DNA from: an uncultured delta proteobacterium
GTDB taxonomy: Bacteria; Desulfobacterota; Desulfobacteria; Desulfobacterales; B30-G6
Reading direction: 5' to 3'
Assembly (NCBI GenBank): GCA_963823335.1
Contig: CAWGLD010000001.1
Span: forward strand, 480,001 to 544,000
Length of the DNA: 64,000 bases
Part shown: piece after piece, positions 1-64,000 of the stretch
Layout of the letters: each line of letters begins with the position of its first letter
How positions within the stretch are numbered: the stretch's first letter is position 1
Position numbers and translations under genes: made by a program
Notes under the pieces: generated by a model
Databases searched by the model: none
Told to the model about the DNA's origin: nothing
The model's input: the letters and a program-made list of their open reading frames with translations, nothing else

Positions 1-50
1 AAATTAGATAGATTTTTTGATATCGTTCGCATGGCTTCCTCCCTATTATT

Positions 51-1322
51 TTATGAATCTTTATTTGAAGTTACGGCAGTTTTTGGCTCTCGGCTGAACC
101 AATACAGGATCAAGGCAATCAGAATAGCAAAAAAGCAGACACTGAAACCCATCTGGAAATCTCCCCCTGAAATGGTATCGGCAGGTCTGCCATGATCCAG
201 GATATGCCCCAGGGCATGCAGAAAAATGCCACCGCCAATAGCTGAAAACAGGTTGACACCGGTAAATGAGACACCTGTCATTTCCGGCGGCATCATGGTC
301 TTGATATGGGCGAAAAGAAGACTGGCAAACGGGGCAAAAAAACCCAGAATAAACAGAACCATGGCCAGCAGCAACAGATGAACAGGCCCCGGCCAGAGCA
401 CCAGCAGAAGAATGGCCGACGCCAGGAAACACAAGCTGATGAGGCCGGTTCGCCGGGCAGACCTCAAAACTCGATCCGCCAGCAAACCGCCTATGGGTGC
501 ACCAACAATAGCACCGATATTCAAAAAAAGCAGCAGATTGCCGGCTTTGAGCACCGGAAGACCCAGATGAAATATCAGGTAGGGCCCCGCCCACAGCGCC
601 TGGATTGCGGTAAATACCCCATCCCGCAATCCCATTGTCAGAGCGATGATCCAGAAATTCAAATTCCCGAAAAGCTTTAGCAATCCTTGCCACTGGAAAG
701 CGTCCTGTTTTTCGGTATGAACGCAGGGAGGAGAAATCTCATCCCTTGGTGTATCATGCACCCATAAGAAAAAGCAGATCACCAGAATAAAGTTGATTGC
801 GGCCAAAACCATGAAACCGCTTCGCCAGCCGATTTCATCCACCAGTAATCGAAAGGGGCTCGTGGCCAACAGACCACCGAGAGAAGCGATAGAAATCGTC
901 ACACCTGTTATGCTTGCAAATTGATGCGGTTTGAACCAGACCGTATAAAGCTTCAGGGATCCCATCATATTAACGGACATGCCCAGACCCAAAAGAATCC
1001 TGGCCATCAACGCGTCATTGATTCCATGAGATCTGGCAAACAACAAGGCCCCCAGTGTGCCCACTATATTCATGCAGATCAGCACCCGCCGTGATCCGAA
1101 TTTATCCAGCAGCAATCCCATGGGTAGTTGCGCAGCCGCAAAGGCATAAAAAAAAACGGACCCCAGGAGGCCCAGGTTTTCAATACTCAGATGGAGATCA
1201 CCCATCAAATCCGGAGAGATGATCACCGTGGATGCGCGAAACAACATGGCCATCATAAAAAGCAAGGAACAATTGATAACCATTAGCCAGCGACTTGCTT
1301 TTGCCGTTCTCATATCATTCAT
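51..1322 (-). CDS. MFS transporter
   Basis: 423 aa, ~12 hydrophobic segments, MFS motif A GLLLDKFGSRR. Confidence 0.9.
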   Translation of the reverse strand: MNDMRTAKASRWLMVINCSLLFMMAMLFRASTVIISPDLMGDLHLSIENLGLLGSVFFYAFAAAQLPMGLLLDKFGSRRVLICMNIVGTLGALLFARSHGINDALMARILLGLGMSVNMMGSLKLYTVWFKPHQFASITGVTISIASLGGLLATSPFRLLVDEIGWRSGFMVLAAINFILVICFFLWVHDTPRDEISPPCVHTEKQDAFQWQGLLKLFGNLNFWIIALTMGLRDGVFTAIQALWAGPYLIFHLGLPVLKAGNLLLFLNIGAIVGAPIGGLLADRVLRSARRTGLISLCFLASAILLLVLWPGPVHLLLLAMVLFILGFFAPFASLLFAHIKTMMPPEMTGVSFTGVNLFSAIGGGIFLHALGHILDHGRPADTISGGDFQMGFSVCFFAILIALILYWFSREPKTAVTSNKDS

Positions 1323-1478
1323 GCTTCACTTGAAAAGTACCCTGCTGATAACCACAGGGAATCTCCCCGGTAAAGAGTTGACTCAAGTTTCTAAATTCAG
1401 CGAATGCGAAATGAATAATCCCCGCGACAGCCGTCGGGGACTGCGTTTGTCATTACCAGTCAACCTCGAAACATCGGC

Positions 1479-2717
1479 TTACGTGTCAGCAGTCAGGTTA
1501 TCGCGAGTGAAAGCGTAAAACCCTGCCGAAATGATCAGGGTGCCAGCACACAGCCAGAAGGCCAGGGGATAGTTTTTAGCCGCATATAGACTGCCGGCAG
1601 TACCCCGTCCGACAAAACCCCCCATTCCATGCATGAAAATGCCGCCACCCATCATGGAAAAAAAATTGGTGATGGCAAAAGCCCGGCCGGACAACTCCGG
1701 TTTTATCAAGGTCTTGATATGGGCGAAGGCAATATGGCCGAATCCGCCGAACATACCAAAAAAAAATAGAAATCCGGCCAGCAGGATGATCCGGTCCGGA
1801 CCATCTTCATTGGCAAGACCCACAAGACACAACACCATAAAAATGAGACCGGCCAGCATGATACGCTTGGGACGCCCTATAATACGATCATTAAAAAAAC
1901 CCGACAGCGGTCCGCCCAGAATGAAACCGATATTGAGTAACAGCAGTAAGTGGGCTGCCAATACAATCGGAACCTTTAAATACAGAATCAAAAATGGTCC
2001 GGCCCACAGTGATTGAACCGCAGCATAGACCCCGTATCGCAAACCAGCCATTACGGAGATGCACACATAGGAAAAATCAGTGAACAACGTCCGGCAGGTT
2101 TCCAAAACCGACAGGCGGTTTTGACTGCCTGGGGCCAATCTCGCGCGGGTTCCTTGGCCGGGATCGTCCTGGACAATATAGTAAAATGCCACGGTAAGAA
2201 TAAACGTAATCAGTGCCAATACAACAAAAACCATCCGCCAGCCTATGACTGCTACAAGGATGTGAAGTGGACTCGTGGCCAGAAGTCCCCCCAAAGCACC
2301 AATACCAAAGGTCAATCCGGCAACGCTGGCAAATTCAGATGGTTTGAACCAGGTAACATATAAGGTCAGGGAGCCTACGATATTAGCGGACATACCTAAG
2401 CCCAGCAGGGACCTACCCAACAAACCTGTTCCACGTCCCTGTGCCGCCGCAAAAATAAGCGCACCCAGCACCGCCGTCATATTCAGGAAAAACATGATAC
2501 GTTTGGGCCGCATCTGGTCGAGGAAAAAACCCAATGGCAGCTGGGCCAACCCAAAAACATAAAAGAAGATGGCACCCAGCAGTCCCAGGTCCTGGGGGCT
2601 GAGGTTTAAATCATGGCTGATCTCAGGTGCGATGAGAACAATGGACGCCCGGTATAGCATTGACATCACGAACAATAGCGAGCACACACTAAATATAAGC
2701 CACCGATTGGTCTTCAT
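1479..2717 (-). CDS. MFS transporter, paralog of 51..1322
   Basis: 412 aa; shares QLP.G..LD, GGLLATSP, WAGP motifs with the neighbour. Confidence 0.9.
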   Translation of the reverse strand: MKTNRWLIFSVCSLLFVMSMLYRASIVLIAPEISHDLNLSPQDLGLLGAIFFYVFGLAQLPLGFFLDQMRPKRIMFFLNMTAVLGALIFAAAQGRGTGLLGRSLLGLGMSANIVGSLTLYVTWFKPSEFASVAGLTFGIGALGGLLATSPLHILVAVIGWRMVFVVLALITFILTVAFYYIVQDDPGQGTRARLAPGSQNRLSVLETCRTLFTDFSYVCISVMAGLRYGVYAAVQSLWAGPFLILYLKVPIVLAAHLLLLLNIGFILGGPLSGFFNDRIIGRPKRIMLAGLIFMVLCLVGLANEDGPDRIILLAGFLFFFGMFGGFGHIAFAHIKTLIKPELSGRAFAITNFFSMMGGGIFMHGMGGFVGRGTAGSLYAAKNYPLAFWLCAGTLIISAGFYAFTRDNLTADT

Positions 2718-2798
2718 TGTCTGGTATGATCTGAAGGGTGCTTGTGGACTTTCAATACTGCCGCACGCCCTGTGTGCCGGCAGCCTACATAGGAAGAA

Positions 2799-4001
2799 TC
2801 ATGTCATCCGCTCAAGAATGGTCGCCAGCCCCTGTCCACCACCGATGCACAACGTGGCCAGGCCGTACGTCCCCTTGCAGCGCTCTAGTTGGTTGGTGAT
2901 TGTAAGCGCCAGCCGGGCACCGGTCATTCCGTTGGGATGCCCCAATGCAATCGCTCCGCCATTCGGGTTCAGCCGTTCATCATCCGGGGCAATATGATGC
3001 TTCTGTCTGTCCAATTCACGAATATCCGCCAAGACCTGGGCAGCAAATGCCTCATTAATTTCAACCACACTCATGTCGTCCATTTTCAGGCCGGCTTGAT
3101 CCAGGGCTTTTGGTACGGCATAGGCCGGGCCAATGCCCATCAACTTGGGATCGACACCCACCGTTGCACAGGTTACAAAACGGGCCTTAGGTTTGTAGCC
3201 CAGTTCTTCAGCCTTTTGAAGAGACATAAGCAAAAGAGCTGCAGCACCGTCATTTCGACCCGTGGCGGTTCCCGCTGTTACGGTACCGTCTTTCTTAAAG
3301 GCTGGTTTTAAATTTGACAACTTTTCCAGAGTGGTATTCCGCGGGTGTTCATCGACCATAAAGTCAACGGGCGGTCCTTTTCGTTGAGGGCTTTTGACCG
3401 CAACTATTTCCTCTTCGAAAACCCCTGCCTGCATCGCCCGAGCATATCTTGTCTGGCTTTGAAACCCAAAGGCATCCTGTTCCTGACGCGTGATGTCATA
3501 CATCTCGGCCAGGGACTCAGCCGTGAGTCCCATAACCACATGATCCGGAGGGGGTGCTGTTTCGCGGGAAATGATTTGAGGCGGCTTAAACGAGTAGGCA
3601 CCATCCGAACGTGCAATCATCCAAGGCGTCTGACTCCAGCATTCCATCCCACCGACAACAAAAATTTCTCCAAAACCAGCCATTATTTGGATAGCGGCAA
3701 AATTCAGGGCCTGAAGTCCGGATGCACAAGCCCTCTCCACCGTTACCGCTGGAACGCTATAAGGCAGACCAGCCTTGAGTGCTGCCCATCGGGCAGGATG
3801 GTAGGCCGTATGCCATGAATTTGAGAGCCCCATCAACACGTCGTCGATTTTCTCTGGATCAACTTTCGTCTTATCGATTAATGCTTTAATGGCAAATGCA
3901 CCCAGTTCCTCTGGCCGAAAGGTCGCCAGACTCCCCCCCATTCTACCGATCGGTGTGCGTACGCCATCGACGATCACAGCCATATTTTTCTGATTGCCCA
4001 T
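2799..4001 (-). CDS. Thiolase (acetyl-CoA C-acyltransferase)
   Basis: RACASG, NEAFA, GHPNG, CIGGGQG catalytic motifs. Confidence 0.95.
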   Translation of the reverse strand: MGNQKNMAVIVDGVRTPIGRMGGSLATFRPEELGAFAIKALIDKTKVDPEKIDDVLMGLSNSWHTAYHPARWAALKAGLPYSVPAVTVERACASGLQALNFAAIQIMAGFGEIFVVGGMECWSQTPWMIARSDGAYSFKPPQIISRETAPPPDHVVMGLTAESLAEMYDITRQEQDAFGFQSQTRYARAMQAGVFEEEIVAVKSPQRKGPPVDFMVDEHPRNTTLEKLSNLKPAFKKDGTVTAGTATGRNDGAAALLLMSLQKAEELGYKPKARFVTCATVGVDPKLMGIGPAYAVPKALDQAGLKMDDMSVVEINEAFAAQVLADIRELDRQKHHIAPDDERLNPNGGAIALGHPNGMTGARLALTITNQLERCKGTYGLATLCIGGGQGLATILERMT

Positions 4002-4004
4002 ATA

Positions 4005-4772
4005 TTACCGTCCTTTCCAATTGGGTTTGCGTTTTTCCAAAAAGGCCTTGGCACCTTCCTGACAGTCATCTGTATTGCGGATGATCGTGGCCATTTCGCA
4101 AAGGTACTCCAGGGCCTGGGGGTATGGCAAGTCACTGGATACCCGGATGGAATCAAGCCCCAGACCAAAAACGGAACTACTTTTCTCAGACAATGTAGCC
4201 GCTATATTGGCAACCGTCTCATCCAGAGCCTCCGGTGCAACAACAGTGTTGACCAGACCCATCTCCAGCGCTTCCTGCGCATCGAGGATCTCTCCCAGGA
4301 GAATCATTTTCATGGCCGCCTTTTTGGGAATTGCGCGTAAAATACCGGCCATGACCATGTTGGGAAAAGCACCTACGTTGATTTCCGGGGTTCCGAAACG
4401 GGCCGTGGTAGAAGCGACGGCCAGATGTGACAAGGTCACCAGGGCCATACCACCTGCCACGGCAGCGCCATTGATCTTTGCAACCACCGGCTTCTGCGTC
4501 TCGTATAACGCCATGCAGAGATCCCGGTAGGAGGCGTTCTGCTTCCGCTGGTTCACGATGCCTGGCCGATCGAATTCTCCAAGATCGGCCCCGGCACAAA
4601 AAGCTTTCTGCCCGCTCCCGGTAATAACGATCACACGTATATCCGTGTCTGCATTCAACTCTCTTAAAGAGAATGTCAGATCCGCCATGGCCTGAATACT
4701 CAGGCGATTACGCTTTTCTGGGTTGTTCAGGGTAATTGTGGCGACCGCATCCTGCCGATATACTTCTATCAT
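4005..4772 (-). CDS. Crotonase-family hydratase, LiuC/AtuE-like
   Basis: FCAGADL, AGGMAL (first Glu absent), TPEINVG; adjacent to a biotin carboxylase set. Confidence 0.85.
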   Translation of the reverse strand: MIEVYRQDAVATITLNNPEKRNRLSIQAMADLTFSLRELNADTDIRVIVITGSGQKAFCAGADLGEFDRPGIVNQRKQNASYRDLCMALYETQKPVVAKINGAAVAGGMALVTLSHLAVASTTARFGTPEINVGAFPNMVMAGILRAIPKKAAMKMILLGEILDAQEALEMGLVNTVVAPEALDETVANIAATLSEKSSSVFGLGLDSIRVSSDLPYPQALEYLCEMATIIRNTDDCQEGAKAFLEKRKPNWKGR

Positions 4773-4902
4773 GATATTCTCCAGGCTGATGGGTTATTTC
4801 AGCAAAATCACGTTCATCTATGGTTTCCCTATCCGGTCTCCAAAAAAAATGGGAAAACGAACTATATGATTCCAAGAAAATAGCCTGTTGATAAATTTGT
4901 GG

Positions 4903-5670
4903 TTAAGATGTGTAGTTCGCCTGCCCGCCATCGATACAAATTATTTCACCGGTCATGTAGTCGCAAGCCTCACTCGCGAGATAAACAGATAGGGGGCCTA
5001 TTTCCGGTGGATTCCCAACACGCCCTATCGGTATCCGCTTCAGAACCTGTCTCCTCATATCGGGATTCCCCAAAACAGCTGCCGGCATGTCGGTGTCAAA
5101 GTAACCGGGCGCTATTCCATTGACACGAATACCATATCCGGCCCACTCAAATGCCAGGTTTCGAATCATCTGTGAAAGACCGGCCTTACTGACAACATAC
5201 GCCAAGCAGTAGGGCAGCACACGTTCAGCAAACGCTGAACCAATCAGAATAATACGACCACCGCCATTCTGCTTCATTTTTTTGGCAACTTCGCGGCAGG
5301 TCACATACGCACCTGTAAGATTGGTTTTCAAGACAAGCTCCCAATCCGTAAGTGGTATGTCGAGGGAAGACCCGGTATGCATCATCCCGGAACAGTAAAA
5401 AAGAATATCGATACGGCCAAATATCTCGACAGTTCTGTTGACGAGAGCAAGCACCTGTCGCTCCTGGGTAACATCGGTGGGTATCCCGATGGATTGTCTG
5501 CCCAAGTCATTGACGGCATCGACAGTTTCTTGCAATTTCAAGGAATTTCTGGCGGCACATGCAACATCTGCGCCTGCTCTGGCAAGACTGAGAGCGACTT
5601 CTCGCCCCAAACCCTGGCTGGCACCCACCACCAGGGCTGTTTTATTTTCAAGGCCGAACCAATCAACCAA
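4903..5670 (-). CDS. SDR family oxidoreductase
   Basis: GASQGLG, YVVSK, IRVNGIAPG; TTG start uncertain. Confidence 0.9.
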   Translation of the reverse strand: MVDWFGLENKTALVVGASQGLGREVALSLARAGADVACAARNSLKLQETVDAVNDLGRQSIGIPTDVTQERQVLALVNRTVEIFGRIDILFYCSGMMHTGSSLDIPLTDWELVLKTNLTGAYVTCREVAKKMKQNGGGRIILIGSAFAERVLPYCLAYVVSKAGLSQMIRNLAFEWAGYGIRVNGIAPGYFDTDMPAAVLGNPDMRRQVLKRIPIGRVGNPPEIGPLSVYLASEACDYMTGEIICIDGGQANYTS

Positions 5671-5690
5671 TGATTGCAGGCTGTCGTTTT

Positions 5691-7061
5691 TCAGAAACCG
5701 TCCTCCTGATTTTCCAAAAGATCCAGGATTTGTTGAACCAGATCGAGGTCGTATTCACCACTCACGAATTTATCATGCTGAATAACCTGCAGCAGAAATG
5801 GTTTTGTTGTTTTGACCGGTTCGATGGTTAATTCTAGCAGTGCCCGCTGCATGATACGAATGGCTTCGCCTCGCGTGCTGCCCCATGCGATCAGTTTACC
5901 CAACAACGAGTCGTAGTAAATCGGAATTTCATACCCTGAATACAGGTGCGTATCCAATCTCACACCAAATCCCCCTGGTGACCGAAACGTTTCGATGGTT
6001 CCCGGAGATGGCACAAAATCCATGGAGGGGTCTTCGGCATTGATACGGCATTCAATGGCATGACCCTGCTGCTGGATATCTGCCTGCTTAAATCCGATCC
6101 CGTTGCCCATGGCGATGGATAGCTGGGCCTTGACGAGATCCCGTCCTGTAATCATTTCCGTTACAGGATGCTCCACCTGGATGCGTGCGTTGAGCTCCAT
6201 GAAATAAAACTGATTGTCCGCATCAAGCAAAAATTCAACGGTTCCGGCATTTCTATACCCGATGGCCTTGGCAATCTTTACGGCACTTGCGTGGATGGCT
6301 TGTCTTACCTCGGGTAACAGATTCGGGGATGGTGCTTCCTCAATCAACTTCTGGTGTCGCCGCTGAACAGAGCAATTGCGTTCAAACAGATGGACGGCAT
6401 CACCTTCTCCATCGGAAAGAATCTGTACTTCGATGTGCCGGGGCCGCAGGATATATTTCTCCACATACATCGTCGGATCACCAAAGGCTGCCCGGGCTTC
6501 GGCTGCAGCCATGGCAAAGTCCTCCTTCAGATCCTGCTCATCTTTCAGAATGCGCATGCCGCGCCCGCCACCTCCGGCAGAAGCCTTCAGCATCAACGGA
6601 TAACCAATAGCGGCACAGGTCTCGATGGTCTCTTCAAGAGATGAAAATCCCTGGTCACTACCGGGCACAACAGGCACACCCGCAGCCGCAACTGTCTGCC
6701 GGGCCATCAGCTTGTCTCCGGCAAGCCGCATGTTTTCCGGCGTCGGACCGATGAAGGCTATTCCCGACTTTTCGCACAGCTCTGCAAACTCGCCATTTTC
6801 TGCAAGAAAGCCATATCCCGGGTGAATGGCGTCAGCACCAATCTCTTTGGCAAGCTCTACAATCCGGGCGGCATTCAAATAGCTTTTGGCGGCAGGCGGG
6901 GGTCCGATGAGGTGAGCTTCATCAGCCAATTCCTTATGGATACAGTCCGAGTCTGCCTCAGAATATATGGCAGCCGAGCAGATACCCAGCTCCTTGAGGC
7001 TTCGAATGATCCGCAGGGCAATTTCACCACGGTTGGCCACCAGGACCTTAGAAAACGACAT
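5691..7061 (-). CDS. accC: Biotin carboxylase subunit
   Basis: ANRGEIA, HPGYGFLAEN, GGGGRGMR, RIQVEHPVTE. Confidence 0.95.
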   Translation of the reverse strand: MSFSKVLVANRGEIALRIIRSLKELGICSAAIYSEADSDCIHKELADEAHLIGPPPAAKSYLNAARIVELAKEIGADAIHPGYGFLAENGEFAELCEKSGIAFIGPTPENMRLAGDKLMARQTVAAAGVPVVPGSDQGFSSLEETIETCAAIGYPLMLKASAGGGGRGMRILKDEQDLKEDFAMAAAEARAAFGDPTMYVEKYILRPRHIEVQILSDGEGDAVHLFERNCSVQRRHQKLIEEAPSPNLLPEVRQAIHASAVKIAKAIGYRNAGTVEFLLDADNQFYFMELNARIQVEHPVTEMITGRDLVKAQLSIAMGNGIGFKQADIQQQGHAIECRINAEDPSMDFVPSPGTIETFRSPGGFGVRLDTHLYSGYEIPIYYDSLLGKLIAWGSTRGEAIRIMQRALLELTIEPVKTTKPFLLQVIQHDKFVSGEYDLDLVQQILDLLENQEDGF

Positions 7062-7072
7062 AAGCGAAATCC

Positions 7073-7321
7073 TTAGGATTGAATCTTCATTATAACTTGA
7101 TTTTTCCCAACGGTATCTTCATCACCGATATGAATTTCAGCTACCGTTCCGTCAACGGGAGACTTCACTTTGGTAAAAACCTTCATGGTCTCCAACAAAC
7201 AAAGTGTTGCCCCCTTTTTGACCTGGCTGCCCTCTTCGACAAAGAATGGTTGATCCGGAGCTGGTTTTCGATACAAAACACCCGATAGGGGAGACATCAC
7301 GGAAATCAAATTTTCAGACAT
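7073..7321 (-). CDS. Biotin carboxyl carrier protein
   Basis: 82 aa, ETMK biotinylation motif. Confidence 0.9.
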   Translation of the reverse strand: MSENLISVMSPLSGVLYRKPAPDQPFFVEEGSQVKKGATLCLLETMKVFTKVKSPVDGTVAEIHIGDEDTVGKNQVIMKIQS

Positions 7322-7344
7322 TGATCACCTCATGTAGCGGAGTA

Positions 7345-8916
7345 TTAAACCGGTGGGTTTCCATGTTTCCGATCCGGTAGTTCGACGTTCTTTTCCCAAG
7401 CCATTTCAAATGCACGTATCAAAATCTGTCTGGTATCCCGAGGATCGATAATATCGTCGATGAAATCATAGCGGTAATTTTCCGCCAAGCGAAATGGATT
7501 GATGTACTGATCATGATATTCTTTTCGTTTTTCTTCCAATACCTTGGCATACTCAGGAGATTGTTCGGCCTTTTTCAGATCTTGCGCCCAAATGATCGAT
7601 GCAGCTGATTCTGGCCCCATGATACTGATCTCAGCCGTAGGCCAAGCAAAACTGAAATCCGCACCCAGGGTTTTTGAACCCATAACAACATTCCCTCCAC
7701 CGTAGGCACGTCGGACAATCAGGGATATTTTTGGCACCGTAGCACAGGCATAGGCATACAGTAGTTTTGCTCCGTGCCGCAGAATACCCTCTTTTTCCCA
7801 TTCATGGCCAACCACAAAAGCCGGGGTGTCCATCATGGTCAGAATCGGAATGTTAAAGGCATCACAAAAAACCATGAAGCGATAATACTTGTCCGAAGAA
7901 TTATTCTCCATCACACCACCCAACTCATCTGGGTTGTTGGCTATCAGACCAACAGGATGGCCATCCAGACGGCAAAAACCCGTGATGATATTCGGAGCAT
8001 ATTCATCTTTGACCTCATAAAAACTGTCCTTGTCGATGATTTTTTCAATCACCTCATGCATATCATAGGTAAAACGCCGGTCGTCCGGCAGAATGTCCAA
8101 TAACGACTCTTCGCGCCTATCTATGGGATCATCACACTGAAGCCGAGGTGCCCGCTCTTTCCAGTTTTGCGGAATATAGCTCAATAGCTTTCTGGCGATT
8201 TCAAGGGCATCTTTGTCGTCTTTAGCCACAAAATCGCATTGCCCGGAATGACGCATACAGAAGTCCGGGCTGCCGATGTCGGCATCAAGCTCTTCCTTTA
8301 CAATTGACTGGGTTAAACGGGGCCCGCCCAGCCACATCCAGGATGTATTTTGAACCATGATCAAAAAATCGGACAGCATCGGGCTATAGCCCTGACCGGC
8401 AGCGCAAGGCCCCATCAAAACCTGTATCTGGGGAATGACACCAGAAAATTTCGACTGGTTCTGAAATATTTCATTGAAGGGTCTTGACAGCGCGGTACCT
8501 TCATGCAGACGCGCACCGGCCGAATCCAGCAGACCGATGATGGGCACCATCATCTTGCCTGCCAGCCCAATGATATCGGCAATTTTCTTTGAGTGACTTT
8601 CACCGGCTGACCCTGCCAGCACGGTAAAATCAGTGGAATAGACACATACCTTCCGCCCCTTGATCTTACCTGTGCCGATAACAACACCATCGGCCGGCGT
8701 CGGTCGGTCCTTCATCTCGAAGTCTTTGATCTGGGAACGAACAAACATTCCCAGCTCTGTAAAAGAGCCTGGATCAAAAAGGTAGTCTATTCGCTCCCGG
8801 GCGGTCATTTTGCCACGCCCATGTTGTTTGGCCACTTTTTCCGGGCCACCCATTTCGAGAATCTCGGCCTTGCGTTGCTCCATCTCTGCAAGGAGCTTAT
8901 CCATCATTTTGCCCAT
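7345..8916 (-). CDS. Acyl-CoA carboxylase carboxyltransferase subunit
   Basis: TARERI, DSAGARL, GPCAAG, RAYGGG, KHGNPP. Confidence 0.93.
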   Translation of the reverse strand: MGKMMDKLLAEMEQRKAEILEMGGPEKVAKQHGRGKMTARERIDYLFDPGSFTELGMFVRSQIKDFEMKDRPTPADGVVIGTGKIKGRKVCVYSTDFTVLAGSAGESHSKKIADIIGLAGKMMVPIIGLLDSAGARLHEGTALSRPFNEIFQNQSKFSGVIPQIQVLMGPCAAGQGYSPMLSDFLIMVQNTSWMWLGGPRLTQSIVKEELDADIGSPDFCMRHSGQCDFVAKDDKDALEIARKLLSYIPQNWKERAPRLQCDDPIDRREESLLDILPDDRRFTYDMHEVIEKIIDKDSFYEVKDEYAPNIITGFCRLDGHPVGLIANNPDELGGVMENNSSDKYYRFMVFCDAFNIPILTMMDTPAFVVGHEWEKEGILRHGAKLLYAYACATVPKISLIVRRAYGGGNVVMGSKTLGADFSFAWPTAEISIMGPESAASIIWAQDLKKAEQSPEYAKVLEEKRKEYHDQYINPFRLAENYRYDFIDDIIDPRDTRQILIRAFEMAWEKNVELPDRKHGNPPV

Positions 8917-8954
8917 AACAATATCCTGGTCATAAAGGTAGATGTTTATGAGGT

Positions 8955-9275
8955 CTACTCGTCTGCCTCAAACTCCATTCGCAGCATGTTAGGTCCGTAT
9001 GCCTTACCGGTTTGATCCATACATAACGTCCTGGTAGCACCGCCTCCCAAAGCGTTGTGCATGACAAACTCAAGGGAGTTCAGGGTGTCGATATTATAAC
9101 GCAGCACCTTGCCCTTGACGATGGGGCTGAAAAAAGCTTTCACCTTATCGGCGGTAAGATATTTTTTTAAAATCCGGTACGCTTCGTCATCCTTGGCCAT
9201 CACACCGATATCGACGATATCACCTTTGTCACCGGAACGGGCATATGCCAGATCTTTGAGTTTAAACGTTGTCAT
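8955..9275 (-). CDS. AtuA-related small protein (stand-alone C-terminal domain)
   Basis: ARSGDKGD, ALGGG, DQTGK motifs; follows atuA-like gene. Confidence 0.85.
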   Translation of the reverse strand: MTTFKLKDLAYARSGDKGDIVDIGVMAKDDEAYRILKKYLTADKVKAFFSPIVKGKVLRYNIDTLNSLEFVMHNALGGGATRTLCMDQTGKAYGPNMLRMEFEADE

Positions 9276-9280
9276 AGTGA

Positions 9281-10645
9281 TTAACCCTCCATCATCTCTA
9301 CTTTAGTGGGAACCAATTCCCTGGGAACCAGTGTCGGCCACAGCCCAATCACTTTACGCGGTGGTGGCGGTGAAATGACAGCCGTGGTCCCCACCGGTCC
9401 ATGCGTCCAAAGATGGGTTACTTCCCGGCGTACCTGATTGGCATCCTCACGCGTCCTGGTCTTGGCAGCCACCCTTACGCGGATTTCATTGATATCTTCC
9501 AGATTCTCTGTCATTTTAGACAAAGGCCCGTGAATCGAGTTCATACCGATGAAGTCAAACCGGACATCATCAATGGTCAGATTCCGTGCTTTGAAACGTC
9601 CCCGCAGAAACGCCTCGCAAAATTTGGCTTTTTCGTAAGCATCAGGCCAGCAAACACTGATTTCACTTTCGCCGATCCATCCATCTTCATATCCGATGGT
9701 CATTTTCAGCATATCGGGACGCTTCTTGCCACCGATACCGGTAACTTCAACCTCATCCTTTCCGATGTCTTTGACACGAATTTTTGAAAAGTCGCCGATG
9801 GCATCCGGCATAAAATAATTTTCAGGGTCATGGACCTCATAAACGAGATGCTCCTTGACCGTCCACTCATTGACCATGCGTCCGGCACCTTTGGCCTTGG
9901 TGATAATAGTGCGTCCGTCCTCATAAACCTCGGCAATCGGAAAAGCCACTCGCCAGGGCTCCTTGATTTCTTTCCAGAAATTAGACATACCCCCGGCGCA
10001 ACCAGCGCTGCACTCAATGATGTGGCCGACAGTCACAGCCGTTCCCATCTTATGCCAGTCATCCATCTTCCACCCAAGTTCGTGAACCATGGGTGCGACG
10101 TACATGGCATTGTCGGAAGCACGCCCTGTAATAATGAGATCTGCGCCCTTTTCCAGACCCTCCACCAGAGACTCGGAACCGATATAAACGTGGGCGGCGA
10201 CAATTTTATCGGCAATGCGGTCAATGTCCTCCTCCCCCGTATCCAGGTTTACAAACTTAAGTCCCTGTTTCCTGAAGTCATCCAGGCGTGAACCAACGTC
10301 ATCGCCACTCACAACACCGATTTTCATCCCGTCGATGCCAAGTTCTTTGGAAAGCGCCATCACATCGCTGCCAGCCTGTTCTGGATTGGCACCGCCGGCA
10401 TTGGTGAGCATCCTGACACCCTTTTCCTTGGCAATTGGCAATAAGGCCCGCATCCATGGAAGCAGATCGGGGATATAGCCACGTTTAGGGTTTTTGTCTT
10501 TCATCCGCTGAAGGATAGACATGGTTAACTCTGCCAAATGATCGAACCCCATGTAATCCAATTCGCCCTTTTCCATCAGTTCGACTGCTGGATCAAGCAT
10601 GTCTCCCCATGAAGCGGAGCCACAACCCATTCGAATCTTTTTCAT
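9281..10645 (-). CDS. atuA: Acyclic terpene utilization AtuA family (DUF1446) protein
   Basis: SWGD, DHLAELTM, NAGGANP, GHIIECS, EHLVYEVHDP; start placed at ATG 10645 after GGAGG. Confidence 0.88.
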   Translation of the reverse strand: MKKIRMGCGSASWGDMLDPAVELMEKGELDYMGFDHLAELTMSILQRMKDKNPKRGYIPDLLPWMRALLPIAKEKGVRMLTNAGGANPEQAGSDVMALSKELGIDGMKIGVVSGDDVGSRLDDFRKQGLKFVNLDTGEEDIDRIADKIVAAHVYIGSESLVEGLEKGADLIITGRASDNAMYVAPMVHELGWKMDDWHKMGTAVTVGHIIECSAGCAGGMSNFWKEIKEPWRVAFPIAEVYEDGRTIITKAKGAGRMVNEWTVKEHLVYEVHDPENYFMPDAIGDFSKIRVKDIGKDEVEVTGIGGKKRPDMLKMTIGYEDGWIGESEISVCWPDAYEKAKFCEAFLRGRFKARNLTIDDVRFDFIGMNSIHGPLSKMTENLEDINEIRVRVAAKTRTREDANQVRREVTHLWTHGPVGTTAVISPPPPRKVIGLWPTLVPRELVPTKVEMMEG

Positions 10646-10682
10646 ATTATTGACCTCCCTCTGTTTTTTCTGAAAGAAATAA

Positions 10683-10715
10683 AACAATACTATTGTTGAT
10701 ATTTTTGTATGTCAA
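10683..10715 (-). promoter_or_regulatory. sigma70 promoter with palindromic operator over the -10
   Basis: TTGACA (10710-10715), 17 bp, TAGTAT (10687-10692); palindrome AACAATA-N-TATTGTT 10683-10697. Confidence 0.75.
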
Positions 10716-11017
10716 GCAAAAAATTGAACAGCTGGTCGAAAATAGCTATTGGCTATTAGCCAATAGCATTCATAGCCGTTGTAGCGTTCACGGTTCCGGC
10801 CAAAGGAAATAGACCACGAATTCGGCAGCCACCCGTCTCCTGGAAAAATCATGCTGAGTCGCTGCAAGCAGTGTTTCAAATTTAAAAGGTTGATATCGAT
10901 AATCCGTGCATGATACTGTTGTAGCGTTTTTTCTTTTTAATCCGACAACCAACAGATTTACCTTAGAAAACTGGTCGCTCTATACTTGTGACGACCTAAA
11001 ACTTAACACCACGAAAC

Positions 11018-11656
11018 ATGAAAGACTACGTTTTTATCGCCCCCTTCTACGACTGTCTCCTGAGCCCCTTTATACGGTCCATCCGCCGGGATGTGCTTGA
11101 AACCGTACTTCGGCTTCAGCCGGAAAACGTACTCGACGTAGCCTGCGGCACGGGTGATCAACTGCGTCTTCTGGCAGAAAACAGCATCGCCGCCGTGGGT
11201 GTGGACATGTCCGAAGCCATGCTGAAGATCTGTCGCAAAACGAATCCGGTCGCTGATTGCCTCCTGCAGGATGCCACGCAGATGGCCTTTCAAAACGAAC
11301 GGTTTGACCTGGCCATGATCTCTTTTGCACTCCACGAAACCGGCTGGAAATCGGCCTCCGGCATCCTCGAGGAGATCCACAGAGTCCTCAAACCGTCCGG
11401 GCATCTGCTCGTGGTCGATTACGCAAATTCTCAGGAAACACCCTTTTATGTCAGACAAACCATCCGCATGATCGAATTCATGGCCGGCAGACGCCATTTC
11501 AGAAACTTTCGCACCTATCGTCTCAAGGGTGGCTTGACGACATTGATCGGTAAAAACAGATTCCGTCTCGTCGCATCCACCTACCGCGCTTCCCGCAGTA
11601 TCGCCATACAGCTTTTTCAGCGTCTTGAACCGAAAAAGCGAGTGCATTTCCCCTAG
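11018..11656 (+). CDS. Class I SAM-dependent methyltransferase
   Basis: VLDVACGTG, GVDMS, RVLKPSG. Confidence 0.9.
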   Translation: MKDYVFIAPFYDCLLSPFIRSIRRDVLETVLRLQPENVLDVACGTGDQLRLLAENSIAAVGVDMSEAMLKICRKTNPVADCLLQDATQMAFQNERFDLAMISFALHETGWKSASGILEEIHRVLKPSGHLLVVDYANSQETPFYVRQTIRMIEFMAGRRHFRNFRTYRLKGGLTTLIGKNRFRLVASTYRASRSIAIQLFQRLEPKKRVHFP

Positions 11657-11700
11657 GTCCTGCCGCTCGGCAGTACTTCGCATGCTGCGGGGTTCTTCAA
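11625..11700 (+). repeat. Short copy of TTGAACC...TTCTTCAA element
   Basis: Matches the ends of 59979..60124; overlaps the methyltransferase 3' end. Confidence 0.75.
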
Positions 11701-11854
11701 TAATCTTTCCCCAATGTTACTATGGCCGTTGTCATAAATAGGGGAATGCGCCTACGGCAGGGAAAAAAGAAAAAACCCGGCGGTCTGGGGATATTCCCCA
11801 GAAAAACCGGGCTTAAAAAAGAAATTAACTGCTTGTATATAGTTCCGAAAAGGC

Positions 11855-13486
11855 TTACCTGGTCCCATTGACGGGTTCCCTGCCGGGAGCCACAATACCT
11901 CTTCGCTCGAGGAGGGAGCCCTCCAGCCGGTAAAAACTGGTGAGGGCCTTGAGATAGCTGACCACCGTATTGACTTCGGCGATGCGGTTCACCAGGAGGT
12001 CCCTTTGGGTCTGTGCCACGAGCAAATTTGTCGAACGGCCCACGCGAAATTTTTCGGTTTCAATTCGTAATTTTTCTTCCTGAAATTTTCTAGTGGCCGC
12101 ACTGGCAGCTATCTGCTCCTTGCTTCGATTGACCTCGATGTATGCGTTGCGTACGTCCAGTTCAACCAACTGGGACAGATTTTCCAATATTTTTTCCGCC
12201 TGGTTCTTCTTGAGAAGCGATCTTCTACGCTGTGCCTTGGCGCTACGGTTTCTTATGGGCTGCTCAAAGTTAAGACCCACAAGCACATCATAATTATCCC
12301 CCGGCAAATCATTAACGGCGCCTGAAAAGGAATCCGCATATCCGGTTTTCCCCAGATTGATGAACAGATCCATTACAGGCAGCATTCCGTTTTTGGTGCG
12401 GACAACTTCGAGCTCTTGTCTCTGGATGTCCAGTTTGGCCTGATTTATCTCCGGCCGCATGCGTTTGGCGACGGCTACGTGCTCCTCTATATCGTCGAGT
12501 TCAGCTTCCGGCAGCGCCGGGGGGCGTACAATAGAAATCTCTCTGTTCCAGAAAGATTCCCCCGGAGGATTTAACAGACGCAGCAGAAGAATCCGGTTCG
12601 ACTCCAAGGCACTTTTTGCATTGATCAAAGCCTGCTTTTGGGCAGCCACCTCGGCCTGAACAGCAGCAAGTTCGGCCTCGGCCATGGCACCCACGCGAAT
12701 CATCTCCTCGGTCTCGACAAGTTGCTGATTGGCAAGCTTCAGGGACTCCTCGACAATCTCGATTTGTCGCTGGGCCAGGGCATAATCCCAGTAGGCATTT
12801 TCCACCTGGGCAACCAGGGTTTCACTAAAGCCCCTCAATTCGTAAATGCTGATGGCTGTTTCCAGTCTTGATTGTTGAATCCTTGCCTCATTTACTTCGG
12901 TGCCATACCCGCGCAGCAGGGACTGTGTAACCGATAACCCCACCCGGGCTTTTGCATAAGGATCGTCAGCTTGATCTACATCTGTGACGCTGCCGGAGAA
13001 TCCCAGTTCCACAAAGGTACCCGTGGGAAAGTATTCTTTGAGAGAGATAGTGCCCGCGTAGACATCCGTGGTTGTATCTATGGTGCCGCGGCCCGTAATG
13101 CCCGAGTTCGCAACGTCATTTCGTTCTACAGCGATTTCCCCGCCTAAAACCGGATCGAACAGCGCCTGTTCCTCATCTGTATAGGTATTCTGGATCGGGG
13201 GATTGAACCGTTCCACAACCAGGGAAGGATTGTTTTCCATGGTGCTAAGAATAGCGTCATTCAAAGAAATCCGAAGTGGCCCGCTAAGGGGAATCGATGA
13301 CTGCCTGTCTTTTTCACGGGCAGACTCCCCGGATAAAAAAGCATCCATGTCATCAGGGTATGTGGAAATACTCGTATCTTCTGCTTTTTTCTCATATCCC
13401 GTGAACACGCACGACAACGGGAGTGTAATAACCGCTAAAACAAGGATAAAGGCGCTTCTTTTCTTAAACCTGTTCATCTTTTTCAC
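11855..13486 (-). CDS. TolC family outer membrane efflux protein
   Basis: Signal/lipoprotein-like N-terminus, VENAYWD, VRNAY, FRVGRST repeats. Confidence 0.9.
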   Translation of the reverse strand: MKKMNRFKKRSAFILVLAVITLPLSCVFTGYEKKAEDTSISTYPDDMDAFLSGESAREKDRQSSIPLSGPLRISLNDAILSTMENNPSLVVERFNPPIQNTYTDEEQALFDPVLGGEIAVERNDVANSGITGRGTIDTTTDVYAGTISLKEYFPTGTFVELGFSGSVTDVDQADDPYAKARVGLSVTQSLLRGYGTEVNEARIQQSRLETAISIYELRGFSETLVAQVENAYWDYALAQRQIEIVEESLKLANQQLVETEEMIRVGAMAEAELAAVQAEVAAQKQALINAKSALESNRILLLRLLNPPGESFWNREISIVRPPALPEAELDDIEEHVAVAKRMRPEINQAKLDIQRQELEVVRTKNGMLPVMDLFINLGKTGYADSFSGAVNDLPGDNYDVLVGLNFEQPIRNRSAKAQRRRSLLKKNQAEKILENLSQLVELDVRNAYIEVNRSKEQIAASAATRKFQEEKLRIETEKFRVGRSTNLLVAQTQRDLLVNRIAEVNTVVSYLKALTSFYRLEGSLLERRGIVAPGREPVNGTR

Positions 13487-16400
13487 ATGGGTCCCTCGAG
13501 GTGTTTGTCTTTGGACACATGCTCGGGTCCTTCAGACACCAACACCTGCACTGCTTTTAGTTTTTTTCCTTCAAACAAGGTATAGATGGCGGGAAGTATG
13601 ATCAGTGTAATCAGATTTGAGCTGATCAGTCCACCAATAATTGCCCTGGCCATGGGTGCCTGGGCATCTCCCCCTTCACCCAGACCCATGGCCAATGGTG
13701 TCATGGCCAGTATCGTTGTGGAGGCGGTCATGAGAACGGGTCGCAGACGTCTTCTGCCGGCCTCTTCAATGGCTTCTCTGAGCGCAAATCCATCCCGGCG
13801 GCGAAGCAGATTGATGTGGTCCACCAGCAAGATGGCATTGTTCACAACGATACCGCCCAGCATGATACACCCGATGTAGGACTGAATGTTGAACGTTGTA
13901 TGGGTAAAGAGGAGCATGAGAATGACACCGATGGCGGCCATGGGCACGGAAAACATCACCACAAAGGGATAGCGCAGGGATTCATACAGAGAGGCCATCA
14001 CCATGTAGACCAGAACGATCGCCAGTATAAAACTGATCAACAACTCCCTGAAAGCTTTCTGTTGTTCCTGGTAGTCGCCGCCAAAAATGATGTTGAAATC
14101 CCTTGGTATGGGTACGGACTGTAAGCCCTTTCGAATATCCCCCAGGATGGAACCCATGTCCCGGTCACCGATATTGGCCGTTACGTAAGTCACCCGTTCC
14201 TGGCCTTTGCGCTCGATCAAAACCGGCCCCCGTCTCGGGCGGACCTGTACCACGTTTCGAAGAACCACCTGCTCCCCGTCGGCATTGGTAACAGGCAGGT
14301 CAAGGATGTCCCTCAATTCGCTTTTTCCCTTGTCCGCCAGTTTGACACGTATGCGATATTCACTCCCGCCTTCCCGGTAGTTGCCTGCCGAAGTCCCGGA
14401 TAAAACGGTTTGCAGCATGTTGGCAATACTGGTTATGGTCAGTTTCATATCGGCGGCCTTTTGACGATCGACGATGATCAGTTCCTCCGGTGTCCCGGTT
14501 TCCCTGCTGATGCTGGTATCGGTGATACCGTCCACGCCTGCGACCACCTCTTCCACACGCAATGCCAGTTCGTTGGATGTTTCGAGATCGTATCCGTGCA
14601 CCTCTATCTGAACCCGTTCGGTACCTCCGGTGCCCATGCGAAGGATAAAAAGACCCCCTCCGGCCCGGGTACGAACCTTGGTTCCGGGAATGAAATTGAG
14701 TTTGTTACGAAGATCGGCTGCGATTTCATCACTGGATCGCGTGCGCTCCTTGAGTGGCTTCAAGGCGATGCGCATCGATCCTTCATTGGAACCCCTGGCG
14801 CCCCAGCTGGAACTACCCAGGAAGGATACGGTGTTGTCGATTTCCGGGACGTTCTCATAGACGATCTTTTCGATTTTTTGAAACGTACGATCCATTATGT
14901 CGAGCCGTGTCCCCACGGCCATTTCGGCATTGACCCTCACCTCTCCCTCATCGGAGGCCGGCATCAGTTCAACGCCCACAAAAGGGATCAGGAAAAGGCT
15001 TCCGCCGAGCAGTAGAAAAGCGCCGCCAACGACCATAATACGATGGTTGAGGGCAAATCCAAGGATGCGTGTATAGGCATCTTCCATCTTCGTAAAAAAT
15101 CTTGCGGTTATACGAAAAAACCATCCGCCTGCGGCATTTTCTGATTCAGCCCCCAAAACTACGGGTAATCGGATACGGGCTGCCAGCATGGGAACGAGGG
15201 TCAGCGCCGCTGCCAGGGAGCAGATCAGAGAAAACCCGATCACATATGAAAGCTGTTCGAACATGATCCCTGACATCCCGCGGACAAAAATGAGTGGCAA
15301 AAACACGGCCAGTGTCGTCAACGTGCTGGCAATGACAGCCGCGCTCACTTCCTGGCTGCCCTTTATGGCCGCTGAAATCCGATCTTCACCCGATTCTCGC
15401 AGTCGATAAATATTTTCCAGTACCACGATGGCATTGTCCACCAGCATGCCGACACCAAGGGCCAGACCGCCGAGGGTCATCAGGTTCAAGGTAAACCCGT
15501 TAAAGTACATCAGTGCAAAGGTGGCCACAATCGAAATGGGGATGGTGGTGGCAATGATGGCCGTGCTGGGAATGTTTCTGAGAAAAAATAGTAGGACACA
15601 GATAGCCAGGACGCCGCCATACAGAATGATGGAGCCGACATTGGTGATGGAACGCTTGATATAGTCGGAGGAGTCGATGATCGTGACGATCTGAATCTGG
15701 GGCAGATCCCGGTTGATCGTTTCGATCTCGTTCAGCACGTTCGTGGCGACTTCCACGGTATTTTTCCCAGATTGCTTGCTGACCGACATGCGAATGCCAG
15801 GATTGTTGTTTACCCGCACGATCCGGGTCACTTTTTCCCATGCATCCTCCACACCGGCAATCTCTTTTAGCTGGATAGGGACACCATCCCTGATAGCCAC
15901 GACCGTATTCTTAAGCTCATCCAGGTCGTTGTAGATACCGGGTGTCCGGATGGTAACATCCTGCAAACCCTGTTCGATGGTCCCGGCAGGCAGGTTGATG
16001 TTTTCTTCTTTGAGACGTTTCAGGATCTGGTCGATGGGAAGCCCCAGGGCCTTCATCTTTTCCGAATCCAGATTTACGTGAATCTCGCGGTCCAGACCAC
16101 CGCGGATATCCAGCGATGCAACACCAGGTATCTTTTCAATACGGTTTTTTACCTGATCATCGATGAGCTGCCTGACCTGTATGGGGTCCAAGTTGCTGGA
16201 CACGCCCAGAATGAGTATGGGAAAAGCGGCCAGATCGAACTTCCGCAACTGGGGACGTTCCACATCTTCGGGCAGGAGGGGTAAGACACGGTCGAGACGG
16301 TCCCTGACATCATTGGCGGCTTCGTTCAAATCGGTCCCCCAGGCAAAGGAAACCCGCACGCTGCTTTGTCCCTCGGCCGAGACCGATGTGACTTCATCGA

Positions 16401-16629
16401 CACCGGGGACGGCGCTCATGGCCTCCTCGATGGGGATGGTGATAAGCTCTTCAACTTCCTCGGGGCTGGCGTCTGCGTATCCGGTGGAGATGCTCAAGGT
16501 GGGATAGGTGATGTCCGGCATCAGGTCAACGGCAAGTCGCGTCAGTGAAATGGCTCCGATGATAATAACGATCAGGGAGACCATGATGGTCAACACAGGA
16601 CGTTTAACGGAAAAACTGGAGACGTTCAT
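13483..16629 (-). CDS. RND efflux permease (AcrB/MdtBC-like)
   Basis: 1048 aa, GMLVDNAIVVLEN, RLRPVLMT. Confidence 0.95.
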   Translation of the reverse strand: MNVSSFSVKRPVLTIMVSLIVIIIGAISLTRLAVDLMPDITYPTLSISTGYADASPEEVEELITIPIEEAMSAVPGVDEVTSVSAEGQSSVRVSFAWGTDLNEAANDVRDRLDRVLPLLPEDVERPQLRKFDLAAFPILILGVSSNLDPIQVRQLIDDQVKNRIEKIPGVASLDIRGGLDREIHVNLDSEKMKALGLPIDQILKRLKEENINLPAGTIEQGLQDVTIRTPGIYNDLDELKNTVVAIRDGVPIQLKEIAGVEDAWEKVTRIVRVNNNPGIRMSVSKQSGKNTVEVATNVLNEIETINRDLPQIQIVTIIDSSDYIKRSITNVGSIILYGGVLAICVLLFFLRNIPSTAIIATTIPISIVATFALMYFNGFTLNLMTLGGLALGVGMLVDNAIVVLENIYRLRESGEDRISAAIKGSQEVSAAVIASTLTTLAVFLPLIFVRGMSGIMFEQLSYVIGFSLICSLAAALTLVPMLAARIRLPVVLGAESENAAGGWFFRITARFFTKMEDAYTRILGFALNHRIMVVGGAFLLLGGSLFLIPFVGVELMPASDEGEVRVNAEMAVGTRLDIMDRTFQKIEKIVYENVPEIDNTVSFLGSSSWGARGSNEGSMRIALKPLKERTRSSDEIAADLRNKLNFIPGTKVRTRAGGGLFILRMGTGGTERVQIEVHGYDLETSNELALRVEEVVAGVDGITDTSISRETGTPEELIIVDRQKAADMKLTITSIANMLQTVLSGTSAGNYREGGSEYRIRVKLADKGKSELRDILDLPVTNADGEQVVLRNVVQVRPRRGPVLIERKGQERVTYVTANIGDRDMGSILGDIRKGLQSVPIPRDFNIIFGGDYQEQQKAFRELLISFILAIVLVYMVMASLYESLRYPFVVMFSVPMAAIGVILMLLFTHTTFNIQSYIGCIMLGGIVVNNAILLVDHINLLRRRDGFALREAIEEAGRRRLRPVLMTASTTILAMTPLAMGLGEGGDAQAPMARAIIGGLISSNLITLIILPAIYTLFEGKKLKAVQVLVSEGPEHVSKDKHLEGPM

Positions 16630-16661
16630 GATGGGTGCTTCCGTATGGCTCGTTTATCCTT

Positions 16662-17864
16662 TTACAGATGGGTTTTTGTGTCTTCTGCAGGCTGGTTTTC
16701 TGTCACCTGCTTGTCTGGAATGATGATGGAAGCGCCGTCTTCCAGAAGGTGTTGTCCCAAAACAACCACTGAACCGCTTAGGACGGGTGTGCGTATTTCA
16801 GTGATTTTGCTGTCCACAATACCGGGTGTAACCGCAACAAAGCGTGCGGTTTTTCCTTCCGGGTCCACAAGAAAGACCCCTTGTAAATTGTCGCGTTTGA
16901 TTATAGCAGCGGTGGGAACCACGGTGGCATTTTCATGTTTTTCGAACTGAATTTGGGCCCGCACAAACATGCCCGGCTTTAAGATCTTCTGGGGATTGGG
17001 TATTTCTATTTCGATTCTGGCTTCTCTGGATTTTTCTTTCAGGATCGGTGCAATTCGAAGCACCTTTCCGGAAAACGAACGATCTGGAAACGCATCGGTG
17101 GAAATCGCGGCCTCCTGGCCAATGTTTATTTTGGCATAGTCCTGCTCGACGACGTGAATGGCGGCGATCAGCGTTCCAATATCTATGATAGAAACGATCG
17201 GTGTATTGGCTGCCAGCATGGCACCCTCATCCACAAATCGTTCCCCCACCACCCGATATCCGGCCCTGTTGTTGCTGGGCACATGGATCTGGGTGTACTC
17301 GAGACGTACCTTGGCAACCCTCATGGCGGCCTCACTCTGGGCTACCCTGGCAAAGGCCACTTTCAATTTTGCCTCCTGGGCTTTCAAATCGGATAGGGAT
17401 GCATCCAATTGTGATTCAGAGGCAATCTTTTTTTCTCTCAAGGCAACAGCCCGCTCATGCTCCCGTTTGGCGTTTTCCAGGGCATTTTCCTGTTCCAGGA
17501 GATTGGCCTGCGCGACTTCGAGTTCGGCCCCGGCCTGGCTGACCTGCTGTTTGTATTCCGCGTCATCCAGAACGGCTATCAGTTGACTGTTTTGAAGTTC
17601 ATCACCAATATTGACCCATATCTTTTCAAGCCGCCCTCCGATTTTTGGGGCGATAACAAATGCTGCGTGGGGATACAAGGAGCCGCTGTAGCGGCCAATA
17701 TCCTGAACCGTTGCTTGTTGAACAGGTGCGACTTCAACGGCAACGGGTACATTTTTTCGCTCACGCTTGACGGCTTTTGTGTCACTGTTGACGCGTTGAT
17801 AAATCTGCCAGCCTAAAAAAGATAGACCCAGTAAAAGAATACCTATCAGAATTATTTTTTTCAT
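16662..17864 (-). CDS. RND periplasmic adaptor (MFP)
   Basis: N-terminal anchor, coiled hairpin, LKPGMFV. Confidence 0.92.
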   Translation of the reverse strand: MKKIILIGILLLGLSFLGWQIYQRVNSDTKAVKRERKNVPVAVEVAPVQQATVQDIGRYSGSLYPHAAFVIAPKIGGRLEKIWVNIGDELQNSQLIAVLDDAEYKQQVSQAGAELEVAQANLLEQENALENAKREHERAVALREKKIASESQLDASLSDLKAQEAKLKVAFARVAQSEAAMRVAKVRLEYTQIHVPSNNRAGYRVVGERFVDEGAMLAANTPIVSIIDIGTLIAAIHVVEQDYAKINIGQEAAISTDAFPDRSFSGKVLRIAPILKEKSREARIEIEIPNPQKILKPGMFVRAQIQFEKHENATVVPTAAIIKRDNLQGVFLVDPEGKTARFVAVTPGIVDSKITEIRTPVLSGSVVVLGQHLLEDGASIIIPDKQVTENQPAEDTKTHL

Positions 17865-18099
17865 GACAACGATAATTATTTGCTTTTTGATAAAGTATCA
17901 AGCAGAAAATAGGCTGCTTACATTTAAGACCGTAAGTCTTTTAGGCAGCTTTTGGTTTTCACCTTGATGGAGCGATCTGGTTGATTTAATGGAAATTACA
18001 TAATGGTCAAAGCTTCCCACAACATCTTTAAAGAATCTGTGAGACCCGCTTTAAAAGGATTGATATGCATGGTCCCGGCATGCTATTGCTGCAGCGCAT

Positions 18100-19365
18100 A
18101 TGTCTAAATCATCTCACGAACCCTATGGCGACCCCCATCGCTGGACGGTCTTTTCCGTCATCTGCCTGGTCTATTTCTTTGTCTATTTTCACCGGGTATC
18201 CACCTCCGTCATCGTACCGGACCTGTTGAAAGCCTTTGACACCCATGCTACGGCCCTGGGTCTCATGTCTTCCATGTATTTTTATATCTATGCCCTGGAG
18301 CAGCCTCTGGTGGGATACCTGACAGATCGCCTGGGTCCCGTGAGGGTCATCGGTGTGTGGTCTCTGGTGGCAGCCGTGGGGTGTTTCATGTTCGGTATGG
18401 CCCCGAATATCTTCTGGGCGTCTGTGGCAAGGGCGATTATCGGATTCGGTGTCGGGGGTGTCTATGTGCCAGCCATCAAGGCCTTCTCCCAGTGGTTCAG
18501 AAAAAAAGAATTTTCATTCATGATCGGTCTGCTCATGTCTGTGGGAAATTTCGGGGCCGTCATTGCCACCACACCCCTGGCCTGGTCTGTGGATTTGTGG
18601 GGCTGGCGTATAACCTTTTATGTCATCGGCGGAATCACGCTGATACTTGCTTTCGTGGCCCTGGTTTTCACGCGGGACAAACGAGATCCCCAGACCCCCG
18701 CGTCCCCGGCAAATTCAGCTGACGGGGAGGTATTTCCGGAAAGCTCCGTCTCTCAAATTCTGGTCTCGGGTCGATTGTGGCTCATGGCCACAATCTTTTT
18801 AGGCATTTATGGCACGGTCCTGACCTTCCAGGGTCTCTGGGCAACACCCTTTCTCATGTCAGCCCTCGGTATCGCCCGAATCCATGCCAGCAAGCTGAAT
18901 ATGCTGATACCCATCGGTTTCATCATCGGGTCGCCGTTGATTGGCTGGCTCTCAGAAAGGCTCTCGTGGCCCAAGATAACGACCCTGCGGGTCATTATGT
19001 TCATCAACATCATATCGTGGATCGGGATAACCTTCTGCCATGCATGGCTCGGTGCTGTCGGTCTGTCCGTAATGCTGCTGTGTATGGGCTTTGTGGGGGG
19101 CGGTTTCATCAGTGTTTTCTGGGGTGTCATCCGGGAAACAACCCCGGAAAAAAACCTGGGCATGGTCTCAGGGCTGCTCAACCCGGCACCCTTTTTGGGT
19201 GTGGCCGTTTTCCAGGTGATCACCGGCACCATATTGAACCGCACCGAGCGTGTGGATGGTCTTTACCCTTTGTCAGGTTTTAGCGATGCCTTTTCCGTCT
19301 GTGTTGTGGTTGTCGCTGTCTGCCTGGGAATGTCCTTTTTTTTAAGCAACGACCGAAAACAATAA
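18100..19365 (+). CDS. MFS transporter
   Basis: FHRVS, GYLTDRLGP, ~12 TM segments. Confidence 0.9.
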   Translation: MSKSSHEPYGDPHRWTVFSVICLVYFFVYFHRVSTSVIVPDLLKAFDTHATALGLMSSMYFYIYALEQPLVGYLTDRLGPVRVIGVWSLVAAVGCFMFGMAPNIFWASVARAIIGFGVGGVYVPAIKAFSQWFRKKEFSFMIGLLMSVGNFGAVIATTPLAWSVDLWGWRITFYVIGGITLILAFVALVFTRDKRDPQTPASPANSADGEVFPESSVSQILVSGRLWLMATIFLGIYGTVLTFQGLWATPFLMSALGIARIHASKLNMLIPIGFIIGSPLIGWLSERLSWPKITTLRVIMFINIISWIGITFCHAWLGAVGLSVMLLCMGFVGGGFISVFWGVIRETTPEKNLGMVSGLLNPAPFLGVAVFQVITGTILNRTERVDGLYPLSGFSDAFSVCVVVVAVCLGMSFFLSNDRKQ

Positions 19366-19532
19366 CATCCCTGAATGCGTGCGTTTGCGGGCTGAGGTCA
19401 CCAAATGTACGGTTCATCAGGGTAATTGAGTTGTAAACAATTCGAACAGCAGAAGTAAAATAAGACACTTCGAAATTCGATATTCCTTGTTCGACATTCT
19501 GCGGTTCGTTTTGAAAAAAAGCTGCTTACAGC

Positions 19533-20525
19533 TTACTGCTTATTGCTCATAGCTTCCAGCAACACCGGAATGAAGGTCTTCAGGTCTTCCACAATACAGA
19601 TGTCGGACAGATTGAAAATGGCAGCCATGGGATCGGTATTGATGGCCACGATGAATCCGGATCCTTTCATGCCGCTGACGTGCTGGGCTGCACCGGATAT
19701 ACCGCAGGCCAGATAAAGATCGGGTGTTACAGTGGCGCCTGTGACCCCTATTTGCCGGTCATAGCTCATCCAGCCCATGTCGATGACCGGGCGGGATCCG
19801 CACACCACTGATTGGGGAATCAGGGAAGCCAGCTTCCGTACAAGCTGGAGATTTTCTGCCTCACCAATGCCCCTGCCGGCAGAGACAATGACCCTGGCTA
19901 TTGACAGGTCCAGGTCACTCGTCTGGAATGCCGTGGTGGAAAGCGTGTCAGATGTCTGGGGAGCAACTGCCATTGATTCCAGATAAACCTTTCCCCGTGT
20001 CTGATCCTTTTTCGGTGTCGGCCCATATGATCCCGGTTGAACGGTAAGCACCGTTGTTTTCGTAGAAGACACCATGTCTGCGTTGATTTTGCCGCCGTAG
20101 ATATCCCTGGAAAAACAAAGTCTGCCCTGCTGAACAGATAGTGCGCTCACACCGGTAATACAGGCGGCATTCAGACGCATGGCCAGCCCTGGTGCAAAAT
20201 CCGATCCCCGGGAAGAATGGGCAATACAGATATGCTTGGGGGGGTGTTCCGCCAGGGCTTCATGCAAAACTGATTTATAGGCTTGGCCATTGTACTGTGC
20301 CAGTTGGGGCGCCGCTATGCCCAGGACATCCTTTCCCGTTTTTGTGGCCAGGCTTTCTGCAAGATCGTCCACCTTCTCCCCCAGAACCAGCATCTGAATT
20401 GGCGCCGGTCTGAAGTGCTGGAGCGCCTCGGCGAAATGCACCAGCTCATAGGTGACCGGCCGGATTTCTCCTTTAAAATGCTCGGCGATGACCACAATGG
20501 ATCCGGATTGTAGGATATTTCTCAT
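19533..20525 (-). CDS. etfA: Electron transfer flavoprotein alpha subunit
   Basis: SRPVID, QIGVTG, GISGAAQH, AINTD; start placed at ATG 20525 because the longer ORF runs into a repeat. Confidence 0.92.
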   Translation of the reverse strand: MRNILQSGSIVVIAEHFKGEIRPVTYELVHFAEALQHFRPAPIQMLVLGEKVDDLAESLATKTGKDVLGIAAPQLAQYNGQAYKSVLHEALAEHPPKHICIAHSSRGSDFAPGLAMRLNAACITGVSALSVQQGRLCFSRDIYGGKINADMVSSTKTTVLTVQPGSYGPTPKKDQTRGKVYLESMAVAPQTSDTLSTTAFQTSDLDLSIARVIVSAGRGIGEAENLQLVRKLASLIPQSVVCGSRPVIDMGWMSYDRQIGVTGATVTPDLYLACGISGAAQHVSGMKGSGFIVAINTDPMAAIFNLSDICIVEDLKTFIPVLLEAMSNKQ

Positions 20526-20534
20526 GTTAAAAAT

Positions 20535-20685
20535 GATGGTCTCATAATAAGTCCGAGTTAGACGGTTTTGTAAAAAGTTCAAATTCAAGGCGTGCAAATT
20601 TTGTAATCATGAGGCGTACTTTTCGTACGTTGAATGATTACGAAATGCAGCACAACGCAGAAGTTGGGCTTTTTACGAGACCGCC
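20535..20685. repeat. ERIC-like folded element / MITE, copy 1
   Basis: Imperfect terminal IRs; core CAAGGCG...GAGGCGTAC/GTACGTTGA...CAACGCAG. Confidence 0.75.
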
Positions 20686-21458
20686 AAAAATGACCTGTCA
20701 GACAAAATGGTCAGCAACTGTTCCGCTTTCTGGGATGTCGATCCTTCCAGAAAAACACCATCCCGCGATTTTCCGGGCAAGGTCACCTGCTGCACGCTCT
20801 GCATCGGGGCAGATTCATCCGCCACATCCACGTGCAGGGTCTTCAGCTTCAGTTTGTTGGCCCGCAGCAGGTTTGACAGTGACGGATAGCGCGGCTGGTT
20901 GATACCGGTCTGAATCGTCAAGAGGGCCGGTAACTGCAAAGCAACCGCCTCCCGGTACCCCCCTTCTATCTCCCGCTCCACGCGCAGGCCCTCACCGGCC
21001 GACATGATCTTCACCTGAACGACGGCTGTTGCACACGGCAGGGACAGGTACTCGGCCATGAGGGGCCCTACCTGACCCTGCATCAGGTCTTCCGACATGG
21101 CGCCGCAGAAAATCAGGTCAGCACCCCTGGCTTCAGGTAAGCCCGCCATCCATCCGGCCAGGATGGACGGGTCCACAAACCCATCTGTGGGAGTGATGAT
21201 ATGTGTCCCATGGTCGGCCCCCATGCCTATGGCCCGTCGAATGACCGCCTCTGATCGCTCCGTACCAACGGACAGAACATGAATGCCCGTCCCGGGAAAT
21301 TGTTCCTTGATCTGGACAGCCGCTTCCACAGCACATTCATCGAAGTGGTTCATCCTGAAGGCCGATGTACCATGAATGGTTACCCATCGGGTGTCTTTGT
21401 CGATGGCGACGACGGCTTCGGATTCTGGAACCTGTTTTACACAGACGAGTAATTTCAT
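20673..21458 (-). CDS. etfB: Electron transfer flavoprotein beta subunit
   Basis: VCVKQVP, DECAVEAA, AIGMGAD, NQPRYPS. Confidence 0.93.
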   Translation of the reverse strand: MKLLVCVKQVPESEAVVAIDKDTRWVTIHGTSAFRMNHFDECAVEAAVQIKEQFPGTGIHVLSVGTERSEAVIRRAIGMGADHGTHIITPTDGFVDPSILAGWMAGLPEARGADLIFCGAMSEDLMQGQVGPLMAEYLSLPCATAVVQVKIMSAGEGLRVEREIEGGYREAVALQLPALLTIQTGINQPRYPSLSNLLRANKLKLKTLHVDVADESAPMQSVQQVTLPGKSRDGVFLEGSTSQKAEQLLTILSDRSFLAVS

Positions 21459-21557
21459 ATAAAATCATTCCACGATTTTATAAAACGCGACGTTGTCGCT
21501 CCTATAATAAAAACTATGAGTTGCTATTGGCTGACAGGTGACACCTTATCCCAAAAT

Positions 21558-21703
21558 TAGAAGCTATCTGAAAAATAGGATTTTGGTTCAAGATCAAGGC
21601 GGGATTGCGTTTCAATCCGCAGGAATACTGACGTATTTTGAGGAATTGAAACACGATCCCAACACAGAGATTGGGCCAAAAGACATTTTTAAGATGGCTT
21701 CTA
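21558..21703. repeat. ERIC-like folded element / MITE, copy 2
   Basis: TIR tagaagctatctgaaaaat / atttttaagatggcttcta, TA ends; core CAAGGCG...CAACACAG. Confidence 0.8.
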
Positions 21704-22906
21704 GTAATTTTCCCTTTCGATAATGGTCGCCACCCCCTGACCGCCACCCACACACGCGTTGGCACAGCCATAACGCCCTCCTTTGGTCTCCAGGATACGC
21801 GCTAGAGTGCCTGTCAGACGAACACCGGTTGCTCCCAATGGATGGCCCAGGGCGGTACCGCCGCCCATGACATTGACCGTGTCAGGATCGAGACCCAGTT
21901 CCTTGATACAGTTCAAGGCCACGATACAGAAAGCCTCGTTGATTTCCCAGAAATCGATGTCCGACGCTTTCAAGCCGGCCTTTTCCAGCGCCTTCCTGGA
22001 AGCGGGAACCGGGCCATCTCCCATGATGGTGGGGTCCACACCGGCAAAACCGATGGAACGGATGGTTGCCAGGGGCTTGATGCCTTTCTTTCTGGCGGTC
22101 TCTTTGGACATCAGAATCATGGATGTGGCCGCAGCATTGAGGGGCGAAGAAATACCGGCCGTTATCACACCGTCTTTTTTGAATGCCGGTCTCAATTGGG
22201 AGAGACCTTCCAGGGTCGTTTCCGCCCGAACAGCCTGATCCGTGTCGACGGTCATGACGGAACCATCGTCCTGTTCTGCCTCGATGGGCAGAATCTCATC
22301 TTTGAAAAATCCTTCTGCCTGGGCTTTTGCAGCCAGTTGGTGAGACCGTACCCCCCATTTGTCCATGTCTTCCTTGGTGAAGTCGCACTGGGCAAAAAGT
22401 TTCTCCGCCGTCAAGCCCATGTTCATGCTGGTCATCATGTCCCAGTGCTGGTAGGAGGGGTCCATAAACAGACCCATGTTGGGAACGATGGCGCCGCGAT
22501 CGATCAGGGGGCCGCCCATGGGTACGCGTGTCATGTGCTCCATGCCGCCCACCATGACGATATCCGCAAAATCCATGGCTATCTCCATGAAACCGATGTG
22601 AATGCCGGCCATGGCCGAACCGCACTGCTGATCCACGAATTTTGCAGCGATGGTTTCCGGCAGGTTGGCCAGGAAAAGGGGAAAGCGGCCACCAAAGGTA
22701 AACTGTTCTGAAACACCCGTGGCGCAGCCCACGATAAAATCATCGATCTCTTTTGGGTCAATCCCGGTTTTTTTAATGACCTCAGGCAGAAGTTTTCCCA
22801 GCAACTCATCCGAGCGCATTTTGCAGAACCAGTCCCGTGCAGGATCGTTGGGACGGGATCGGGTTTGTGCGGTTCTCAAGTATCCTGCAATGACGACTTC
22901 TCTCAT
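21701..22906 (-). CDS. Thiolase (3-ketoacyl-CoA thiolase)
   Basis: QQCGS, NEAF, GHPLG, CVGGGQG. Confidence 0.95.
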   Translation of the reverse strand: MREVVIAGYLRTAQTRSRPNDPARDWFCKMRSDELLGKLLPEVIKKTGIDPKEIDDFIVGCATGVSEQFTFGGRFPLFLANLPETIAAKFVDQQCGSAMAGIHIGFMEIAMDFADIVMVGGMEHMTRVPMGGPLIDRGAIVPNMGLFMDPSYQHWDMMTSMNMGLTAEKLFAQCDFTKEDMDKWGVRSHQLAAKAQAEGFFKDEILPIEAEQDDGSVMTVDTDQAVRAETTLEGLSQLRPAFKKDGVITAGISSPLNAAATSMILMSKETARKKGIKPLATIRSIGFAGVDPTIMGDGPVPASRKALEKAGLKASDIDFWEINEAFCIVALNCIKELGLDPDTVNVMGGGTALGHPLGATGVRLTGTLARILETKGGRYGCANACVGGGQGVATIIERENY

Positions 22907-23002
22907 GATGGTACCTCCTATTCATCCTTTAAATTCGTTGATAGCTATTGTAGACGTTCAGTACGTTAAACAACTTACATAACGATAAACACAAAACACC
23001 TC

Positions 23003-25126
23003 TTAATAAAACGTCTTTTCCTTCTCCACCATCTCCTGGATCAGGGCCGCCGGCTTGAAATGAATGCCGTACTGAGCCTCCAGTTCAACGAGCTTCTTGA
23101 GGACCCTGGAAAGACCCCACGTGTCTGCATAGCGGAGTATGCCGCCCCGGAAGGGCGGGAACCCCGTTCCGTAAATCATGGCCAGGTCCATATCCTGAGG
23201 TCTGTCACAAATCCCCTCCTGGATCATGTATGCGGCCTCGTTGATGGCGTTTGCCAGCATCAGGTCCAGGATCTCCTGTTCCGCAAGCTGCTTGGCGACG
23301 ACGCCGTTGTCCGCAAGATAGGTCTGCACGACAGCTACGATCTTTTGATTCGGAACGGGTGTGGCACCACTGTAATCCATGTAACCGGCCCCGGTTTTGC
23401 GGCCATAGCACCCGGTCTTGTAAATCAGTTCCGTCAGGGGGTGAACCTTGTAACGTTCTCCCAGTCTTTTCTCGAAGGTTTTGTTGACGTGGTAATTGAT
23501 GTCGATGCCCGTGAGGTCGGAAAGCGCCGCCGGTCCCATGGGCATGCCGAAGTTGAGCATGGCCTGTTCCACGGCGGAACCATCGACACCGTCGGCTGTG
23601 AGATAGACGGCGCCACCCATCAAGCCACCCAACTGCCGGGAAACATAAAACCCAGGGCCGTCATTGACCACGATAGGTATTTTCTTGATCTGCCTCCCAA
23701 AGGCCACACTCGTGGCAAGGGTCTGGTCAGATGTCTGCTCGGCGCAGATGATCTCCAGAAGCATCATGCGATGGGCCGGGTTGAAAAAATGAAGTCCGAT
23801 CATTCTACCGGGATCGGAAAGTGCCGAAGCCATTTCCGTTATGGGCAGAGCGGAGGTATTGGTTGCAAACACGGTATAGGCAGGACAGATCCCCTCTAAC
23901 TGTTTCCATATATCCTGTTTGATCTCCATGTCTTCCACCACGGCTTCGATGACAAGGTCCACCCCCTTTAGATCCGCGAGGTCGGTGGTGGTCTTGAACT
24001 GTTTCTCCAGCATGTTTTCAAGATCTTCCTGTTTCATCTTGCGCTTCTTGATGGGAAAGGCAAATGTCTGGCGGACAGAAGCAACCCCTTTTTCAAGGGC
24101 TGTCTCGTTGATATCCCAGAGAATGGTTTCACATCCGTTTTTCAGCAGGAGGTTGACGATGCCGGAACCCATGACGCCCCCTCCCAGCATGGCCACCTTC
24201 TTGATGTTGGCCGGCGCGGTCCCTTCGATGCGCTCGAGTCTCCCGGCGGCGCGGGTATTCAAAAATATTCCGATAAGGTTTTCAGCCACGTCCGACACGG
24301 CACAGTCGGCAAACAGCTCCACCTCCCTTTCAAGGTCCTTATCCATGTCATAGCTCAGCCCCTCAGCGATGGCCAGCACCGCTTTCATGGGTGCCAGGTA
24401 ACCTTTGGACTGCGCCGCCACCATGGCCTTTGTAAACTCCATCATGGATTTTTTCTCTGCCGCACTCGGAATCCAGTGGTGCTGATTACGGGTCATCCGC
24501 GCCTTGATATTGAGCTGACCGCTGGCAAACCGCTGGGCGGTCTGCACAGCCTTTTCGATCAGTTTCCGGGCCTCCACCACAGTATCCACCAGCCCTCTCT
24601 GAAGGGCGACTTCGGCTTTGATAGGCTTTCCCAGAGTAATCATCTCCAGGGCATACCGCAGCCCGATCAGGCGGGGCAGACGCTGGGTACCACCTGCACC
24701 CGGAATCAGCCCGATCTGCACCTCCGGCTGACCCAGATTGACACCCCTGGCGGCTACACGGTAGTGACAGGCCATAGCAATTTCCAGACCGCCGCCAAGA
24801 CAGTTGCCGTTGATGGCCGCCACGATAGGCTTGGGGCCTGTTTCCAGGCTGCTGACGAAGCGGGTAAATTCGAGGGCCCGCCCCAGAAAAAGGTCGCGAT
24901 CCTTGATCCCCTGAATCTGGGTGATGTCCGCACCGGCAATAAAGTTTCCGCCGGTGCCGGTGATAACCAGGGCCTTGATATGGTCATCCTCGTAGGCCGC
25001 CTTCAGGGCCCGGGCAAGATCCTCCACAAAATGTTTCGAAAGCTGATTCACGGGCGGGTTGTTCATATTGAACACGGCCACACCCTCTTTCACTTCCACC
25101 TGGATGGTATTAAATTCGGTTTTCAT
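23003..25126 (-). CDS. Multifunctional enoyl-CoA hydratase / 3-hydroxyacyl-CoA dehydrogenase (FadB/FadJ-like)
   Basis: GGGLE, PEVQIG, GGGVMG, TNTSAL, HFFNPA. Confidence 0.95.
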
Positions 25127-25142
25127 ACATGACTCCTTTATT

Positions 25143-25315
25143 TAGCCTTCGGCCGTCATTGATGGTCATTAGCCCCGCGGGCGAAATATGTTGTCATTTC
25201 GCCTTCGGCTGTCATTAGCCCTGCGGGCAAAAGATATTGTCATTTCGCCTTCGGCTGTCATTAGCCCTGCGGGCGACATTAGCGCTGCGCGCGACATTTA
25301 TTGTTGCTGATAGCT
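25143..25315. repeat. Mini-hairpin array 1
   Basis: gccttcggc / gccctgcgggc / gcgctgcgcgc units joined by gtcatt or gacatt. Confidence 0.85.
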
Positions 25316-25486
25316 CCTGGCTGAGATTAAAACTTAAAACCTAAAATTTAACACGGTATTGTTTCCCCCTCAAACCTCGGTTAGGCTTTTAGGGGTTTAG
25401 ACTGTAGGCTGTTAGGTGCATTTTGCTCTCAGCTGTCAGCCACCCTCCAACCCTTGTATCCCCCACGAACCCTTGAACCCTCTTTT

Positions 25487-27304
25487 TTACACCCCCCCAA
25501 ACCCCGCATCTTCGATCTCAACGGCCGATCCATCAAAATCCTTTATCGAGACCATTTTACCGTGGGTCACTGGAAGGACCGTATTGATAAAAAACTTGGC
25601 TGACTGGATCTGGCCTTCGTAGAAGCTGACATCCTTTTTCTTGGCACCTTCCTGAAGTTTTTCAGAGGCAACAACGGCGCGCCATAGCAGCATCCACCCC
25701 ATGGTGACGTCCCCCATGACTTCCAGAAACGGAAATGCGTGGGCAAAGGCTTTTTTAAACTCGGGGGTCATGGCTTTCTGACCCAGGTGGAGGGCGGATT
25801 CTCCCAAGGCGTTCATGGCCGTTTCCAGCTTTTCGGCCAGGGGCACCAGGGTTTCTTGTTTCCTGGCCTGCGCGATGGTCTTTTGAATCTTTTCCAGAAA
25901 TTCCATGAAAACCTTTCCCTTTTTCATCCCCAGCTTTCTGGCCAGCAAGTCCATGGCCTGTATGCCATCCGTGCCCTCGTATATGGACGCTATTTTACAG
26001 TCTCTGGCAATCTGTTCAACCGGATACTCCCGGGTGTATCCATAACCGCCATACACCTGGATTGCCTCGATGCACACATCATATCCTCTCTGGGCACAGT
26101 AGGCTTTTACCACTGGTGTCAAAAGATCCGTCATGCCCTGATAGTGTTCCTTTTCTTCCTCATTCTCCGTGTTGGCCAGCTTGTCAAAACAGCGGACCGT
26201 ATAGTAGGCAAAACTGCGCATGCCATCCACATGGGCCTTCATCCAGAGGAGCATGCGTCTCACGTCAGGATGATTGATGATGGCTACCGGGGGCGCATCC
26301 CGTTCGGCGAATTTTTCCAGATCCCGGCCCTGCAGCCGTTCACGGGCATAGTTCACGGCATACAGATAGGCCGTGGTTGCATGGATAAAGGCCTGAAAAC
26401 CGACACCCAGACGGGCCTCGTTCATCATGTGGAACATGATGCGCATGCCATGGTTTTCCTCTCCCAGCAACAGTCCCCGGCAGTTGCCCTTACTCCCCAG
26501 AGACATGCTGCAGGTGGCGGAGGCGTGGATACCCATCTTCTCTTCGATACCGGTGCAGGTCACATCGTTGGGCTCACCCAGGCTGCCGTCCTCATTGACC
26601 CATATTTTTGGCACAATAAAGATGGAAATCCCTTTGGTTCCTGCAGGAGCGCCCTCTATGCGGGCAAGTACCGGGTGAATGATATTTTCCTGGAGATCGT
26701 GTTCACCGTTGGTGATAAATATTTTATCCCCCTTGATCGTGTAGGTGCCATCATCATTCTTCACAGCCGATGTGGTCAAGGCCCCGACATCCGACCCGGC
26801 GTTGGATTCCGTCAGGAGCATGGTTCCTCCCCATACACCGGTATAGAGCTTCTTGAGAAACATGGACTTCTGCAATTCAGTGCCAAAGAGCTCGACCATC
26901 TTGCCGGTGCCATGACCCATACGTGCATAGTTGACCAGCGGATAGTTGCCCCCCACAATGTATTCTGCCACAGCCATGCCGATACTGCTCGGCAATCCCT
27001 GGCCGCCAAGCTCCGGGTCTTCGTTCAACGCGGTCCATTCCCCCTCGATGAGAAGTTTGTGGGGTCTGTGAAAAGACTCGGGGACCTTTACCTGGCCCTT
27101 TTCAAAGCGCACTCCAGTCTGGTCCCCTTCTGCATATGTGGGCAAAAGCTCTTTGATTGCAAAGGTTCGCGCCTCTGAAATAATCATGTCAAAGACTTTC
27201 TTGTTGAGACCTTCGAATCTTTCATAAGCCAACAAGTCCTCAATCTTCATCTGTTCGTAAAGCACAAAATCCATGTCCCGACGATCTGCAATTACCTGTG
27301 CCAT
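25487..27304 (-). CDS. Long acyl-CoA dehydrogenase (~600 aa type)
   Basis: LTESNAGSD, KIFITNG, GGYGY, IYEGT. Confidence 0.95.
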   Translation of the reverse strand: MAQVIADRRDMDFVLYEQMKIEDLLAYERFEGLNKKVFDMIISEARTFAIKELLPTYAEGDQTGVRFEKGQVKVPESFHRPHKLLIEGEWTALNEDPELGGQGLPSSIGMAVAEYIVGGNYPLVNYARMGHGTGKMVELFGTELQKSMFLKKLYTGVWGGTMLLTESNAGSDVGALTTSAVKNDDGTYTIKGDKIFITNGEHDLQENIIHPVLARIEGAPAGTKGISIFIVPKIWVNEDGSLGEPNDVTCTGIEEKMGIHASATCSMSLGSKGNCRGLLLGEENHGMRIMFHMMNEARLGVGFQAFIHATTAYLYAVNYARERLQGRDLEKFAERDAPPVAIINHPDVRRMLLWMKAHVDGMRSFAYYTVRCFDKLANTENEEEKEHYQGMTDLLTPVVKAYCAQRGYDVCIEAIQVYGGYGYTREYPVEQIARDCKIASIYEGTDGIQAMDLLARKLGMKKGKVFMEFLEKIQKTIAQARKQETLVPLAEKLETAMNALGESALHLGQKAMTPEFKKAFAHAFPFLEVMGDVTMGWMLLWRAVVASEKLQEGAKKKDVSFYEGQIQSAKFFINTVLPVTHGKMVSIKDFDGSAVEIEDAGFGGV

Positions 27305-27400
27305 TCTTTTTTATCTCCTTTCACTTATTTAAAACTTCTGATATTCTTCTCTACATATGATTGGATTAAACAATGTTCGAGAACATCTAAACCTGTTGCT

Positions 27401-27570
27401 GTCATTTATGGTCACTAGCCCTTTGGGCGACATTAGCGCTGCGCGCGTCATTTGTTCTACCGAACGTCAGTTGCCCTGCGGACGACATTAGCGCTGCGCG
27501 CGTCATTCATTGTTGCTGATAGTTGTTTGCTCCTGGCCGAACCTAAAACTTAAAACCTAACACCTAACCC
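27401..27570. repeat. Mini-hairpin array 2 plus heptamer run
   Basis: Same units and ttgttgctgatag tail as array 1; (cctaaaa/cttaaaa)n. Confidence 0.8.
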
Positions 27571-27575
27571 GTCCA

Positions 27576-29135
27576 TTAAAATTTGGTCGGCCAGTTGGCC
27601 AGTCGATGCCCGCCAATACCATTGTTCCGCACACCCCGGCTGATTTTCAGGGCCCGACTTATATAATTCCGTGTCTCCCGGGGATCGATCACATCGTGAA
27701 TATAATGCATACCGGCAGCTCCGTAGGGAGACGCATCATCCACCATCTGCTGAACCAGCTTCTCCCACTCCTTCTTGTCACGCTCCGTGGCGGGGATCTT
27801 GCCACCGAAGACCACATTGGCAGCTATTTCCGGGCTCACGAAACTCATTTCCGCCGTGGGCCAGGCCACGATAAAATTGGTGCCACACCCCGATCCGGCC
27901 ATATTCCAGAAAGCCATACCATATGTTTTCCTGACGATGACGGAAATTTTCGGAACCGTTACCAACCCCAGAGCGTTCATGTAGTTCATCACCCTGGCCG
28001 CCACACGGTTTCTTTCGGCTGCTTTTCCCACTAAAAAGCCTGGTGTGTCGTGAAAGAACACCAGGGGAATATTGAACGAATCACACAGGCATAGAAAGCT
28101 GATGACCTTGTCGATGCCGTCCGTGTCCATGGCACCGGCATTGACAAAGGGTTGATTGGCAACAACACCCACCACATTCCCCTTGATTCTGGCGAGGGCG
28201 GTGATGACATTTTTTCCAAAATCGGGTTTAATGGGAAAGAGACTTTGCCGGTCGAAAACAGCATTCAAAATCCGGTGCATGTCATAGGCCCGATTTCGTT
28301 TTTGAGGCAGGCTTTCTAAAATATTTTCAGCTTCTTCGGATGGATCGAATTTCTCCCGACGAGGTGGTGCTTCCTCATTGTGCTGTGGCATATAGCCCAA
28401 AAACTGCCGAATGATTCTGAAACAGTCGTCTTCGGTTTCGGCAATGCGGTCTGCCATACCGGTGATCTCTCCGTGAACCTTTGAACCCCCCAGTTCCTCG
28501 TCGGTAACGGACTCGCTCAGGGCAAGCTCCAGGATTCTTGGTCCCGAAACCCCCATGGCGCTCCCCTTGACTTGCACCACAAAATCGGACAGGCAGGCCA
28601 TCCAGGTGGGCATGCCATAGCATTCCCCCATGACGGCGGTAATCATGGGTGTTTTCCGGACCCGGCTCATGATTTGAAGGTAGGTGTCAAAGCCGCCGCC
28701 CCCGAAGGATGCAAGGCCCTTTGACCCCATGATATCCGGCATTCTGGCGCCACCTGCTTCCCCGAGATAGATCACTGGATACCCGTATTGCGCTGCCAGT
28801 TGTTTCAATTCACCTTCTTTGCGGCCTGCTACGCGGCTCGAGGTGGCAGCCAGCACGGAAAAATCATTGGACAGGATGCCCACCGTACGGCCATCGATGG
28901 TGCCATACCCACCAATTTTGCTGTCCGCCGGAGTCCTGTCCTCCATTCCCGGCACGTCGGAATGATTGAACATGCCCACCTCGAGAAAAGAACCCGGGTC
29001 GAGAAGACCCTGGATACGTTCCCTGGCGTTGAGCCGCCCCTTGGCATGCTGCTTGTCGATCTTTTCCCTGCCACCCATTTCCAGCGCCCGGGCTCTTCTG
29101 TTCTCCAGATCCTGCAGTTCCTTTTCAAAAGACAT
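27576..29135 (-). CDS. Acyl-CoA carboxyltransferase/decarboxylase subunit
   Basis: NARERI, EAGGARM, DTPGFLVG, DVIDPRETR. Confidence 0.9.
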   Translation of the reverse strand: MSFEKELQDLENRRARALEMGGREKIDKQHAKGRLNARERIQGLLDPGSFLEVGMFNHSDVPGMEDRTPADSKIGGYGTIDGRTVGILSNDFSVLAATSSRVAGRKEGELKQLAAQYGYPVIYLGEAGGARMPDIMGSKGLASFGGGGFDTYLQIMSRVRKTPMITAVMGECYGMPTWMACLSDFVVQVKGSAMGVSGPRILELALSESVTDEELGGSKVHGEITGMADRIAETEDDCFRIIRQFLGYMPQHNEEAPPRREKFDPSEEAENILESLPQKRNRAYDMHRILNAVFDRQSLFPIKPDFGKNVITALARIKGNVVGVVANQPFVNAGAMDTDGIDKVISFLCLCDSFNIPLVFFHDTPGFLVGKAAERNRVAARVMNYMNALGLVTVPKISVIVRKTYGMAFWNMAGSGCGTNFIVAWPTAEMSFVSPEIAANVVFGGKIPATERDKKEWEKLVQQMVDDASPYGAAGMHYIHDVIDPRETRNYISRALKISRGVRNNGIGGHRLANWPTKF

Positions 29136-29207
29136 ATCCGTGATTCTCCTATCGTTCTACCCACAATCATAACGAGAGTAACAAATAACAGAGTCTGCGT
29201 TGCCCAT

Positions 29208-29305
29208 GTCATTAGCCCTTCGGGCGTGATTTGTCCTTCGGACGACATTAGCGCTGCGCGCGTCATTTATTGTTGTTGATAGCTGTTCGCTGAACCTAAA
29301 ACCTA
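29208..29305. repeat. Mini-hairpin array 3
   Basis: gcccttcgggc, gtccttcggac, gcgctgcgcgc plus tail. Confidence 0.8.
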
Positions 29306-29359
29306 TTCTGATGATGCGCAGAAATGACATGTCTCTCTCAAGCCCTTCTATGCCGTGCA

Positions 29360-30250
29360 TTATGCGTCCTCTTCACCGTAGGGCAAGCGCTTCCCGTCTT
29401 TGGTATAGCGGTAAAAACCCTTTCCAGCCTTTTTCCCCAGACGCCCCTGGGCAATCATCTTCAACAGGAGGTCCGATTTCGTCACCAGATTCTCTTCCCC
29501 CAGCTCCGCCAGGGATTGACCCACCAGGGCAAAGGTATCCAGGCCGGCATTGTCGGCGACTTCAAAGGGCCCCACATTCCAGCCATACCCCAGTCGCATG
29601 CCGGCATCCACATCTTCCGGACTGACAATACCGTCCGATACCAGGTCCACGGCTTCCCGGAAAGCCGCCGAGAAAATACGGTTCATCACAAAACCGGGGA
29701 TGTCCCGGTTGACACGCACCGGTGTTTTCCCAAGGGAATTGACAAAGTCAACCCCTGCTTCAAACACGTTGTCGGCCGTCTGTTCCCCTTTTACGACCTC
29801 CACCAGTCCCATGAAGGGTACCGGTCCAAAAAAATGAAGACCCAGCATGCGCTCAGGCCGGTCGAGATGTGCGGCCATACGGGTGATGGGTATTGAGGAG
29901 GTGTTGGTGGCCAGCGGGGTTGTAACGGGGATTTCTTTCTCCAGGGCCTTGAAAAGATCGATCTTGAGCGTCTCTAACTCCAGGACTGCCTCGATAATCC
30001 AGTCTGCCTCCGCCGCAGCCGACAGATCGGTTCCATAGCTGAGACGACTGAGGATTTTATCGGGAGCTTCCTCAAGAAGCCCTTTCTCCGTCAGTTTGCT
30101 GACCGACCATTGCAAGCCCTTTTCCGCCTTACCCAGAGCCTCCGGACTAACATCGCTCAGGTGAACCCGGTATCCACTCTGGGCACACACCTGGGCGATC
30201 CCGGCACCCATAAATCCTGCCCCGACGACCAAAACGTTTTGCTGCTTCAT
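29360..30250 (-). CDS. 3-hydroxyacyl-CoA (3-hydroxybutyryl-CoA type) dehydrogenase
   Basis: GAGFMG, TNTSSI, HFFGPVP, PGFVMNR. Confidence 0.93.
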   Translation of the reverse strand: MKQQNVLVVGAGFMGAGIAQVCAQSGYRVHLSDVSPEALGKAEKGLQWSVSKLTEKGLLEEAPDKILSRLSYGTDLSAAAEADWIIEAVLELETLKIDLFKALEKEIPVTTPLATNTSSIPITRMAAHLDRPERMLGLHFFGPVPFMGLVEVVKGEQTADNVFEAGVDFVNSLGKTPVRVNRDIPGFVMNRIFSAAFREAVDLVSDGIVSPEDVDAGMRLGYGWNVGPFEVADNAGLDTFALVGQSLAELGEENLVTKSDLLLKMIAQGRLGKKAGKGFYRYTKDGKRLPYGEEDA

Positions 30251-30341
30251 CTTTTCTCCTTTGACCGATACGGACCCGCCAAGACACCATTTTTAGCAGG
30301 TCCCCGGGTTCATAATAATCCGGCACTAATTATACCCTTTA

Positions 30342-30589
30342 ACTCAACTTTCGGTTTTCACCATCGATAGAGCGAAATGGGTGATCCAATGGCGATTTGC
30401 GGTGTTTGAGGCGTTTAGGGATCCTTACATCAGCGCATGACAATGAAAATCCAATATGAAAACCCGGTCAGTTGAAAGCTATGCCTGTTTAACCATATGG
30501 CCGGCGCTGGTGTTAGGAACCCTTACGGCGAGTTCGCAAAGCGCCAGGGGATTATTCATTTCGTGTTCGCTGAACCCCGAAAGTTGGGT
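30342..30589. mobile_element. ~250 bp MITE-like element, copy 1
   Basis: TIR caactttcgg/ccgaaagttg; closely similar copy at 63423..63674. Confidence 0.8.
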
Positions 30590-30655
30590 CTGTAATTTTT
30601 ATACTGTTTGTCAAAACAACGTTCCGAAACTGCTTAGGCAAATAGCGTCAAACAA

Positions 30656-31723
30656 CTAAAGCGTGGAGCGCTCGATGACATTCATGGCCGCTTTTTCCAA
30701 TATACCCACCACATAGCCCATTTTCTTAAATCGCGGGTCCTGGGTCTGCCCGTGATAATAACGATAGTAGATCTGCTGAACGATCACTGCCAGCTTGAAA
30801 AAGCCGAAACAGAGATAAAAATCGTAGTGATGAATGGTGCGGCCGGACAGGCGCTCATAGAGCGCCACCAGTTCTCTTCGTTTCAGCGCCCCTTCGGCAT
30901 TGGTGGGAACCGAACGCATCAGCTGCATTTCCAGGGGATCCCCGGCTTCGACCCAGTATGCCAGAGTACCACCCAGATCCATCAACGGGTCACCCAGGGT
31001 GGTCATTTCCCAGTCCAGAACACCGATGATGTTCAAGGGGTTTTCAGGATCCAGCACCACATTGTCGAATTTGAAATCGTTGTGGATCAGACAGGGCACG
31101 TCCGTATCCAATGGCATTTTGTCCTTGAGCCAGCACATGACCACTTCGGCCTTCGGCACATCAGGCGTGCGGGCAGCCCGGTAACGCCCGCTCCAGCCGG
31201 TCACCTGACGTTCCACGTATCCTTCGGGTTTGCCCAACGATTCCAGACCGATTTCCCGGTAGTCAACACTGTGCAGCTCATAAAGAACCTTGAACAGGTT
31301 TTCGCACAGACGCGTCATGTCCCCGGGGCTCAGCCCCAAGGATTCCGGGATATCCCTTCGCAATACAATGCCCCTGATCCGTTCCATGACATAAAACGAA
31401 CACCCCATCACCTGGGGGTCTTCGGTGTAGGCCAACGGGCGAGGACAGTAGGGGAATACCGGCCCAAGGGCCTTTAACACCCTGTACTCCCTACCCATGT
31501 CATGAGCGGTTTTAGCCTTGGTCCCCAGGGGTGGCCGCCGCAACACCATTTCCCTTTCACCCACCGTGACCAGATAGGTCAGGTTGGAGGCGCCGCTGGG
31601 AAACTGCTGGATCGTCATTGCCCCATCAAGCCCGGTAATCACATCCCGCAGAAACGCTTCCACTTTCCGGGTATCGAGCTCTTCGCCCTGTCTTACTTCG
31701 GTTGCTTCGTCCATCTGTTGCAC
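30656..31723 (-). CDS. APH-fold phosphotransferase (ACAD10/11 kinase domain, LvaA-like)
   Basis: GASNLTY, LRRPP, AHDMGRE, HNDFKFDN, DWEM. Confidence 0.9.
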   Translation of the reverse strand: MQQMDEATEVRQGEELDTRKVEAFLRDVITGLDGAMTIQQFPSGASNLTYLVTVGEREMVLRRPPLGTKAKTAHDMGREYRVLKALGPVFPYCPRPLAYTEDPQVMGCSFYVMERIRGIVLRRDIPESLGLSPGDMTRLCENLFKVLYELHSVDYREIGLESLGKPEGYVERQVTGWSGRYRAARTPDVPKAEVVMCWLKDKMPLDTDVPCLIHNDFKFDNVVLDPENPLNIIGVLDWEMTTLGDPLMDLGGTLAYWVEAGDPLEMQLMRSVPTNAEGALKRRELVALYERLSGRTIHHYDFYLCFGFFKLAVIVQQIYYRYYHGQTQDPRFKKMGYVVGILEKAAMNVIERSTL

Positions 31724-31836
31724 TTTTACCTATGAATATAGAAAAAGAAAAAAACTGTCACGAAAGCACGAAAATGATCTTTTTCGTGTTTTCGCGATGA
31801 AGATATTCCCCTGGCCGCTAAATCAGAACCGGGCAG

Positions 31837-33042
31837 TTATTTTACGGTCTTACCTTCATACTCTTTTAAGATTCTGCGGGCCACGGACACCTTGTGAACC
31901 TCGTCAGCCCCGTCATAAATCCTGGCTGCGCGCTCGTGACGGTAGAAAAAGGAGATGATCGTGTCATCTGTCATACCCAACCCGCCGTGCACCTGCAAAG
32001 CCCGGTCAATCACCTTCTGCATGGTGTTGGCCACCATGAATTTGATCAGGGAAATATCCTGACGGGCCTCTTTGATTCCCAGGTTCTCGATGGTCCAGGC
32101 CGTGTGGAGCACCATCAGTCGGGCAGACCGGATTTCCGCCGCACTCTCTGCAATCCAGGACTGAATGATCTGTTTGCTGGCCAGTGTCTTCCCGGGAGCG
32201 ATCACCCGGGTCATGGCCCGGTGGCACATCAGATCAAAGACCCGGTTGCAGATACCGATCCAGCGCATGCAGTGATGGATCCGGCCCGGCCCGAGCCTGT
32301 CCTGGGCAATGACAAACCCGTGCCCTTCAGGGCCGAGGAGATTTTTCTGAGGCACCCGGCACGATTGATACAGGATCTCGGCATGGCTGAAATAGCCTTC
32401 TCCGGCATGTCCCATGACCGGAATGTTTCTGACGTGATTGAAACCCGGTGTGTCCGTGGGCACGATGATCATGCTGGCCCGCATATAGGGTGATGCATCT
32501 GGATTTGTATTGGCCATGACTATGGCGAATTTTGCACCGTCAGCAGAAGAGGTGTACCATTTGTGACCATTGATCACATAGTCGTCACCGTCTTTTACCG
32601 CAGTGGTATCCATCATGACCGGGTTCGAGCCGGGCAGGTCGACTTCGGTCATGGAAAAACAGGACCGGATCTGACCATCCACCAGCGGCCTGAGCCAGGT
32701 TTCCTTCTGCTCATCCGTGCCGTACTGGTGAAGGATCTCGATATTCCCGGCATCCGGTGCCTGGCACCCGAAAACCAGAAAACCCAGCATGGTCCCACCC
32801 AGAACTTCTGATACCAGACCATGTTCCACCAGATTAAGCCCCATGCCCCCGAATTCCTTGGGGTGGTTGGGTGCCCACAGCTCCATCTGCTTTACCATTT
32901 TCTGTTTTTCCGCAATAACCGGCAACAGGCGGTTGGTGTCGCTGCTTAAAAATTCCGGTTCCAGGGGAATGAGCTCTTTTTCAACAAACTCTTTCATCAT
33001 ACCGAGTATGGTCTGCATTTTTTCAGATATGTTAAAGTCCAT
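31837..33042 (-). CDS. Acyl-CoA dehydrogenase, ACAD10/11/LvaC type
   Basis: CQAPDAGNIE, RLGPGRIHHCMR, RIYDGADEVH. Confidence 0.92.
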   Translation of the reverse strand: MDFNISEKMQTILGMMKEFVEKELIPLEPEFLSSDTNRLLPVIAEKQKMVKQMELWAPNHPKEFGGMGLNLVEHGLVSEVLGGTMLGFLVFGCQAPDAGNIEILHQYGTDEQKETWLRPLVDGQIRSCFSMTEVDLPGSNPVMMDTTAVKDGDDYVINGHKWYTSSADGAKFAIVMANTNPDASPYMRASMIIVPTDTPGFNHVRNIPVMGHAGEGYFSHAEILYQSCRVPQKNLLGPEGHGFVIAQDRLGPGRIHHCMRWIGICNRVFDLMCHRAMTRVIAPGKTLASKQIIQSWIAESAAEIRSARLMVLHTAWTIENLGIKEARQDISLIKFMVANTMQKVIDRALQVHGGLGMTDDTIISFFYRHERAARIYDGADEVHKVSVARRILKEYEGKTVK

Positions 33043-33150
33043 TGTGCCTCCCTTTTTGTTGGAAATGAATCAGTTGAAGTATGCAATTTGAAATTGTTTC
33101 ACAATCGATAGAGGCTTCCAGCCTGATTTAATAGAACACGCAACCCCGAT

Positions 33151-33861
33151 CTAACGATAGGTCAGCAGGGTGTCGTCATTCTTCAGCTCCAGATGCGTGA
33201 TATCATTGAACCCGGCCAGTGCAAAGCCCCTGGCATTATATTTGAACCGGGTGACGGATGCGTTCATGATCTGCCAGGACAGGGCCATGGCCATCTTGTC
33301 CGTCAGGCCCAGGGCTTCCTGGACCACCACGGATATGGGTCCCCCGGAAGTAAATACGGCCAGACACTTCCCGGCCCCCTGGTTCTGCATGACCTGACGA
33401 GCCCCCCTGATCACCCGTTCACTGAAACCATGCCATGTGACGACTCCCGCAATATCGCATACGCCGGAAACCCAGCGGTTCATGGCTTCCTCGAACAGAA
33501 GCTGGAACGTCCTTTTGTCCGTGTAGATATGGGCAAGTTTTTCAGATATCGATGGCTTTTCTTCCATCATACCTGGAAGCTGGGCCTCGAAAACCGACGC
33601 AGAGTCGTATTCGTCGAAGGCCTCGTCCACAATGATATCCGGAACCGGCATGCGCTTCTCTTTATAGGCTGATACCAGCGCCCCTGCCGTGTCGACCTGC
33701 CGCTTCATGCCGCCCACATAAATGGCGTCGATCTTTCTGTCGATCCTGACCCAATGCCTGGCCACAATTTCTGCCTGCACGACACCCCTGGGAGACAGAC
33801 GGTCATAGTTTTCCTGACCAAACGATGCCTGGCCATGGCGGATCATGTAGAGTTCACTCAT
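33151..33861 (-). CDS. Histidine phosphatase family protein
   Basis: RHGQASFG, FTSGG. Confidence 0.9.
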   Translation of the reverse strand: MSELYMIRHGQASFGQENYDRLSPRGVVQAEIVARHWVRIDRKIDAIYVGGMKRQVDTAGALVSAYKEKRMPVPDIIVDEAFDEYDSASVFEAQLPGMMEEKPSISEKLAHIYTDKRTFQLLFEEAMNRWVSGVCDIAGVVTWHGFSERVIRGARQVMQNQGAGKCLAVFTSGGPISVVVQEALGLTDKMAMALSWQIMNASVTRFKYNARGFALAGFNDITHLELKNDDTLLTYR

Positions 33862-33891
33862 CAGAGTCGTTCTTAATAGGCTTCCGGAGCA

Positions 33892-34248
33892 TCATTCCCA
33901 CGATGGTTCCTCTCCTGCATACCGGTCCGGAGACGAAAGGTACCGGAATAAAAAAGCCGTCAATTGTTCTTCAGCCGCCATTCCCAGCATGCGTCCCTTT
34001 TCTTTGCCCCTGAAAAACAGCAGATATACCGGGGTCCCCTTGATGTGCAGCATCTGTCTGAACCCATTGATCAGCTCTTCTTCAAGCAAACAGACCTTTA
34101 AATTATTTTTATATTTTTCAGCTATTTGGTTTAATAGCATGGATTGGTTTGAAAAATCAGGGCCTTTGGGCATACACAACAACAGGACAGGTTTTACGGC
34201 CTTGTCGATTTCTGTGGCATAGTTTCGGTTGTTGATAAAGGTAATCAT
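33892..34248 (-). CDS. Thioredoxin-fold protein without CxxC
   Basis: KPVLL...LKVCLL...IKGTPVYLLF..GKE thioredoxin pattern; start uncertain. Confidence 0.65.
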   Translation of the reverse strand: MITFINNRNYATEIDKAVKPVLLLCMPKGPDFSNQSMLLNQIAEKYKNNLKVCLLEEELINGFRQMLHIKGTPVYLLFFRGKEKGRMLGMAAEEQLTAFLFRYLSSPDRYAGEEPSWE

Positions 34249-34301
34249 GGCACCTGCACTTTGAGTCGTGTGTGTCGGTTTTGGATATTTCAACTGATAA
34301 T

Positions 34302-34317
34302 TCAAATATCATGCCAA
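34302..34317 (-). promoter_or_regulatory. Putative sigma54 -24/-12 promoter
   Basis: TTGGCATGATATTTGA (GG-N10-GA, one mismatch at -12). Confidence 0.6.
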
Positions 34318-34406
34318 TCTATTCTGAATGCGTCATATTTGCAATCGTTTGATATAATTATTCTATTTTGATATGATCTTCATCTGTGAGCCTAGTGCCC
34401 TCCGGA

Positions 34407-34460
34407 ATATGTGCCATAGCACATATCTGTGCCAACGCACAAGTGTGCCATCCGCACACT
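34407..34460. promoter_or_regulatory. Three tandem TGTGC-N4/5-GCACA palindromes (probable enhancer)
   Basis: atatgtgccatagcacatat, tgtgccaacgcaca, agtgtgccatccgcacact. Confidence 0.65.
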
Positions 34461-34566
34461 GAAGCAGCAGGCCATGGTTGGCGCAAGGCCTGTTGACAAC
34501 ACCACAGGACAAGGTTAAATCAGCACATACTACAAAATCGCATCTACCAAACAGGAGGCTTAAAAG

Positions 34567-34866
34567 ATGATCGTTGTCGCCAAACTGAAAGCTCAGGAAG
34601 GAAAAGAAGCAATACTGGAAACTGCATTGCGGGACATGGTAAAGAAGGTGGCCTCCGAAGAAGGGACAGAGGCGTACACGCTCCACAAATCCAGCAAAGA
34701 TCCATCGTTGTTTATGTTCTACGAAAAATACAAAAATGCCGATGCGCTGAAACAACACAGTGCCACGCCGCATTTCAAGGCGCTTTTCGCGACCATTCAG
34801 CCCCTGCTGGCGGCACCGCCGGACATCGAGATGTATAAAGAACTGGCCGCACTGGACCAGTCCTAG
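34567..34866 (+). CDS. ABM-family putative quinol monooxygenase
   Basis: EEGT.AYTLH, FYEKY, H..TPHF; GGAGG RBS. Confidence 0.88.
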   Translation: MIVVAKLKAQEGKEAILETALRDMVKKVASEEGTEAYTLHKSSKDPSLFMFYEKYKNADALKQHSATPHFKALFATIQPLLAAPPDIEMYKELAALDQS

Positions 34867-35008
34867 CCCAATCGTTCTCTTTTGCCGGAAAACTTAGAAG
34901 AGACATTTTAGGCATTGGTTGCATACAATAATATGCTGGAATTTTATTGGATCATCAAACTTTGAATCGTCGATGGTTATTCACTATTGAAGAACCTCGC
35001 AGCGACCG

Positions 35009-37090
35009 CTAACGCGACGGCCGGGCAAGGCGGTACTGGGAAATTCTTCTGTAAAGTGTTCTGCGGCCGATACCCAGAAGGCGGGCTGACTTGGCGACAT
35101 TCCAGTCGGTCTGCTTCAGCATTGCCTGGATGTCACCACGATCCTTTCCAGGCGTTTTCCTGGCTGAAACTTTTGCGGACACCGGCAAGTCTCGAATATC
35201 GGTCGGGATATGCTGCAGGTGAATGGTGTTGCCATGACAGAGCACAAAAGCATGTTCGATGGTGTGCTCCAGCTCCCTGATATTGCCGGGCCAGTGATAG
35301 CCCATAAAAACACCCAGAACCTCATCCCCGAGCTTTTCGATATGCTTGCCAAAGTCCTGGTTAAACTTCTGGATAAAGTGATCCACCAGCAACGGTATAT
35401 CTTCCAGGCGGTCACGTAAGGGAGGAAGTCGGATTTCAACCACCTTGAGCCGGTAATAGAGATCTTCCCGGAATTCACCCTGCAGGACTTTCTGCTTCAA
35501 GTTCTTGTTCGTACTGGCCACGATGCGGACATCGGCCCTCATGGTGACGGAATCCCCCACCCGTTCAAATTCTTTTTCCTGCAGCACCCTGAGTAGTTTG
35601 AGCTGAATGCTGGCTGAAATATCACCGATTTCATCCAAATGGATAGTGCCCCCGTCAGCTGTCTCAAATCGACCCCGGGCATCTTTGACCGCCCCGGTGA
35701 AGGCTCCTTTTACATGCCCGAAAAGCTCGCTTTCGAGCAGGTTTTCAGCCAGAGCCGAGCAATTCACCGTCACAAAGGGCTTGAACGCCCGGTTGCCAAT
35801 ATTGTGAAGAGCCTTGGCCGCCAGCTCTTTGCCGGTCCCGCTGTCCCCCGTAATCAAAACCGTTGTCTCCAGGTCGGCGAGATCCTCCATCAGTTTGTAA
35901 ATCTCCCGCATGGGTCTGCTTTTGCCGATGATTTTCTGAAACCGGCTCCGCTCTGCAAGTTCTCTTTCCAGCTCGTTCAATCTCGTAATATCCCTGATGA
36001 CAAGGACGGCACCCATGAATTTGCCGTTCTTGTCCATAAGGGGGGAACAGGAAAGGTCCGATTTCTGGGACGGCCGCTGGGGATTACCACACTCCACCTG
36101 GTAGCCTTTGATGCTCGATTTCCGTTTCAGGGTCTCCAGCAGCACCTCGTGGCAGGCATTGTCACACCGACTGGAAACATCCGTAAATACTTTGCCGATA
36201 ATTTTTTTCGTTTCCAAGCCGCAGATGGCTTGCGCCGCCTGGTTGGCCTCGATCACCCTGAGATCTGTGTCCACGGTGATAATGGCATCTTTCACGCTTC
36301 GAAAAATGGCCCGGAGCCGATTGCGGTGCTCCATGGCATCGGCCTTGGCTCGCTTCCGGTCCGTGATGTCTCGAACAATACTGCGAAATCCTGCGGGCTC
36401 GCCCTTTGAATCTTTTTTTAATGATATGGAATACTCGAGTATTTTTCGAAGACCGCCCCTGGTGAATGTCTCAAATATGAACGACTTGCTGGGAATGCCG
36501 GTCAGATAGACCCGGTTAAAAGCCTGGTAGCAGGCATTGGCCGTCTCTTCGTCGGCGGTCTCGCGATAATTTCTACCCATGAGCCATTCCCGGGAAACAC
36601 CGAAAATTCTACAAACAGCATCATTGCAGAAAATGGTGTTGCCGGACAGATCGTTTTCTACGTAACCATCCTCGATATCATTGAGGGCACTCCGATAGTT
36701 TTCTTCTGTTTCACTCAGGGCGGCTTCCCTGTTCTTGAGTGCCGTAATATCGATCAGACACCCGATGTAATTTGAGCCCGTCTGCCCCGACCCCCCGGGA
36801 GGATTCCCGCTGACCCACACAAACGATCCATCCTTTTTCATCAGTCTGAAAACAATTGGCCCCCTGTCTCCAGCGGCAGGGGTGGCTTCCATTGCAGCGT
36901 TGTCAAGCAACAATTTGTCATCCGGATGAACGATGTCCAGAATGTTTATGCCTGTGAGCTCCGAAAAATTGCCGTAACCCAGCATCTGCAGCAGCGCCTT
37001 GTTGACATAACAGACGCTTTCACCATCCAGGGCATACACCCCCGCGGTCAAATTTTCCAGCACACTCTGATCGTACTTGCCCATGTGCAT
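35009..37090 (-). CDS. sigma54-dependent activator with three PAS domains and Fis HTH
   Basis: [39 protein letters not shown]. Confidence 0.95.
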
Positions 37091-37184
37091 TACTTTCGCT
37101 ACCTGACAAAGGTTTCCCGCTCAGTTCCGACAATCGACAGACCGGCAAGCCGTTGAGACGGGGCAACGTTCATGCATGAACCTG

Positions 37185-38294
37185 TCAGGATACGTCCCTG
37201 TCTTTCTGGTCCATGACGCAAAACAACCCTTTGCCGGCCATAATGGGTCCAAAGCACTTGTTGTCGGAAAGACAGGCTGACTTTGTGAGATTCCCCGATC
37301 GCCATCGGTTGATCAGGCCCGGTTCCCGGATAAAAGGCCGGCACAAGGAAATATAATCTGCAACACCATTCTCGACAATCTGCCGGGCTGTTTCATAGGA
37401 TCGGTTCCCCCCCACCAGAATCAGCGGCACCTGCACTTCTGTCTTGAATGCCATTGCCTCCTTTTGAAAATAGGCCTCTTTTTCCGGCGTATGAATACCC
37501 ATCCGGCTGGGACTCATTTTTCCCCCGGTGAGGAGGCCCCCGCTCAACTCGATGGCGTCGAGACCCTCTTGCGCCAGCATCTTGCCTACCTGTATGGCAT
37601 CATCCAGAACAAGACCGTTATCAAAAAAATCAGCGCAGTTCATTTTTATCAATACAGGATACTCCGGGCCAACGGATTCGCGTATGGCTTTCAGGACCGC
37701 CAGCAGCAGTTTGGCCCTGTTCTGGATTTCACCACCCCAGGCATCGGTTCGCTGATTGTAGATCGGTGAAAGAAACTGGCTCAACAGATATCCATGGGCG
37801 GCATGGATCTGCACCCCATCGAAACCTGCCTGTTTGGCCCGCCGGGCTGCTTCTGTAAAGGCAATTACAACAGTGTCAAGACCTTCTTCGGTCAATGCTT
37901 GGCGCGGGGATTTGGCTATGCCTTCTACAGCCGAGGGTGCCACCGGCACCAAACCGCTCAGTTTACCATTGGCGTGGTAGCCGGCATGGGCGAGCTGCAT
38001 CACGATTTTGCCGCCCTTGTCATGAACGGCGCCGGTCATCCGCTGCAACCCGGGAATCAGGTCATCCGTATAAACGCCCAACTGCCAGGGCCCGGCCTGA
38101 CCTTCCCTGCTGACATAAGCGTGACTGCTAATGATGAGACCGACACCCCCCTGGGCAAGATCGGTCATAAGCCTGGTCAGACCGGGTGTGACAGCGCCAT
38201 CGTCGGCAGCCATGCCTTCCCAGGTCGCAGAGCGGACAAAGCGGTTTTCCAGGGTCATCGTGTTAATTCTCGTTGTCTCAAATAGATCTGTCAT
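37185..38294 (-). CDS. NADH:flavin oxidoreductase (Old Yellow Enzyme family)
   Basis: NRFVRSAT, QLAHAG, HAAHGYLLSQFLSP. Confidence 0.92.
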   Translation of the reverse strand: MTDLFETTRINTMTLENRFVRSATWEGMAADDGAVTPGLTRLMTDLAQGGVGLIISSHAYVSREGQAGPWQLGVYTDDLIPGLQRMTGAVHDKGGKIVMQLAHAGYHANGKLSGLVPVAPSAVEGIAKSPRQALTEEGLDTVVIAFTEAARRAKQAGFDGVQIHAAHGYLLSQFLSPIYNQRTDAWGGEIQNRAKLLLAVLKAIRESVGPEYPVLIKMNCADFFDNGLVLDDAIQVGKMLAQEGLDAIELSGGLLTGGKMSPSRMGIHTPEKEAYFQKEAMAFKTEVQVPLILVGGNRSYETARQIVENGVADYISLCRPFIREPGLINRWRSGNLTKSACLSDNKCFGPIMAGKGLFCVMDQKDRDVS

Positions 38295-39283
38295 GTCGAT
38301 ATCTCCTTTTGCATGATCACCTGAGAAAATTTTCCCCTGATGATCTGTTCCGTCTCTGCCATAATACGGTCCAGCAGCTCTTGACAGGTGGGAATATCCT
38401 TGATCAGTCCCATGCTCTGTCCTGCTGCGAGAACACCTTTTTCCATTTTCCCCTGCTCCAGCATCTCTTTTCCCACCAGGCCGGACACATAAGGTGCGAT
38501 ATCCTCAATCCGGGTGTCCCCCCTGCTCTCGATATCCAGAATTTTCTGGACGATGGGGTTGTGCATCACACGCTCGGTATTGCGCAGAGAACGCATGATC
38601 AGCCGGGTATCCCGTTCCCCATGACGCATCAGCGCAGCCTTGACCTCCGGATGAACCGGGGCCTCCTTCGTGGCCACAAAGCGGGTACCCATGTTCATAC
38701 CGTCCGCTCCCAGGCCCAGAGCACCCACCAGACCACGTCCGTCAGCAAACCCGCCCGATGCGATGATGGGCAAATCGATGGCGTCCCGGGTAAGCGGTAT
38801 CAGAATCAGGGATGTCACATCATCTTCACCCGGGTGCCCTGCGGCTTCGAATCCATCGATACTGACAGCATCACAACCGATTTTCTGGGCCTTGACGGCG
38901 TGTCTCACCGAGGTGCACTTGTGGACAACCTTGATCCCGGCGGATTTTAACTGGTCCATGTACGGTTCGGGGTTTCTTCCGGCGGTTTCGATAAAACGGA
39001 TACCCTCCTGGATGCAGACATCGATATATGCAGGATAATCCGGTGGCCGCATGGTCGGCAAAAAAGTCAGATTGATCCCGAAAGGCTTGTCGGTCAATTC
39101 TCGGCATTTGCGGATCTCTGTCCGCAACCCTTCGGGTTCGGGAAAGGTCAGGGCCGTCATAAATCCGATGCCGCCGGCATTCCCCACTGCCGAAGCCAGC
39201 TCGGACCTGGCGATCCACATGAGCCCCCCCTGGACGATGGGACGCTCGATACCGAAAAGGTCGGTAATTCTGGTTTTTAACAT
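38291..39283 (-). CDS. Nitronate monooxygenase / FabK-like flavin oxidoreductase
   Basis: PIVQGG, EAAGH, ASGGFADG, MGTRF. Confidence 0.9.
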   Translation of the reverse strand: MLKTRITDLFGIERPIVQGGLMWIARSELASAVGNAGGIGFMTALTFPEPEGLRTEIRKCRELTDKPFGINLTFLPTMRPPDYPAYIDVCIQEGIRFIETAGRNPEPYMDQLKSAGIKVVHKCTSVRHAVKAQKIGCDAVSIDGFEAAGHPGEDDVTSLILIPLTRDAIDLPIIASGGFADGRGLVGALGLGADGMNMGTRFVATKEAPVHPEVKAALMRHGERDTRLIMRSLRNTERVMHNPIVQKILDIESRGDTRIEDIAPYVSGLVGKEMLEQGKMEKGVLAAGQSMGLIKDIPTCQELLDRIMAETEQIIRGKFSQVIMQKEIST

Positions 39284-39302
39284 AATTCCACCTTTGGTTG
39301 TT

Positions 39303-39351
39303 AGCGATAAGCTGTAAGCCATAAGCCGCTTATCGCTTACAGCTTATCGCT
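39303..39351. repeat. Heptamer-built hairpin
   Basis: Perfect 17 bp IR agcgataagctgtaagc / gcttacagcttatcgct. Confidence 0.75.
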
Positions 39352-39525
39352 CAAATCTTAAACCTTCTAAATCCCAGACCCTAAAAGCCCATTTCTTTAT
39401 TCTAAGATCCTTTTATGCTGGGATGCTTGGATGCCGGGATGCCGCTTTCCGTTTACAGCTGTTTGCTACCCTCGAACCCTTGTATTCCCCTCGGACCCTC
39501 AGACCCTTTTCTTCACCCTCGAACC

Positions 39526-40059
39526 CTATAGATGAATTGCCCCGCTCACCGGTGCCTCCCAGTCGAGCTGCTGATCTTCGGCGATCCGGGTGTCGAATTT
39601 CTGCGAAATATCCTGGGGCATGGCCATTGCTTTGCGCAATTTCAGATCCGCATGAGTCCCCAGAACTTCCAGGACGGCTGCCAGTTTGTTAGCGCTTTCG
39701 TTGATCATGAAATTCATAAAATGAAATCGTTTCTCGTTGCGTCCCAGCAGACGGATACGCATGGCCACGGTTTCCCCGACTTTAACTTCAGAAAAATACT
39801 GGATAAAGTGTTTCAGTGCAAACACACCCATCTGTTTCCGGATAAAATAACTCTCGTCCAGACCATGGGATATAAACAACTTCCAGACCGAGGTGTCGAA
39901 AAGGGCCATATACCAGCGGACATTCATGTGCCCCATGGCATCCAGATAGGTTTTCGGGATGGTTTCACGGTGATATAAGGGCAGCATCGCCAGCTTGTCC
40001 AATGGCACCAGACACCCTTTTGTTTTTTCCCAGATACCACATTCTGACGTGCTTTCCAT
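39526..40059 (-). CDS. Hotdog-fold thioesterase
   Basis: DAMGHMNV..Y. Confidence 0.85.
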   Translation of the reverse strand: MESTSECGIWEKTKGCLVPLDKLAMLPLYHRETIPKTYLDAMGHMNVRWYMALFDTSVWKLFISHGLDESYFIRKQMGVFALKHFIQYFSEVKVGETVAMRIRLLGRNEKRFHFMNFMINESANKLAAVLEVLGTHADLKLRKAMAMPQDISQKFDTRIAEDQQLDWEAPVSGAIHL

Positions 40060-40126
40060 ATTTTTACCCTCTTTCCGGGCAGACACTAGTTAAGGGCCAC
40101 CGACCAAGAGCTACCAGCTAACATCG

Positions 40127-42127
40127 TTAGATGTTCCGGCCTGCCGCAAACCCGTTGTGAACCGCATCAAATGCCAGGGCTACCATGTGTGCATCTCCCA
40201 CAACCTGATACGGGATATCTTTTTTCCGCACCATTTCCTGCAGCGGATTGTAGGATTCGGATCCCACCGCCAGAACCACGGTATCCGCAGGAATGGTCTC
40301 CGTCCGTCCGTCCATTTCAACGGTGACACCCAGGGGTGTAATCTCCAGGGCCCTGGTGGAAACATTCGTTTTCACCCCAATACGTGACATATCCTGAAGC
40401 ATGCCCCAGCGCGTGGTCAAACCAATATCTTTGCCGATTTTTTTTATCATCTCAATAAGTACGACATCCTTGGTTCCCTGGGTTGCCAGTTCATATAAAT
40501 CTTCGGGTGTTTCCGCCTTGTTCACCAGCAGGAATTTGAGCGCTTCACCGGAAAGTGTTCCCTTTTCACCCAGAAACAGGGCCGTTTCCACTCCCACGGC
40601 TCCGCCGCCGATCACCACCACTTGCCGGCCCGTGACGACCCTGTTTAAGAGCACATCCCAGGACTGGACCACATGCCCAAGCTCCACTCCGGGAATCGGT
40701 GGGGTGATGGGTCTCGCACCGGTCGCCAGAATGACCCTGGCTGGGCTTTCATCGTCCAGTATCTTCTCGTCCACTGTGGTGTTGAGAACCACCCGGATCT
40801 TCTGAACAGCCACCTGGGTGGCCAGATCTCTGGCCAGTTCCGCAAACTCGGCCCTGCCCGGTGGTGCAGACGCCAGGTAGAGCTGCCCGCCGAGACGATT
40901 CCCACTTTCGTAGATCACCACGTCATGCCCGCATTCCGCGGCCGCAAGAGCTGCGCTCATACCGGCGGGTCCGCCGCCCACCACCATAACCTTTAAAGGC
41001 ACATCCGAGGCCTGCAGACGGCATTCCTTTTCGTGCCCTGCCTTGGGATTGCAAAGACACTCCACTGACTTCAACTTGAACAGGTGATCGAAACACCCCT
41101 GGGCACAGGCGATACAATGGACGATTTCATTCTCGCGTCCCGTAGCGGCCTTTTCCGGGAGATAGGGATCCGCGATCAAGGGCCGCCCCATGGCAACCAT
41201 GTCACACATGCCGTCGGCAATCATTTCCCTGGCCGTGGCTGGATCGTTGATGCGGTGGCTGGCAATGACGGGTATGTTCACGAGGTCTTTGATCCCTTTT
41301 GCCAGATATCCGAACACACCCCTGGGGACAGATGTGGTAATCTGGGGCACCCGCGCCTCGTGCCAGCCCACGTTGATGCACAACCCGTCCACACCTGCCT
41401 TCGCCAGCGTCTGGGCATACACGGCCAATTCTTTGCGCCCCTGCCCTCCGGGCATAAAATCGTTGCCGTTCATACGCACAATCAGGGGATAATCGCTGCC
41501 CGTAACCGCCTTGATACGCTGCATGACTTCCAGACCAAAACGCATCCGGTTTTCATAGGAGCCCCCATATGCATCCGTTCGCAGATTGGTGAGAGGAGAC
41601 AAAAACTCGGAGATGAGATACCCGGTGCCACTCAAAACCTCCACGGCGTCAAAACCGGCTTCTTTTACACGCCGCGCTGCCTGGGCAAAGCTTTCGACAA
41701 TCTCCGCGATTTCTTCGATATTCAATTCCCGGGGGGTTTCCTTGGTCATGCGGGAGGGGACCGGCGATGGAGCCACAGGTTTCTTGCCGCCCGTAAAAAA
41801 GGAAAAATTGTAGCGGCCGGCATGGTTCAACTGTACAGCACTACGGGCGCCATGGCTCTTGATGCCGTCAGCCAGATCCCTGAGCCCGGGGATAAATTCA
41901 TCCTTGTGCGCACCGATGTTCATTGTGGAGCCCGAAAGTTCGTCCACGGTGGCATAGCCGACACTGATCATGCCCACACCCCCGCGAGCCCTCTCAGCAT
42001 AAAATTCAACGAGTCGTTCCGTGACCTTGTAATCTTCGGCCATGTTCATATGCATGGCCGGCAGATAGATTCGGTTCTTGACTTCCAGCCCACCGATCTT
42101 GATTGGATTAAATAACGGATCCTTCAT
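40127..42127 (-). CDS. fadH: 2,4-dienoyl-CoA reductase-like FMN/FeS/FAD oxidoreductase
   Basis: OYE barrel, GWHEARVP, CIACAQGC..C..NP, two GxGxxG motifs. Confidence 0.85.
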   Translation of the reverse strand: MKDPLFNPIKIGGLEVKNRIYLPAMHMNMAEDYKVTERLVEFYAERARGGVGMISVGYATVDELSGSTMNIGAHKDEFIPGLRDLADGIKSHGARSAVQLNHAGRYNFSFFTGGKKPVAPSPVPSRMTKETPRELNIEEIAEIVESFAQAARRVKEAGFDAVEVLSGTGYLISEFLSPLTNLRTDAYGGSYENRMRFGLEVMQRIKAVTGSDYPLIVRMNGNDFMPGGQGRKELAVYAQTLAKAGVDGLCINVGWHEARVPQITTSVPRGVFGYLAKGIKDLVNIPVIASHRINDPATAREMIADGMCDMVAMGRPLIADPYLPEKAATGRENEIVHCIACAQGCFDHLFKLKSVECLCNPKAGHEKECRLQASDVPLKVMVVGGGPAGMSAALAAAECGHDVVIYESGNRLGGQLYLASAPPGRAEFAELARDLATQVAVQKIRVVLNTTVDEKILDDESPARVILATGARPITPPIPGVELGHVVQSWDVLLNRVVTGRQVVVIGGGAVGVETALFLGEKGTLSGEALKFLLVNKAETPEDLYELATQGTKDVVLIEMIKKIGKDIGLTTRWGMLQDMSRIGVKTNVSTRALEITPLGVTVEMDGRTETIPADTVVLAVGSESYNPLQEMVRKKDIPYQVVGDAHMVALAFDAVHNGFAAGRNI

Positions 42128-42187
42128 GATTGTCTTTCCTCCTCAAATAAGCGGCAACGCCGCGTCAAATAAATTCGCACAGCAAAT

Positions 42188-42607
42188 TTATTTGGTATAC
42201 GAAACATCCCGCAACAAGCGTTTAAATAAAACCCTCTCTTCAATGGTCAAGCCCTCCAGGCACTCTCGATTGGCCTGGTCCCGCTCGGCGGTTAGTCTGG
42301 GCTTCAATGAAATACCCTTGTCAGACAGACAAATGCGCAGGCTACGCTTGTCTTCCGGATCGGGATGCTTGAAAATCCATCCCCCTGAAACCATTCTTTC
42401 CAGAACACCCGACAACGTTGCCGGATCCAGTACCAGTCGTTCGCTGATAGTGCTGGCCGATAGACCGTCTTCATCCCAGAGCACTTCCAGGATGAGGTGT
42501 TGTATGGGTGTCAGGCCGTATCCGGTCAAGCACTTTTTAAAGGTTCCATGCGCTTTCTGGTAAGCCTTGGCCAGTAAAAATATGACGCAGTCTTTGAATT
42601 TATCCAT
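42188..42607 (-). CDS. MarR family regulator
   Basis: LTPIQ, wHTH, DPEDKRS. Confidence 0.9.
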   Translation of the reverse strand: MDKFKDCVIFLLAKAYQKAHGTFKKCLTGYGLTPIQHLILEVLWDEDGLSASTISERLVLDPATLSGVLERMVSGGWIFKHPDPEDKRSLRICLSDKGISLKPRLTAERDQANRECLEGLTIEERVLFKRLLRDVSYTK

Positions 42608-42750
42608 ATTTAAATCCTTCGCATGCTAACTAATTTGATATTGTTCCTCTTGTCAAGGCTAAATAGGCCATACGCCTTAAGCGATAAGCGGTTTACGGCT
42701 TATCGCTTTAATCTTTATAATTTCCCCCATATAGTGTAGGCTCATCCACC

Positions 42751-44337
42751 ATGCTGCGCGTATTTCAAAACGACCTGTATCTCCCGGGAGAGTTCATCAC
42801 CACCCTGGAACTGGTCCCGGGCAAAGACTCCTCGGGTCGATCCGTGGACACCGTCATGGGTATTGCCCGGGATTCATTTGCCGATGGCAGGCTTTCAGCC
42901 GTATCCATCACCGACAACCCCGGTGGCAATCCCTCCCTGAGCCCCGACGTTCTCGGACACGACATTTTCAAGGTCGGCATGGATGTCATCGTTCACTTTA
43001 CCTGCCGGGATATGAACCGGGTTGGAATGGAAAGCAGAGCGCTGCAACTTTCCATGATGGGCATGAAGAATCTGCTGGCCCTTACCGGAGATTACACCGG
43101 CAAGGGATTCGGCGGGCAGGGTGCGCCTGTCTTCGATCTTGATGCCGTTAATCTCCTGATGATGCTCGATCAACTCAGCCATCGCTTTCACGAGGCAGGA
43201 GATCCGGATGGTTTTTTTACGGGATGTGCCGTATCCCCGTTCAAGTACACCGAGGCGGAATGCTTTGCGCAATATGCCAAACTCTGCCGGAAAATTTCGG
43301 CCGGTGCGCGCTTTATCATTACCCAGCTCGGATATGATGCAAGAAAGTTTGCAGAACTGATGACGGTGTTAAAGCAGCTCGAAGTGACCCTGCCCGTATT
43401 CGGATCCATCTATCTTCTGACACCCCGATCGGCCAGGATCATGAATCAAGGCCTGGTGCCCGGTGCCGTCGTCACCGACAAACTTCTGGAAAGGGTAGTG
43501 GGCGAATGGCAGGATCCGAAAACCGGGCGCGCCAGGGCCATCGAACGGGCGGCCAAACTGGGTGCCATTCTCAAAGGCCTGGGCTATCAGGGGATGCACC
43601 TGGGTGGGGTTCACAAAACCTACGATGTGGTGGGCGATATCATCAGCCGTATGAAAGCCATCCAGGATCAATGGCGGACTTTTCTGCCGGAATTCGATCA
43701 TTCGCCCCCGGGTGGTTTTTTTATGTTTGCGGATAAATCATCCGGCAATCCGTCATCCAATGGATTTGAACATCGGCCGGCAACTCTCCCGCTGATGGAG
43801 AAAATTCAATATAGGCTGATGAAGTCCATGCACGACCGATTCTTCAACTTCGATTCAAAGCATGCCCGGACCATGGAAAAAGTCTGCCGATGGATCGTAG
43901 ACACCCCTACAGCTGAAAAAATGCTGGAATTTTTCGAAACTTCAGCCAAAAAGCTCCTGTTGAACTGCCAGCAGTGCGGTGACTGCGGCATCCAGCACCT
44001 GGCCTTTTTGTGCCCTGAATCCCAGTGTCCCAAACATACCCGCAACGGTGCCTGCGGCGGCAGTCGCGACGGCATGTGCGAAGTGCATCCGGACCGAAAC
44101 TGTGTCTGGGTGAGAACGTACCGCCGCATGGTTTTCAGCGGCTCCTGTCATGACCTGCTTTCAGGATGTGTGCCCCCCAGAATGTGGGAACTCAACCAGA
44201 CATCCTCCTGGTTGAATTTCCATCTCAAGCAGGATCACCAGAGCGTGTCCACCGGTCTTGGAAAACATTGCCGGATCGAGGCATGCCAGATGTCATTTTG
44301 TGAATATTACGGTAAAGCTATAAATGATAGGCTGTAG
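42751..44337 (+). CDS. metF: Methylenetetrahydrofolate reductase with fused C-terminal MetV-like Cys-rich domain
   Basis: HFTCRDMNR, ALTGD, ITQLGYD; CQQCGDC...CPK..RNGACGG...CEV...CVW. Confidence 0.85.
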   Translation: MLRVFQNDLYLPGEFITTLELVPGKDSSGRSVDTVMGIARDSFADGRLSAVSITDNPGGNPSLSPDVLGHDIFKVGMDVIVHFTCRDMNRVGMESRALQLSMMGMKNLLALTGDYTGKGFGGQGAPVFDLDAVNLLMMLDQLSHRFHEAGDPDGFFTGCAVSPFKYTEAECFAQYAKLCRKISAGARFIITQLGYDARKFAELMTVLKQLEVTLPVFGSIYLLTPRSARIMNQGLVPGAVVTDKLLERVVGEWQDPKTGRARAIERAAKLGAILKGLGYQGMHLGGVHKTYDVVGDIISRMKAIQDQWRTFLPEFDHSPPGGFFMFADKSSGNPSSNGFEHRPATLPLMEKIQYRLMKSMHDRFFNFDSKHARTMEKVCRWIVDTPTAEKMLEFFETSAKKLLLNCQQCGDCGIQHLAFLCPESQCPKHTRNGACGGSRDGMCEVHPDRNCVWVRTYRRMVFSGSCHDLLSGCVPPRMWELNQTSSWLNFHLKQDHQSVSTGLGKHCRIEACQMSFCEYYGKAINDRL

Positions 44338-44547
44338 GGGGTTAGGCTATAGACTGTTAGGTACCAGGCGCCCTCCGCCGTCAGCCACCCTCGAACCCTA
44401 CAAACTTGGTTGCTTTGTTCATTGTGTTCTTCGGGTTTATTGTGTTGCCTAAGGCCGTCGGTATAGGCCTTCAACTCGTTTCCGTTTCATCAACCCAATG
44501 AACCCAAGAAACGCAACAAACCCTATTTTCCTCAAACCCTTGAACCC

Positions 44548-47500
44548 TTATTCCTCCCCCTCCTTCACTGCCGTTTCCTTTTTGCCGTAAAGCAGAAAAT
44601 AGACGACCGGTATCAGCAGCAGGGTAAAGGCCGTGGAAACGATCATGCCGAAGATGATGGACCATGCCAGCCCGCTGAAAATGGGATCCAGGGTAATGGG
44701 CCAGGCACCCAGGGTCGTGGTGCCGGCTGTCAGGAATATGGGTCGGAAACGAACGGCACCGGACTCCACAATGGCATCCACCAGGGCGCTTCCCCGCCTG
44801 ACCTGGACCCGGATAAAGTCGATCAGGATGATGGCATTCCGAACCACGATACCGCTCAGGGCGATCATACCGATCATGGCTGTAGCGGTAAAGAAGACCG
44901 GATTTGCAAAACCGCCCACAGGCTGGTTTACGATGATATTGAGAAGTGCAAACCCCGGCATGATCCCGATCATGGTCAATGGAATCGAAAGCATGATCAC
45001 CACCGGTATCAGGTAGGATGCGGTTTCATAGACCAGCAGCACATAAATGCCCACCAGAGCGGCTGAAAAAGCCAGACCCAGATCACGGAAAACATCCAGG
45101 GTGATCTTCCATTCGCCCTCTCCGCCCCAATCCAATCGTATACCGGACGGCAGCGGGTTTTCCTTGAAGTGTTTCTGGAGTTCCAGCACGGCATAGGCAG
45201 GGCCCCTGCCGGCCATCTCAGCCGTTACATAAACGACACGTTCCTGGTTCTTGTGGTAAATCGATTTGTCCTGAAGTGTTTCTTCGAAGCGACCCAGCTC
45301 TCCCAGTTGAACCCTGTTCCCGCTACGACCCATCACGGCAATGGTCTTTAGACGCGCGATGTCCGATCTGGCCTTCCTGGAAAGACGCAGTACAATGGGC
45401 AGTTCATTCTGTTCCGTCTCCAGATGCACGATCCCGGCCGGCATGCCATCCAGGGCGATCTTGAGCGTCTTGACGATATCCGCGGTGGAAATACCGTTGA
45501 GACCTGCTTTTTCGCGATCCACCCGAAAGAAATACTTGCGCAGGTTCGCTTCCACCATATCGTCGACGTCCACGACCCCGTCTGTCTGAGTCATGCGCTC
45601 CTTGACCTTCCAGGCAGCCTGGATCAGGTCATCATAGGTGTGATGCGGTTGCCCGTATACCTCGGCGACGAGGGTGGAAAGAACCGGCGGACCGGGTGGT
45701 GCCTCCACCAGCTTGATACTCACACCGGTCGCCTGGGCAATCGCCTGCATGTCTTTGCGAATTCTCAGGACCATGGCATGGCTCGACATCTCGCGCTCAT
45801 CCCGGTGCAGCAGGTTGACCCGGATATCGGCTACGTTGGCACCCTCCCTGAGGTAGTAATGACGCACCAGCCCGTTGAAATCCATGGGCGAGGCCGCGCC
45901 GACCGTGGTGGTATAGTTGGTGACTTCCGGCATGGCCATGAGGACTTTTTCCACCCTGCGGACCACGGCCTCGGTCGCTTCCAGGGTGGTTCCCTCCGGC
46001 GGATCGATGAGCACCTGAAATTCGTTCTTGTTGTCAAAAGGCAACATCTTCAGGGGCACATGTCCTGTGAGTGCCAGCGCTATGGATATGAAAAACAGGA
46101 TGGCGATCACCAAAAGGAGCAGAAGACTCTTGGCCTTTGAGTTGACAAAAGGAAGAATGATCCGGCGGTATATTCGGTAATTGGTGGTCTTGGTGAGATC
46201 GTAGGGTTCCTGGTCGGCAGTCTCCTGTTTCAACAGCTTGGCCGAAACCCAGGGAGTGATGGCAAAGGAAACGACCATGGACATGAGCATGGCCAGAGGC
46301 ACATTCAAGGCCATGGGGCGCATATAGGGTCCCATCATGCCGGTAATGAAAAACAGGGGCAGAAAGGAGACAATAATGGCCAGGGTCGCCAGGATTACCG
46401 GCGGCATGACCTCGTTGATGGCGATGGAAATGGCTTCCAGTTTCTTGCGACCCCCCATGGTCAGGTGCCGGTAGATATTTTCCACGCTCACGATGGGATC
46501 GTCCACCACGAGTCCCAGGGCCAGAATGAGGGCAAAAAGTGTCACCCGGTTGATGGTGTAACCGAACAGGTAATTGAAAATGAGAACCAGGGAATAGGTG
46601 ATGGGTACGGCAATGGCCACAATGGTTCCGGTACGCCACCCCATGTAAAAGGTAATCAGTGCAATCACGGTAATAATTGCCTCCCCAAGGCTTTTGACCA
46701 GGCTGTTGACCTTGTCGTTGGCGGTCTCTCCGTAATTTCGTGTGATCTGGTAGCTTACGTTGTGGGGTAGCACGTTCTGCTTCAGGTCCTGCATGCTTTT
46801 TTCGATTTGCCTGGCAACCCAGACCGCATTGCTCCCTTTTTTCTTGGCTATCGCGATGGTAACCGCCGGGAATGTGTCGTTGCCCGACACCTTCTGGCCA
46901 TCCTTTGCGTGGGCTGCTCCGAAACCGATACGGCTGTAGGAGAGAACCTCCTCGGGACCATCCTGCACCTTTGCCACATCCCGCAGATAGACAGGTCTGC
47001 CCTGGTACAGGGTAACAAGCAGGTTCTCGATCTCCTGGATACTCTTGACAAAGGGGCCTGCTTCGACCCGAATCACCTGATTGGCTTTTTCATATTCGCC
47101 GCTCTGCATCTGGGTGTTGGACACCTGAACAGCTCCGGCAACTTCCATGGCGGAAAGACCGTATGCCGCCAGACGTTCCGGGTCCAGATACACATAGGCC
47201 ACACGTTTTCTGCCACCGTGCACACTGATTCTGGCACTGTCGGGAATGTGCTGCAGTTTACCGACGACCTCTTCGGCAACACGGTACAGGTTGTGATCGT
47301 CCAGCACATCGCTGTAGAGGGTCACATTGACGATGGGAACGTCGTCGATTTCAATGGGCTTGATGATCCATCCGGCGATCCCGGGTGTCACCTGATCCAT
47401 GTTCTGGCTGATCTTGTTGTAGAGTTTGATGAGACTCTCTTCACGATTCTGCCCCACATGGAATCGAACCGTGACAACAGCCATCTCCGGACGCGACATG

Positions 47501-47766
47501 GAATAAACATATTCGACACCGTCGATTTGATAAAGAAGCCGTTCGAGCCGGGCGGAAACCAGTTTTTCCACCTCTTCGGCACTGCCTCCTGGATAGGCAA
47601 TCATTACATCGGCCAGGGGCACGACGATCTGGGGCTCTTCTTCACGGGACGTAACGGCCAGAGCCACCACACCGGCCAGGAGACTGATGATAATCAGCAG
47701 AATGGCCAGGTTGCCCTTTAGAAAGGATTCGATGATACTGGACAGTGCCGATGGTTTGTGTTCCAT
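44548..47766 (-). CDS. RND efflux permease
   Basis: 1072 aa, GLVVDDPIV, RFRPIFLT. Confidence 0.95.
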   Translation of the reverse strand: MEHKPSALSSIIESFLKGNLAILLIIISLLAGVVALAVTSREEEPQIVVPLADVMIAYPGGSAEEVEKLVSARLERLLYQIDGVEYVYSMSRPEMAVVTVRFHVGQNREESLIKLYNKISQNMDQVTPGIAGWIIKPIEIDDVPIVNVTLYSDVLDDHNLYRVAEEVVGKLQHIPDSARISVHGGRKRVAYVYLDPERLAAYGLSAMEVAGAVQVSNTQMQSGEYEKANQVIRVEAGPFVKSIQEIENLLVTLYQGRPVYLRDVAKVQDGPEEVLSYSRIGFGAAHAKDGQKVSGNDTFPAVTIAIAKKKGSNAVWVARQIEKSMQDLKQNVLPHNVSYQITRNYGETANDKVNSLVKSLGEAIITVIALITFYMGWRTGTIVAIAVPITYSLVLIFNYLFGYTINRVTLFALILALGLVVDDPIVSVENIYRHLTMGGRKKLEAISIAINEVMPPVILATLAIIVSFLPLFFITGMMGPYMRPMALNVPLAMLMSMVVSFAITPWVSAKLLKQETADQEPYDLTKTTNYRIYRRIILPFVNSKAKSLLLLLVIAILFFISIALALTGHVPLKMLPFDNKNEFQVLIDPPEGTTLEATEAVVRRVEKVLMAMPEVTNYTTTVGAASPMDFNGLVRHYYLREGANVADIRVNLLHRDEREMSSHAMVLRIRKDMQAIAQATGVSIKLVEAPPGPPVLSTLVAEVYGQPHHTYDDLIQAAWKVKERMTQTDGVVDVDDMVEANLRKYFFRVDREKAGLNGISTADIVKTLKIALDGMPAGIVHLETEQNELPIVLRLSRKARSDIARLKTIAVMGRSGNRVQLGELGRFEETLQDKSIYHKNQERVVYVTAEMAGRGPAYAVLELQKHFKENPLPSGIRLDWGGEGEWKITLDVFRDLGLAFSAALVGIYVLLVYETASYLIPVVIMLSIPLTMIGIMPGFALLNIIVNQPVGGFANPVFFTATAMIGMIALSGIVVRNAIILIDFIRVQVRRGSALVDAIVESGAVRFRPIFLTAGTTTLGAWPITLDPIFSGLAWSIIFGMIVSTAFTLLLIPVVYFLLYGKKETAVKEGEE

Positions 47767-48828
47767 TTACGAAGCCTCCTTCAAAGGGAAGATCAGAATG
47801 ACATCCCCCTGTGACAGTCCGGACAAAATTTCGATCTTTTCCCCGAAAGAGGGACCCGATTTCACCATCCGTCGCACAACCCGTTTATCCTGGACAAGAT
47901 GGACCATCTCCAGCTGTCCCGAAAGGATAATGGCACTCGCCGGCACCAGAACAGCCGGATGGGGGTCTTCGAACACCCATACACGGCCGAATGTACCCGG
48001 AAGGATATCCTTTTTTTTGTTGTCGATGTGGACTTTGATCTCCTGGGTGCGGCTTAACGGATCCACAGCGCTGACGATTTCAGACACCCGGCCCGTGAAA
48101 GGCCGGTTCGGCCGGTCAAGACTGATTTCCACTGTCTGTCCAAGGGACAACTTCTCGATCAGGCGGACCGGGACCGGGACCTCCAAGCGCATGTTGATGG
48201 GATCGTAGACACTCAACAGGGTATGACCGGGATTGGCCAGATCGCCCTTTTCCACCCGCCTGTCCGTGATGATACCGTCGATGGGGGATTTAATCAGGGT
48301 ATAGGTGAGCATGACGTCTATTTCAGCCACCTGGGACTGGGCAGTGTTGTACATGGACTCCGCTGCGGTCAGGGACTGTTCCGTGGCAGCCTTCTGTTTA
48401 TAAAGAGACAGGGTCCTGTTGTATTCCGTGCGGGATTGTTTGAGTTGGATGTTGGCCGATGCCAGTTTTTCCCGTATTTCGCGACTGTCCAGCTCGATAA
48501 GCACCTGCCCCTTCTTGACCGGCTGGCCAGCCGACACAGAAATACTGCTGACATAGGCACTGATCCGCGCGTTTAGGTGTACGCTTTCTTCCGAAGCAAC
48601 CGTTCCCACCACATCGATTTTCGCCGCAACCGGCTCCATTTCAACGGTGTATGTCTGGGCATTTTCGGGCAAGGGTTTCCCGACCACGAGGTCGAGCTTG
48701 CCTGCGGCCGTTTTTGTGTGAAACACGCCCCCGGTCCAGGCGATCAACAGCACCAGAACTACGATGGAAACCGGCCATTTCAAAAAGCGTATCACCCTGC
48801 TTCCTTTACCTTTTTTATGCTCAGACAT
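47767..48828 (-). CDS. RND periplasmic adaptor (MFP)
   Basis: IKSPIDG, LPGTFGRV. Confidence 0.9.
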   Translation of the reverse strand: MSEHKKGKGSRVIRFLKWPVSIVVLVLLIAWTGGVFHTKTAAGKLDLVVGKPLPENAQTYTVEMEPVAAKIDVVGTVASEESVHLNARISAYVSSISVSAGQPVKKGQVLIELDSREIREKLASANIQLKQSRTEYNRTLSLYKQKAATEQSLTAAESMYNTAQSQVAEIDVMLTYTLIKSPIDGIITDRRVEKGDLANPGHTLLSVYDPINMRLEVPVPVRLIEKLSLGQTVEISLDRPNRPFTGRVSEIVSAVDPLSRTQEIKVHIDNKKKDILPGTFGRVWVFEDPHPAVLVPASAIILSGQLEMVHLVQDKRVVRRMVKSGPSFGEKIEILSGLSQGDVILIFPLKEAS

Positions 48829-48855
48829 GTTCTCCCCCTGTTGACGCCTTCGAAT

Positions 48856-49030
48856 GACATTTGCCTTTCAGGCGTCATTTGTTCTATCGAACGACATTTG
48901 CGCTACGCGCGACATTTCGCCTTCGGCTGTCATTAGCCCTTCGGGCGAGATTAGCGCTGCGCGCGAGATTTATTGTTGCTCATAGCTGATAGCTGGAAGC
49001 TACGATAAATGACACGAAGCGAATGACATT
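48856..49030. repeat. Mini-hairpin array 4
   Basis: Six hairpin units joined by gacatt/gtcatt/gagatt, plus tail. Confidence 0.85.
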
Positions 49031-49072
49031 TCTTCCCCTCCAACCCTTGTATCCCCCTCGAACCCTTGTACC

Positions 49073-50428
49073 CTACTTCATATAGCGCTCCACCCCCAGC
49101 CCCCGGGCCCTGTCATAATTTGAGAGCGCTGTCAGATAATCGTAATATGCAGCGACACTCCTGGTTTTCTGGGCCGTCAATCCTACTTGAGCGGTCAGCA
49201 GCACCGTAATCTCCGCCGCGCCTTGCTTGTACATCTCAGAGGTAATGCGCAGTGCTTCGGCGGCACTCTCGATACTCTTTTCACTCACCTCCAGCCGCTC
49301 CCAGGCATCCATGGCTTTGAGATATGCCTGGTGGAGATCCAACCGAAGTTCGTTGCGGGCTTTAAGGGTCTCATTTTGGGCTGTCTGCCACTCGGCCCTG
49401 GCGACCCTTGCCTTATTCTGTCGCTGATAACCATCAAAAAATTCCCACTCCGCCATGACACCCATGAGATAACTGTTTTCAAATTCCGCAAAATCACCAC
49501 TGTCAACATCATAGGAGCCGAAAGCACTCATGGTGGGACGATTTTCACGGGAAATTTTTTCGTAGGACTGTTCCTTGATGTTGGACATGCTATGGGTGGC
49601 TTTCAATTCTGGCCGATTCTCGAGAACACTGAAGTCGAGCGCATCAGGCTTTTTCCGAATTGCTTCCCGGGCCGGAACCGAGATCCCACTGGAGAAAATC
49701 AAATCCGAGCCAATGGCCGTGTTCAAGGACGCAATTGCGAGCCGGACCCCATTCTTGACCCGGATGGTGTCCTCTCGCGCCTGGGCCAGCTTTACCTCCA
49801 GATTCAGCACATCGGTCTTGACCGCAGATCCCGCGTTGAAACGCGCCGTCGCAACCCTGAAACTTTCCTCAAGGCTTTTCACCGACTCCTCCTGTACAGC
49901 CACAAAGGACTGGGCCTGCAACACACCGTAATACCCCCGGGTCACCTGGTGGATCAGTTCGTTTTGGACTGCCCGCAGACCCATTTCCCGCAATTGTTTG
50001 CTCTCTTTCGCCATCCGGACCTGGATTGTTCTGACACCGCCATCATAAATCTGGTACTTCAAACCAAGGGAAAGCCGCACATTGTCGGTATGGTCTGGAT
50101 CATTCGGGTCAAATCCCGCTTGCGCCATATCAAGATCTTTCTGGTTGAGTGACATCATAAATGCCTGGGGAGGATTGTCGGTCACGGAATAGGCACCCGA
50201 AAGGTACAGGCGTGGGTAGTAAGCCGATTCCGCATGCTGGATCATGTATTTGGCTTCGTTTATACGGGTGATGCCCGCCTGAATCCCCGGGTTGTTCTCG
50301 AGAGCGGTTTTGATACATGTCTCAAGTGTCACCGCCTGACTCGATAGTGCCAGACCGAGAACCATCGCCAGGACCAATGCAATGCCCAGAAGACAGCGAC
50401 AAGATCGTCGAAGCATCCCTTCCTTCAT
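49073..50428 (-). CDS. TolC family outer membrane protein
   Basis: Signal peptide, ALENNP, two TolC repeats; start placed at ATG 50428. Confidence 0.9.
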   Translation of the reverse strand: MKEGMLRRSCRCLLGIALVLAMVLGLALSSQAVTLETCIKTALENNPGIQAGITRINEAKYMIQHAESAYYPRLYLSGAYSVTDNPPQAFMMSLNQKDLDMAQAGFDPNDPDHTDNVRLSLGLKYQIYDGGVRTIQVRMAKESKQLREMGLRAVQNELIHQVTRGYYGVLQAQSFVAVQEESVKSLEESFRVATARFNAGSAVKTDVLNLEVKLAQAREDTIRVKNGVRLAIASLNTAIGSDLIFSSGISVPAREAIRKKPDALDFSVLENRPELKATHSMSNIKEQSYEKISRENRPTMSAFGSYDVDSGDFAEFENSYLMGVMAEWEFFDGYQRQNKARVARAEWQTAQNETLKARNELRLDLHQAYLKAMDAWERLEVSEKSIESAAEALRITSEMYKQGAAEITVLLTAQVGLTAQKTRSVAAYYDYLTALSNYDRARGLGVERYMK

Positions 50429-50461
50429 GTGTCTCTCCCTTTGTTTTTGCAGCTCTAAGCC

Positions 50462-50477
50462 GCAAGTTAAGTGCCAA
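50462..50477 (-). promoter_or_regulatory. sigma54 -24/-12 promoter
   Basis: TTGGCACTTAACTTGC, exact TGGCAC-N5-TTGC consensus. Confidence 0.85.
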
Positions 50478-50523
50478 AATAAAAAAACAACCGCTGTTCT
50501 GACAGCCCCATGGGCAAACCTGT

Positions 50524-50750
50524 TCAAAGGGGTCTCTTAGACCCTGGTTTCAGTGGAATATCCCATTTTTTGATATACTTCCATATGGCTGTTCGACTCA
50601 GACCCACCCGTCTGGCAACCTCTGCCTTGTTCCAGTTCACGAACATTTCCAGGCCAGGTGTGATCCATGAAGCGCCGCAGGGCGGTCTGGGAGAGACGTT
50701 GGATCTTTTTGTTCGTTTTTTTGTTATGCTGGGTGATTAAATGGTTTGTG
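50524..50750 (-). pseudogene. Remnant of a sigma54 enhancer-binding protein (lid plus HTH, frameshifted)
   Basis: ALRRFMDHTWPGNVRELE in one frame, WNKAEVARRVGLSRTAIWKYIKK in the next. Confidence 0.85.
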
Positions 50751-50768
50751 TCATTATCACCTGCCTGA

Positions 50769-50907
50769 ATTGAACCCTAACAGCGAGCACGTGCCCCATG
50801 GGTTCTGTCTGCAGCAGAGCTTGCATGTCGCGGGGCTGGCGAGCGAATCTGAAATTAAAGAATTTCTTAGGGTCGAAGAATCCCGCAGATTGCTGTGAGT
50901 TTCTTCA
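50769..50907 (+). repeat. Degenerate copy of TTGAACC...TTCTTCA element
   Basis: Colinear with 59979..60124. Confidence 0.75.
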
Positions 50908-51117
50908 TGGTTACGAAAAAAAACAGTTGGTGACGTTACCAAACGCTTAGTGAACACCATAAAACCAAACAAGGTTTTTGTCAATTCCTGATTATCTTTT
51001 GAGAAGCACTTGACAACAGGAGAGACTTCTGAATAATTACCTTTCTCAAATTAAGGATCGAGCATCACGCCAATTTATGAACCGAAAAAGTCAGCGCATT
51101 CTCCGTAGGATCACGCC

Positions 51118-52569
51118 ATGATACTTCCCGTCGAGTGGAAAACAGGTCTCCAGTTACTGCCCAAAGATGACCTCATCAAAATTCACGAGGCCAGTCTGCA
51201 GATACTGGAACATACCGGTATGGCCATGCCCCTGGGGGAAAACCGCCTCAACGATCTTGCGGATTTTGGATTGCTGGTGGACCGTAAGACAAATAGGGTC
51301 CGTTTTCCGTCACACATCGTGGAAAGCGCCATCCAACACGCACCTGATTCGTATATCCTCCACGCCAGAAACCCGGAACACGACCTTGTTCTGGACGGGC
51401 ACCACGGATATCTCTGCCTGGACGGCACCGGTCTCAAGGTAAAGAATCTGGATTCCGGCCTGATTAACAAATCCACATACAAGGATCTGGCCGACGCTGC
51501 ACGGGTAGCCGATTTTCTGCCCCAGATTTCCTTTTTGTGGCCCTGCGTCAGCGCCCAGGACCGGCCTTCGGCAACCCAGGCTCTTCACGAGCTGCATGCC
51601 CTGATGCACAATTCCGGAAAGCACATCCAGGCCATGACCGCCGTAAGCCCCCTGACAGCCAAAGGCACGGTAGAAATGGCTGCCGCGGTCGTCGGTGGCA
51701 AAGCCTCCTTGAAAAAAAGACCGATCATCTCCAATTTCCAATCCACCATCAGTCCCTTGACCTGCAGTGCCAGGGGCATGGAGTCGGCCCTGATCTTTGC
51801 AGAGGCCGGTGTTCCCGTCGGCTTTGTGACCATGCAGATCGGTTGTGCCACCGCACCGGCCACCCTGGCCGGCAATATTGCCCTGGGAAACGCGGAAATC
51901 CTGGCCGGCATCACATTTCTGCAGCTTTTTTATCCTGGAACACCCTGCTTCTACGGATCGTATGCCACCATGATGGATCTGAAAACCGGTGGTATGACCG
52001 GTGGCAACCCCGAAGACTTTCTGTTACAGGCGGCTGCCATTCAACTGGCACGACATTACAGACTGCCCATCACCATCGGGACCTATGGGACGGGCGCCGT
52101 GAGCGACGATTGGCGAAGTGGTGTTGAAAATGCCATCTCCGGGGCCGTGAGCCTGTTTGCGAGAGGAGACATGCTCTGTGGGGCGGGTCTGTTGGATTGT
52201 GCCACGATTTTCTCTTTTGAACAACTGATCAAGGATTGCGAGATATACGACATCTTGAGAATCGTCAGCAGCGGTATATCCGTTACACCGGAAACCCTCG
52301 CCCTTGACGACATTCATGCCACGGGGCCTGAAAACCACTACATGATCAGCGATCACACCCTGAAGCACATGCATGAAATCTGGCAACCCACGGTCAAGGG
52401 ACGCCCCGCTGTCAACACACCCTCATACCCGGGTGCCTCTGAATCTGGCGCCACCGCTGCAGAAAAAGCCCGGGAAATTTTAAAGAACCACGTCCCCATT
52501 CCCCTGGACAATGCCGATCAGGTCCAGGAAATTCTCGACGCCTACGACCGCCTGGCAATGGAAACATAA
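51118..52569 (+). CDS. MttB-superfamily methyltransferase, non-pyrrolysine
   Basis: IHEASLQILE, ISPL, ATAPATLAG, GAGLL, LALDDI...GP; no in-frame TAG. Confidence 0.9.
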   Translation: MILPVEWKTGLQLLPKDDLIKIHEASLQILEHTGMAMPLGENRLNDLADFGLLVDRKTNRVRFPSHIVESAIQHAPDSYILHARNPEHDLVLDGHHGYLCLDGTGLKVKNLDSGLINKSTYKDLADAARVADFLPQISFLWPCVSAQDRPSATQALHELHALMHNSGKHIQAMTAVSPLTAKGTVEMAAAVVGGKASLKKRPIISNFQSTISPLTCSARGMESALIFAEAGVPVGFVTMQIGCATAPATLAGNIALGNAEILAGITFLQLFYPGTPCFYGSYATMMDLKTGGMTGGNPEDFLLQAAAIQLARHYRLPITIGTYGTGAVSDDWRSGVENAISGAVSLFARGDMLCGAGLLDCATIFSFEQLIKDCEIYDILRIVSSGISVTPETLALDDIHATGPENHYMISDHTLKHMHEIWQPTVKGRPAVNTPSYPGASESGATAAEKAREILKNHVPIPLDNADQVQEILDAYDRLAMET

Positions 52570-52626
52570 ACCCAGATTTCTTTTGAAAATAATATTTCAC
52601 AGGCAATCTGGATTAGCGGAACGGGT

Positions 52627-53865
52627 TCAAGCGAGTTCTCCCAAAGCCTCAACCAGCCTGCTGACGTCCTGCTCGCTGTTGTAATGCACGAGACTTATCC
52701 TGACGACCCCATCCTCCGGATCCCGGATACCCAGAGCCTCCAGGCAACGAAGTGCATAAAAATCCCCGTTGCGCACCGCAATATCCCTTTCCACAAGCTT
52801 TTTGACGGCAGCACCCGAAGACGTGCCGTCTATGGTAAAGGAAATGGTTGCCGCGCGTGATCCTGTCAGGGCTCGATCCTGGCCGATGATTCTCGAACCG
52901 GGGATACCCTTGACAGCCTCTAAAATCCGATTTGCCTGAACGGTTTCATGTTCGGAAAAAAGCTCGAATACCCTTGCGGCCCTGGCGTGAAAACCGGGTT
53001 GCGCTTCATCGAAATGATGCTCGTAAATGGCCTCGATGTACTCCTGGAGACCGGCCAGAGCACCGATTTGAGCATGCAGAGGGCCTGCGGGGTTGAAATT
53101 GTAGTGGGGGGTATCCCTGTGGAAGTAATGCCCCTGAGGCTCGATGGTGTCCAGAATCGCCGGTCTGCCCCACATGACTCCCAAATGAGTCCCGAAGGTC
53201 TTATAGGTGCTGAACAGGTAAAAATCTAGACCGCTGGCATTTACGTCCAGCACGCGGTGAGGGGCAAACGATACCCCGTCGCCGATGGCTATCGCACCCG
53301 CATCATGGGCCATGCTGCAGATGGCTTCAAAATCGTTCATGGTTCCCACGATGTTGGAGCAGAGGGAAAAACAGACCAGGCGGGTGTTGCCGCTGATCAG
53401 ACGCTCTAGATCTTCCAAAGAGAGCTCACCGGTTTGTGGATCGATACGCCACTCTTTCAGGACTGCCCCGAACGCATCCAATCGACGCCAGGATCCGATA
53501 TTGGCCTCGTGGTCCTGGTTGGTGACGATAATCTCGTTGCCCGGCTTTAACGTTGGCCGGATAGCCTGGGCCAGCACATAAGTATTCATGGACGTTGAAG
53601 GACCCAGGGTCAGCTCGTCCGGGTGGCAGTTAAGCAGACCGGCTATAGCCAGGTAACCGGCATCCATACTCTCGCCGGCGGCAATAGAAGACTGGAAGGG
53701 GCCATATGGCTGGACCTTGGTGAACTGGAAAAACGCGTGCAGGCGGTCGATAACCTGGTGCGGGACATAAGAGCCGCCTGCATTTTCGAACATGGCCCAA
53801 CGTGCGGTTTCAGGGTTGCTAAAAACAGGGTACTGGGCGCGGATAAATTCCAAATCTAATGCCAT
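52627..53865 (-). CDS. Class V PLP enzyme, cysteine-desulfurase-like
   Basis: ENAGGS, DHEANI, DGVSFAPH, STYK, RISLVHYN. Confidence 0.88.
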   Translation of the reverse strand: MALDLEFIRAQYPVFSNPETARWAMFENAGGSYVPHQVIDRLHAFFQFTKVQPYGPFQSSIAAGESMDAGYLAIAGLLNCHPDELTLGPSTSMNTYVLAQAIRPTLKPGNEIIVTNQDHEANIGSWRRLDAFGAVLKEWRIDPQTGELSLEDLERLISGNTRLVCFSLCSNIVGTMNDFEAICSMAHDAGAIAIGDGVSFAPHRVLDVNASGLDFYLFSTYKTFGTHLGVMWGRPAILDTIEPQGHYFHRDTPHYNFNPAGPLHAQIGALAGLQEYIEAIYEHHFDEAQPGFHARAARVFELFSEHETVQANRILEAVKGIPGSRIIGQDRALTGSRAATISFTIDGTSSGAAVKKLVERDIAVRNGDFYALRCLEALGIRDPEDGVVRISLVHYNSEQDVSRLVEALGELA

Positions 53866-54013
53866 AATCCGATTTCCTATATAGGGGTTGTCAGAAAAAC
53901 GTTCCGATTGAGGACTTTTTTTCTGCTACAACCCCTTATGCCGCCATCCTATTTTCGGAACATTATTATGACAAGCGGTATAAACTCAGCTTTCTATAAC
54001 CATCTCTTCTGTT

Positions 54014-54775
54014 TTAAAGAATATGAGCCAGGAACTGCTTGCTGCGCTCCTTCTTGGGATTGGTGAACATCTCTTCTGGGGAACCCTCTTCTATCCAGTT
54101 GCCGCCGTCCATGATAAACACCCGGGTGGAAACATCACGAGCAAAATGCATCTCGTGGGTCACGGCAATAATGGTCATGCCTTCATTGGCCAGGCGCTCC
54201 ATTACATCCACAACCTCTCCCACCAGTTCAGGATCAAGGGCCGATGTGGGTTCATCAAAAAGCATTATCTTGGGTTTCATTGCCAGGCTCCGGGCAATGG
54301 CAACACGCTGCTGCTGACCACCCGAAAGACGCGCCGGAAATTCATCCCGCTTATCAGAAAGACCCACCCAGTCAAGCAGCTCCTCGGCATAGGGAGTGGC
54401 CTCTTTTTTGGACTGGCCCAATACCGTCACGGGTCCTTCGATGACATTTCCGATGGCGGTCATGTGGGGAAACAGGTTAAAGGCCTGAAAACACATCCCG
54501 GTCTTTTTGCGGATATCCAGGATCTTTGCTGCATGATCCTTTGATCTTTCACCGGCTTTAATCACCACGCCATCCACCTCAATGGTCCCGGCCGTAGGCT
54601 CTTCCAGAAAATTGATACAGCGCAGCAGGGTGCTCTTACCCGATCCGGAAGGACCCAGGATCGATACCACCTCGCCCACACTCACATCCAGATCGATACC
54701 GGCCAGCACATGCAGATCCCGGCCAAAGACCTTGTGAAGATTTCGAATTTTGACCATTACGTTACTGTTGCTCAT
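54014..54775 (-). CDS. Polar amino-acid ABC transporter ATPase
   Basis: GPSGSGKS, LSGGQQQR, FDEPTSALDPE. Confidence 0.95.
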   Translation of the reverse strand: MSNSNVMVKIRNLHKVFGRDLHVLAGIDLDVSVGEVVSILGPSGSGKSTLLRCINFLEEPTAGTIEVDGVVIKAGERSKDHAAKILDIRKKTGMCFQAFNLFPHMTAIGNVIEGPVTVLGQSKKEATPYAEELLDWVGLSDKRDEFPARLSGGQQQRVAIARSLAMKPKIMLFDEPTSALDPELVGEVVDVMERLANEGMTIIAVTHEMHFARDVSTRVFIMDGGNWIEEGSPEEMFTNPKKERSKQFLAHIL

Positions 54776-55656
54776 CCGTTTTCCCCTCTCTCTCCCCGGG
54801 CCATATGTTTTTCGATTTTCTCCTGTACGGTCTGCAGGACAATACACATCACCCAGTAGATCACCGCCACCAGGATCAGCATCTCCAGGGACTGAAAATG
54901 TCGCCGCCCGATTTTTATGGCCCGGAAGCTAAGTTCCCAGACCCCCATCAGAGAAACCAGTGAAGAGTCCTTGACCATGGCGATAAATTCATTGGAAACA
55001 GGAGGAACAATGACCCGCAGGGCCTGGGGAAAGATGACCCTGCGCATGGTCTGGGCGCCGGTCATACCCAGCGCTTTGGCCGCCTCGTTCTGGCCAATCT
55101 TTATGGATTGTATTCCGGCGCGTACTGTTTCGGTCATATAGGCACCGTAGCACACGGCCAGAGCCAGGATACCAGCCGGTATGGCGGGCAGGGTCAAATA
55201 TTTCTGGATTCCCACAAAGCCAAGCTCCTGCAGGGCGCCACCGATCTGAGGAAGAGCAAGGTACCACATGTAAACCTGCACCAGAAGGGGCGTACCCCGG
55301 ATCAACGACACATATAGGGTGGCCATAGCGTTCAAGATTGGATTTCGGGAAAGTCTGCCCAGGGCACCGATGACGGATAAAACACAGGCCAGACTTATTG
55401 CCAGAACCGAGACCATCAGGGTAAACCCGAGTCCTGTGAGAATAAACCCGAGCCACTTGGCCATAAATTTAAAGTCGAGACCCAGCACAACCAGGCCCAG
55501 AACAAGCAGCAAAACCATACAGGCAAGGGAAATTTTTATATTTCGATTGAAGTTCTTGCGTCTGGTATCTATGCGCTTCATGACCTCAAGCGCTTCCGTG
55601 GGAATGCCTCGCACCGCAACACTGTTGAGTTGGTTCATTTCGTCTCCAAACTGCAT
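54772..55656 (-). CDS. Polar amino-acid ABC transporter permease
   Basis: RGTPLLVQ, GQNEAAKALGM, KDSSL. Confidence 0.93.
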   Translation of the reverse strand: MQFGDEMNQLNSVAVRGIPTEALEVMKRIDTRRKNFNRNIKISLACMVLLLVLGLVVLGLDFKFMAKWLGFILTGLGFTLMVSVLAISLACVLSVIGALGRLSRNPILNAMATLYVSLIRGTPLLVQVYMWYLALPQIGGALQELGFVGIQKYLTLPAIPAGILALAVCYGAYMTETVRAGIQSIKIGQNEAAKALGMTGAQTMRRVIFPQALRVIVPPVSNEFIAMVKDSSLVSLMGVWELSFRAIKIGRRHFQSLEMLILVAVIYWVMCIVLQTVQEKIEKHMARGERGENG

Positions 55657-55828
55657 CCCGTTTAAAGAATCACGTTTTGCATATTGCCGCGCCGGCCAAG
55701 ATAATTACCCGTACTTTAACTATAAGCTATCTCAAAAATGTCTTTTGGCCGAAATGTTTATAAAAAGGGGAACCCGGTTTCCCTCCATGCAAAAACTGAC
55801 TGGGGGAAACCGGAGATATCAAGAAATA

Positions 55829-56677
55829 CTACAGCTTGGGAATGAGGTCAGTGCCGTAAAACTGCATGGAAAGAGCTACCAGTGTTCCGTCTTCATACAT
55901 GGAAGAGAGAACCTCGTTCAGTTTTTTTATCAAAGACTCACTATCGGGCCGGCTCTTGTCGAGTGCAACACTCAGGTGTTCATAAAAGGCAGGCTCACCC
56001 AGCATCTTTATGGGGCAGCCGCCGCCACAGCCTGATTTCTCGGCTTCAAAAATGGTCGGTTTGGCGGTGAGCACTGCGTCAAGCCGGACACCATCACCCA
56101 GGGCTATATCTTCTATGGCATTGGCATCTGTCGGATAGGTAGTGACTTTACTCGCTTTCCAATCCGGATACTCAATCTTGACGCCCACCAGTTCAAGGTC
56201 TTTATTAAGATATCGGTCATAGGTGGTTTCGGTTCCTACACCGATGCGCTTGCCGGCCAGGTCCTTGATGCTTTTGATGCTGGTATTGTCTTTGTGTACG
56301 GCAAACTGGGCGGGTGTGCTGTAATAGGGCATGGTGAAATGGAGTGCCTTCACGCGCTCCGCCGTGGGGGTCATGGAGCCGATGGAGATATCCCAGCGTT
56401 TGCCCCAATTGCCGGAAGTGATAAGATCCCAGTCCGGTGTTACGAATTCAACCTTTACACCCAGGCGTTTGGCAACCTCCTTGGCCACGCTGATATCAAA
56501 ACCTTCCAGTTCACCCTTGTCGTTGAGAAAACTCTGGGGGGCATAGTTGGCATCTGTGGAGACCTTTATAACCCCGGCCGCCATTATCTCATCCAGAACG
56601 GAGCCGGCAAAAGCACTGCCAGCGCCTAAAATTACAAAACTGACGGCCAACAATCCCACAAACAATCGTTTTTTCAT
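55829..56677 (-). CDS. Polar amino-acid ABC substrate-binding protein
   Basis: Signal peptide, YAPQSF, GFDI, SMTPTAER. Confidence 0.92.
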   Translation of the reverse strand: MKKRLFVGLLAVSFVILGAGSAFAGSVLDEIMAAGVIKVSTDANYAPQSFLNDKGELEGFDISVAKEVAKRLGVKVEFVTPDWDLITSGNWGKRWDISIGSMTPTAERVKALHFTMPYYSTPAQFAVHKDNTSIKSIKDLAGKRIGVGTETTYDRYLNKDLELVGVKIEYPDWKASKVTTYPTDANAIEDIALGDGVRLDAVLTAKPTIFEAEKSGCGGGCPIKMLGEPAFYEHLSVALDKSRPDSESLIKKLNEVLSSMYEDGTLVALSMQFYGTDLIPKL

Positions 56678-57047
56678 TTAGCATCTCCTTTTGATAAATT
56701 AATAATAACCCCCCCGGGCCGGAGGAGCGCCTAAAAACAAGACATGTGGCCCAATTTCGCCTGACGGTAATGACCCGTAACATGGGGTAACCGACAGGAC
56801 TGCAAATCACACATTATCAAAATATTTTTTCTCCCTCTCAGAGAGGGTTTGTTTACAGTAGTATGTTTTGTGCAGAAACCAGTTAAAAAAGTCGTGGCCC
56901 AAGCGATCGCGCCCTGGGGTCACAAGTCATCGATTCTTCACTGGTAGAGAGATGATCCAAAATATAAGAGCTTGCTTTTTTCTAAATCGAGTATGCCAAA
57001 ACGATACATGTGCGTCAACAGCTTATTGAAGTTATGAAACGCTCTAC

Positions 57048-57539
57048 TCAGGTGATTTTTTTGGTCATGAACAATTGATCCCCGGCTTCTTGAGCCAGGA
57101 ATGAATCCTCGAAGCCATTTCTGCGGTAGAGTCTGCGGGCGGTGGTATTGTTCTCCTGAACTTCAAGGGTTATCTTGCAACAGCCCATGTCACGGGCAAT
57201 GGTTTCAATTTCTCTCAGGAAAGCCCTGCCAATCCCCTGACCCCTGAAATCTTCCAGCACCATAAAATCATGGATGTTTATCAGTGGTTTTGCATGAAAC
57301 GTCGAAAATCCCAAAAAACAGATACTCATGCCCACATAGCCTTTGTCAATTCTGGCCAGCAAGACAACGGCATTTTGCATGCGCTCCAAACCAGGCACCA
57401 ATGCATGCAGCACATGACCTTTGATGGCTTTTCGAAAGCCCAGCAAGCCCTTTGCATAGGCATTCAACAAATAGGGTATGGCAGACCGTTGCGCGGGGTC
57501 CGTGTAGTCCGCCCGAAGGATATCAACGTTACGTGTCAC
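57048..57539 (-). CDS. GNAT N-acetyltransferase
   Basis: INIHD, RGQGIG, LEVQENN..A..LY..GF. Confidence 0.9.
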   Translation of the reverse strand: MTRNVDILRADYTDPAQRSAIPYLLNAYAKGLLGFRKAIKGHVLHALVPGLERMQNAVVLLARIDKGYVGMSICFLGFSTFHAKPLINIHDFMVLEDFRGQGIGRAFLREIETIARDMGCCKITLEVQENNTTARRLYRRNGFEDSFLAQEAGDQLFMTKKIT

Positions 57540-57574
57540 CAGGTATCTCCTTTGATTGTTTATATTTTTGCTAT

Positions 57575-57633
57575 CCCCGTGACATGCGAAGCACTGCCGC
57601 AGGCAGAACCCACAGAGAATGTGTTCGTTGCTG
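57575..57633 (-). repeat. Inverted partial copy of the 59979 element
   Basis: Reverse complement reads ggttctgcc..ggcagtgcttcgcatg..cgggg. Confidence 0.7.
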
Positions 57634-57637
57634 CGCT

Positions 57638-58477
57638 TCAGGCACCACTGAATCGCGGGTCCCGTTTTTCCATACGCGCATTCAGGGCTTCCATAAAATC
57701 AGAAGTTGCAAACCCACGGTTCAATCCCTCGTTCTCCAGATCAAGGGCCCGCGACACGGCCTCGATCATGGGTTTGTGTAGAATTTCTTTGGAGAGACGA
57801 ACGGCCAGTCCCGCCCCCTGCGGTGGAATCAGCTTGCAGGTCTGCGCTCTCGCAAACCGCAGAAGTTCACTGTGGGGCAGCACCTGGTTGACCAGCCCCA
57901 GGTCATACAGTCTCTCGGCGCTCAGCCGCTCTCCAAAAAACATGATCTCTTTGGCCCGCTGCAAACCGATCAGGCGTGGCAAAAGATAACTCGAAGCCAG
58001 CTCCGGCACCAGACCCAGGCGTATGAAGGGCAGCTTTACCCAGGCATGCTCGGACATATAGATCAGATCGGCACACGCCAGGGGTATGGTAAAGCCTCCA
58101 CCGATGGCCAGACCGTTGATGGCCGCTACCATCGGTTTGGTAAATTTCCAGAGCTTGAGACAGAGACGTTTCTGGGCAAGGTCGGTCAGATCCACCTCCT
58201 GCCTGGTCTCCTCGTCCAGAGCTTCCAGTTCGGCAAAGTCGAGATACATACCACTGCTGAAAGCTTCCTGAGCCGGGTCTGTCTTGTCTGCTGATACCGC
58301 ACCTGTCAATATCATGGCCGACGCTGTTTCGTCGTTTTCCACAGCCTCTACGGCACGGTAGAGATCCAAAAGCATCACAATGCCCAGGGCATTCTTGATC
58401 TCGGGTCTGTTCAACGTCACCTGAACGATACCGTTTTCAGGATCTTTTTCATAGCGTATCTGTTTGAACTCCATCAT
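57638..58477 (-). CDS. Crotonase family, likely enoyl-CoA isomerase type
   Basis: GGGFTI, LPFIRLGLVPE. Confidence 0.85.
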   Translation of the reverse strand: MMEFKQIRYEKDPENGIVQVTLNRPEIKNALGIVMLLDLYRAVEAVENDETASAMILTGAVSADKTDPAQEAFSSGMYLDFAELEALDEETRQEVDLTDLAQKRLCLKLWKFTKPMVAAINGLAIGGGFTIPLACADLIYMSEHAWVKLPFIRLGLVPELASSYLLPRLIGLQRAKEIMFFGERLSAERLYDLGLVNQVLPHSELLRFARAQTCKLIPPQGAGLAVRLSKEILHKPMIEAVSRALDLENEGLNRGFATSDFMEALNARMEKRDPRFSGA

Positions 58478-58484
58478 GCCTCCT

Positions 58485-59915
58485 TTATCCCAAGCGTGAC
58501 AGGCTCTTGCGGGCAACTTCCCAGAGGCCCTCGGCCAGGGTCGGATGCGCATGGATCGTCTCCGCCAGATCCCGGGTGGTAATTCCCATTTTGATTGCCA
58601 GAACCGCCTCCGCAATCAATTCCGTGGCATGCTCTCCAATGATATGCACACCCAGAACACGACCAGAGGGCTTCTCGGTTATCATCTTGACCTGGCCGGA
58701 CAGTTCACCTTTGGCCTGGGACATCCCCAGTTCCCTGAAAAGAAATGTGTCTGCAGTATAATCGATTCCCGCGGTCTTTGTTTCACTTTCAGTGAGTCCC
58801 ACGTCGGCCACCTCCGGAAAGGTATAAATTCCGGACGGTACAGCCCCATAGTCCATCCGACGTTGACCACCCAGACAGTTTTCCACGGCCACGAGACCTT
58901 CCATGGACGCCACATGTGCCAGCATGATTTTCTGCGGTCCCAAGATATCCCCAATGGCGTAGACATCTGCAACCTGGGTCTCCATCTTCTGGTTGGCAGG
59001 AACCCAGCCCTTCTTGTCCAGGCCGATCCCCATGCGCGCAAGACCGATGCCATTGGAATTGGGCGCACGACCGACGGTCAGAAAAATTGCATCCGCCTGG
59101 ACTTGACGGTCCTGAGAGTATGCAGGGAGAGGTTGTTCGTAAAACGGCGATGGGCCGAGGGTAACCATGACCCTCCCGTCCGGCGTTGACTGAAAATCGG
59201 CAATGGTCGTCTTCAAGTGAACCGTGATCTTGTCTTTTTTCATTTCCCTTAGCAGGGTCTTGCTCATGTCCACGTCTACGCTGGGCAGGGGTATCAGGCG
59301 CTCCATGGCCTCCACGACAATCACTTCGGAGCCGAATTGTTTGAAAATGGAGGCAAACTCGGCACCGATTACACCGCCACCCAGAATAATGATTTTAGCA
59401 GGTATGTTTTCCAGTTTCAAAACATCATCCGAGGACAAGATGTGCTTACCGTCGAAAGAAAGGTTCGGCAGACCCTGGGGATGGGAGCCTGTTGCCAGTA
59501 TGAGCTTGTCCCCCACCACTTCGTGGGAGTTGCCCTCCGGATCCACCACCCGGACAAGGTGCGGGTCGACAACTTCCCCGGTACCTTTGATCAGGGTCAC
59601 CTTCCCGTCCTTGAAGGCTTTTTCGATACCGCTCACCAGGGTTGCCACCACCTTGTCCTTGCGGGCCATGATGGCCGTAAAATCGGGTCGGATCTCCCCT
59701 GAAAAATCGATGCCGTAGGTCTTGAGTCGTTCCGCTTTCCTGACCGCCTCCGCCGAACTCTTCAACGTTTTGGTGGGAATACAACCCCAGTTCAGGCAGG
59801 TTCCCCCGAGATTGTCATTCTCGACAACCGTCACCCGGGCACCCAGTTCCGCTCCTCTCAAGGCGGCCACATACCCACCTGGCCCGCCACCTATAATGGT
59901 AATCCGTATGGACAT
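58485..59915 (-). CDS. lpdA: Dihydrolipoyl dehydrogenase
   Basis: GGGPGG, GTCLNWGCIP, HAHPTLAE. Confidence 0.95.
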   Translation of the reverse strand: MSIRITIIGGGPGGYVAALRGAELGARVTVVENDNLGGTCLNWGCIPTKTLKSSAEAVRKAERLKTYGIDFSGEIRPDFTAIMARKDKVVATLVSGIEKAFKDGKVTLIKGTGEVVDPHLVRVVDPEGNSHEVVGDKLILATGSHPQGLPNLSFDGKHILSSDDVLKLENIPAKIIILGGGVIGAEFASIFKQFGSEVIVVEAMERLIPLPSVDVDMSKTLLREMKKDKITVHLKTTIADFQSTPDGRVMVTLGPSPFYEQPLPAYSQDRQVQADAIFLTVGRAPNSNGIGLARMGIGLDKKGWVPANQKMETQVADVYAIGDILGPQKIMLAHVASMEGLVAVENCLGGQRRMDYGAVPSGIYTFPEVADVGLTESETKTAGIDYTADTFLFRELGMSQAKGELSGQVKMITEKPSGRVLGVHIIGEHATELIAEAVLAIKMGITTRDLAETIHAHPTLAEGLWEVARKSLSRLG

Positions 59916-59978
59916 GTCTCATCCCTTTCCAAAAATTGAACCTCATCCAGCGCTGGGAAGAGCACTGAATGAATTTCA

Positions 59979-60124
59979 ATTGAACCGAAACAGCGAGCGC
60001 ATTCCCCGTAGGTTCTGCCGTCCGGCAGTGCTTCGCATGCTGCGGGGGTTAGCGAGCGAATCTAAATTAGACAGAATTCCTTACGGTCGAAGATTCCTCG
60101 TAGCTTGCTGCGAGGTTCTTCAAT
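59979..60124 (+). mobile_element. Non-autonomous element with IS200/IS605-like subterminal hairpins
   Basis: Ends ...cctcgtagcttgctgcgagg-ttcttcaa; several related copies in the window. Confidence 0.6.
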
Positions 60125-60331
60125 ATAGAAAAACCAAGCCTTTCTGTCAAAATAAAATCGTTACAATGCTGCTCCTGGGACCGAAAGGTTATTTTGACAA
60201 ATGCTATATGCGGAAGAACGGATCGGAGAATCCCTATCTTATTGACATATCCTGAGCTTTTTATATATTATCTTTTTTTGGTCACGCACTGAAAAGAACG
60301 TTGTTCACCAACACTAACAGGAGGAGACATT

Positions 60332-61123
60332 ATGAAAAAAGTAGGGATTCTTTTGATCGTTTTGGCGCTGGTAATGGCCGCAGCTGCTGTTCAGGCCAAG
60401 GACTGGAAGGTTGTACGCATCGGTGTGGAAGGTGCCTACCCCCCCTTCAGCTGGGTGACACCCGATGGGGAGCTGAAAGGATTTGACATTGATATCGCCA
60501 AGGCCCTCGTGGAAGCCATGGGTGCCGAGGTCAAGCTGGTGCCCCAGGACTGGGACGGCATCATTCCGGCCCTGCTGGCAAAAAAATACGACGCCATTAT
60601 CGCCTCCATGTCCATCACCGAAGAGCGCAAGCAAAAGGTTGCGTTTACCAACAAGTACTACAACACACCTGCCAAGTTCGTGTGCAAGAAGGGCGCCATG
60701 AAGGACTTTACCCGGGCAGAGGTCGCCCAGGCCACCAAAGGCAAGAGTATCGGTGTTCAGCGTGCCACCATCCACGACAATTTTATCACCGATAACGGCG
60801 GCGAAGGCGTTTCCATTAAGCGCTACGGCACCCAGGACGACGCTTATCTGGATCTGGTGGCCGGCCGTGTGGACATGCTCCTGGCAGACAGTGTCGCCAT
60901 CGACGACGGTTTTTTACAGAAGCCGGAAGGGCAGGATTTCCAGTTCATCGGGCCGGACCTGTCTGAAAAGAAATACTTCGGTGAAGGCGCCGGGATCGCC
61001 ATCCGCAAGGAAGACACGGACCTGGTGGAGCTGTTCAACGAAGCCATCGTGAAAATCCGCCAGGACGGCACCTATAAAATGATCCAGGACAAGTACTTCC
61101 AATTCAACGTTTACGGCGAATAA
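60332..61123 (+). CDS. Lys/Arg/Orn/His-type ABC substrate-binding protein
   Basis: EGAYPPF, WDGIIPAL, SMSITEER, FGEGAGIA. Confidence 0.92.
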   Translation: MKKVGILLIVLALVMAAAAVQAKDWKVVRIGVEGAYPPFSWVTPDGELKGFDIDIAKALVEAMGAEVKLVPQDWDGIIPALLAKKYDAIIASMSITEERKQKVAFTNKYYNTPAKFVCKKGAMKDFTRAEVAQATKGKSIGVQRATIHDNFITDNGGEGVSIKRYGTQDDAYLDLVAGRVDMLLADSVAIDDGFLQKPEGQDFQFIGPDLSEKKYFGEGAGIAIRKEDTDLVELFNEAIVKIRQDGTYKMIQDKYFQFNVYGE

Positions 61124-61199
61124 CTTCGTTTTACGAATTTATGTGACGCGACTTCGTCGCTATTTTGGAAACCAAGCGAGTATCAATTTCTTTCAACCT

Positions 61200-61230
61200 A
61201 ACGGGGGAGAATTTCTCCCCCGTTTATCTT
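61200..61230 (+). terminator. Probable intrinsic terminator
   Basis: aacgggggaga / tctcccccgtt stem followed by T-rich run. Confidence 0.65.
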
Positions 61231-61316
61231 GAGTAAGCAGGACAGCTATAAGCATTGAGCCATAAGCTGTTAGCATGCTTATAGCTTAATGCTTACTGCT
61301 TAAAAAAGGCCAAACA

Positions 61317-62459
61317 TTGACCACCAAAACAATTGAAAAACAGATCCTCCCGGTCTCCAGCATGGGAAACCAACGCGCATTGACGATTATCCGTTACGGC
61401 AACGGCTCTGCCGGGAAGAAAGCCTATGTCCAGGCAGGGCTGCACGCCGACGAGGCTCCCGGGTATCTCGTCATGCACCACCTGATCAACCTGCTCGATG
61501 CGGAGGATAGCGCCGGAACCATCCCAGGGGAAATCCTGCTGGTTCCAGTGGCCAACCCCATCGGGACGGGCCAGTGGCGCGATGAAGTCCTGAGAGGTCG
61601 CTTCGATTATTTCGACAACACAAATTTTAATCGGAAGCACCTGGACATTACCGATAAAGTAGCCGAAAAAATCTCGAACACCCTGTCCGATTCACCGGAT
61701 CGAAACAAGGCCATTATCCGTCAGGCCATGGCCGACGTACTCCAGGGCTTATCACCCATCGATGAATCGGCCCGGCTCAAGCACCTGCTCCTGTCCCTTT
61801 CCTTTGATGCGGATATCGTTCTCGATCTCCATTGTGACTACCAGGCCGTTACCCATGTCTACATGGGCAGCCCTCTCTGGCCGGAGGCCTCGGACCTGTC
61901 CGCCCAGATCGGATCGGAGGCGACGCTTCTAGCCAAGGTCTCCGGCGACAACCCCTATGACGAGGCCTGCAGCAGGATCTGGTGGGAACTGGCTGAAAAA
62001 TTTTCCGCCTTCCCTATACCGTTGGCCTGCCTGGCCGCCACCGTCGAACTCAGAGGAATCTCAGACGTCTCACACGCACTTGCATCCCGTGATGCGCAAA
62101 ATATCTTTCACTTTTTACAGAGACGGGGCCTACTTTCCGGGCAGACCGCGGAACTGCCGCCCCTGCGAAACCCTGCAACACCCCTGCGGGGGGTAGCGCA
62201 TCTCAAAGCGACAGCGCCGGGTGTGGTGGTCTATTTCAAGAAACCCGGGGACAGGGTCAAAAAGGGAGATGTCGTTGCTGAAATCGTGAATCCCCTGGAA
62301 GAGGATCCGCACAGCCGGGTCACCCGCGCAAGAAGCGATATCGATGGTCTTCTCATCTCGGTCAATATCGACCGCTTTGCCAGACCTGGCCGCCTCCTGG
62401 CCAAAATTGCAGGAAAGGAGCCCTTGACGGACAAGGGGGAAAATCTGCTTACTTTGTAA
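61317..62459 (+). CDS. Succinylglutamate desuccinylase/aspartoacylase (M14) family
   Basis: LHADE, ANPIG, NFNR, DLHCD, TVELRG. Confidence 0.9.
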   Translation: MTTKTIEKQILPVSSMGNQRALTIIRYGNGSAGKKAYVQAGLHADEAPGYLVMHHLINLLDAEDSAGTIPGEILLVPVANPIGTGQWRDEVLRGRFDYFDNTNFNRKHLDITDKVAEKISNTLSDSPDRNKAIIRQAMADVLQGLSPIDESARLKHLLLSLSFDADIVLDLHCDYQAVTHVYMGSPLWPEASDLSAQIGSEATLLAKVSGDNPYDEACSRIWWELAEKFSAFPIPLACLAATVELRGISDVSHALASRDAQNIFHFLQRRGLLSGQTAELPPLRNPATPLRGVAHLKATAPGVVVYFKKPGDRVKKGDVVAEIVNPLEEDPHSRVTRARSDIDGLLISVNIDRFARPGRLLAKIAGKEPLTDKGENLLTL

Positions 62460-62573
62460 TAGTTAGGGTTCAAGGGGCCGAGGGGGATACAAGGGTTGGA
62501 GGGTGGCTGACAGCAGCATCCCAGCGTCCCAGCATTCAAGGAGTGAAGGTGTGAAGGGTTTGAGGGAAAGAGA

Positions 62574-62735
62574 TGTCATTTGCTTCGCGTCATTTGTGGT
62601 CATTTACTTCGTGTCATTAATCGCAGCTGTGGGCATTCAGCTATAGACAACAATAAATGACAGCCGAAGGCGAAATGACGCGCGTAGCGCAAATGTCGTC
62701 CGGCAGGACAAATGACGCACGAAGTGTAAATCACC
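62574..62735. repeat. Mini-hairpin array 5 (inverted orientation)
   Basis: aaatgac-gccgaaggc, gcgcgtagcgc, gtccggcaggac. Confidence 0.8.
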
Positions 62736-62757
62736 TAAGAACTGAATTAATTGGAAT

Positions 62758-62882
62758 TAGCCGGCGTATTTTGAAGTGAGGTTGCCGCATCCGCAAGGCG
62801 TCGGACCATGAAGCTGTAGTTTGCTACCGCGAATGGTCCGCAACACAGCGGATGCGGTGAGATCGCTTCAAAATACCGGTTA
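62758..62882. repeat. ERIC-like folded element, copy 3
   Basis: Long IR with TA ends; core CAAGGCG...CAACACAG. Confidence 0.8.
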
Positions 62883-63359
62883 AGTGAAGATTTTACGGGC
62901 CAGGTCAATATCTTCCGGACAGAAGACGAAAAGGCATTTTGCGTCCGGAGAAGAAACGGATCCATAGACATAATTGATATTGACCCCTTCCTGGCCGAAT
63001 TTTCTGGTGATGCTGGCCAGTTCACCCGGCCGGTTCTCCAGTTCCAGGGCAATCACCGGCATGATATCGTAAACATACTGGTTTTCGGTCAGCAGATCCA
63101 TGGCCTTGTCTGTTTTGTCCACCAGGAGACGCAGCAAGGCATACTCAGCCGAATCCTTGCGCATGGAGTTGTAGCTGGCTGCAGATGCAATACGCTTCAG
63201 AGATTTACCCCTGGCCTTGAAAAGCTCCTGAACATAACTCGATGCATCCTGAATCGTCATGGCATCGATGTTGATATTTTCTTCCCCAAAGGCAGTTGCC
63301 AGTTTGCCAAGTTCACCGGGTTCGTTTTTCATGAATAGCGATATCTCTGTTCGTACCAT
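62880..63359 (-). CDS. Tandem ACT-domain protein
   Basis: NEPGELG..NINI and NRPGELA..VNINYVY. Confidence 0.88.
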   Translation of the reverse strand: MVRTEISLFMKNEPGELGKLATAFGEENINIDAMTIQDASSYVQELFKARGKSLKRIASAASYNSMRKDSAEYALLRLLVDKTDKAMDLLTENQYVYDIMPVIALELENRPGELASITRKFGQEGVNINYVYGSVSSPDAKCLFVFCPEDIDLARKIFT

Positions 63360-63422
63360 GGATGACTCCTTGTTTTAAGCGATAAGCGGTAAGCCATCAG
63401 CTGTAAGCAGTTTACAGTTTAA

Positions 63423-63674
63423 TACTTCAACTTTCGATTTGTACCATAAATAGAGCGAAATGGGTGATCCAATGGCGATTTGCGCTGTTTGAGGCGCTTA
63501 GGGATCCTTTCATCAGCGCATGACCATGAAAATCCAATATGAAAATTCGGCCATTTGGCAGCCATGCCTGTTTCACTTTATGGCCGGCGCTGATGTTAGG
63601 AGCCTTTGCGGCGAGTTCGCAAAGCGCCAGGGGATTATTCATTTCGTGTTCGCTGAACCCCGAAAGTTGAATTA
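63423..63674. mobile_element. ~250 bp MITE-like element, copy 2
   Basis: TIR ttcaactttcg/cgaaagttgaa, TA flanks. Confidence 0.8.
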
Positions 63675-63691
63675 ATACCTAAAACTATGCT

Positions 63692-64000
63692 TTACGGCTT
63701 ACCGTAGAGCTCCTTGACCTTCTGCCGATCGATTTCACCCGCCGTCGTCACAGGTATCTCGCTCACAAATTCCACATACTGCGGCTTTTTGAAACGGGCG
63801 ATCCGTTCTCCCACGAAGCGGATCAAGGCCTCGGAAGTGAGATTCTGGCCGGATTTGAGCTGGCAAACCGCCTTGATGGCTTCTTTCCATCTGGGATCCG
63901 GGATACCGATCACGGCTGTTTTTTCCACTGCCGGATGCTGCAGAATCACCCTCTCGACTTCGGCTGGGTAGACATTTTCCCCGCCTGGCTTGATCAGTTC
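63692..64000 (-). CDS. Acyl-CoA ligase (AMP-binding), 3' part only
   Basis: IKPGGENVYPAEVE, GIPDPRWKE, FKKP; runs off the window edge. Confidence 0.9.
   Translation of the reverse strand, partial: ELIKPGGENVYPAEVERVILQHPAVEKTAVIGIPDPRWKEAIKAVCQLKSGQNLTSEALIRFVGERIARFKKPQYVEFVSEIPVTTAGEIDRQKVKELYGKP

Follow-up and report, generated by a model that had tools for sequence, protein, structure and literature searches.

We find that three long hairpins, E1, E2 and E3, which sit at the stop codons of fatty-acid genes in a 64,000-nucleotide stretch of DNA from an uncultured delta proteobacterium (hereafter, the window) resemble the ERIC repeats of E. coli in fold and in loop motifs, and we put at roughly three in four the probability that they form a Desulfobacterales branch of the ERIC (IRU/RU-1) superfamily, that is, small palindromic, non-autonomous elements whose insertion sites are the extreme 3' ends of genes. 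ERIC repeats are used worldwide as a strain typing tool, and we know of no enzyme that mobilises them. The excerpts of the review literature consulted here name none, and those of a 2024 review give the hosts of ERIC (enterobacterial repetitive intergenic consensus, 127 bp) as Enterobacteriaceae and Vibrionaceae. The loci closest to the window are titled uncultured delta proteobacterium or Desulfobacterales MAGs (EtfB identity 77-88%), which places this host far outside that range, as the sequence-only reading of the window had proposed; a full-text literature search returned no report of 'ERIC-like' elements in this group. The results support an extension of the ERIC family to another bacterial phylum, one that exposes the few bases that are fixed.

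The three elements are hairpins of 120 to 150 bases whose arms are mutually unrelated and which have in common an internal loop, CAAGGCG ... CAACRCAG (Table 1). Ordered pairs of these motifs occur three times in the window, all on the + strand and all belonging to E1, E2 and E3, about 0.02 being expected by chance on that strand; the common core with unrelated arms that had been proposed from the letters alone is there. From motif to motif the spacing is 60 nt in E1, 58 nt in E2 and 40 nt in E3, whose middle helix is shorter. The predicted folds reach -60.6 kcal/mol for E1 (z = -8.2), -67.2 kcal/mol for E2 (z = -10.8) and -73.2 kcal/mol for E3 (z = -9.4), none of 200 shuffles folding as well in any of the three cases, and they contain the stem pairs that had been quoted for each element. 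From the outside in, the architecture is that of ERIC: an outer helix, the asymmetric loop CAAGGCG / CAACRCAG, a short GCA/UGC helix, a middle helix, a GA-type loop and an apical hairpin of 6-7 bp. E2 and E3 are flanked by TA; the one correction to the earlier reading concerns E1, which is bounded by an 8-nt duplication and not by TA. Promoter-like sites, weak matches to the consensus, were seen on the + strand upstream of E1 (20519-20548) and of E2 (21436-21465).

Table 1. The elements, their motifs and the neighbouring genes, in positions of the window
Feature	Position	Strand	Remark
E1	20537-20685	+	ERIC-like element between etfB and etfA
E1 main hairpin	~20563-20683	+	about 121 nt
E1 second left-arm copy	20537-20557	+	
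E1 left 8-nt direct repeat AAAAATGA	20529-20536	+	target-site duplication
E1 right 8-nt direct repeat AAAAATGA	20686-20693	+	target-site duplication
E1 loop motif CAAGGCG	20586-20592	+	
E1 loop motif CAACGCAG	20653-20660	+	60 nt downstream of CAAGGCG
etfB	20673-21458	-	flanks E1 and E2
etfB stop TAA	20673-20675	-	inside E1 arm; final three codons and stop supplied by E1
E2	21560-21701	+	142 nt; ERIC-like element between thiolase gene and etfB; TA at 21558-21559 and 21702-21703
E2 loop motif CAAGGCG	21595-21601	+	
E2 loop motif CAACACAG	21660-21667	+	
Thiolase gene	21701-22906	-	flanks E2
Thiolase stop TAG	21701-21703	-	flanking TA plus first E2 base; TAA in empty sites
Solo E2-type right-arm remnant	55719-55753	-	35 nt, 89% match
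E3	62760-62880	+	121 nt; ERIC-like element downstream of ACT-domain gene; TA at 62758-62759 and 62881-62882
E3 loop motif CAAGGCG	62794-62800	+	
E3 loop motif CAACACAG	62841-62848	+	
ACT protein gene	62880-63359	-	flanks E3
ACT-gene stop TAA	62880-62882	-	flanking TA plus first E3 base

What is conserved among these elements is the loop and a few other bases, each helix having been rewritten by compensatory change. Between element types the arms are on average 32% identical and the motifs 83%. Helix cells are paired in 89.3% of cases (shuffles 62.7%), and changes on both sides are seen in 22 of 27 pairs; none of 500 shuffles attains either value, and slid registers pair at just 36-50%. When the alignment is fixed at the motifs, pairing is found in 218 of 264 arm cells, compared with 45% when arms of different elements are combined. 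Covariation thus backs the earlier claim that the divergent arms still pair. The helices covary around a fixed loop, and about 25 positions are common to these elements and ERIC. The fixed loop is probably read by a trans-acting factor.

A question arises, is the fold maintained on one strand in particular? The motif (CAAGGCG) strand is the lower in energy in 9 of 10 copies. G-U pairs on the motif strand and on its complement number 7/1, 8/1, 7/3, 4/2, 6/3 and 5/4 in six Desulfobacterales copies and 4/0, 5/3, 5/3 and 1/1 in four E. coli ERICs. The flanking genes all lie on the - strand and the motifs all on the + strand, therefore E1, E2 and E3 share one orientation relative to transcription, as had been claimed. 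In 7 of 7 independent insertions the CAAGGCG strand runs antisense to the gene beside it. That the better-folding strand is antisense to the mRNA counts against our preferred reading, in that a purely mRNA-level function leaves the maintained fold unexplained. An alternative, possible but with the odds well against it, is that the element acts as a folded single strand, either ssDNA or a transcript of the CAAGGCG strand, in which a structure-specific enzyme reads the asymmetric loop and no transposase acts on terminal repeats, a logic like that of integron attC sites or IS200/IS605 hairpins. The wobble pairs and lower energies argue for it, as do a loop that is conserved where termini and helices are not and the promoter-like + strand sites, weak as their consensus matches are. 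Mutation bias would not explain the wobbles: GC skew of the + strand is negative throughout the window, and leading-strand C-to-T pressure would then predict them on the opposite strand. Against this alternative, the TA flanks and the 8-nt target duplication suggest ordinary cut-and-paste insertion, a scan of 47 window ORFs gave neither an integrase nor an HUH (Y1) transposase, and the elements lie within core catabolic operons and form no cassette arrays; the sample is moreover small, with several copies related. More broadly, and just as tentatively, the elements may belong to a mobile class defined by structure and found across phyla. Its sole invariant part would be the asymmetric loop CAAGGCG / CAACRCAG on one strand, with termini and helices free and the favoured strand antisense to the host gene or on the lagging strand. 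Given that loop and those free termini and helices, recognition in such a class would be of the folded single strand, moved or processed by a conserved factor, and not of terminal repeats. Were this so, the Desulfobacterales copies would mark the functional core of ERIC.

E1, E2 and E3 are insertions, with clean empty sites in related genomes. E1 is present in two related Desulfobacterales MAG loci (L003, L004) and absent from four (L001, L002, L005, L011), where the empty site holds one copy of the 8-nt repeat (TCATTTTT on the gene strand). E2 has empty sites in L001, L002 and L003, although only its left junction can be matched, and E3 and a further element in L011 have TA on either flank. 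The empty sites that the sequence-only reading had suggested looking for in relatives therefore exist for E1 and E2. Insertion of E1 split an ancestral ATGA overlap of etfB and etfA. Recent movement is seen in a comparison of the window with L004, in which 20541-20689 has zero mismatches, while the two etfB genes agree at 81% of all positions and at 66% of third codon positions; a near-identical E1-type copy lies at another locus in L002. These observations make it very improbable that the hairpins are not mobile DNA but cis-regulatory RNA structures passed on vertically with their operons and serving in processing or stabilisation. Such a reading would account for their position at gene ends within operons, for strong folds with covariation and for the retention of the same sites in several relatives. 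It is already disfavoured by the target duplication of E1, by an E1 that is 100% identical in two genomes so diverged at third positions, by the E1 type at a different locus in L002, and by a patchy presence that does not track etfB similarity, since neither E1 nor E2 occurs in L001 and L002, which are the closest relatives.

The relationship to ERIC itself was assessed with two covariance models, R1, made from the E1 and E2 types only, and R2, made from four E. coli K-12 ERICs only; both are thin (effective sequence numbers 1.16 and 1.37), so that their E-values are rough. R1 finds E3 at 34.3 bits (E = 5e-7, + strand only), a fourth element type in L011 at 37.2 bits, and copies in L010 and L008 at 33.1 and 30.8 bits. 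It finds the E. coli ERICs of metR-metE and ahpC-ahpF at 38.6 and 29.6 bits, and the other two at 20.2 and 19.7 bits, a level that ordinary hairpins and terminators also reach (up to 21.5 bits). Conversely, R2, scanned with filters off over the window and L011 (84,777 nt), has as its top three matches in the window E2 (41.9 bits, E = 9.6e-9), E1 (36.1) and E3 (24.4); two L011 copies score 21.5 bits each and the next match at most 15. The proposal of a structure-conserved element of the ERIC superfamily has thus held in reciprocal tests with real ERICs. The motifs given for ERIC in the sequence-only reading prove correct when read as the reverse complement of the printed E. coli consensus (PMC2759123, Table 1a), and both occur in the four E. 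coli K-12 copies at a spacing of 60 nt in 4 of 4, as in E1. In each family the order CAAGGCG(G)CAA ... GCAGC-CAACGCAG is the same, GAG ... TGA surrounds an apical (G/T)TAC-loop-GTA(C/A) hairpin, and the size, the long imperfect palindrome and the dot-bracket pattern agree, as does the better fold of the CAAGGCG strand. E2 is the most ERIC-like copy, having arm words in common with ERIC at equal distances from the motifs. Rfam gave no match in the window at the gathering score; at E <=1 over 20450-21800 it returned just a chance match to CRISPR-DR5 (E = 0.4).

The elements differ from ERIC in several respects. Their host is in another phylum, the central 44-bp ERIC sequence is missing, and arms and middle helices are unrelated, close relatives having six sequence types or more. 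Middle-helix length varies, from short in E3 and the L011 copy, where the motifs are 40 nt apart, to long in L008, where they are 73 nt apart. E1 has a doubled arm as well as its 8-nt duplication, and orientation is uniform here (7/7) and mixed in the four E. coli copies. The primer sequences ERIC1R and ERIC2 have no match in the window at up to 6 mismatches, the four E. coli copies matching ERIC2 with 1 to 6. It is nonetheless highly unlikely that the likeness is chance, or convergence of unrelated long hairpins. No more than about 25 positions are in common, and two of the four E. coli ERICs do not rise above the roughly 21 bits that generic hairpins attain with R1. Yet the matches run in both directions, cover the full length and are confined to one strand (R2 41.9 and 36.1 bits against at most 15; R1 38.6), the motif order and the 60-nt spacing of E1 are those of ERIC, the arm words of E2 recur at equal motif distances, and position at stop codons is found in both families.

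In accordance with what had been claimed, each of the three elements holds the stop codon of its upstream gene within it or at its edge, and so does the L011 copy. E2 and E3 are flanked by TA, which together with the element's first base makes up the upstream stop. In E. coli, the ERIC hairpin of ahpC directly adjoins that gene's stop codon, and about 8 nt or less separates the rhlB and aspS copies from a stop. According to the review literature, ERIC has terminal inverted repeats, duplicates its target and carries TA at either end, and its insertion at a 3' end alters transcript levels through an RNase E site, orientation being crucial. E1, E2 and E3 would be moved by an enzyme encoded elsewhere. 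They would be transcribed together with the upstream gene, forming a 3' or intercistronic hairpin that a terminating ribosome would open at its base; they may then alter mRNA processing or stability, as is reported for Yersinia ERICs. That they are intrinsic terminators or attenuators is the least probable reading of all, for although they are stable hairpins right after stop codons, no T-run follows the stems, a terminator scan gives nothing that corresponds to the full hairpins (its lone match, within E2, is a 6-pair sub-stem), and the two genes on either side of E1, etfB and etfA, overlap in relatives and need co-expression.

Several observations count against the preferred reading of an ERIC branch. 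A scan of 47 ORFs in the window revealed no transposase or other mobiliser; arms and termini alike vary from type to type, whereas in an ordinary MITE family the terminal repeats are what is conserved; the E1 duplication is 8 nt and not TA, and E2 can be matched to empty sites at one junction; the central ERIC sequence is missing from the window; and two of the four E. coli ERICs score within the hairpin background of R1.

Other palindromic systems resemble the elements less closely. Integron attC sites conserve structure on a free sequence, with few fixed bases, a strand-specific fold and a position after the gene end, all of which recur here, but E1, E2 and E3 have no R''/R' core sites, integrase (47 ORFs scanned) or cassette array, and they do have target duplications. 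REP/BIME and IS200/IS605-derived palindromes are likewise intergenic hairpins recognised as structures; theirs are of about 35 nt, with a GTAG-type tag and no target duplication, none of which is found here. Correia/NEMIS of Neisseria and RUP of pneumococcus are small palindromic non-autonomous elements with TA termini, described in the review literature as TA-duplicating MITEs that are co-transcribed and RNase-processable. What defines those families, however, is a set of conserved terminal repeats matching a known IS, whereas here the termini vary and the internal loop is conserved, and the sequences bear no resemblance to each other.

With all helices rewritten, these relatives in another phylum reveal by comparison the roughly 25 constrained bases and a constraint on one strand. 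Insertion into core catabolic operons of uncultured relatives of sulfate reducers has been recent, E1 and E2 flanking genes of a conserved beta-oxidation/ETF operon and one of them splitting the overlapping etfB and etfA, and filled and empty alleles provide a natural experiment on operon expression. The window also holds a solo right-arm remnant of the E2 type, without the core and in an orientation opposite to that of E1, E2 and E3.

We rate E1, E2 and E3, the three hairpin elements of the window, as a branch of the ERIC superfamily in another phylum, with several sequence types in which the loop alone is retained. They are the longest local inverted repeats of the window and each forms one long hairpin, in agreement with the sequence-only reading, which had proposed a common fold; for each element, none of 200 shuffles matches the fold energy of the + strand. 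An outer helix of ~20 bp encloses an internal loop that is asymmetric, CAAGGCG lying on its 5' side and CAACRCAG on its 3' side; further inward come a helix of 3-4 bp, a middle helix (8 bp in E3, 13-15 bp in E1 and E2), a GA-type loop and an apical hairpin of 6-7 bp. E1 carries its left arm twice, the extra copy being at 20537-57. All motifs were found at the positions first assigned to them, on the + strand. Taken singly, their counts in the window are unremarkable (15 matches vs 9.9 expected for CAAGGCG, 8 vs 3.9 for CAACRCAG), and there are exactly three ordered pairs with a spacing of 38-66 nt, as against ~0.02 expected on the + strand.

Coordinates of the elements, their motifs, the flanking genes and other repeats of the window
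Feature	Position	Strand	Remark	Fold, + strand	Fold, - strand
E1	20537-20685	+	bounded by 8-nt direct repeats AAAAATGA, 20529-36 and 20686-93	-60.6 kcal/mol, z -8.2	-42.6 kcal/mol
E2	21560-21701	+	TA dinucleotide at each side	-67.2 kcal/mol, z -10.8	-51.6 kcal/mol
E3	62760-62880	+	TA dinucleotide at each side	-73.2 kcal/mol, z -9.4	-61.7 kcal/mol
CAAGGCG	20586, 21595, 62794	+	motif search of window		
CAACRCAG	20653, 21660, 62841	+	motif search of window		
EtfA	19533-20525	-	flanking gene		
EtfB	20673-21458	-	flanking gene		
Thiolase	21701-22906	-	flanking gene		
FadB-like protein	23003-25126	-	flanking gene		
ACT-domain protein	62880-63359	-	flanking gene		
Promoter-like hexamer pairs	20519-20548, 21436-21465	+	just upstream of E1; ~95 nt upstream of E2		
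243-nt direct repeat	30344-30586, 63427-63669		91% identical		
~23-nt-unit arrays	25165-25336, 27420-27545, 29207-29305, 48847-49008, 62638-62731		GTCATTAGCCCTGCGGGCGACATT... type, intergenic		
Low-complexity palindromes	19519-19562, 39297-39360, 42660-42709, 61244-61309, 63370-63435		GCTTACAGCTTA / TAAGCTGTAAGC words		
C-rich repeat	25432-25507, 39458-39533, 44335-44399, 44530-44563, 49036-49100, 62455-62514		CCCTCCAACCCTTGTATCCCCC... type		
35-68-nt repeat	11623-11692, 50768-50807, 51078-51112, 59978-60047		<=88% identical, upstream of genes		

The claim that the stems differ and yet pair is borne out by alignment. In A3, a MAFFT alignment of ten copies belonging to five types, the RNAalifold consensus has 27 predicted pairs, 22 of which change on both sides; 89.3% of the cells are paired, a share that none of 500 shuffles attains (shuffled value 62.7%), the covariation score is 0.713 as against 0.226, and sliding the register leaves 36-50% of the cells paired. 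Likewise, when the arms of 12 sequences, including four E. coli ERICs, are compared by anchoring on the motifs, 218 of 264 cells pair, and the left arm of one element set against the right arm of another pairs at just 45%. Between types, mean identity is 32% over the 44 arm bases (range 9-59%) and 83% over the 15 motif bases (range 67-100%). The whole-element MAFFT alignments A1, A2 and A6, in which the register of E3 or of the right arms is lost, were excluded from these counts.

Table 1a of PMC2759123 prints Wilson and Sharp's E. coli ERIC consensus, the reverse complement of which runs CAAGGCG-GCAAG ... GAGCTTAC ... GTAAGTGA ... GCAGC-CAACGCAG; the ERIC motifs that the sequence-only reading quoted for comparison are correct by this printed consensus. 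Four ERIC copies, in metR-metE, ahpC-ahpF, aspS-nudB and rhlB-gpp, were located by matching the ERIC2 primer, with <=6 mismatches allowed, to five 50-kb stretches of E. coli K-12; in locus L063 the primer has no match at <=3 mismatches and a degenerate copy at 6, and ERIC is absent from locus L065. By plain sequence E1-E3 are not ERICs; the ERIC primer sequences have 0 matches in the window at <=6 mismatches. The inter-motif spacing is 60 nt in all four E. coli copies, 60 in E1, 58 in E2 and 40 in E3, the predicted folds of the E. coli copies share their bracket pattern with E1, and ERIC and E2 have arm words in common at equal distances from the motifs.

Covariance models were run in both directions. 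R1, built on alignment A4 from E1 and E2 copies only, gives two of the E. coli ERICs 38.6 and 29.6 bits, and at E <=10 over 250 kb of E. coli matches only those two and the rhlB copy; the other two ERICs score 20.2 and 19.7 bits, which does not exceed the 21.5 bits of a ribosomal terminator hairpin. R1 and R2 are each built on few sequences, and their E-values are rough. The reverse test is cleaner. R2, built from the four E. coli ERIC copies alone and run with filters off over the window and the related locus L011, ranks E2 (41.9 bits), E1 (36.1) and E3 (24.4) first, followed by two L011 copies at 21.5 each, and the next score is 15 bits. Covariance scoring upholds the proposed kinship in both directions, R1 being weak on two of the four ERICs.

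Run with filters off, R1 picks up E3 on the + strand alone (34.3 bits) and finds an additional type in L011 at 15296-15394 (37.2 bits vs 18.4 on the opposite strand), which has TA on both flanks and encloses an APH-family gene's stop codon, as well as copies in L010 (8082-8197, 33.1 bits) and L008 (12635-12766, 30.8 bits). Across the window it finds no copy beyond E1-E3, other palindromes reaching <=21.3 bits and scoring on both strands. Default filters drop real copies, among them one E. coli ERIC, E3 and the copy in L011. They were in use when R1 gave 0 matches in 40 more distant loci (624,102 nt) and when R2 gave just three in 62 loci, every one an E2 copy, so that these negatives are weak. 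A relaxed motif-plus-energy scan returned 47 hits, mainly noise in G+C-rich loci, and was used only as a lead to the L008 and L011 copies. The part of a review that deals with ERIC hosts names Enterobacteriaceae and Vibrionaceae. A full-text literature search for 'ERIC-like' turned up four papers, none concerning the present group, and a wider one with Desulfobacterales terms listed no paper in which the term occurs. Nor does an existing Rfam family cover E1-E3, a possibility that the sequence-only reading had allowed for. Readings of the elements as terminators, as integron attC sites or as a vertically inherited regulator were set aside.

A scan of genome contigs with EtfB as query gave 62 loci, the source genome not among them; the closest, at 77-88% identity in EtfB, are labelled as MAGs of uncultured delta proteobacterium or Desulfobacterales. 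Empty sites, which the sequence-only reading had pointed to as a check, do exist in these relatives. That of E1 is found in L001, L002, L005 and L011, where etfB and etfA overlap (ATGA) with a single TCATTTTT; in the window, L003 and L004, E1 stands between two copies of this octamer, which is a classic target duplication. After the thiolase gene, L001, L002 and L003 have ...TAC TAA with the element absent, and the window, L004 and L005 have ...TAC TA and then E2; the E2 copy of L011 is without one arm. Both elements are absent from L001 and L002, the two closest loci, and their presence is not in step with the relatedness of the loci. Between the window and L004, etfB is 81% identical (66% at third codon positions), there are zero mismatches across 20541-20689, and on each side of E1 identity drops to the background level over some 60-90 nt. 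A near-identical E1-type copy lies elsewhere in L002, with an APH-family gene on one side and a 3-hydroxyacyl-CoA dehydrogenase gene on the other. The empty sites, the patchy presence, the identity of E1 and the L002 copy are hallmarks of DNA that has recently moved or been exchanged. Reviews, where they touch on ERIC ends, describe terminal repeats, a target duplication and a TA at either terminus. No transposase was found among the 47 window ORFs scanned, and E1 and E2 have no blastn match to plasmids.

Stop-codon overlap holds for all three window elements, the etfB, thiolase and ACT stops lying inside the element or at its edge, and the L011 copy likewise contains the stop of its upstream gene. 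E1 contributes the final three codons of etfB plus its stop; at E2 and E3 the element's first base completes the flanking TA to a stop (TAG and TAA, respectively). The remaining three Desulfobacterales copies lie 36 to ~170 nt downstream of the upstream gene's stop. Among the E. coli copies, the hairpin at ahpC directly adjoins that gene's stop codon, and the rhlB and aspS copies are <= ~8 nt from a stop codon. Since a terminal purine beside a duplicated TA remakes a stop codon in either orientation, such insertions would be tolerated, which leaves the orientation bias unexplained. Reviews, in part, describe 3'-end ERICs of Yersinia that expose an RNase E site and so lower upstream transcript levels, orientation being crucial.

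The uniform orientation to transcription first seen in the three window elements extends to the copies in L002, L011, L010 and L008, the last between convergent genes. With E1, E2 and E3 these make seven independent Desulfobacterales insertions, and in all seven the motif strand, which carries CAAGGCG, runs antisense to the closest gene upstream. Against a strict rule, a solo E2-type arm at 55719-55753 points the opposite way and the E. coli copies are mixed (ahpC antisense, two sense, one between divergent genes). De Gregorio reportedly found in 2005 a single preferred orientation for ERICs overlapping stop codons. GC skew in the window also assigns the motif strand to the lagging-strand sequence; the weaker skews of other loci suggest the same placement throughout, including L010 with its flipped genes. 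Thus a transcription rule and a replication rule both fit all Desulfobacterales copies, and the two orientations are inseparable here. The fold is better on the motif strand in nine of ten copies, with G-U pairs on motif strand and complement numbering 7/1, 8/1, 7/3, 4/2, 6/3 and 5/4 in six Desulfobacterales copies and 4/0, 5/3, 5/3 and 1/1 in the E. coli ERICs. The usual replication-linked C-to-T pressure would put wobble pairs on the non-motif strand; because it predicts the opposite strand, the asymmetry seems either to be selected or to stem from the source copies. Nor is it explained by a purely mRNA-level function. The two promoter-like hexamer pairs on the + strand, which are consensus matches alone (4 found vs 1.2 expected), could give rise to transcripts of the strand that folds better.

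Several other repeats share these intergenic regions. One copy of the 243-nt direct repeat is in the APH-hbd spacer, which in L002 hosts the E1-type element, and the other is just upstream of the ACT gene, whose downstream side has E3; shorter inverted matches occur at 1378-1423, and the repeat has no Rfam match. The ~23-nt-unit arrays come after several genes, one of them directly beside E3 and inverted. The low-complexity palindromes turn up repeatedly at the ends of genes, in relatives as well as in the window, and fill the thiolase-etfB spacer of L001-L003, where other genomes have E2. In more distant relatives this spacer holds two other palindromic elements (L006 ~9700-9910, L007 ~9760-9965), without the CAAGGCG/CAACRCAG loop and with R1 scores of just 18.5-19.9 bits; it looks like a hot spot for the insertion of hairpins. 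The C-rich repeat occupies several intergenic regions in both orientations. The 35-68-nt repeat carries a GG-N10-GC word resembling a sigma-54 promoter, and a sigma-54 activator is encoded at 35009-37090. Finally, an MttB-family methyltransferase ORF (51118-52569) is uninterrupted over 483 aa and therefore has no in-frame stop suggestive of pyrrolysine.

Follow-up and report, generated by a model that had tools for sequence, protein, structure and literature searches.

The five mini-hairpin arrays of the window (the whole 64-kb stretch of DNA analysed), together with most of the 53 arrays detected in the genome, are probably arms of gene-less copies of a small, selfish PF05635 cassette of the intervening-sequence (IVS) type. 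They would be mostly downstream arms, because their leader matches the end of the PF05635 gene and their repeat word is that of the gene lineage. The full cassette would place a promoter-less gene, encoding a four-helix-bundle protein of ~119 aa (PF05635), between an upstream arm and an inverted downstream arm. The protein belongs to the 23S-rRNA-intervening-sequence family and has XCC0516 and the DGR protein Avd as relatives. The repeat word of the gene lineage reads GTCATT upstream and AATGAC downstream, and 11-nt cGNAg mini-hairpins placed between the words give the ~18-nt unit; such hairpin-interleaved words occur in this Desulfobacterales family and a few other lineages. The leader would combine the gene end (..N N K stop, with the TGA inside AATGAC) with the inner inverted repeat ACAATNAATGAC, and the window arrays would be deletion derivatives keeping mainly the downstream arm, with a short upstream arm also retained in arrays 4 and 5. 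An odd intergenic repeat is now tied to a candidate partner protein, a four-helix bundle.

All five arrays marked by a first-pass annotation were recovered in the window (Table 1), each with the leader resembling GCTATCAGCAACAATAAATGAC that it had described, and the unit scan detected no further array of at least two units in the window. The long arm of array 1 carries a 46-nt tandem duplication and stops some 17 nt short of the start codon of a fadB-like gene at 25126. Its leader shows homology to the PF05635 gene's final codons, stop codon and inner inverted repeat, and the adjoining word arrays lie between the stop codon of an acyl-CoA dehydrogenase gene and this leader. The long arm of array 4 extends to the ribosome-binding site of a membrane-fusion-protein gene. 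On the far side of the leader, arrays 4 and 5 have an additional short arm in inverted orientation, whose mini-hairpins have 2-bp stems (GCGAAGC, ACGAAGT); the junction between the GGGTT block and the short arm of element 4 recurs at other loci and in relatives, and the centre of element 5 is AGCT-rich. The array at 62.6 kb is flipped, as had been noted, and follows its upstream gene on the + strand, an AstE/AspA-like gene running the same way.

Table 1. Features of the mini-hairpin arrays in the 64-kb window (position 1 is the first letter of the window)
Feature	Position	Strand	Content
Array 1, long (downstream) arm	25143..25292	-	gcgc, gccc and agcc type cGNAg hairpins, AATGAC/AATGTC linkers
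Leader of array 1	25293..25314	-	GCTATCAGCAACAATAAATGTC
Other word arrays	25315..25486	-	GGGTT words, CTAAAAC/GTTTTAG words, AGCT-rich spacers
Array 2, long arm	27401..27501	-	gcgc, gtcc, gttc, gcgc, gccc units
Leader of array 2	27502..27523	-	
Array 3, long arm	29208..29261	-	gcgc, gtcc, gccc units
Leader of array 3	29262..29283	-	
Array 4, long arm	48856..48964	-	gcgc, gccc, agcc, gcgc, gttc, gcct units
Leader of array 4	48965..48986	-	
Element 4, short inverted (upstream) arm	48987..49030	-	GTCATT words, 2-bp mini-hairpins, inner repeat GTCATTTATCGTAGC
GGGTT-word block	49031..49072	-	between the outer-membrane-protein stop codon and the element 4 short arm
Element 5, short inverted (upstream) arm and centre	62575..62639	+	GTCATT words, GCGAAGC/ACGAAGT complements
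Leader of array 5	62640..62661	+	
Array 5, long arm	62662..62734	+	agcc, gcgc, gtcc, gcac units

The units behind each leader are composed of an 11-12 nt hairpin and (A/T)AATGAC/AATGTC. A pairing-blind test, in which units were excised by their linkers only and the stem was then scored, found a perfect 4-bp stem in 107/133 linker-cut units and in 66/2660 shuffled ones. Over the 53 arrays, stem positions 1-4 were Watson-Crick in 130, 146, 150 and 145 of 153 units, and the closing pair was C-G in 138. The stem compensation that had been claimed is real, because each of the outer three positions shows three or four pair types. The preference for GNA loops was also confirmed (GNA 96/120, GNNA 14/120, TNC 0/120), and 110/120 loops agree with the mini-hairpin motif, a G..A loop of 3-4 nt with C-G closure on a short G+C stem. 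Their supposed stability corresponds to a published rule, in which GNA triloops closed by C-G form very stable DNA mini-hairpins (PMC13037366). The folding energy of the arrays alone was unremarkable (z -0.9 to -2.3), and standard folding parameters are described as missing mini-hairpin stability (PMC13037366).

The stems of the dispersed arrays are of the 4-bp types gcgc, gtcc, gcac, gccc, agcc and atcc. Unit order, described earlier as shuffled between loci, is not free and follows a preferred series of gcgc, gtcc and gcac with duplications and deletions: gcgc is the first unit after the leader in 26/43 arrays, gcgc is followed by gtcc in 20/30 cases, and gtcc by gcac in 14/23. CRISPR arrays are defined by identical repeats of 23-50 nt and unique spacers of similar length; a CRISPR assignment was rejected on the 18-nt period and on the variable part, which consists of ~8 recurring hairpin types without unique spacers.

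Scanning the genome for units yielded 53 clusters of at least two units (189 units), all of them intergenic, i.e. outside crude gene calls, while single units were at chance level (337 units in all vs 197 in a dinucleotide shuffle). The two-linker pattern AATNWCNNNCGNAGNNNWAATNWC had 124 genome matches, compared to 0 in a shuffle. The leader, with up to 4 mismatches, matched 47 genome sites, 46 of which had an array or a short arm behind them, the other being a chance match. The arrays are co-oriented with host genes: in gaps between same-direction genes, defined by crude longest-ORF calls, 31 arrays were co-oriented and 5 opposed. These results support the view that the arrays are a modular family of dispersed extragenic repeats whose orientation is tied to transcription. 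A similar bias was found for the 22 PF05635 matches in the genome (11 co-oriented vs 1 anti).

A gene-carrying cassette is present in the same genome at C1:744700-745410, where two divergent mini-hairpin arrays with inner ends ACAATNAAT(G/A)AC flank a frameshifted PF05635 gene, which is degraded (33.6 bits, internal stop codons, frameshift). This locus, between aminotransferase-like and epimerase-like genes, was found in 9/14 relatives of the same family. The gene is intact in six of them (G002, G004, G007, G009, G012 and G013; 118-120 aa, scoring 87.6-95.7 bits for PF05635 with a cut-off of 33.8), truncated in G005 and reduced to a 50-bp remnant in G008, forming a decay series. No more than one copy of this gene lineage was found in a genome, and the next paralogue is 44-48% identical. 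The gene end, ..AAC AAT AAA TGA C, is the leader core in 13/13 nt, and the leader can be aligned to the G000 and G002 gene ends over 22 nt. As judged from these alignments, the leader is the 3' end of the PF05635 gene (last codons and TGA stop) plus its inner inverted repeat.

In the cassette, the inner repeats GTCATTNATTGT and ACAATNAATGAC flank the gene; in two-armed copies they lie about 20 nt apart, and the inner end of the short arm matches the upstream inner repeat of the gene-carrying cassette. On sequence evidence, leader and arms are homologous to this cassette, which has a single orthologous master locus in the relatives. The arrays resemble non-autonomous derivatives, having ends homologous to a gene-carrying element and a deleted interior. 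As in IVSs, a PF05635 ORF lies inside the element at the master locus; the five window arrays are without gene. All copies lie between protein-coding genes, and none is inserted in a 23S rRNA helix. However, the master cassette arms of the same genomes contain mostly 5-bp stems (gctcc, acgcc, gcgcc), unlike the dispersed 4-bp stems, and a copy combining the gene with the dispersed unit types was not found in any of the 15 family genomes; because of these two observations, the observed master may not be the parent of the dispersed arrays.

The intact G007 cassette has a predicted RNA folding energy of -273.9 kcal/mol (shuffles -212.6 +/- 9.4, z -6.5), and the arms are predicted to pair around the ORF. 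In an intact cassette the arms would pair in the transcript as a long IVS-like stem, and one-armed leftovers, without this stem, would form local mini-hairpins only and could be tolerated. The strand lock would be a consequence of the cassette's dependence on host-operon read-through transcription. The four-helix-bundle protein may recognise its own word array and help to maintain or spread it; counting against the cassette reading, no enzymatic activity is known for PF05635 proteins. The first-pass annotation had postulated a partner encoded elsewhere, and the PF05635 gene is a candidate for this role, while the part of the proposal that pointed to a RAYT did not hold.

A set of 80 loci from many phyla, encoding relatives with 55-99% identity, had 247 upstream occurrences of GTCAT and 245 downstream occurrences of ATGAC, compared to 18 and 16 in the opposite orientation. 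At least three words on at least one side were present at 49/80 loci, against 1/80 in the control. By its recurrence beside the gene, the so-called linker AATGAC is recognised as the PF05635 gene lineage's own repeat word across many phyla. Some loci have plain words, such as the 10-nt (N3)AAATGAC of L099 (Bacteroidota), and at least two cGNAg hairpins in an arm were found at 11/80 loci. In L131, a Neomarinimicrobiota MAG, gcgc, gtcc and gcac units lie beside an intact gene; because the number of possible GNNC stems is small, this match of unit types may reflect convergence.

Within the order, the arrays are confined to one Desulfobacterales family: the unit pattern was found in 14/14 other genomes of the family (3-238 matches each) and had 0-2 matches in 26 other families represented by one genome each. 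Genomes in which the gene is present, be it intact, degraded or interrupted at a contig end, had 167, 151, 238, 18, 86, 73, 212, 124 and 127 matches, and those with no gene or only a remnant had 3, 26, 25, 17, 10 and 50, a comparison that is not an independent test because the genomes are related. Exceptions to the link are G009, with an intact gene and 18 matches, and G014, 81% complete, with 50 matches and no gene found. Orthologous sites keep arrays across the genus. Presence differs between species, element 5 being present in 3/5 genomes compared (this one included). The acyl-CoA dehydrogenase-fadB gap measures 183-620 nt in six relatives and this genome, which have different unit series, and 32 nt in G001. 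A deletion between two AAATGTC linkers was also seen in G001. Arrays change by gain and loss of units between linkers. The sites are composite, the compared arrays always lying among word arrays of other kinds. Terminal repeats, a target-site duplication, a fixed outer end or a clean empty-vs-filled pair were not found at the sites compared among relatives.

The first-pass annotation had favoured a REP/BIME-like system, in which repeats are kept by a RAYT (an HUH Y1 transposase) and hairpins serve as its ssDNA substrates. REPs are imperfect palindromes of ~20-40 nt with a GTAG-type head, clustered in alternating orientation. The arrays agree with such repeats in being extragenic (none of the 53 in a crude gene call), hairpin-forming and dispersed in tens of copies, and a profile search found 8 PF01797 (Y1_Tnp) matches in the genome. 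However, the closest match and array are 7.2 kb apart, the remaining matches lie 12-105 kb away, contig C2 has a match but no array, and no Y1-transposase gene lies within 7 kb of an array. Units are in direct orientation without inverted pairs, stems have 4 bp, there is no GTAG head, and orientation tracks transcription and not a replication-related strand. With unit layout and size differing and no RAYT adjoining, this reading is very improbable. Systems of this kind in E. coli and Pseudomonas (REP/BIME, REPIN-RAYT) nevertheless share with the arrays operon transcription and tens to hundreds of copies, and also a single-copy, vertically inherited partner gene flanked by repeats and copy numbers that tend to be lower where the partner is missing; here the partner would be a four-helix bundle instead of an HUH transposase, and an 11-nt hairpin plus a 7-nt word, repeated in direct tandem, takes the place of inverted palindromes of 20-40 nt. 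That the arrays are chance, low-complexity sequence or an assembly artefact is hardly credible: single units are as frequent as in shuffled sequence and the draft genome comprises 11 contigs, but no clusters were expected, the two-linker pattern was absent from a shuffle, and arrays occur at orthologous sites in the relatives' independent assemblies and in public runs of several studies.

Two further readings concern function. The arrays might serve the host as an independent cis-regulatory RNA element, with an incidental cassette origin, which we regard as rather doubtful. It would fit the 31:5 co-orientation, the retention of the downstream and not the upstream arm, the many arrays ending 13-80 nt before the next start codon, persistence at orthologous sites and an excess of G.T over A.C at stem positions 1-3 (10 vs 2 in the genome, 15 vs 5 in the relatives' loci). 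RNA-library contigs (X12 records 10 and 15), which carry no strand or end information and may contain DNA, cover coding sequence and continue into arrays 1 and 3, in keeping with the cassette reading as well, and a comparable role was proposed for TAACTGA heptamer repeats (PMC4679880). Against it, G001 is without most arrays at the same operons, so that they can be dispensed with, the number and order of units are free to vary across species, and the arrays contain no terminator-like site and have no Rfam match. RNA GNA/GNNA mini-hairpins are also described as much less stable than DNA ones, GNA being the sole triloop of 64 that gives a DNA mini-hairpin, with GNNA also allowed (PMC13037366). 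This DNA rule and the loop counts would favour hairpins acting as ssDNA, either on the non-template strand in transcription or at the 3' ends of a cassette intermediate that is linear or single-stranded. The GNA strand of intact cassettes is the outward-running strand of both arms (at L097, 7 hairpins on the strand complementary to the upstream arm and 4 on the downstream side), and L181, a putative viral contig, carries a long GCGNAGC/AATGAC array. However, this symmetry is automatic because the arms are inverted repeats, no excised or circular form was seen, and arrays showed no GC-skew orientation bias (24:29), which argues against a replication-fork role; action as ssDNA seems unlikely. 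Both readings are compatible with the cassette origin: cis-regulation as a later co-option, and ssDNA hairpins as working ends of the element that could resist exonucleases or prime synthesis.

Gene-less cassette copies have partial counterparts in several known systems. MITEs are gene-less deletion derivatives of transposons, and the two-armed copies resemble a cassette with its interior deleted; here, however, no transposase, outer terminal inverted repeats or target-site duplication was found, and most copies are one-armed. Heptamer word repeats occur in cyanobacteria (STRR), Beggiatoaceae and Bacteroidetes, among them the TAACTGA heptamers (PMC4679880), and G-rich heptamers have reportedly been found in Xanthomonas and Nostoc. 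All share with the arrays tandem 7-10 nt intergenic words near start or stop codons and a patchy distribution, but are not known to carry interleaved hairpins or to be linked to a PF05635 gene. The 23S rRNA IVSs with an S23p/PF05635 ORF, described in Coxiella burnetii and Leptospira (PMC4990558), have in common a small promoter-less four-helix-bundle ORF that tends to decay, inverted flanks pairing in the transcript (here predicted) and a dependence on host transcription (here presumed). IVSs lie in helix 25 or 45 of 23S rRNA, whereas this cassette lies between protein-coding genes, has long tandem arrays of word and mini-hairpins as flanks, and is accompanied by tens of dispersed gene-less one-armed copies. 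The loops of the arrays obey the rule set out for the DNA mini-hairpins GCGNAGC and GCGNNAGC (Hirao; PMC13037366), with GNA or GNNA inside a C-G closing pair. The exact sequence GCGNAGC is found in the gcgc units, and GCGAAGC in the short arm. In nature, such hairpins have been described singly, at priming sites of phages and plasmids (PMC13037366), whereas here they form arrays of 2-8, in an orientation tied to transcription, at some 50 sites on the chromosome.

The five hairpin arrays that the first-pass annotation described in the window were confirmed in the sequence (see table). In each, a 22-nt leader close to GCTATCAGCAACAATAAATGAC is followed by short hairpins separated by the linker (A/T)AATGAC or AATGTC. 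A search of the whole window against Rfam at gathering thresholds returned no match. Blocks of GGGTT(C/G)(G/A)A words were also observed directly before mini-hairpin elements, with a recurrent junction ..GAGGGGAAGAAAT/GTCATT at the boundary, and in some copies elsewhere in the genome (see table) the array is succeeded by complementary AACCC words and looks as though it were located in the loop of another element. Further tandem arrays of 7-8 nt words (GCTTACA, CGCTTAT, ATGCTGGG, ACCCTCA.., ATGCTTA, TAAGCGA) are probably members of other word families of this genome.

Positions of the hairpin arrays and related features (window positions unless a contig, C, is named)
Feature	Position	Strand	Setting
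Hairpin array 1	25143..25292	-	Gap between successive minus-strand fatty-acid oxidation genes (3-hydroxyacyl-CoA dehydrogenase, carboxyltransferase, acyl-CoA dehydrogenase, fadB-like)
Hairpin array 2	27401..27501	-	Same gene series
Hairpin array 3	29208..29261	-	Same gene series
Hairpin array 4	48856..48964	-	RND efflux operon, between outer-membrane and membrane-fusion genes
Hairpin array 5	62662..62734	+	Behind AstE/AspA-like gene
GGGTT word block	25316-25486		Begins at or beside stop codon of upstream gene
GGGTT word block	49031-49072		As above
GGGTT word block	62460-62573		As above
Other word array	19524-19560		Intergenic
Other word array	39299-39527		Intergenic
Other word array	61275-61303		Intergenic
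Other word array	63376-63408		Intergenic
Segment skipped in contigs	25142-25386		243 nt
Segment skipped in contigs	29302-29367		64 nt
Array followed by AACCC words	C3:131572		
Array followed by AACCC words	C1:1832644		
Two divergent arrays	C1:744700-745410		Around ~400 bp
PF05635 match, 67.5 bits	C2:13116-13427		
PF05635 match, 67.5 bits	C4:31300-31611		
PF05635 match, 67.5 bits	C4:218509-218820		
PF05635 match, 67.5 bits	C4:342130-342441		
PF05635 match, 67.5 bits	C7:100459-100770		Internal deletion in downstream flank

The origin of the arrays was traced through their arms. In ~13 arrays a short inverted arm is found across the leader; it consists of 2-bp mini-hairpins (GCGAAGC, ACGAAGT) together with the leader core repeated in inverted orientation. 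Read in translation, the sequence between the two divergent arrays on C1 encodes a PF05635 protein interrupted by frameshifts and stops. This locus, here called the master locus, lies between aminotransferase-like and epimerase-like genes and was also found in nine of the 14 other genomes of the family; the gene is intact in six of them (118-120 codons), truncated in G005, and in G008 only 50 bp of it remain. Products of the intact genes score 88-96 bits against PF05635 and also match XCC0516 (2GSC, E 3.9e-10), a solved pentameric four-helix-bundle protein. The master gene closes with ..AAC AAT AAA TGA C, which is the core of the leader and places the stop codon within the first AATGAC word, and the upstream arm ends in GTCATTNATTGT directly before the start codon. 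The gene-less two-armed elements are therefore the cassette minus its interior, and the one-armed arrays retain the last codons of the gene and the downstream arm. A protein query of the 15 family genomes found no further copy in which the gene is flanked by the dispersed unit types.

The same word accompanies relatives of the master protein in other phyla. Searching a single genome for each species gave 403 loci encoding such relatives, and flanks were analyzed for the best 80 of the 403 (55-99% identity), which belong to Bacteroidota, Ignavibacteriota, Calditrichota, Desulfobacterota, Planctomycetota and others. In these 80 loci 247 copies of GTCAT were counted upstream and 245 of ATGAC downstream, with 18 and 16 in the reversed sense; at least three words on one side were present in 49/80 loci versus 1/80 in the control, and in many loci the stop codon falls inside a word. 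At least two cGNAg hairpins between words were found in 11/80 loci, and the gcgc, gtcc and gcac units occur next to an intact gene in a Neomarinimicrobiota locus (L131); another locus (L099) has plain 10-nt words. The other 21 PF05635 matches in the window's own genome have arms with quite different words, and PF05635 matches in same-direction gaps of this genome read with the genes in 11 cases and against them in one. Five matches with an identical score (67.5 bits) have near-identical GGGATCG/CGATCCC-word flanks, which extend over ~100 nt upstream in each case and ~290 nt downstream in four, and diverge further out. They have the look of a gene-carrying cassette from another word lineage that multiplied recently, edged by small ttctccc...gggagaa hairpins.

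In the genome of the window, a 4.37-Mb draft of 11 contigs with ~49% G+C, the leader (up to four mismatches) has 47 copies, 46 of them with units behind, and the unit scan gave 53 clusters of at least two units, holding 189 units. Loose scans (3-5 bp hairpins before a linker, all 4-bp/3-nt hairpins, and loose two-linker units, with 516 genome-wide matches of which about half are random) were swamped by background, and counts restricted to clusters or arrays were used instead. The pattern with two linkers matched 124 times in the genome and never in the shuffle; units overall numbered 337 versus 197, isolated ones being no commoner than in the shuffled genome. When units were excised by their linkers alone, 107/133 had a perfect 4-bp stem versus 66/2660 in shuffled sequence, and the loops (n = 120) were GNA in 96, GNNA in 14 and TNC in none. 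Across 153 units in the arrays, Watson-Crick pairs fill the four stem positions in 130, 146, 150 and 145 cases, and the stems co-vary, since several pair types occur at each of the three outer positions. Unit order, described in the first-pass annotation as shuffled between loci, is not random: gcgc comes first in 26/43 arrays, and the steps gcgc to gtcc (20/30) and gtcc to gcac (14/23) recur.

None of the 53 arrays falls inside a crude gene call. Where the flanking genes share a direction, AATGAC reads with them in 31 arrays and against them in five, in agreement with the orientation lock claimed from the window alone; the remaining arrays are in convergent (9) and divergent (8) gaps. A lock to the replication strand was ruled out by the 24:29 split of the arrays relative to the local GC-skew strand, and the lock is therefore to transcription. 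In metatranscriptome contigs from two records, with uncovered parts and weakly supported joints excluded, coding sequence is continuous into arrays 1 and 3, which is consistent with co-transcription; such contigs give neither strand, ends nor processing. An intrinsic terminator search of window 23000-31000 gave 14 terminator-like sites, none inside an array. Metatranscriptome contigs from related strains skip two segments, with 60-82 letters on the shorter side, hinting at length variants of intergenic repeats in natural populations. The REP/BIME-like system envisaged in the first-pass annotation shares with the arrays their location, their transcription and, as in REPINs, a partner gene present in one copy with the repeat on both sides, but the arrays fail the tests that define REP/BIME-RAYT systems, and a link to RAYT was rejected. 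The closest known system is that of the ORF-carrying 23S rRNA intervening sequences, from which the cassette differs in lying outside rRNA and in having arrays as arms.

Whether the hairpins act as RNA or DNA was considered from predicted folds and loop composition. As RNA, the two arms of the intact G007 cassette are predicted to pair into a long stem that encloses the ORF (z -6.5), the same layout as in a ribosomal intervening sequence; the intervening sequence of Coxiella is reported to be cut out by RNase III (PMC4990558). With standard parameters, arrays alone compared with shuffles gave z of -2.3 and -0.9 as RNA and of -1.35 (sense) and -1.37 (antisense) as DNA, so that modelled thermodynamic support for them is weak. 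According to PMC13037366, standard parameters miss the stability of DNA mini-hairpins, only GNA among 64 triloops gives one (GCGNAGC, Tm 70-76 degrees C), GNNA loops also form it, and the RNA versions are much weaker. The loop spectrum of the arrays closely fits this DNA rule. At stem positions 1-3, G.T exceeds A.C by 10 to 2 in the window's genome and by 15 to 5 in the relatives' loci, which hints weakly at folding of the AATGAC strand rather than its complement. Retention of the downstream arm (31:5), together with loops of the DNA type, points to a use in the transcript or a role as single-stranded DNA.

The unit pattern is present in 14/14 other family genomes, with 3-238 matches each, and at chance level (0-2 matches) in 26 further families of the order, each represented by a single genome. 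Match counts are 167, 151, 238, 18, 86, 73, 212, 124 and 127 in genomes with the gene (whether intact, degraded or running off a contig end), and 3, 26, 25, 17, 10 and 50 in those without it or with a remnant only, a suggestive association among related genomes that has exceptions. The gap between acyl-CoA dehydrogenase and fadB is 32 nt in G001 versus 183-620 nt in the other genomes, which have the last unit in common and unlike unit series, except G008, with only other words. The efflux operon of G001 has three units left, consistent with deletion between two AAATGTC linkers. Element 5 (array 5 with its leader and short inverted arm) occurs in the window's genome (G000) and in two relatives, G005 and G007, but is missing from G001 and G006. 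G001, of the same genus, has three pattern matches, no master gene copy and this efflux remnant, and seems to have lost the array family rather than never having had it. Clean insertion sites could not be defined, because a GGGTT block beginning at the stop codon of the upstream gene regularly precedes the arrays, and in some cases an array is nested with GGGTT words on one side and AACCC words on the other.

To our knowledge, intergenic tandem word and hairpin repeats of bacteria have been catalogued for decades with neither origin nor partner protein known, and the GNA mini-hairpin has so far been known mostly from the chemistry of oligonucleotides and from a small number of priming sites in phages or plasmids. 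In the full-text literature searched, subscription journals being outside it, PF05635 genes between word or hairpin arrays were not described. What appears to be new is that dispersed mini-hairpin arrays are tied to a PF05635 cassette design: a structured repeat is followed, base by base, back to the ends of a small gene cassette for which ribosomal RNA was the only other known setting. As the word tracks the protein lineage across phyla, the PF05635 protein, a four-helix-bundle relative of Avd, the nucleic-acid-binding protein of diversity-generating retroelements, is a testable candidate for the missing repeat partner, and the very stable GNA mini-hairpin gains a natural system with hundreds of occurrences in one genome. 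For annotation, the arrays account for long, variable intergenic regions in these Desulfobacterales. Two CRISPR-association screens place the PF05635 family near cas loci or arrays (PMC3936711; PMC10910872), and the arrangement accounts for repeat finders or CRISPR screens possibly flagging this gene family.

A probable course of events can be proposed. The cassette has no evident promoter and is co-directional in operons, and its gene would be expressed through read-through; this dependence would explain the strand lock of gene-carrying and gene-less copies. Its paired arms would give a double-stranded RNA stem open to processing, and loss of the gene and one arm would remove the stem and leave a harmless one-armed array, later altered by duplication or deletion between identical linkers. 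More speculatively, and with odds we consider rather poor, the Avd-like PF05635 proteins could form with their word arrays a widespread, undescribed class of selfish cassettes, each lineage recognizing its own word (here AATGAC) and the cGNAg mini-hairpins, located on the outward-running strand of both arms, serving as working DNA ends, exonuclease-resistant or self-priming. Such cassettes would move or copy DNA with no need of a classical transposase, and the orphan heptamer repeats known from several phyla would be their footprints.

The heptamer repeat TAACTGA is reported from Beggiatoaceae, cyanobacteria and Bacteroidetes (PMC4679880). In three Melioribacteraceae/Stygiobacter loci (L101, L103 and L104) the gene ends ..AACAACTGAATGAC, containing AACTGA, six of the seven bases of this heptamer, and a link between the orphan repeat and a PF05635 lineage is possible. 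Among nine viral two-unit matches, seven (L176, L177, L179, L180, L182, L183 and L184) were dismissed as coincidence in the apparent tag-coding part of phage-borne tmRNA genes (AATGACCTTCGAAGA..AATGTCTTTCGTAGG), and one as a coding repeat. The putative viral contig L181 (IMG/VR), with no PF05635 gene within 1.5 kb of the array, carries at ~1250-1640, just upstream of a gene, a long array of at least 12 units in which AATGACCAATGAC words alternate with GCGNAGC mini-hairpins.
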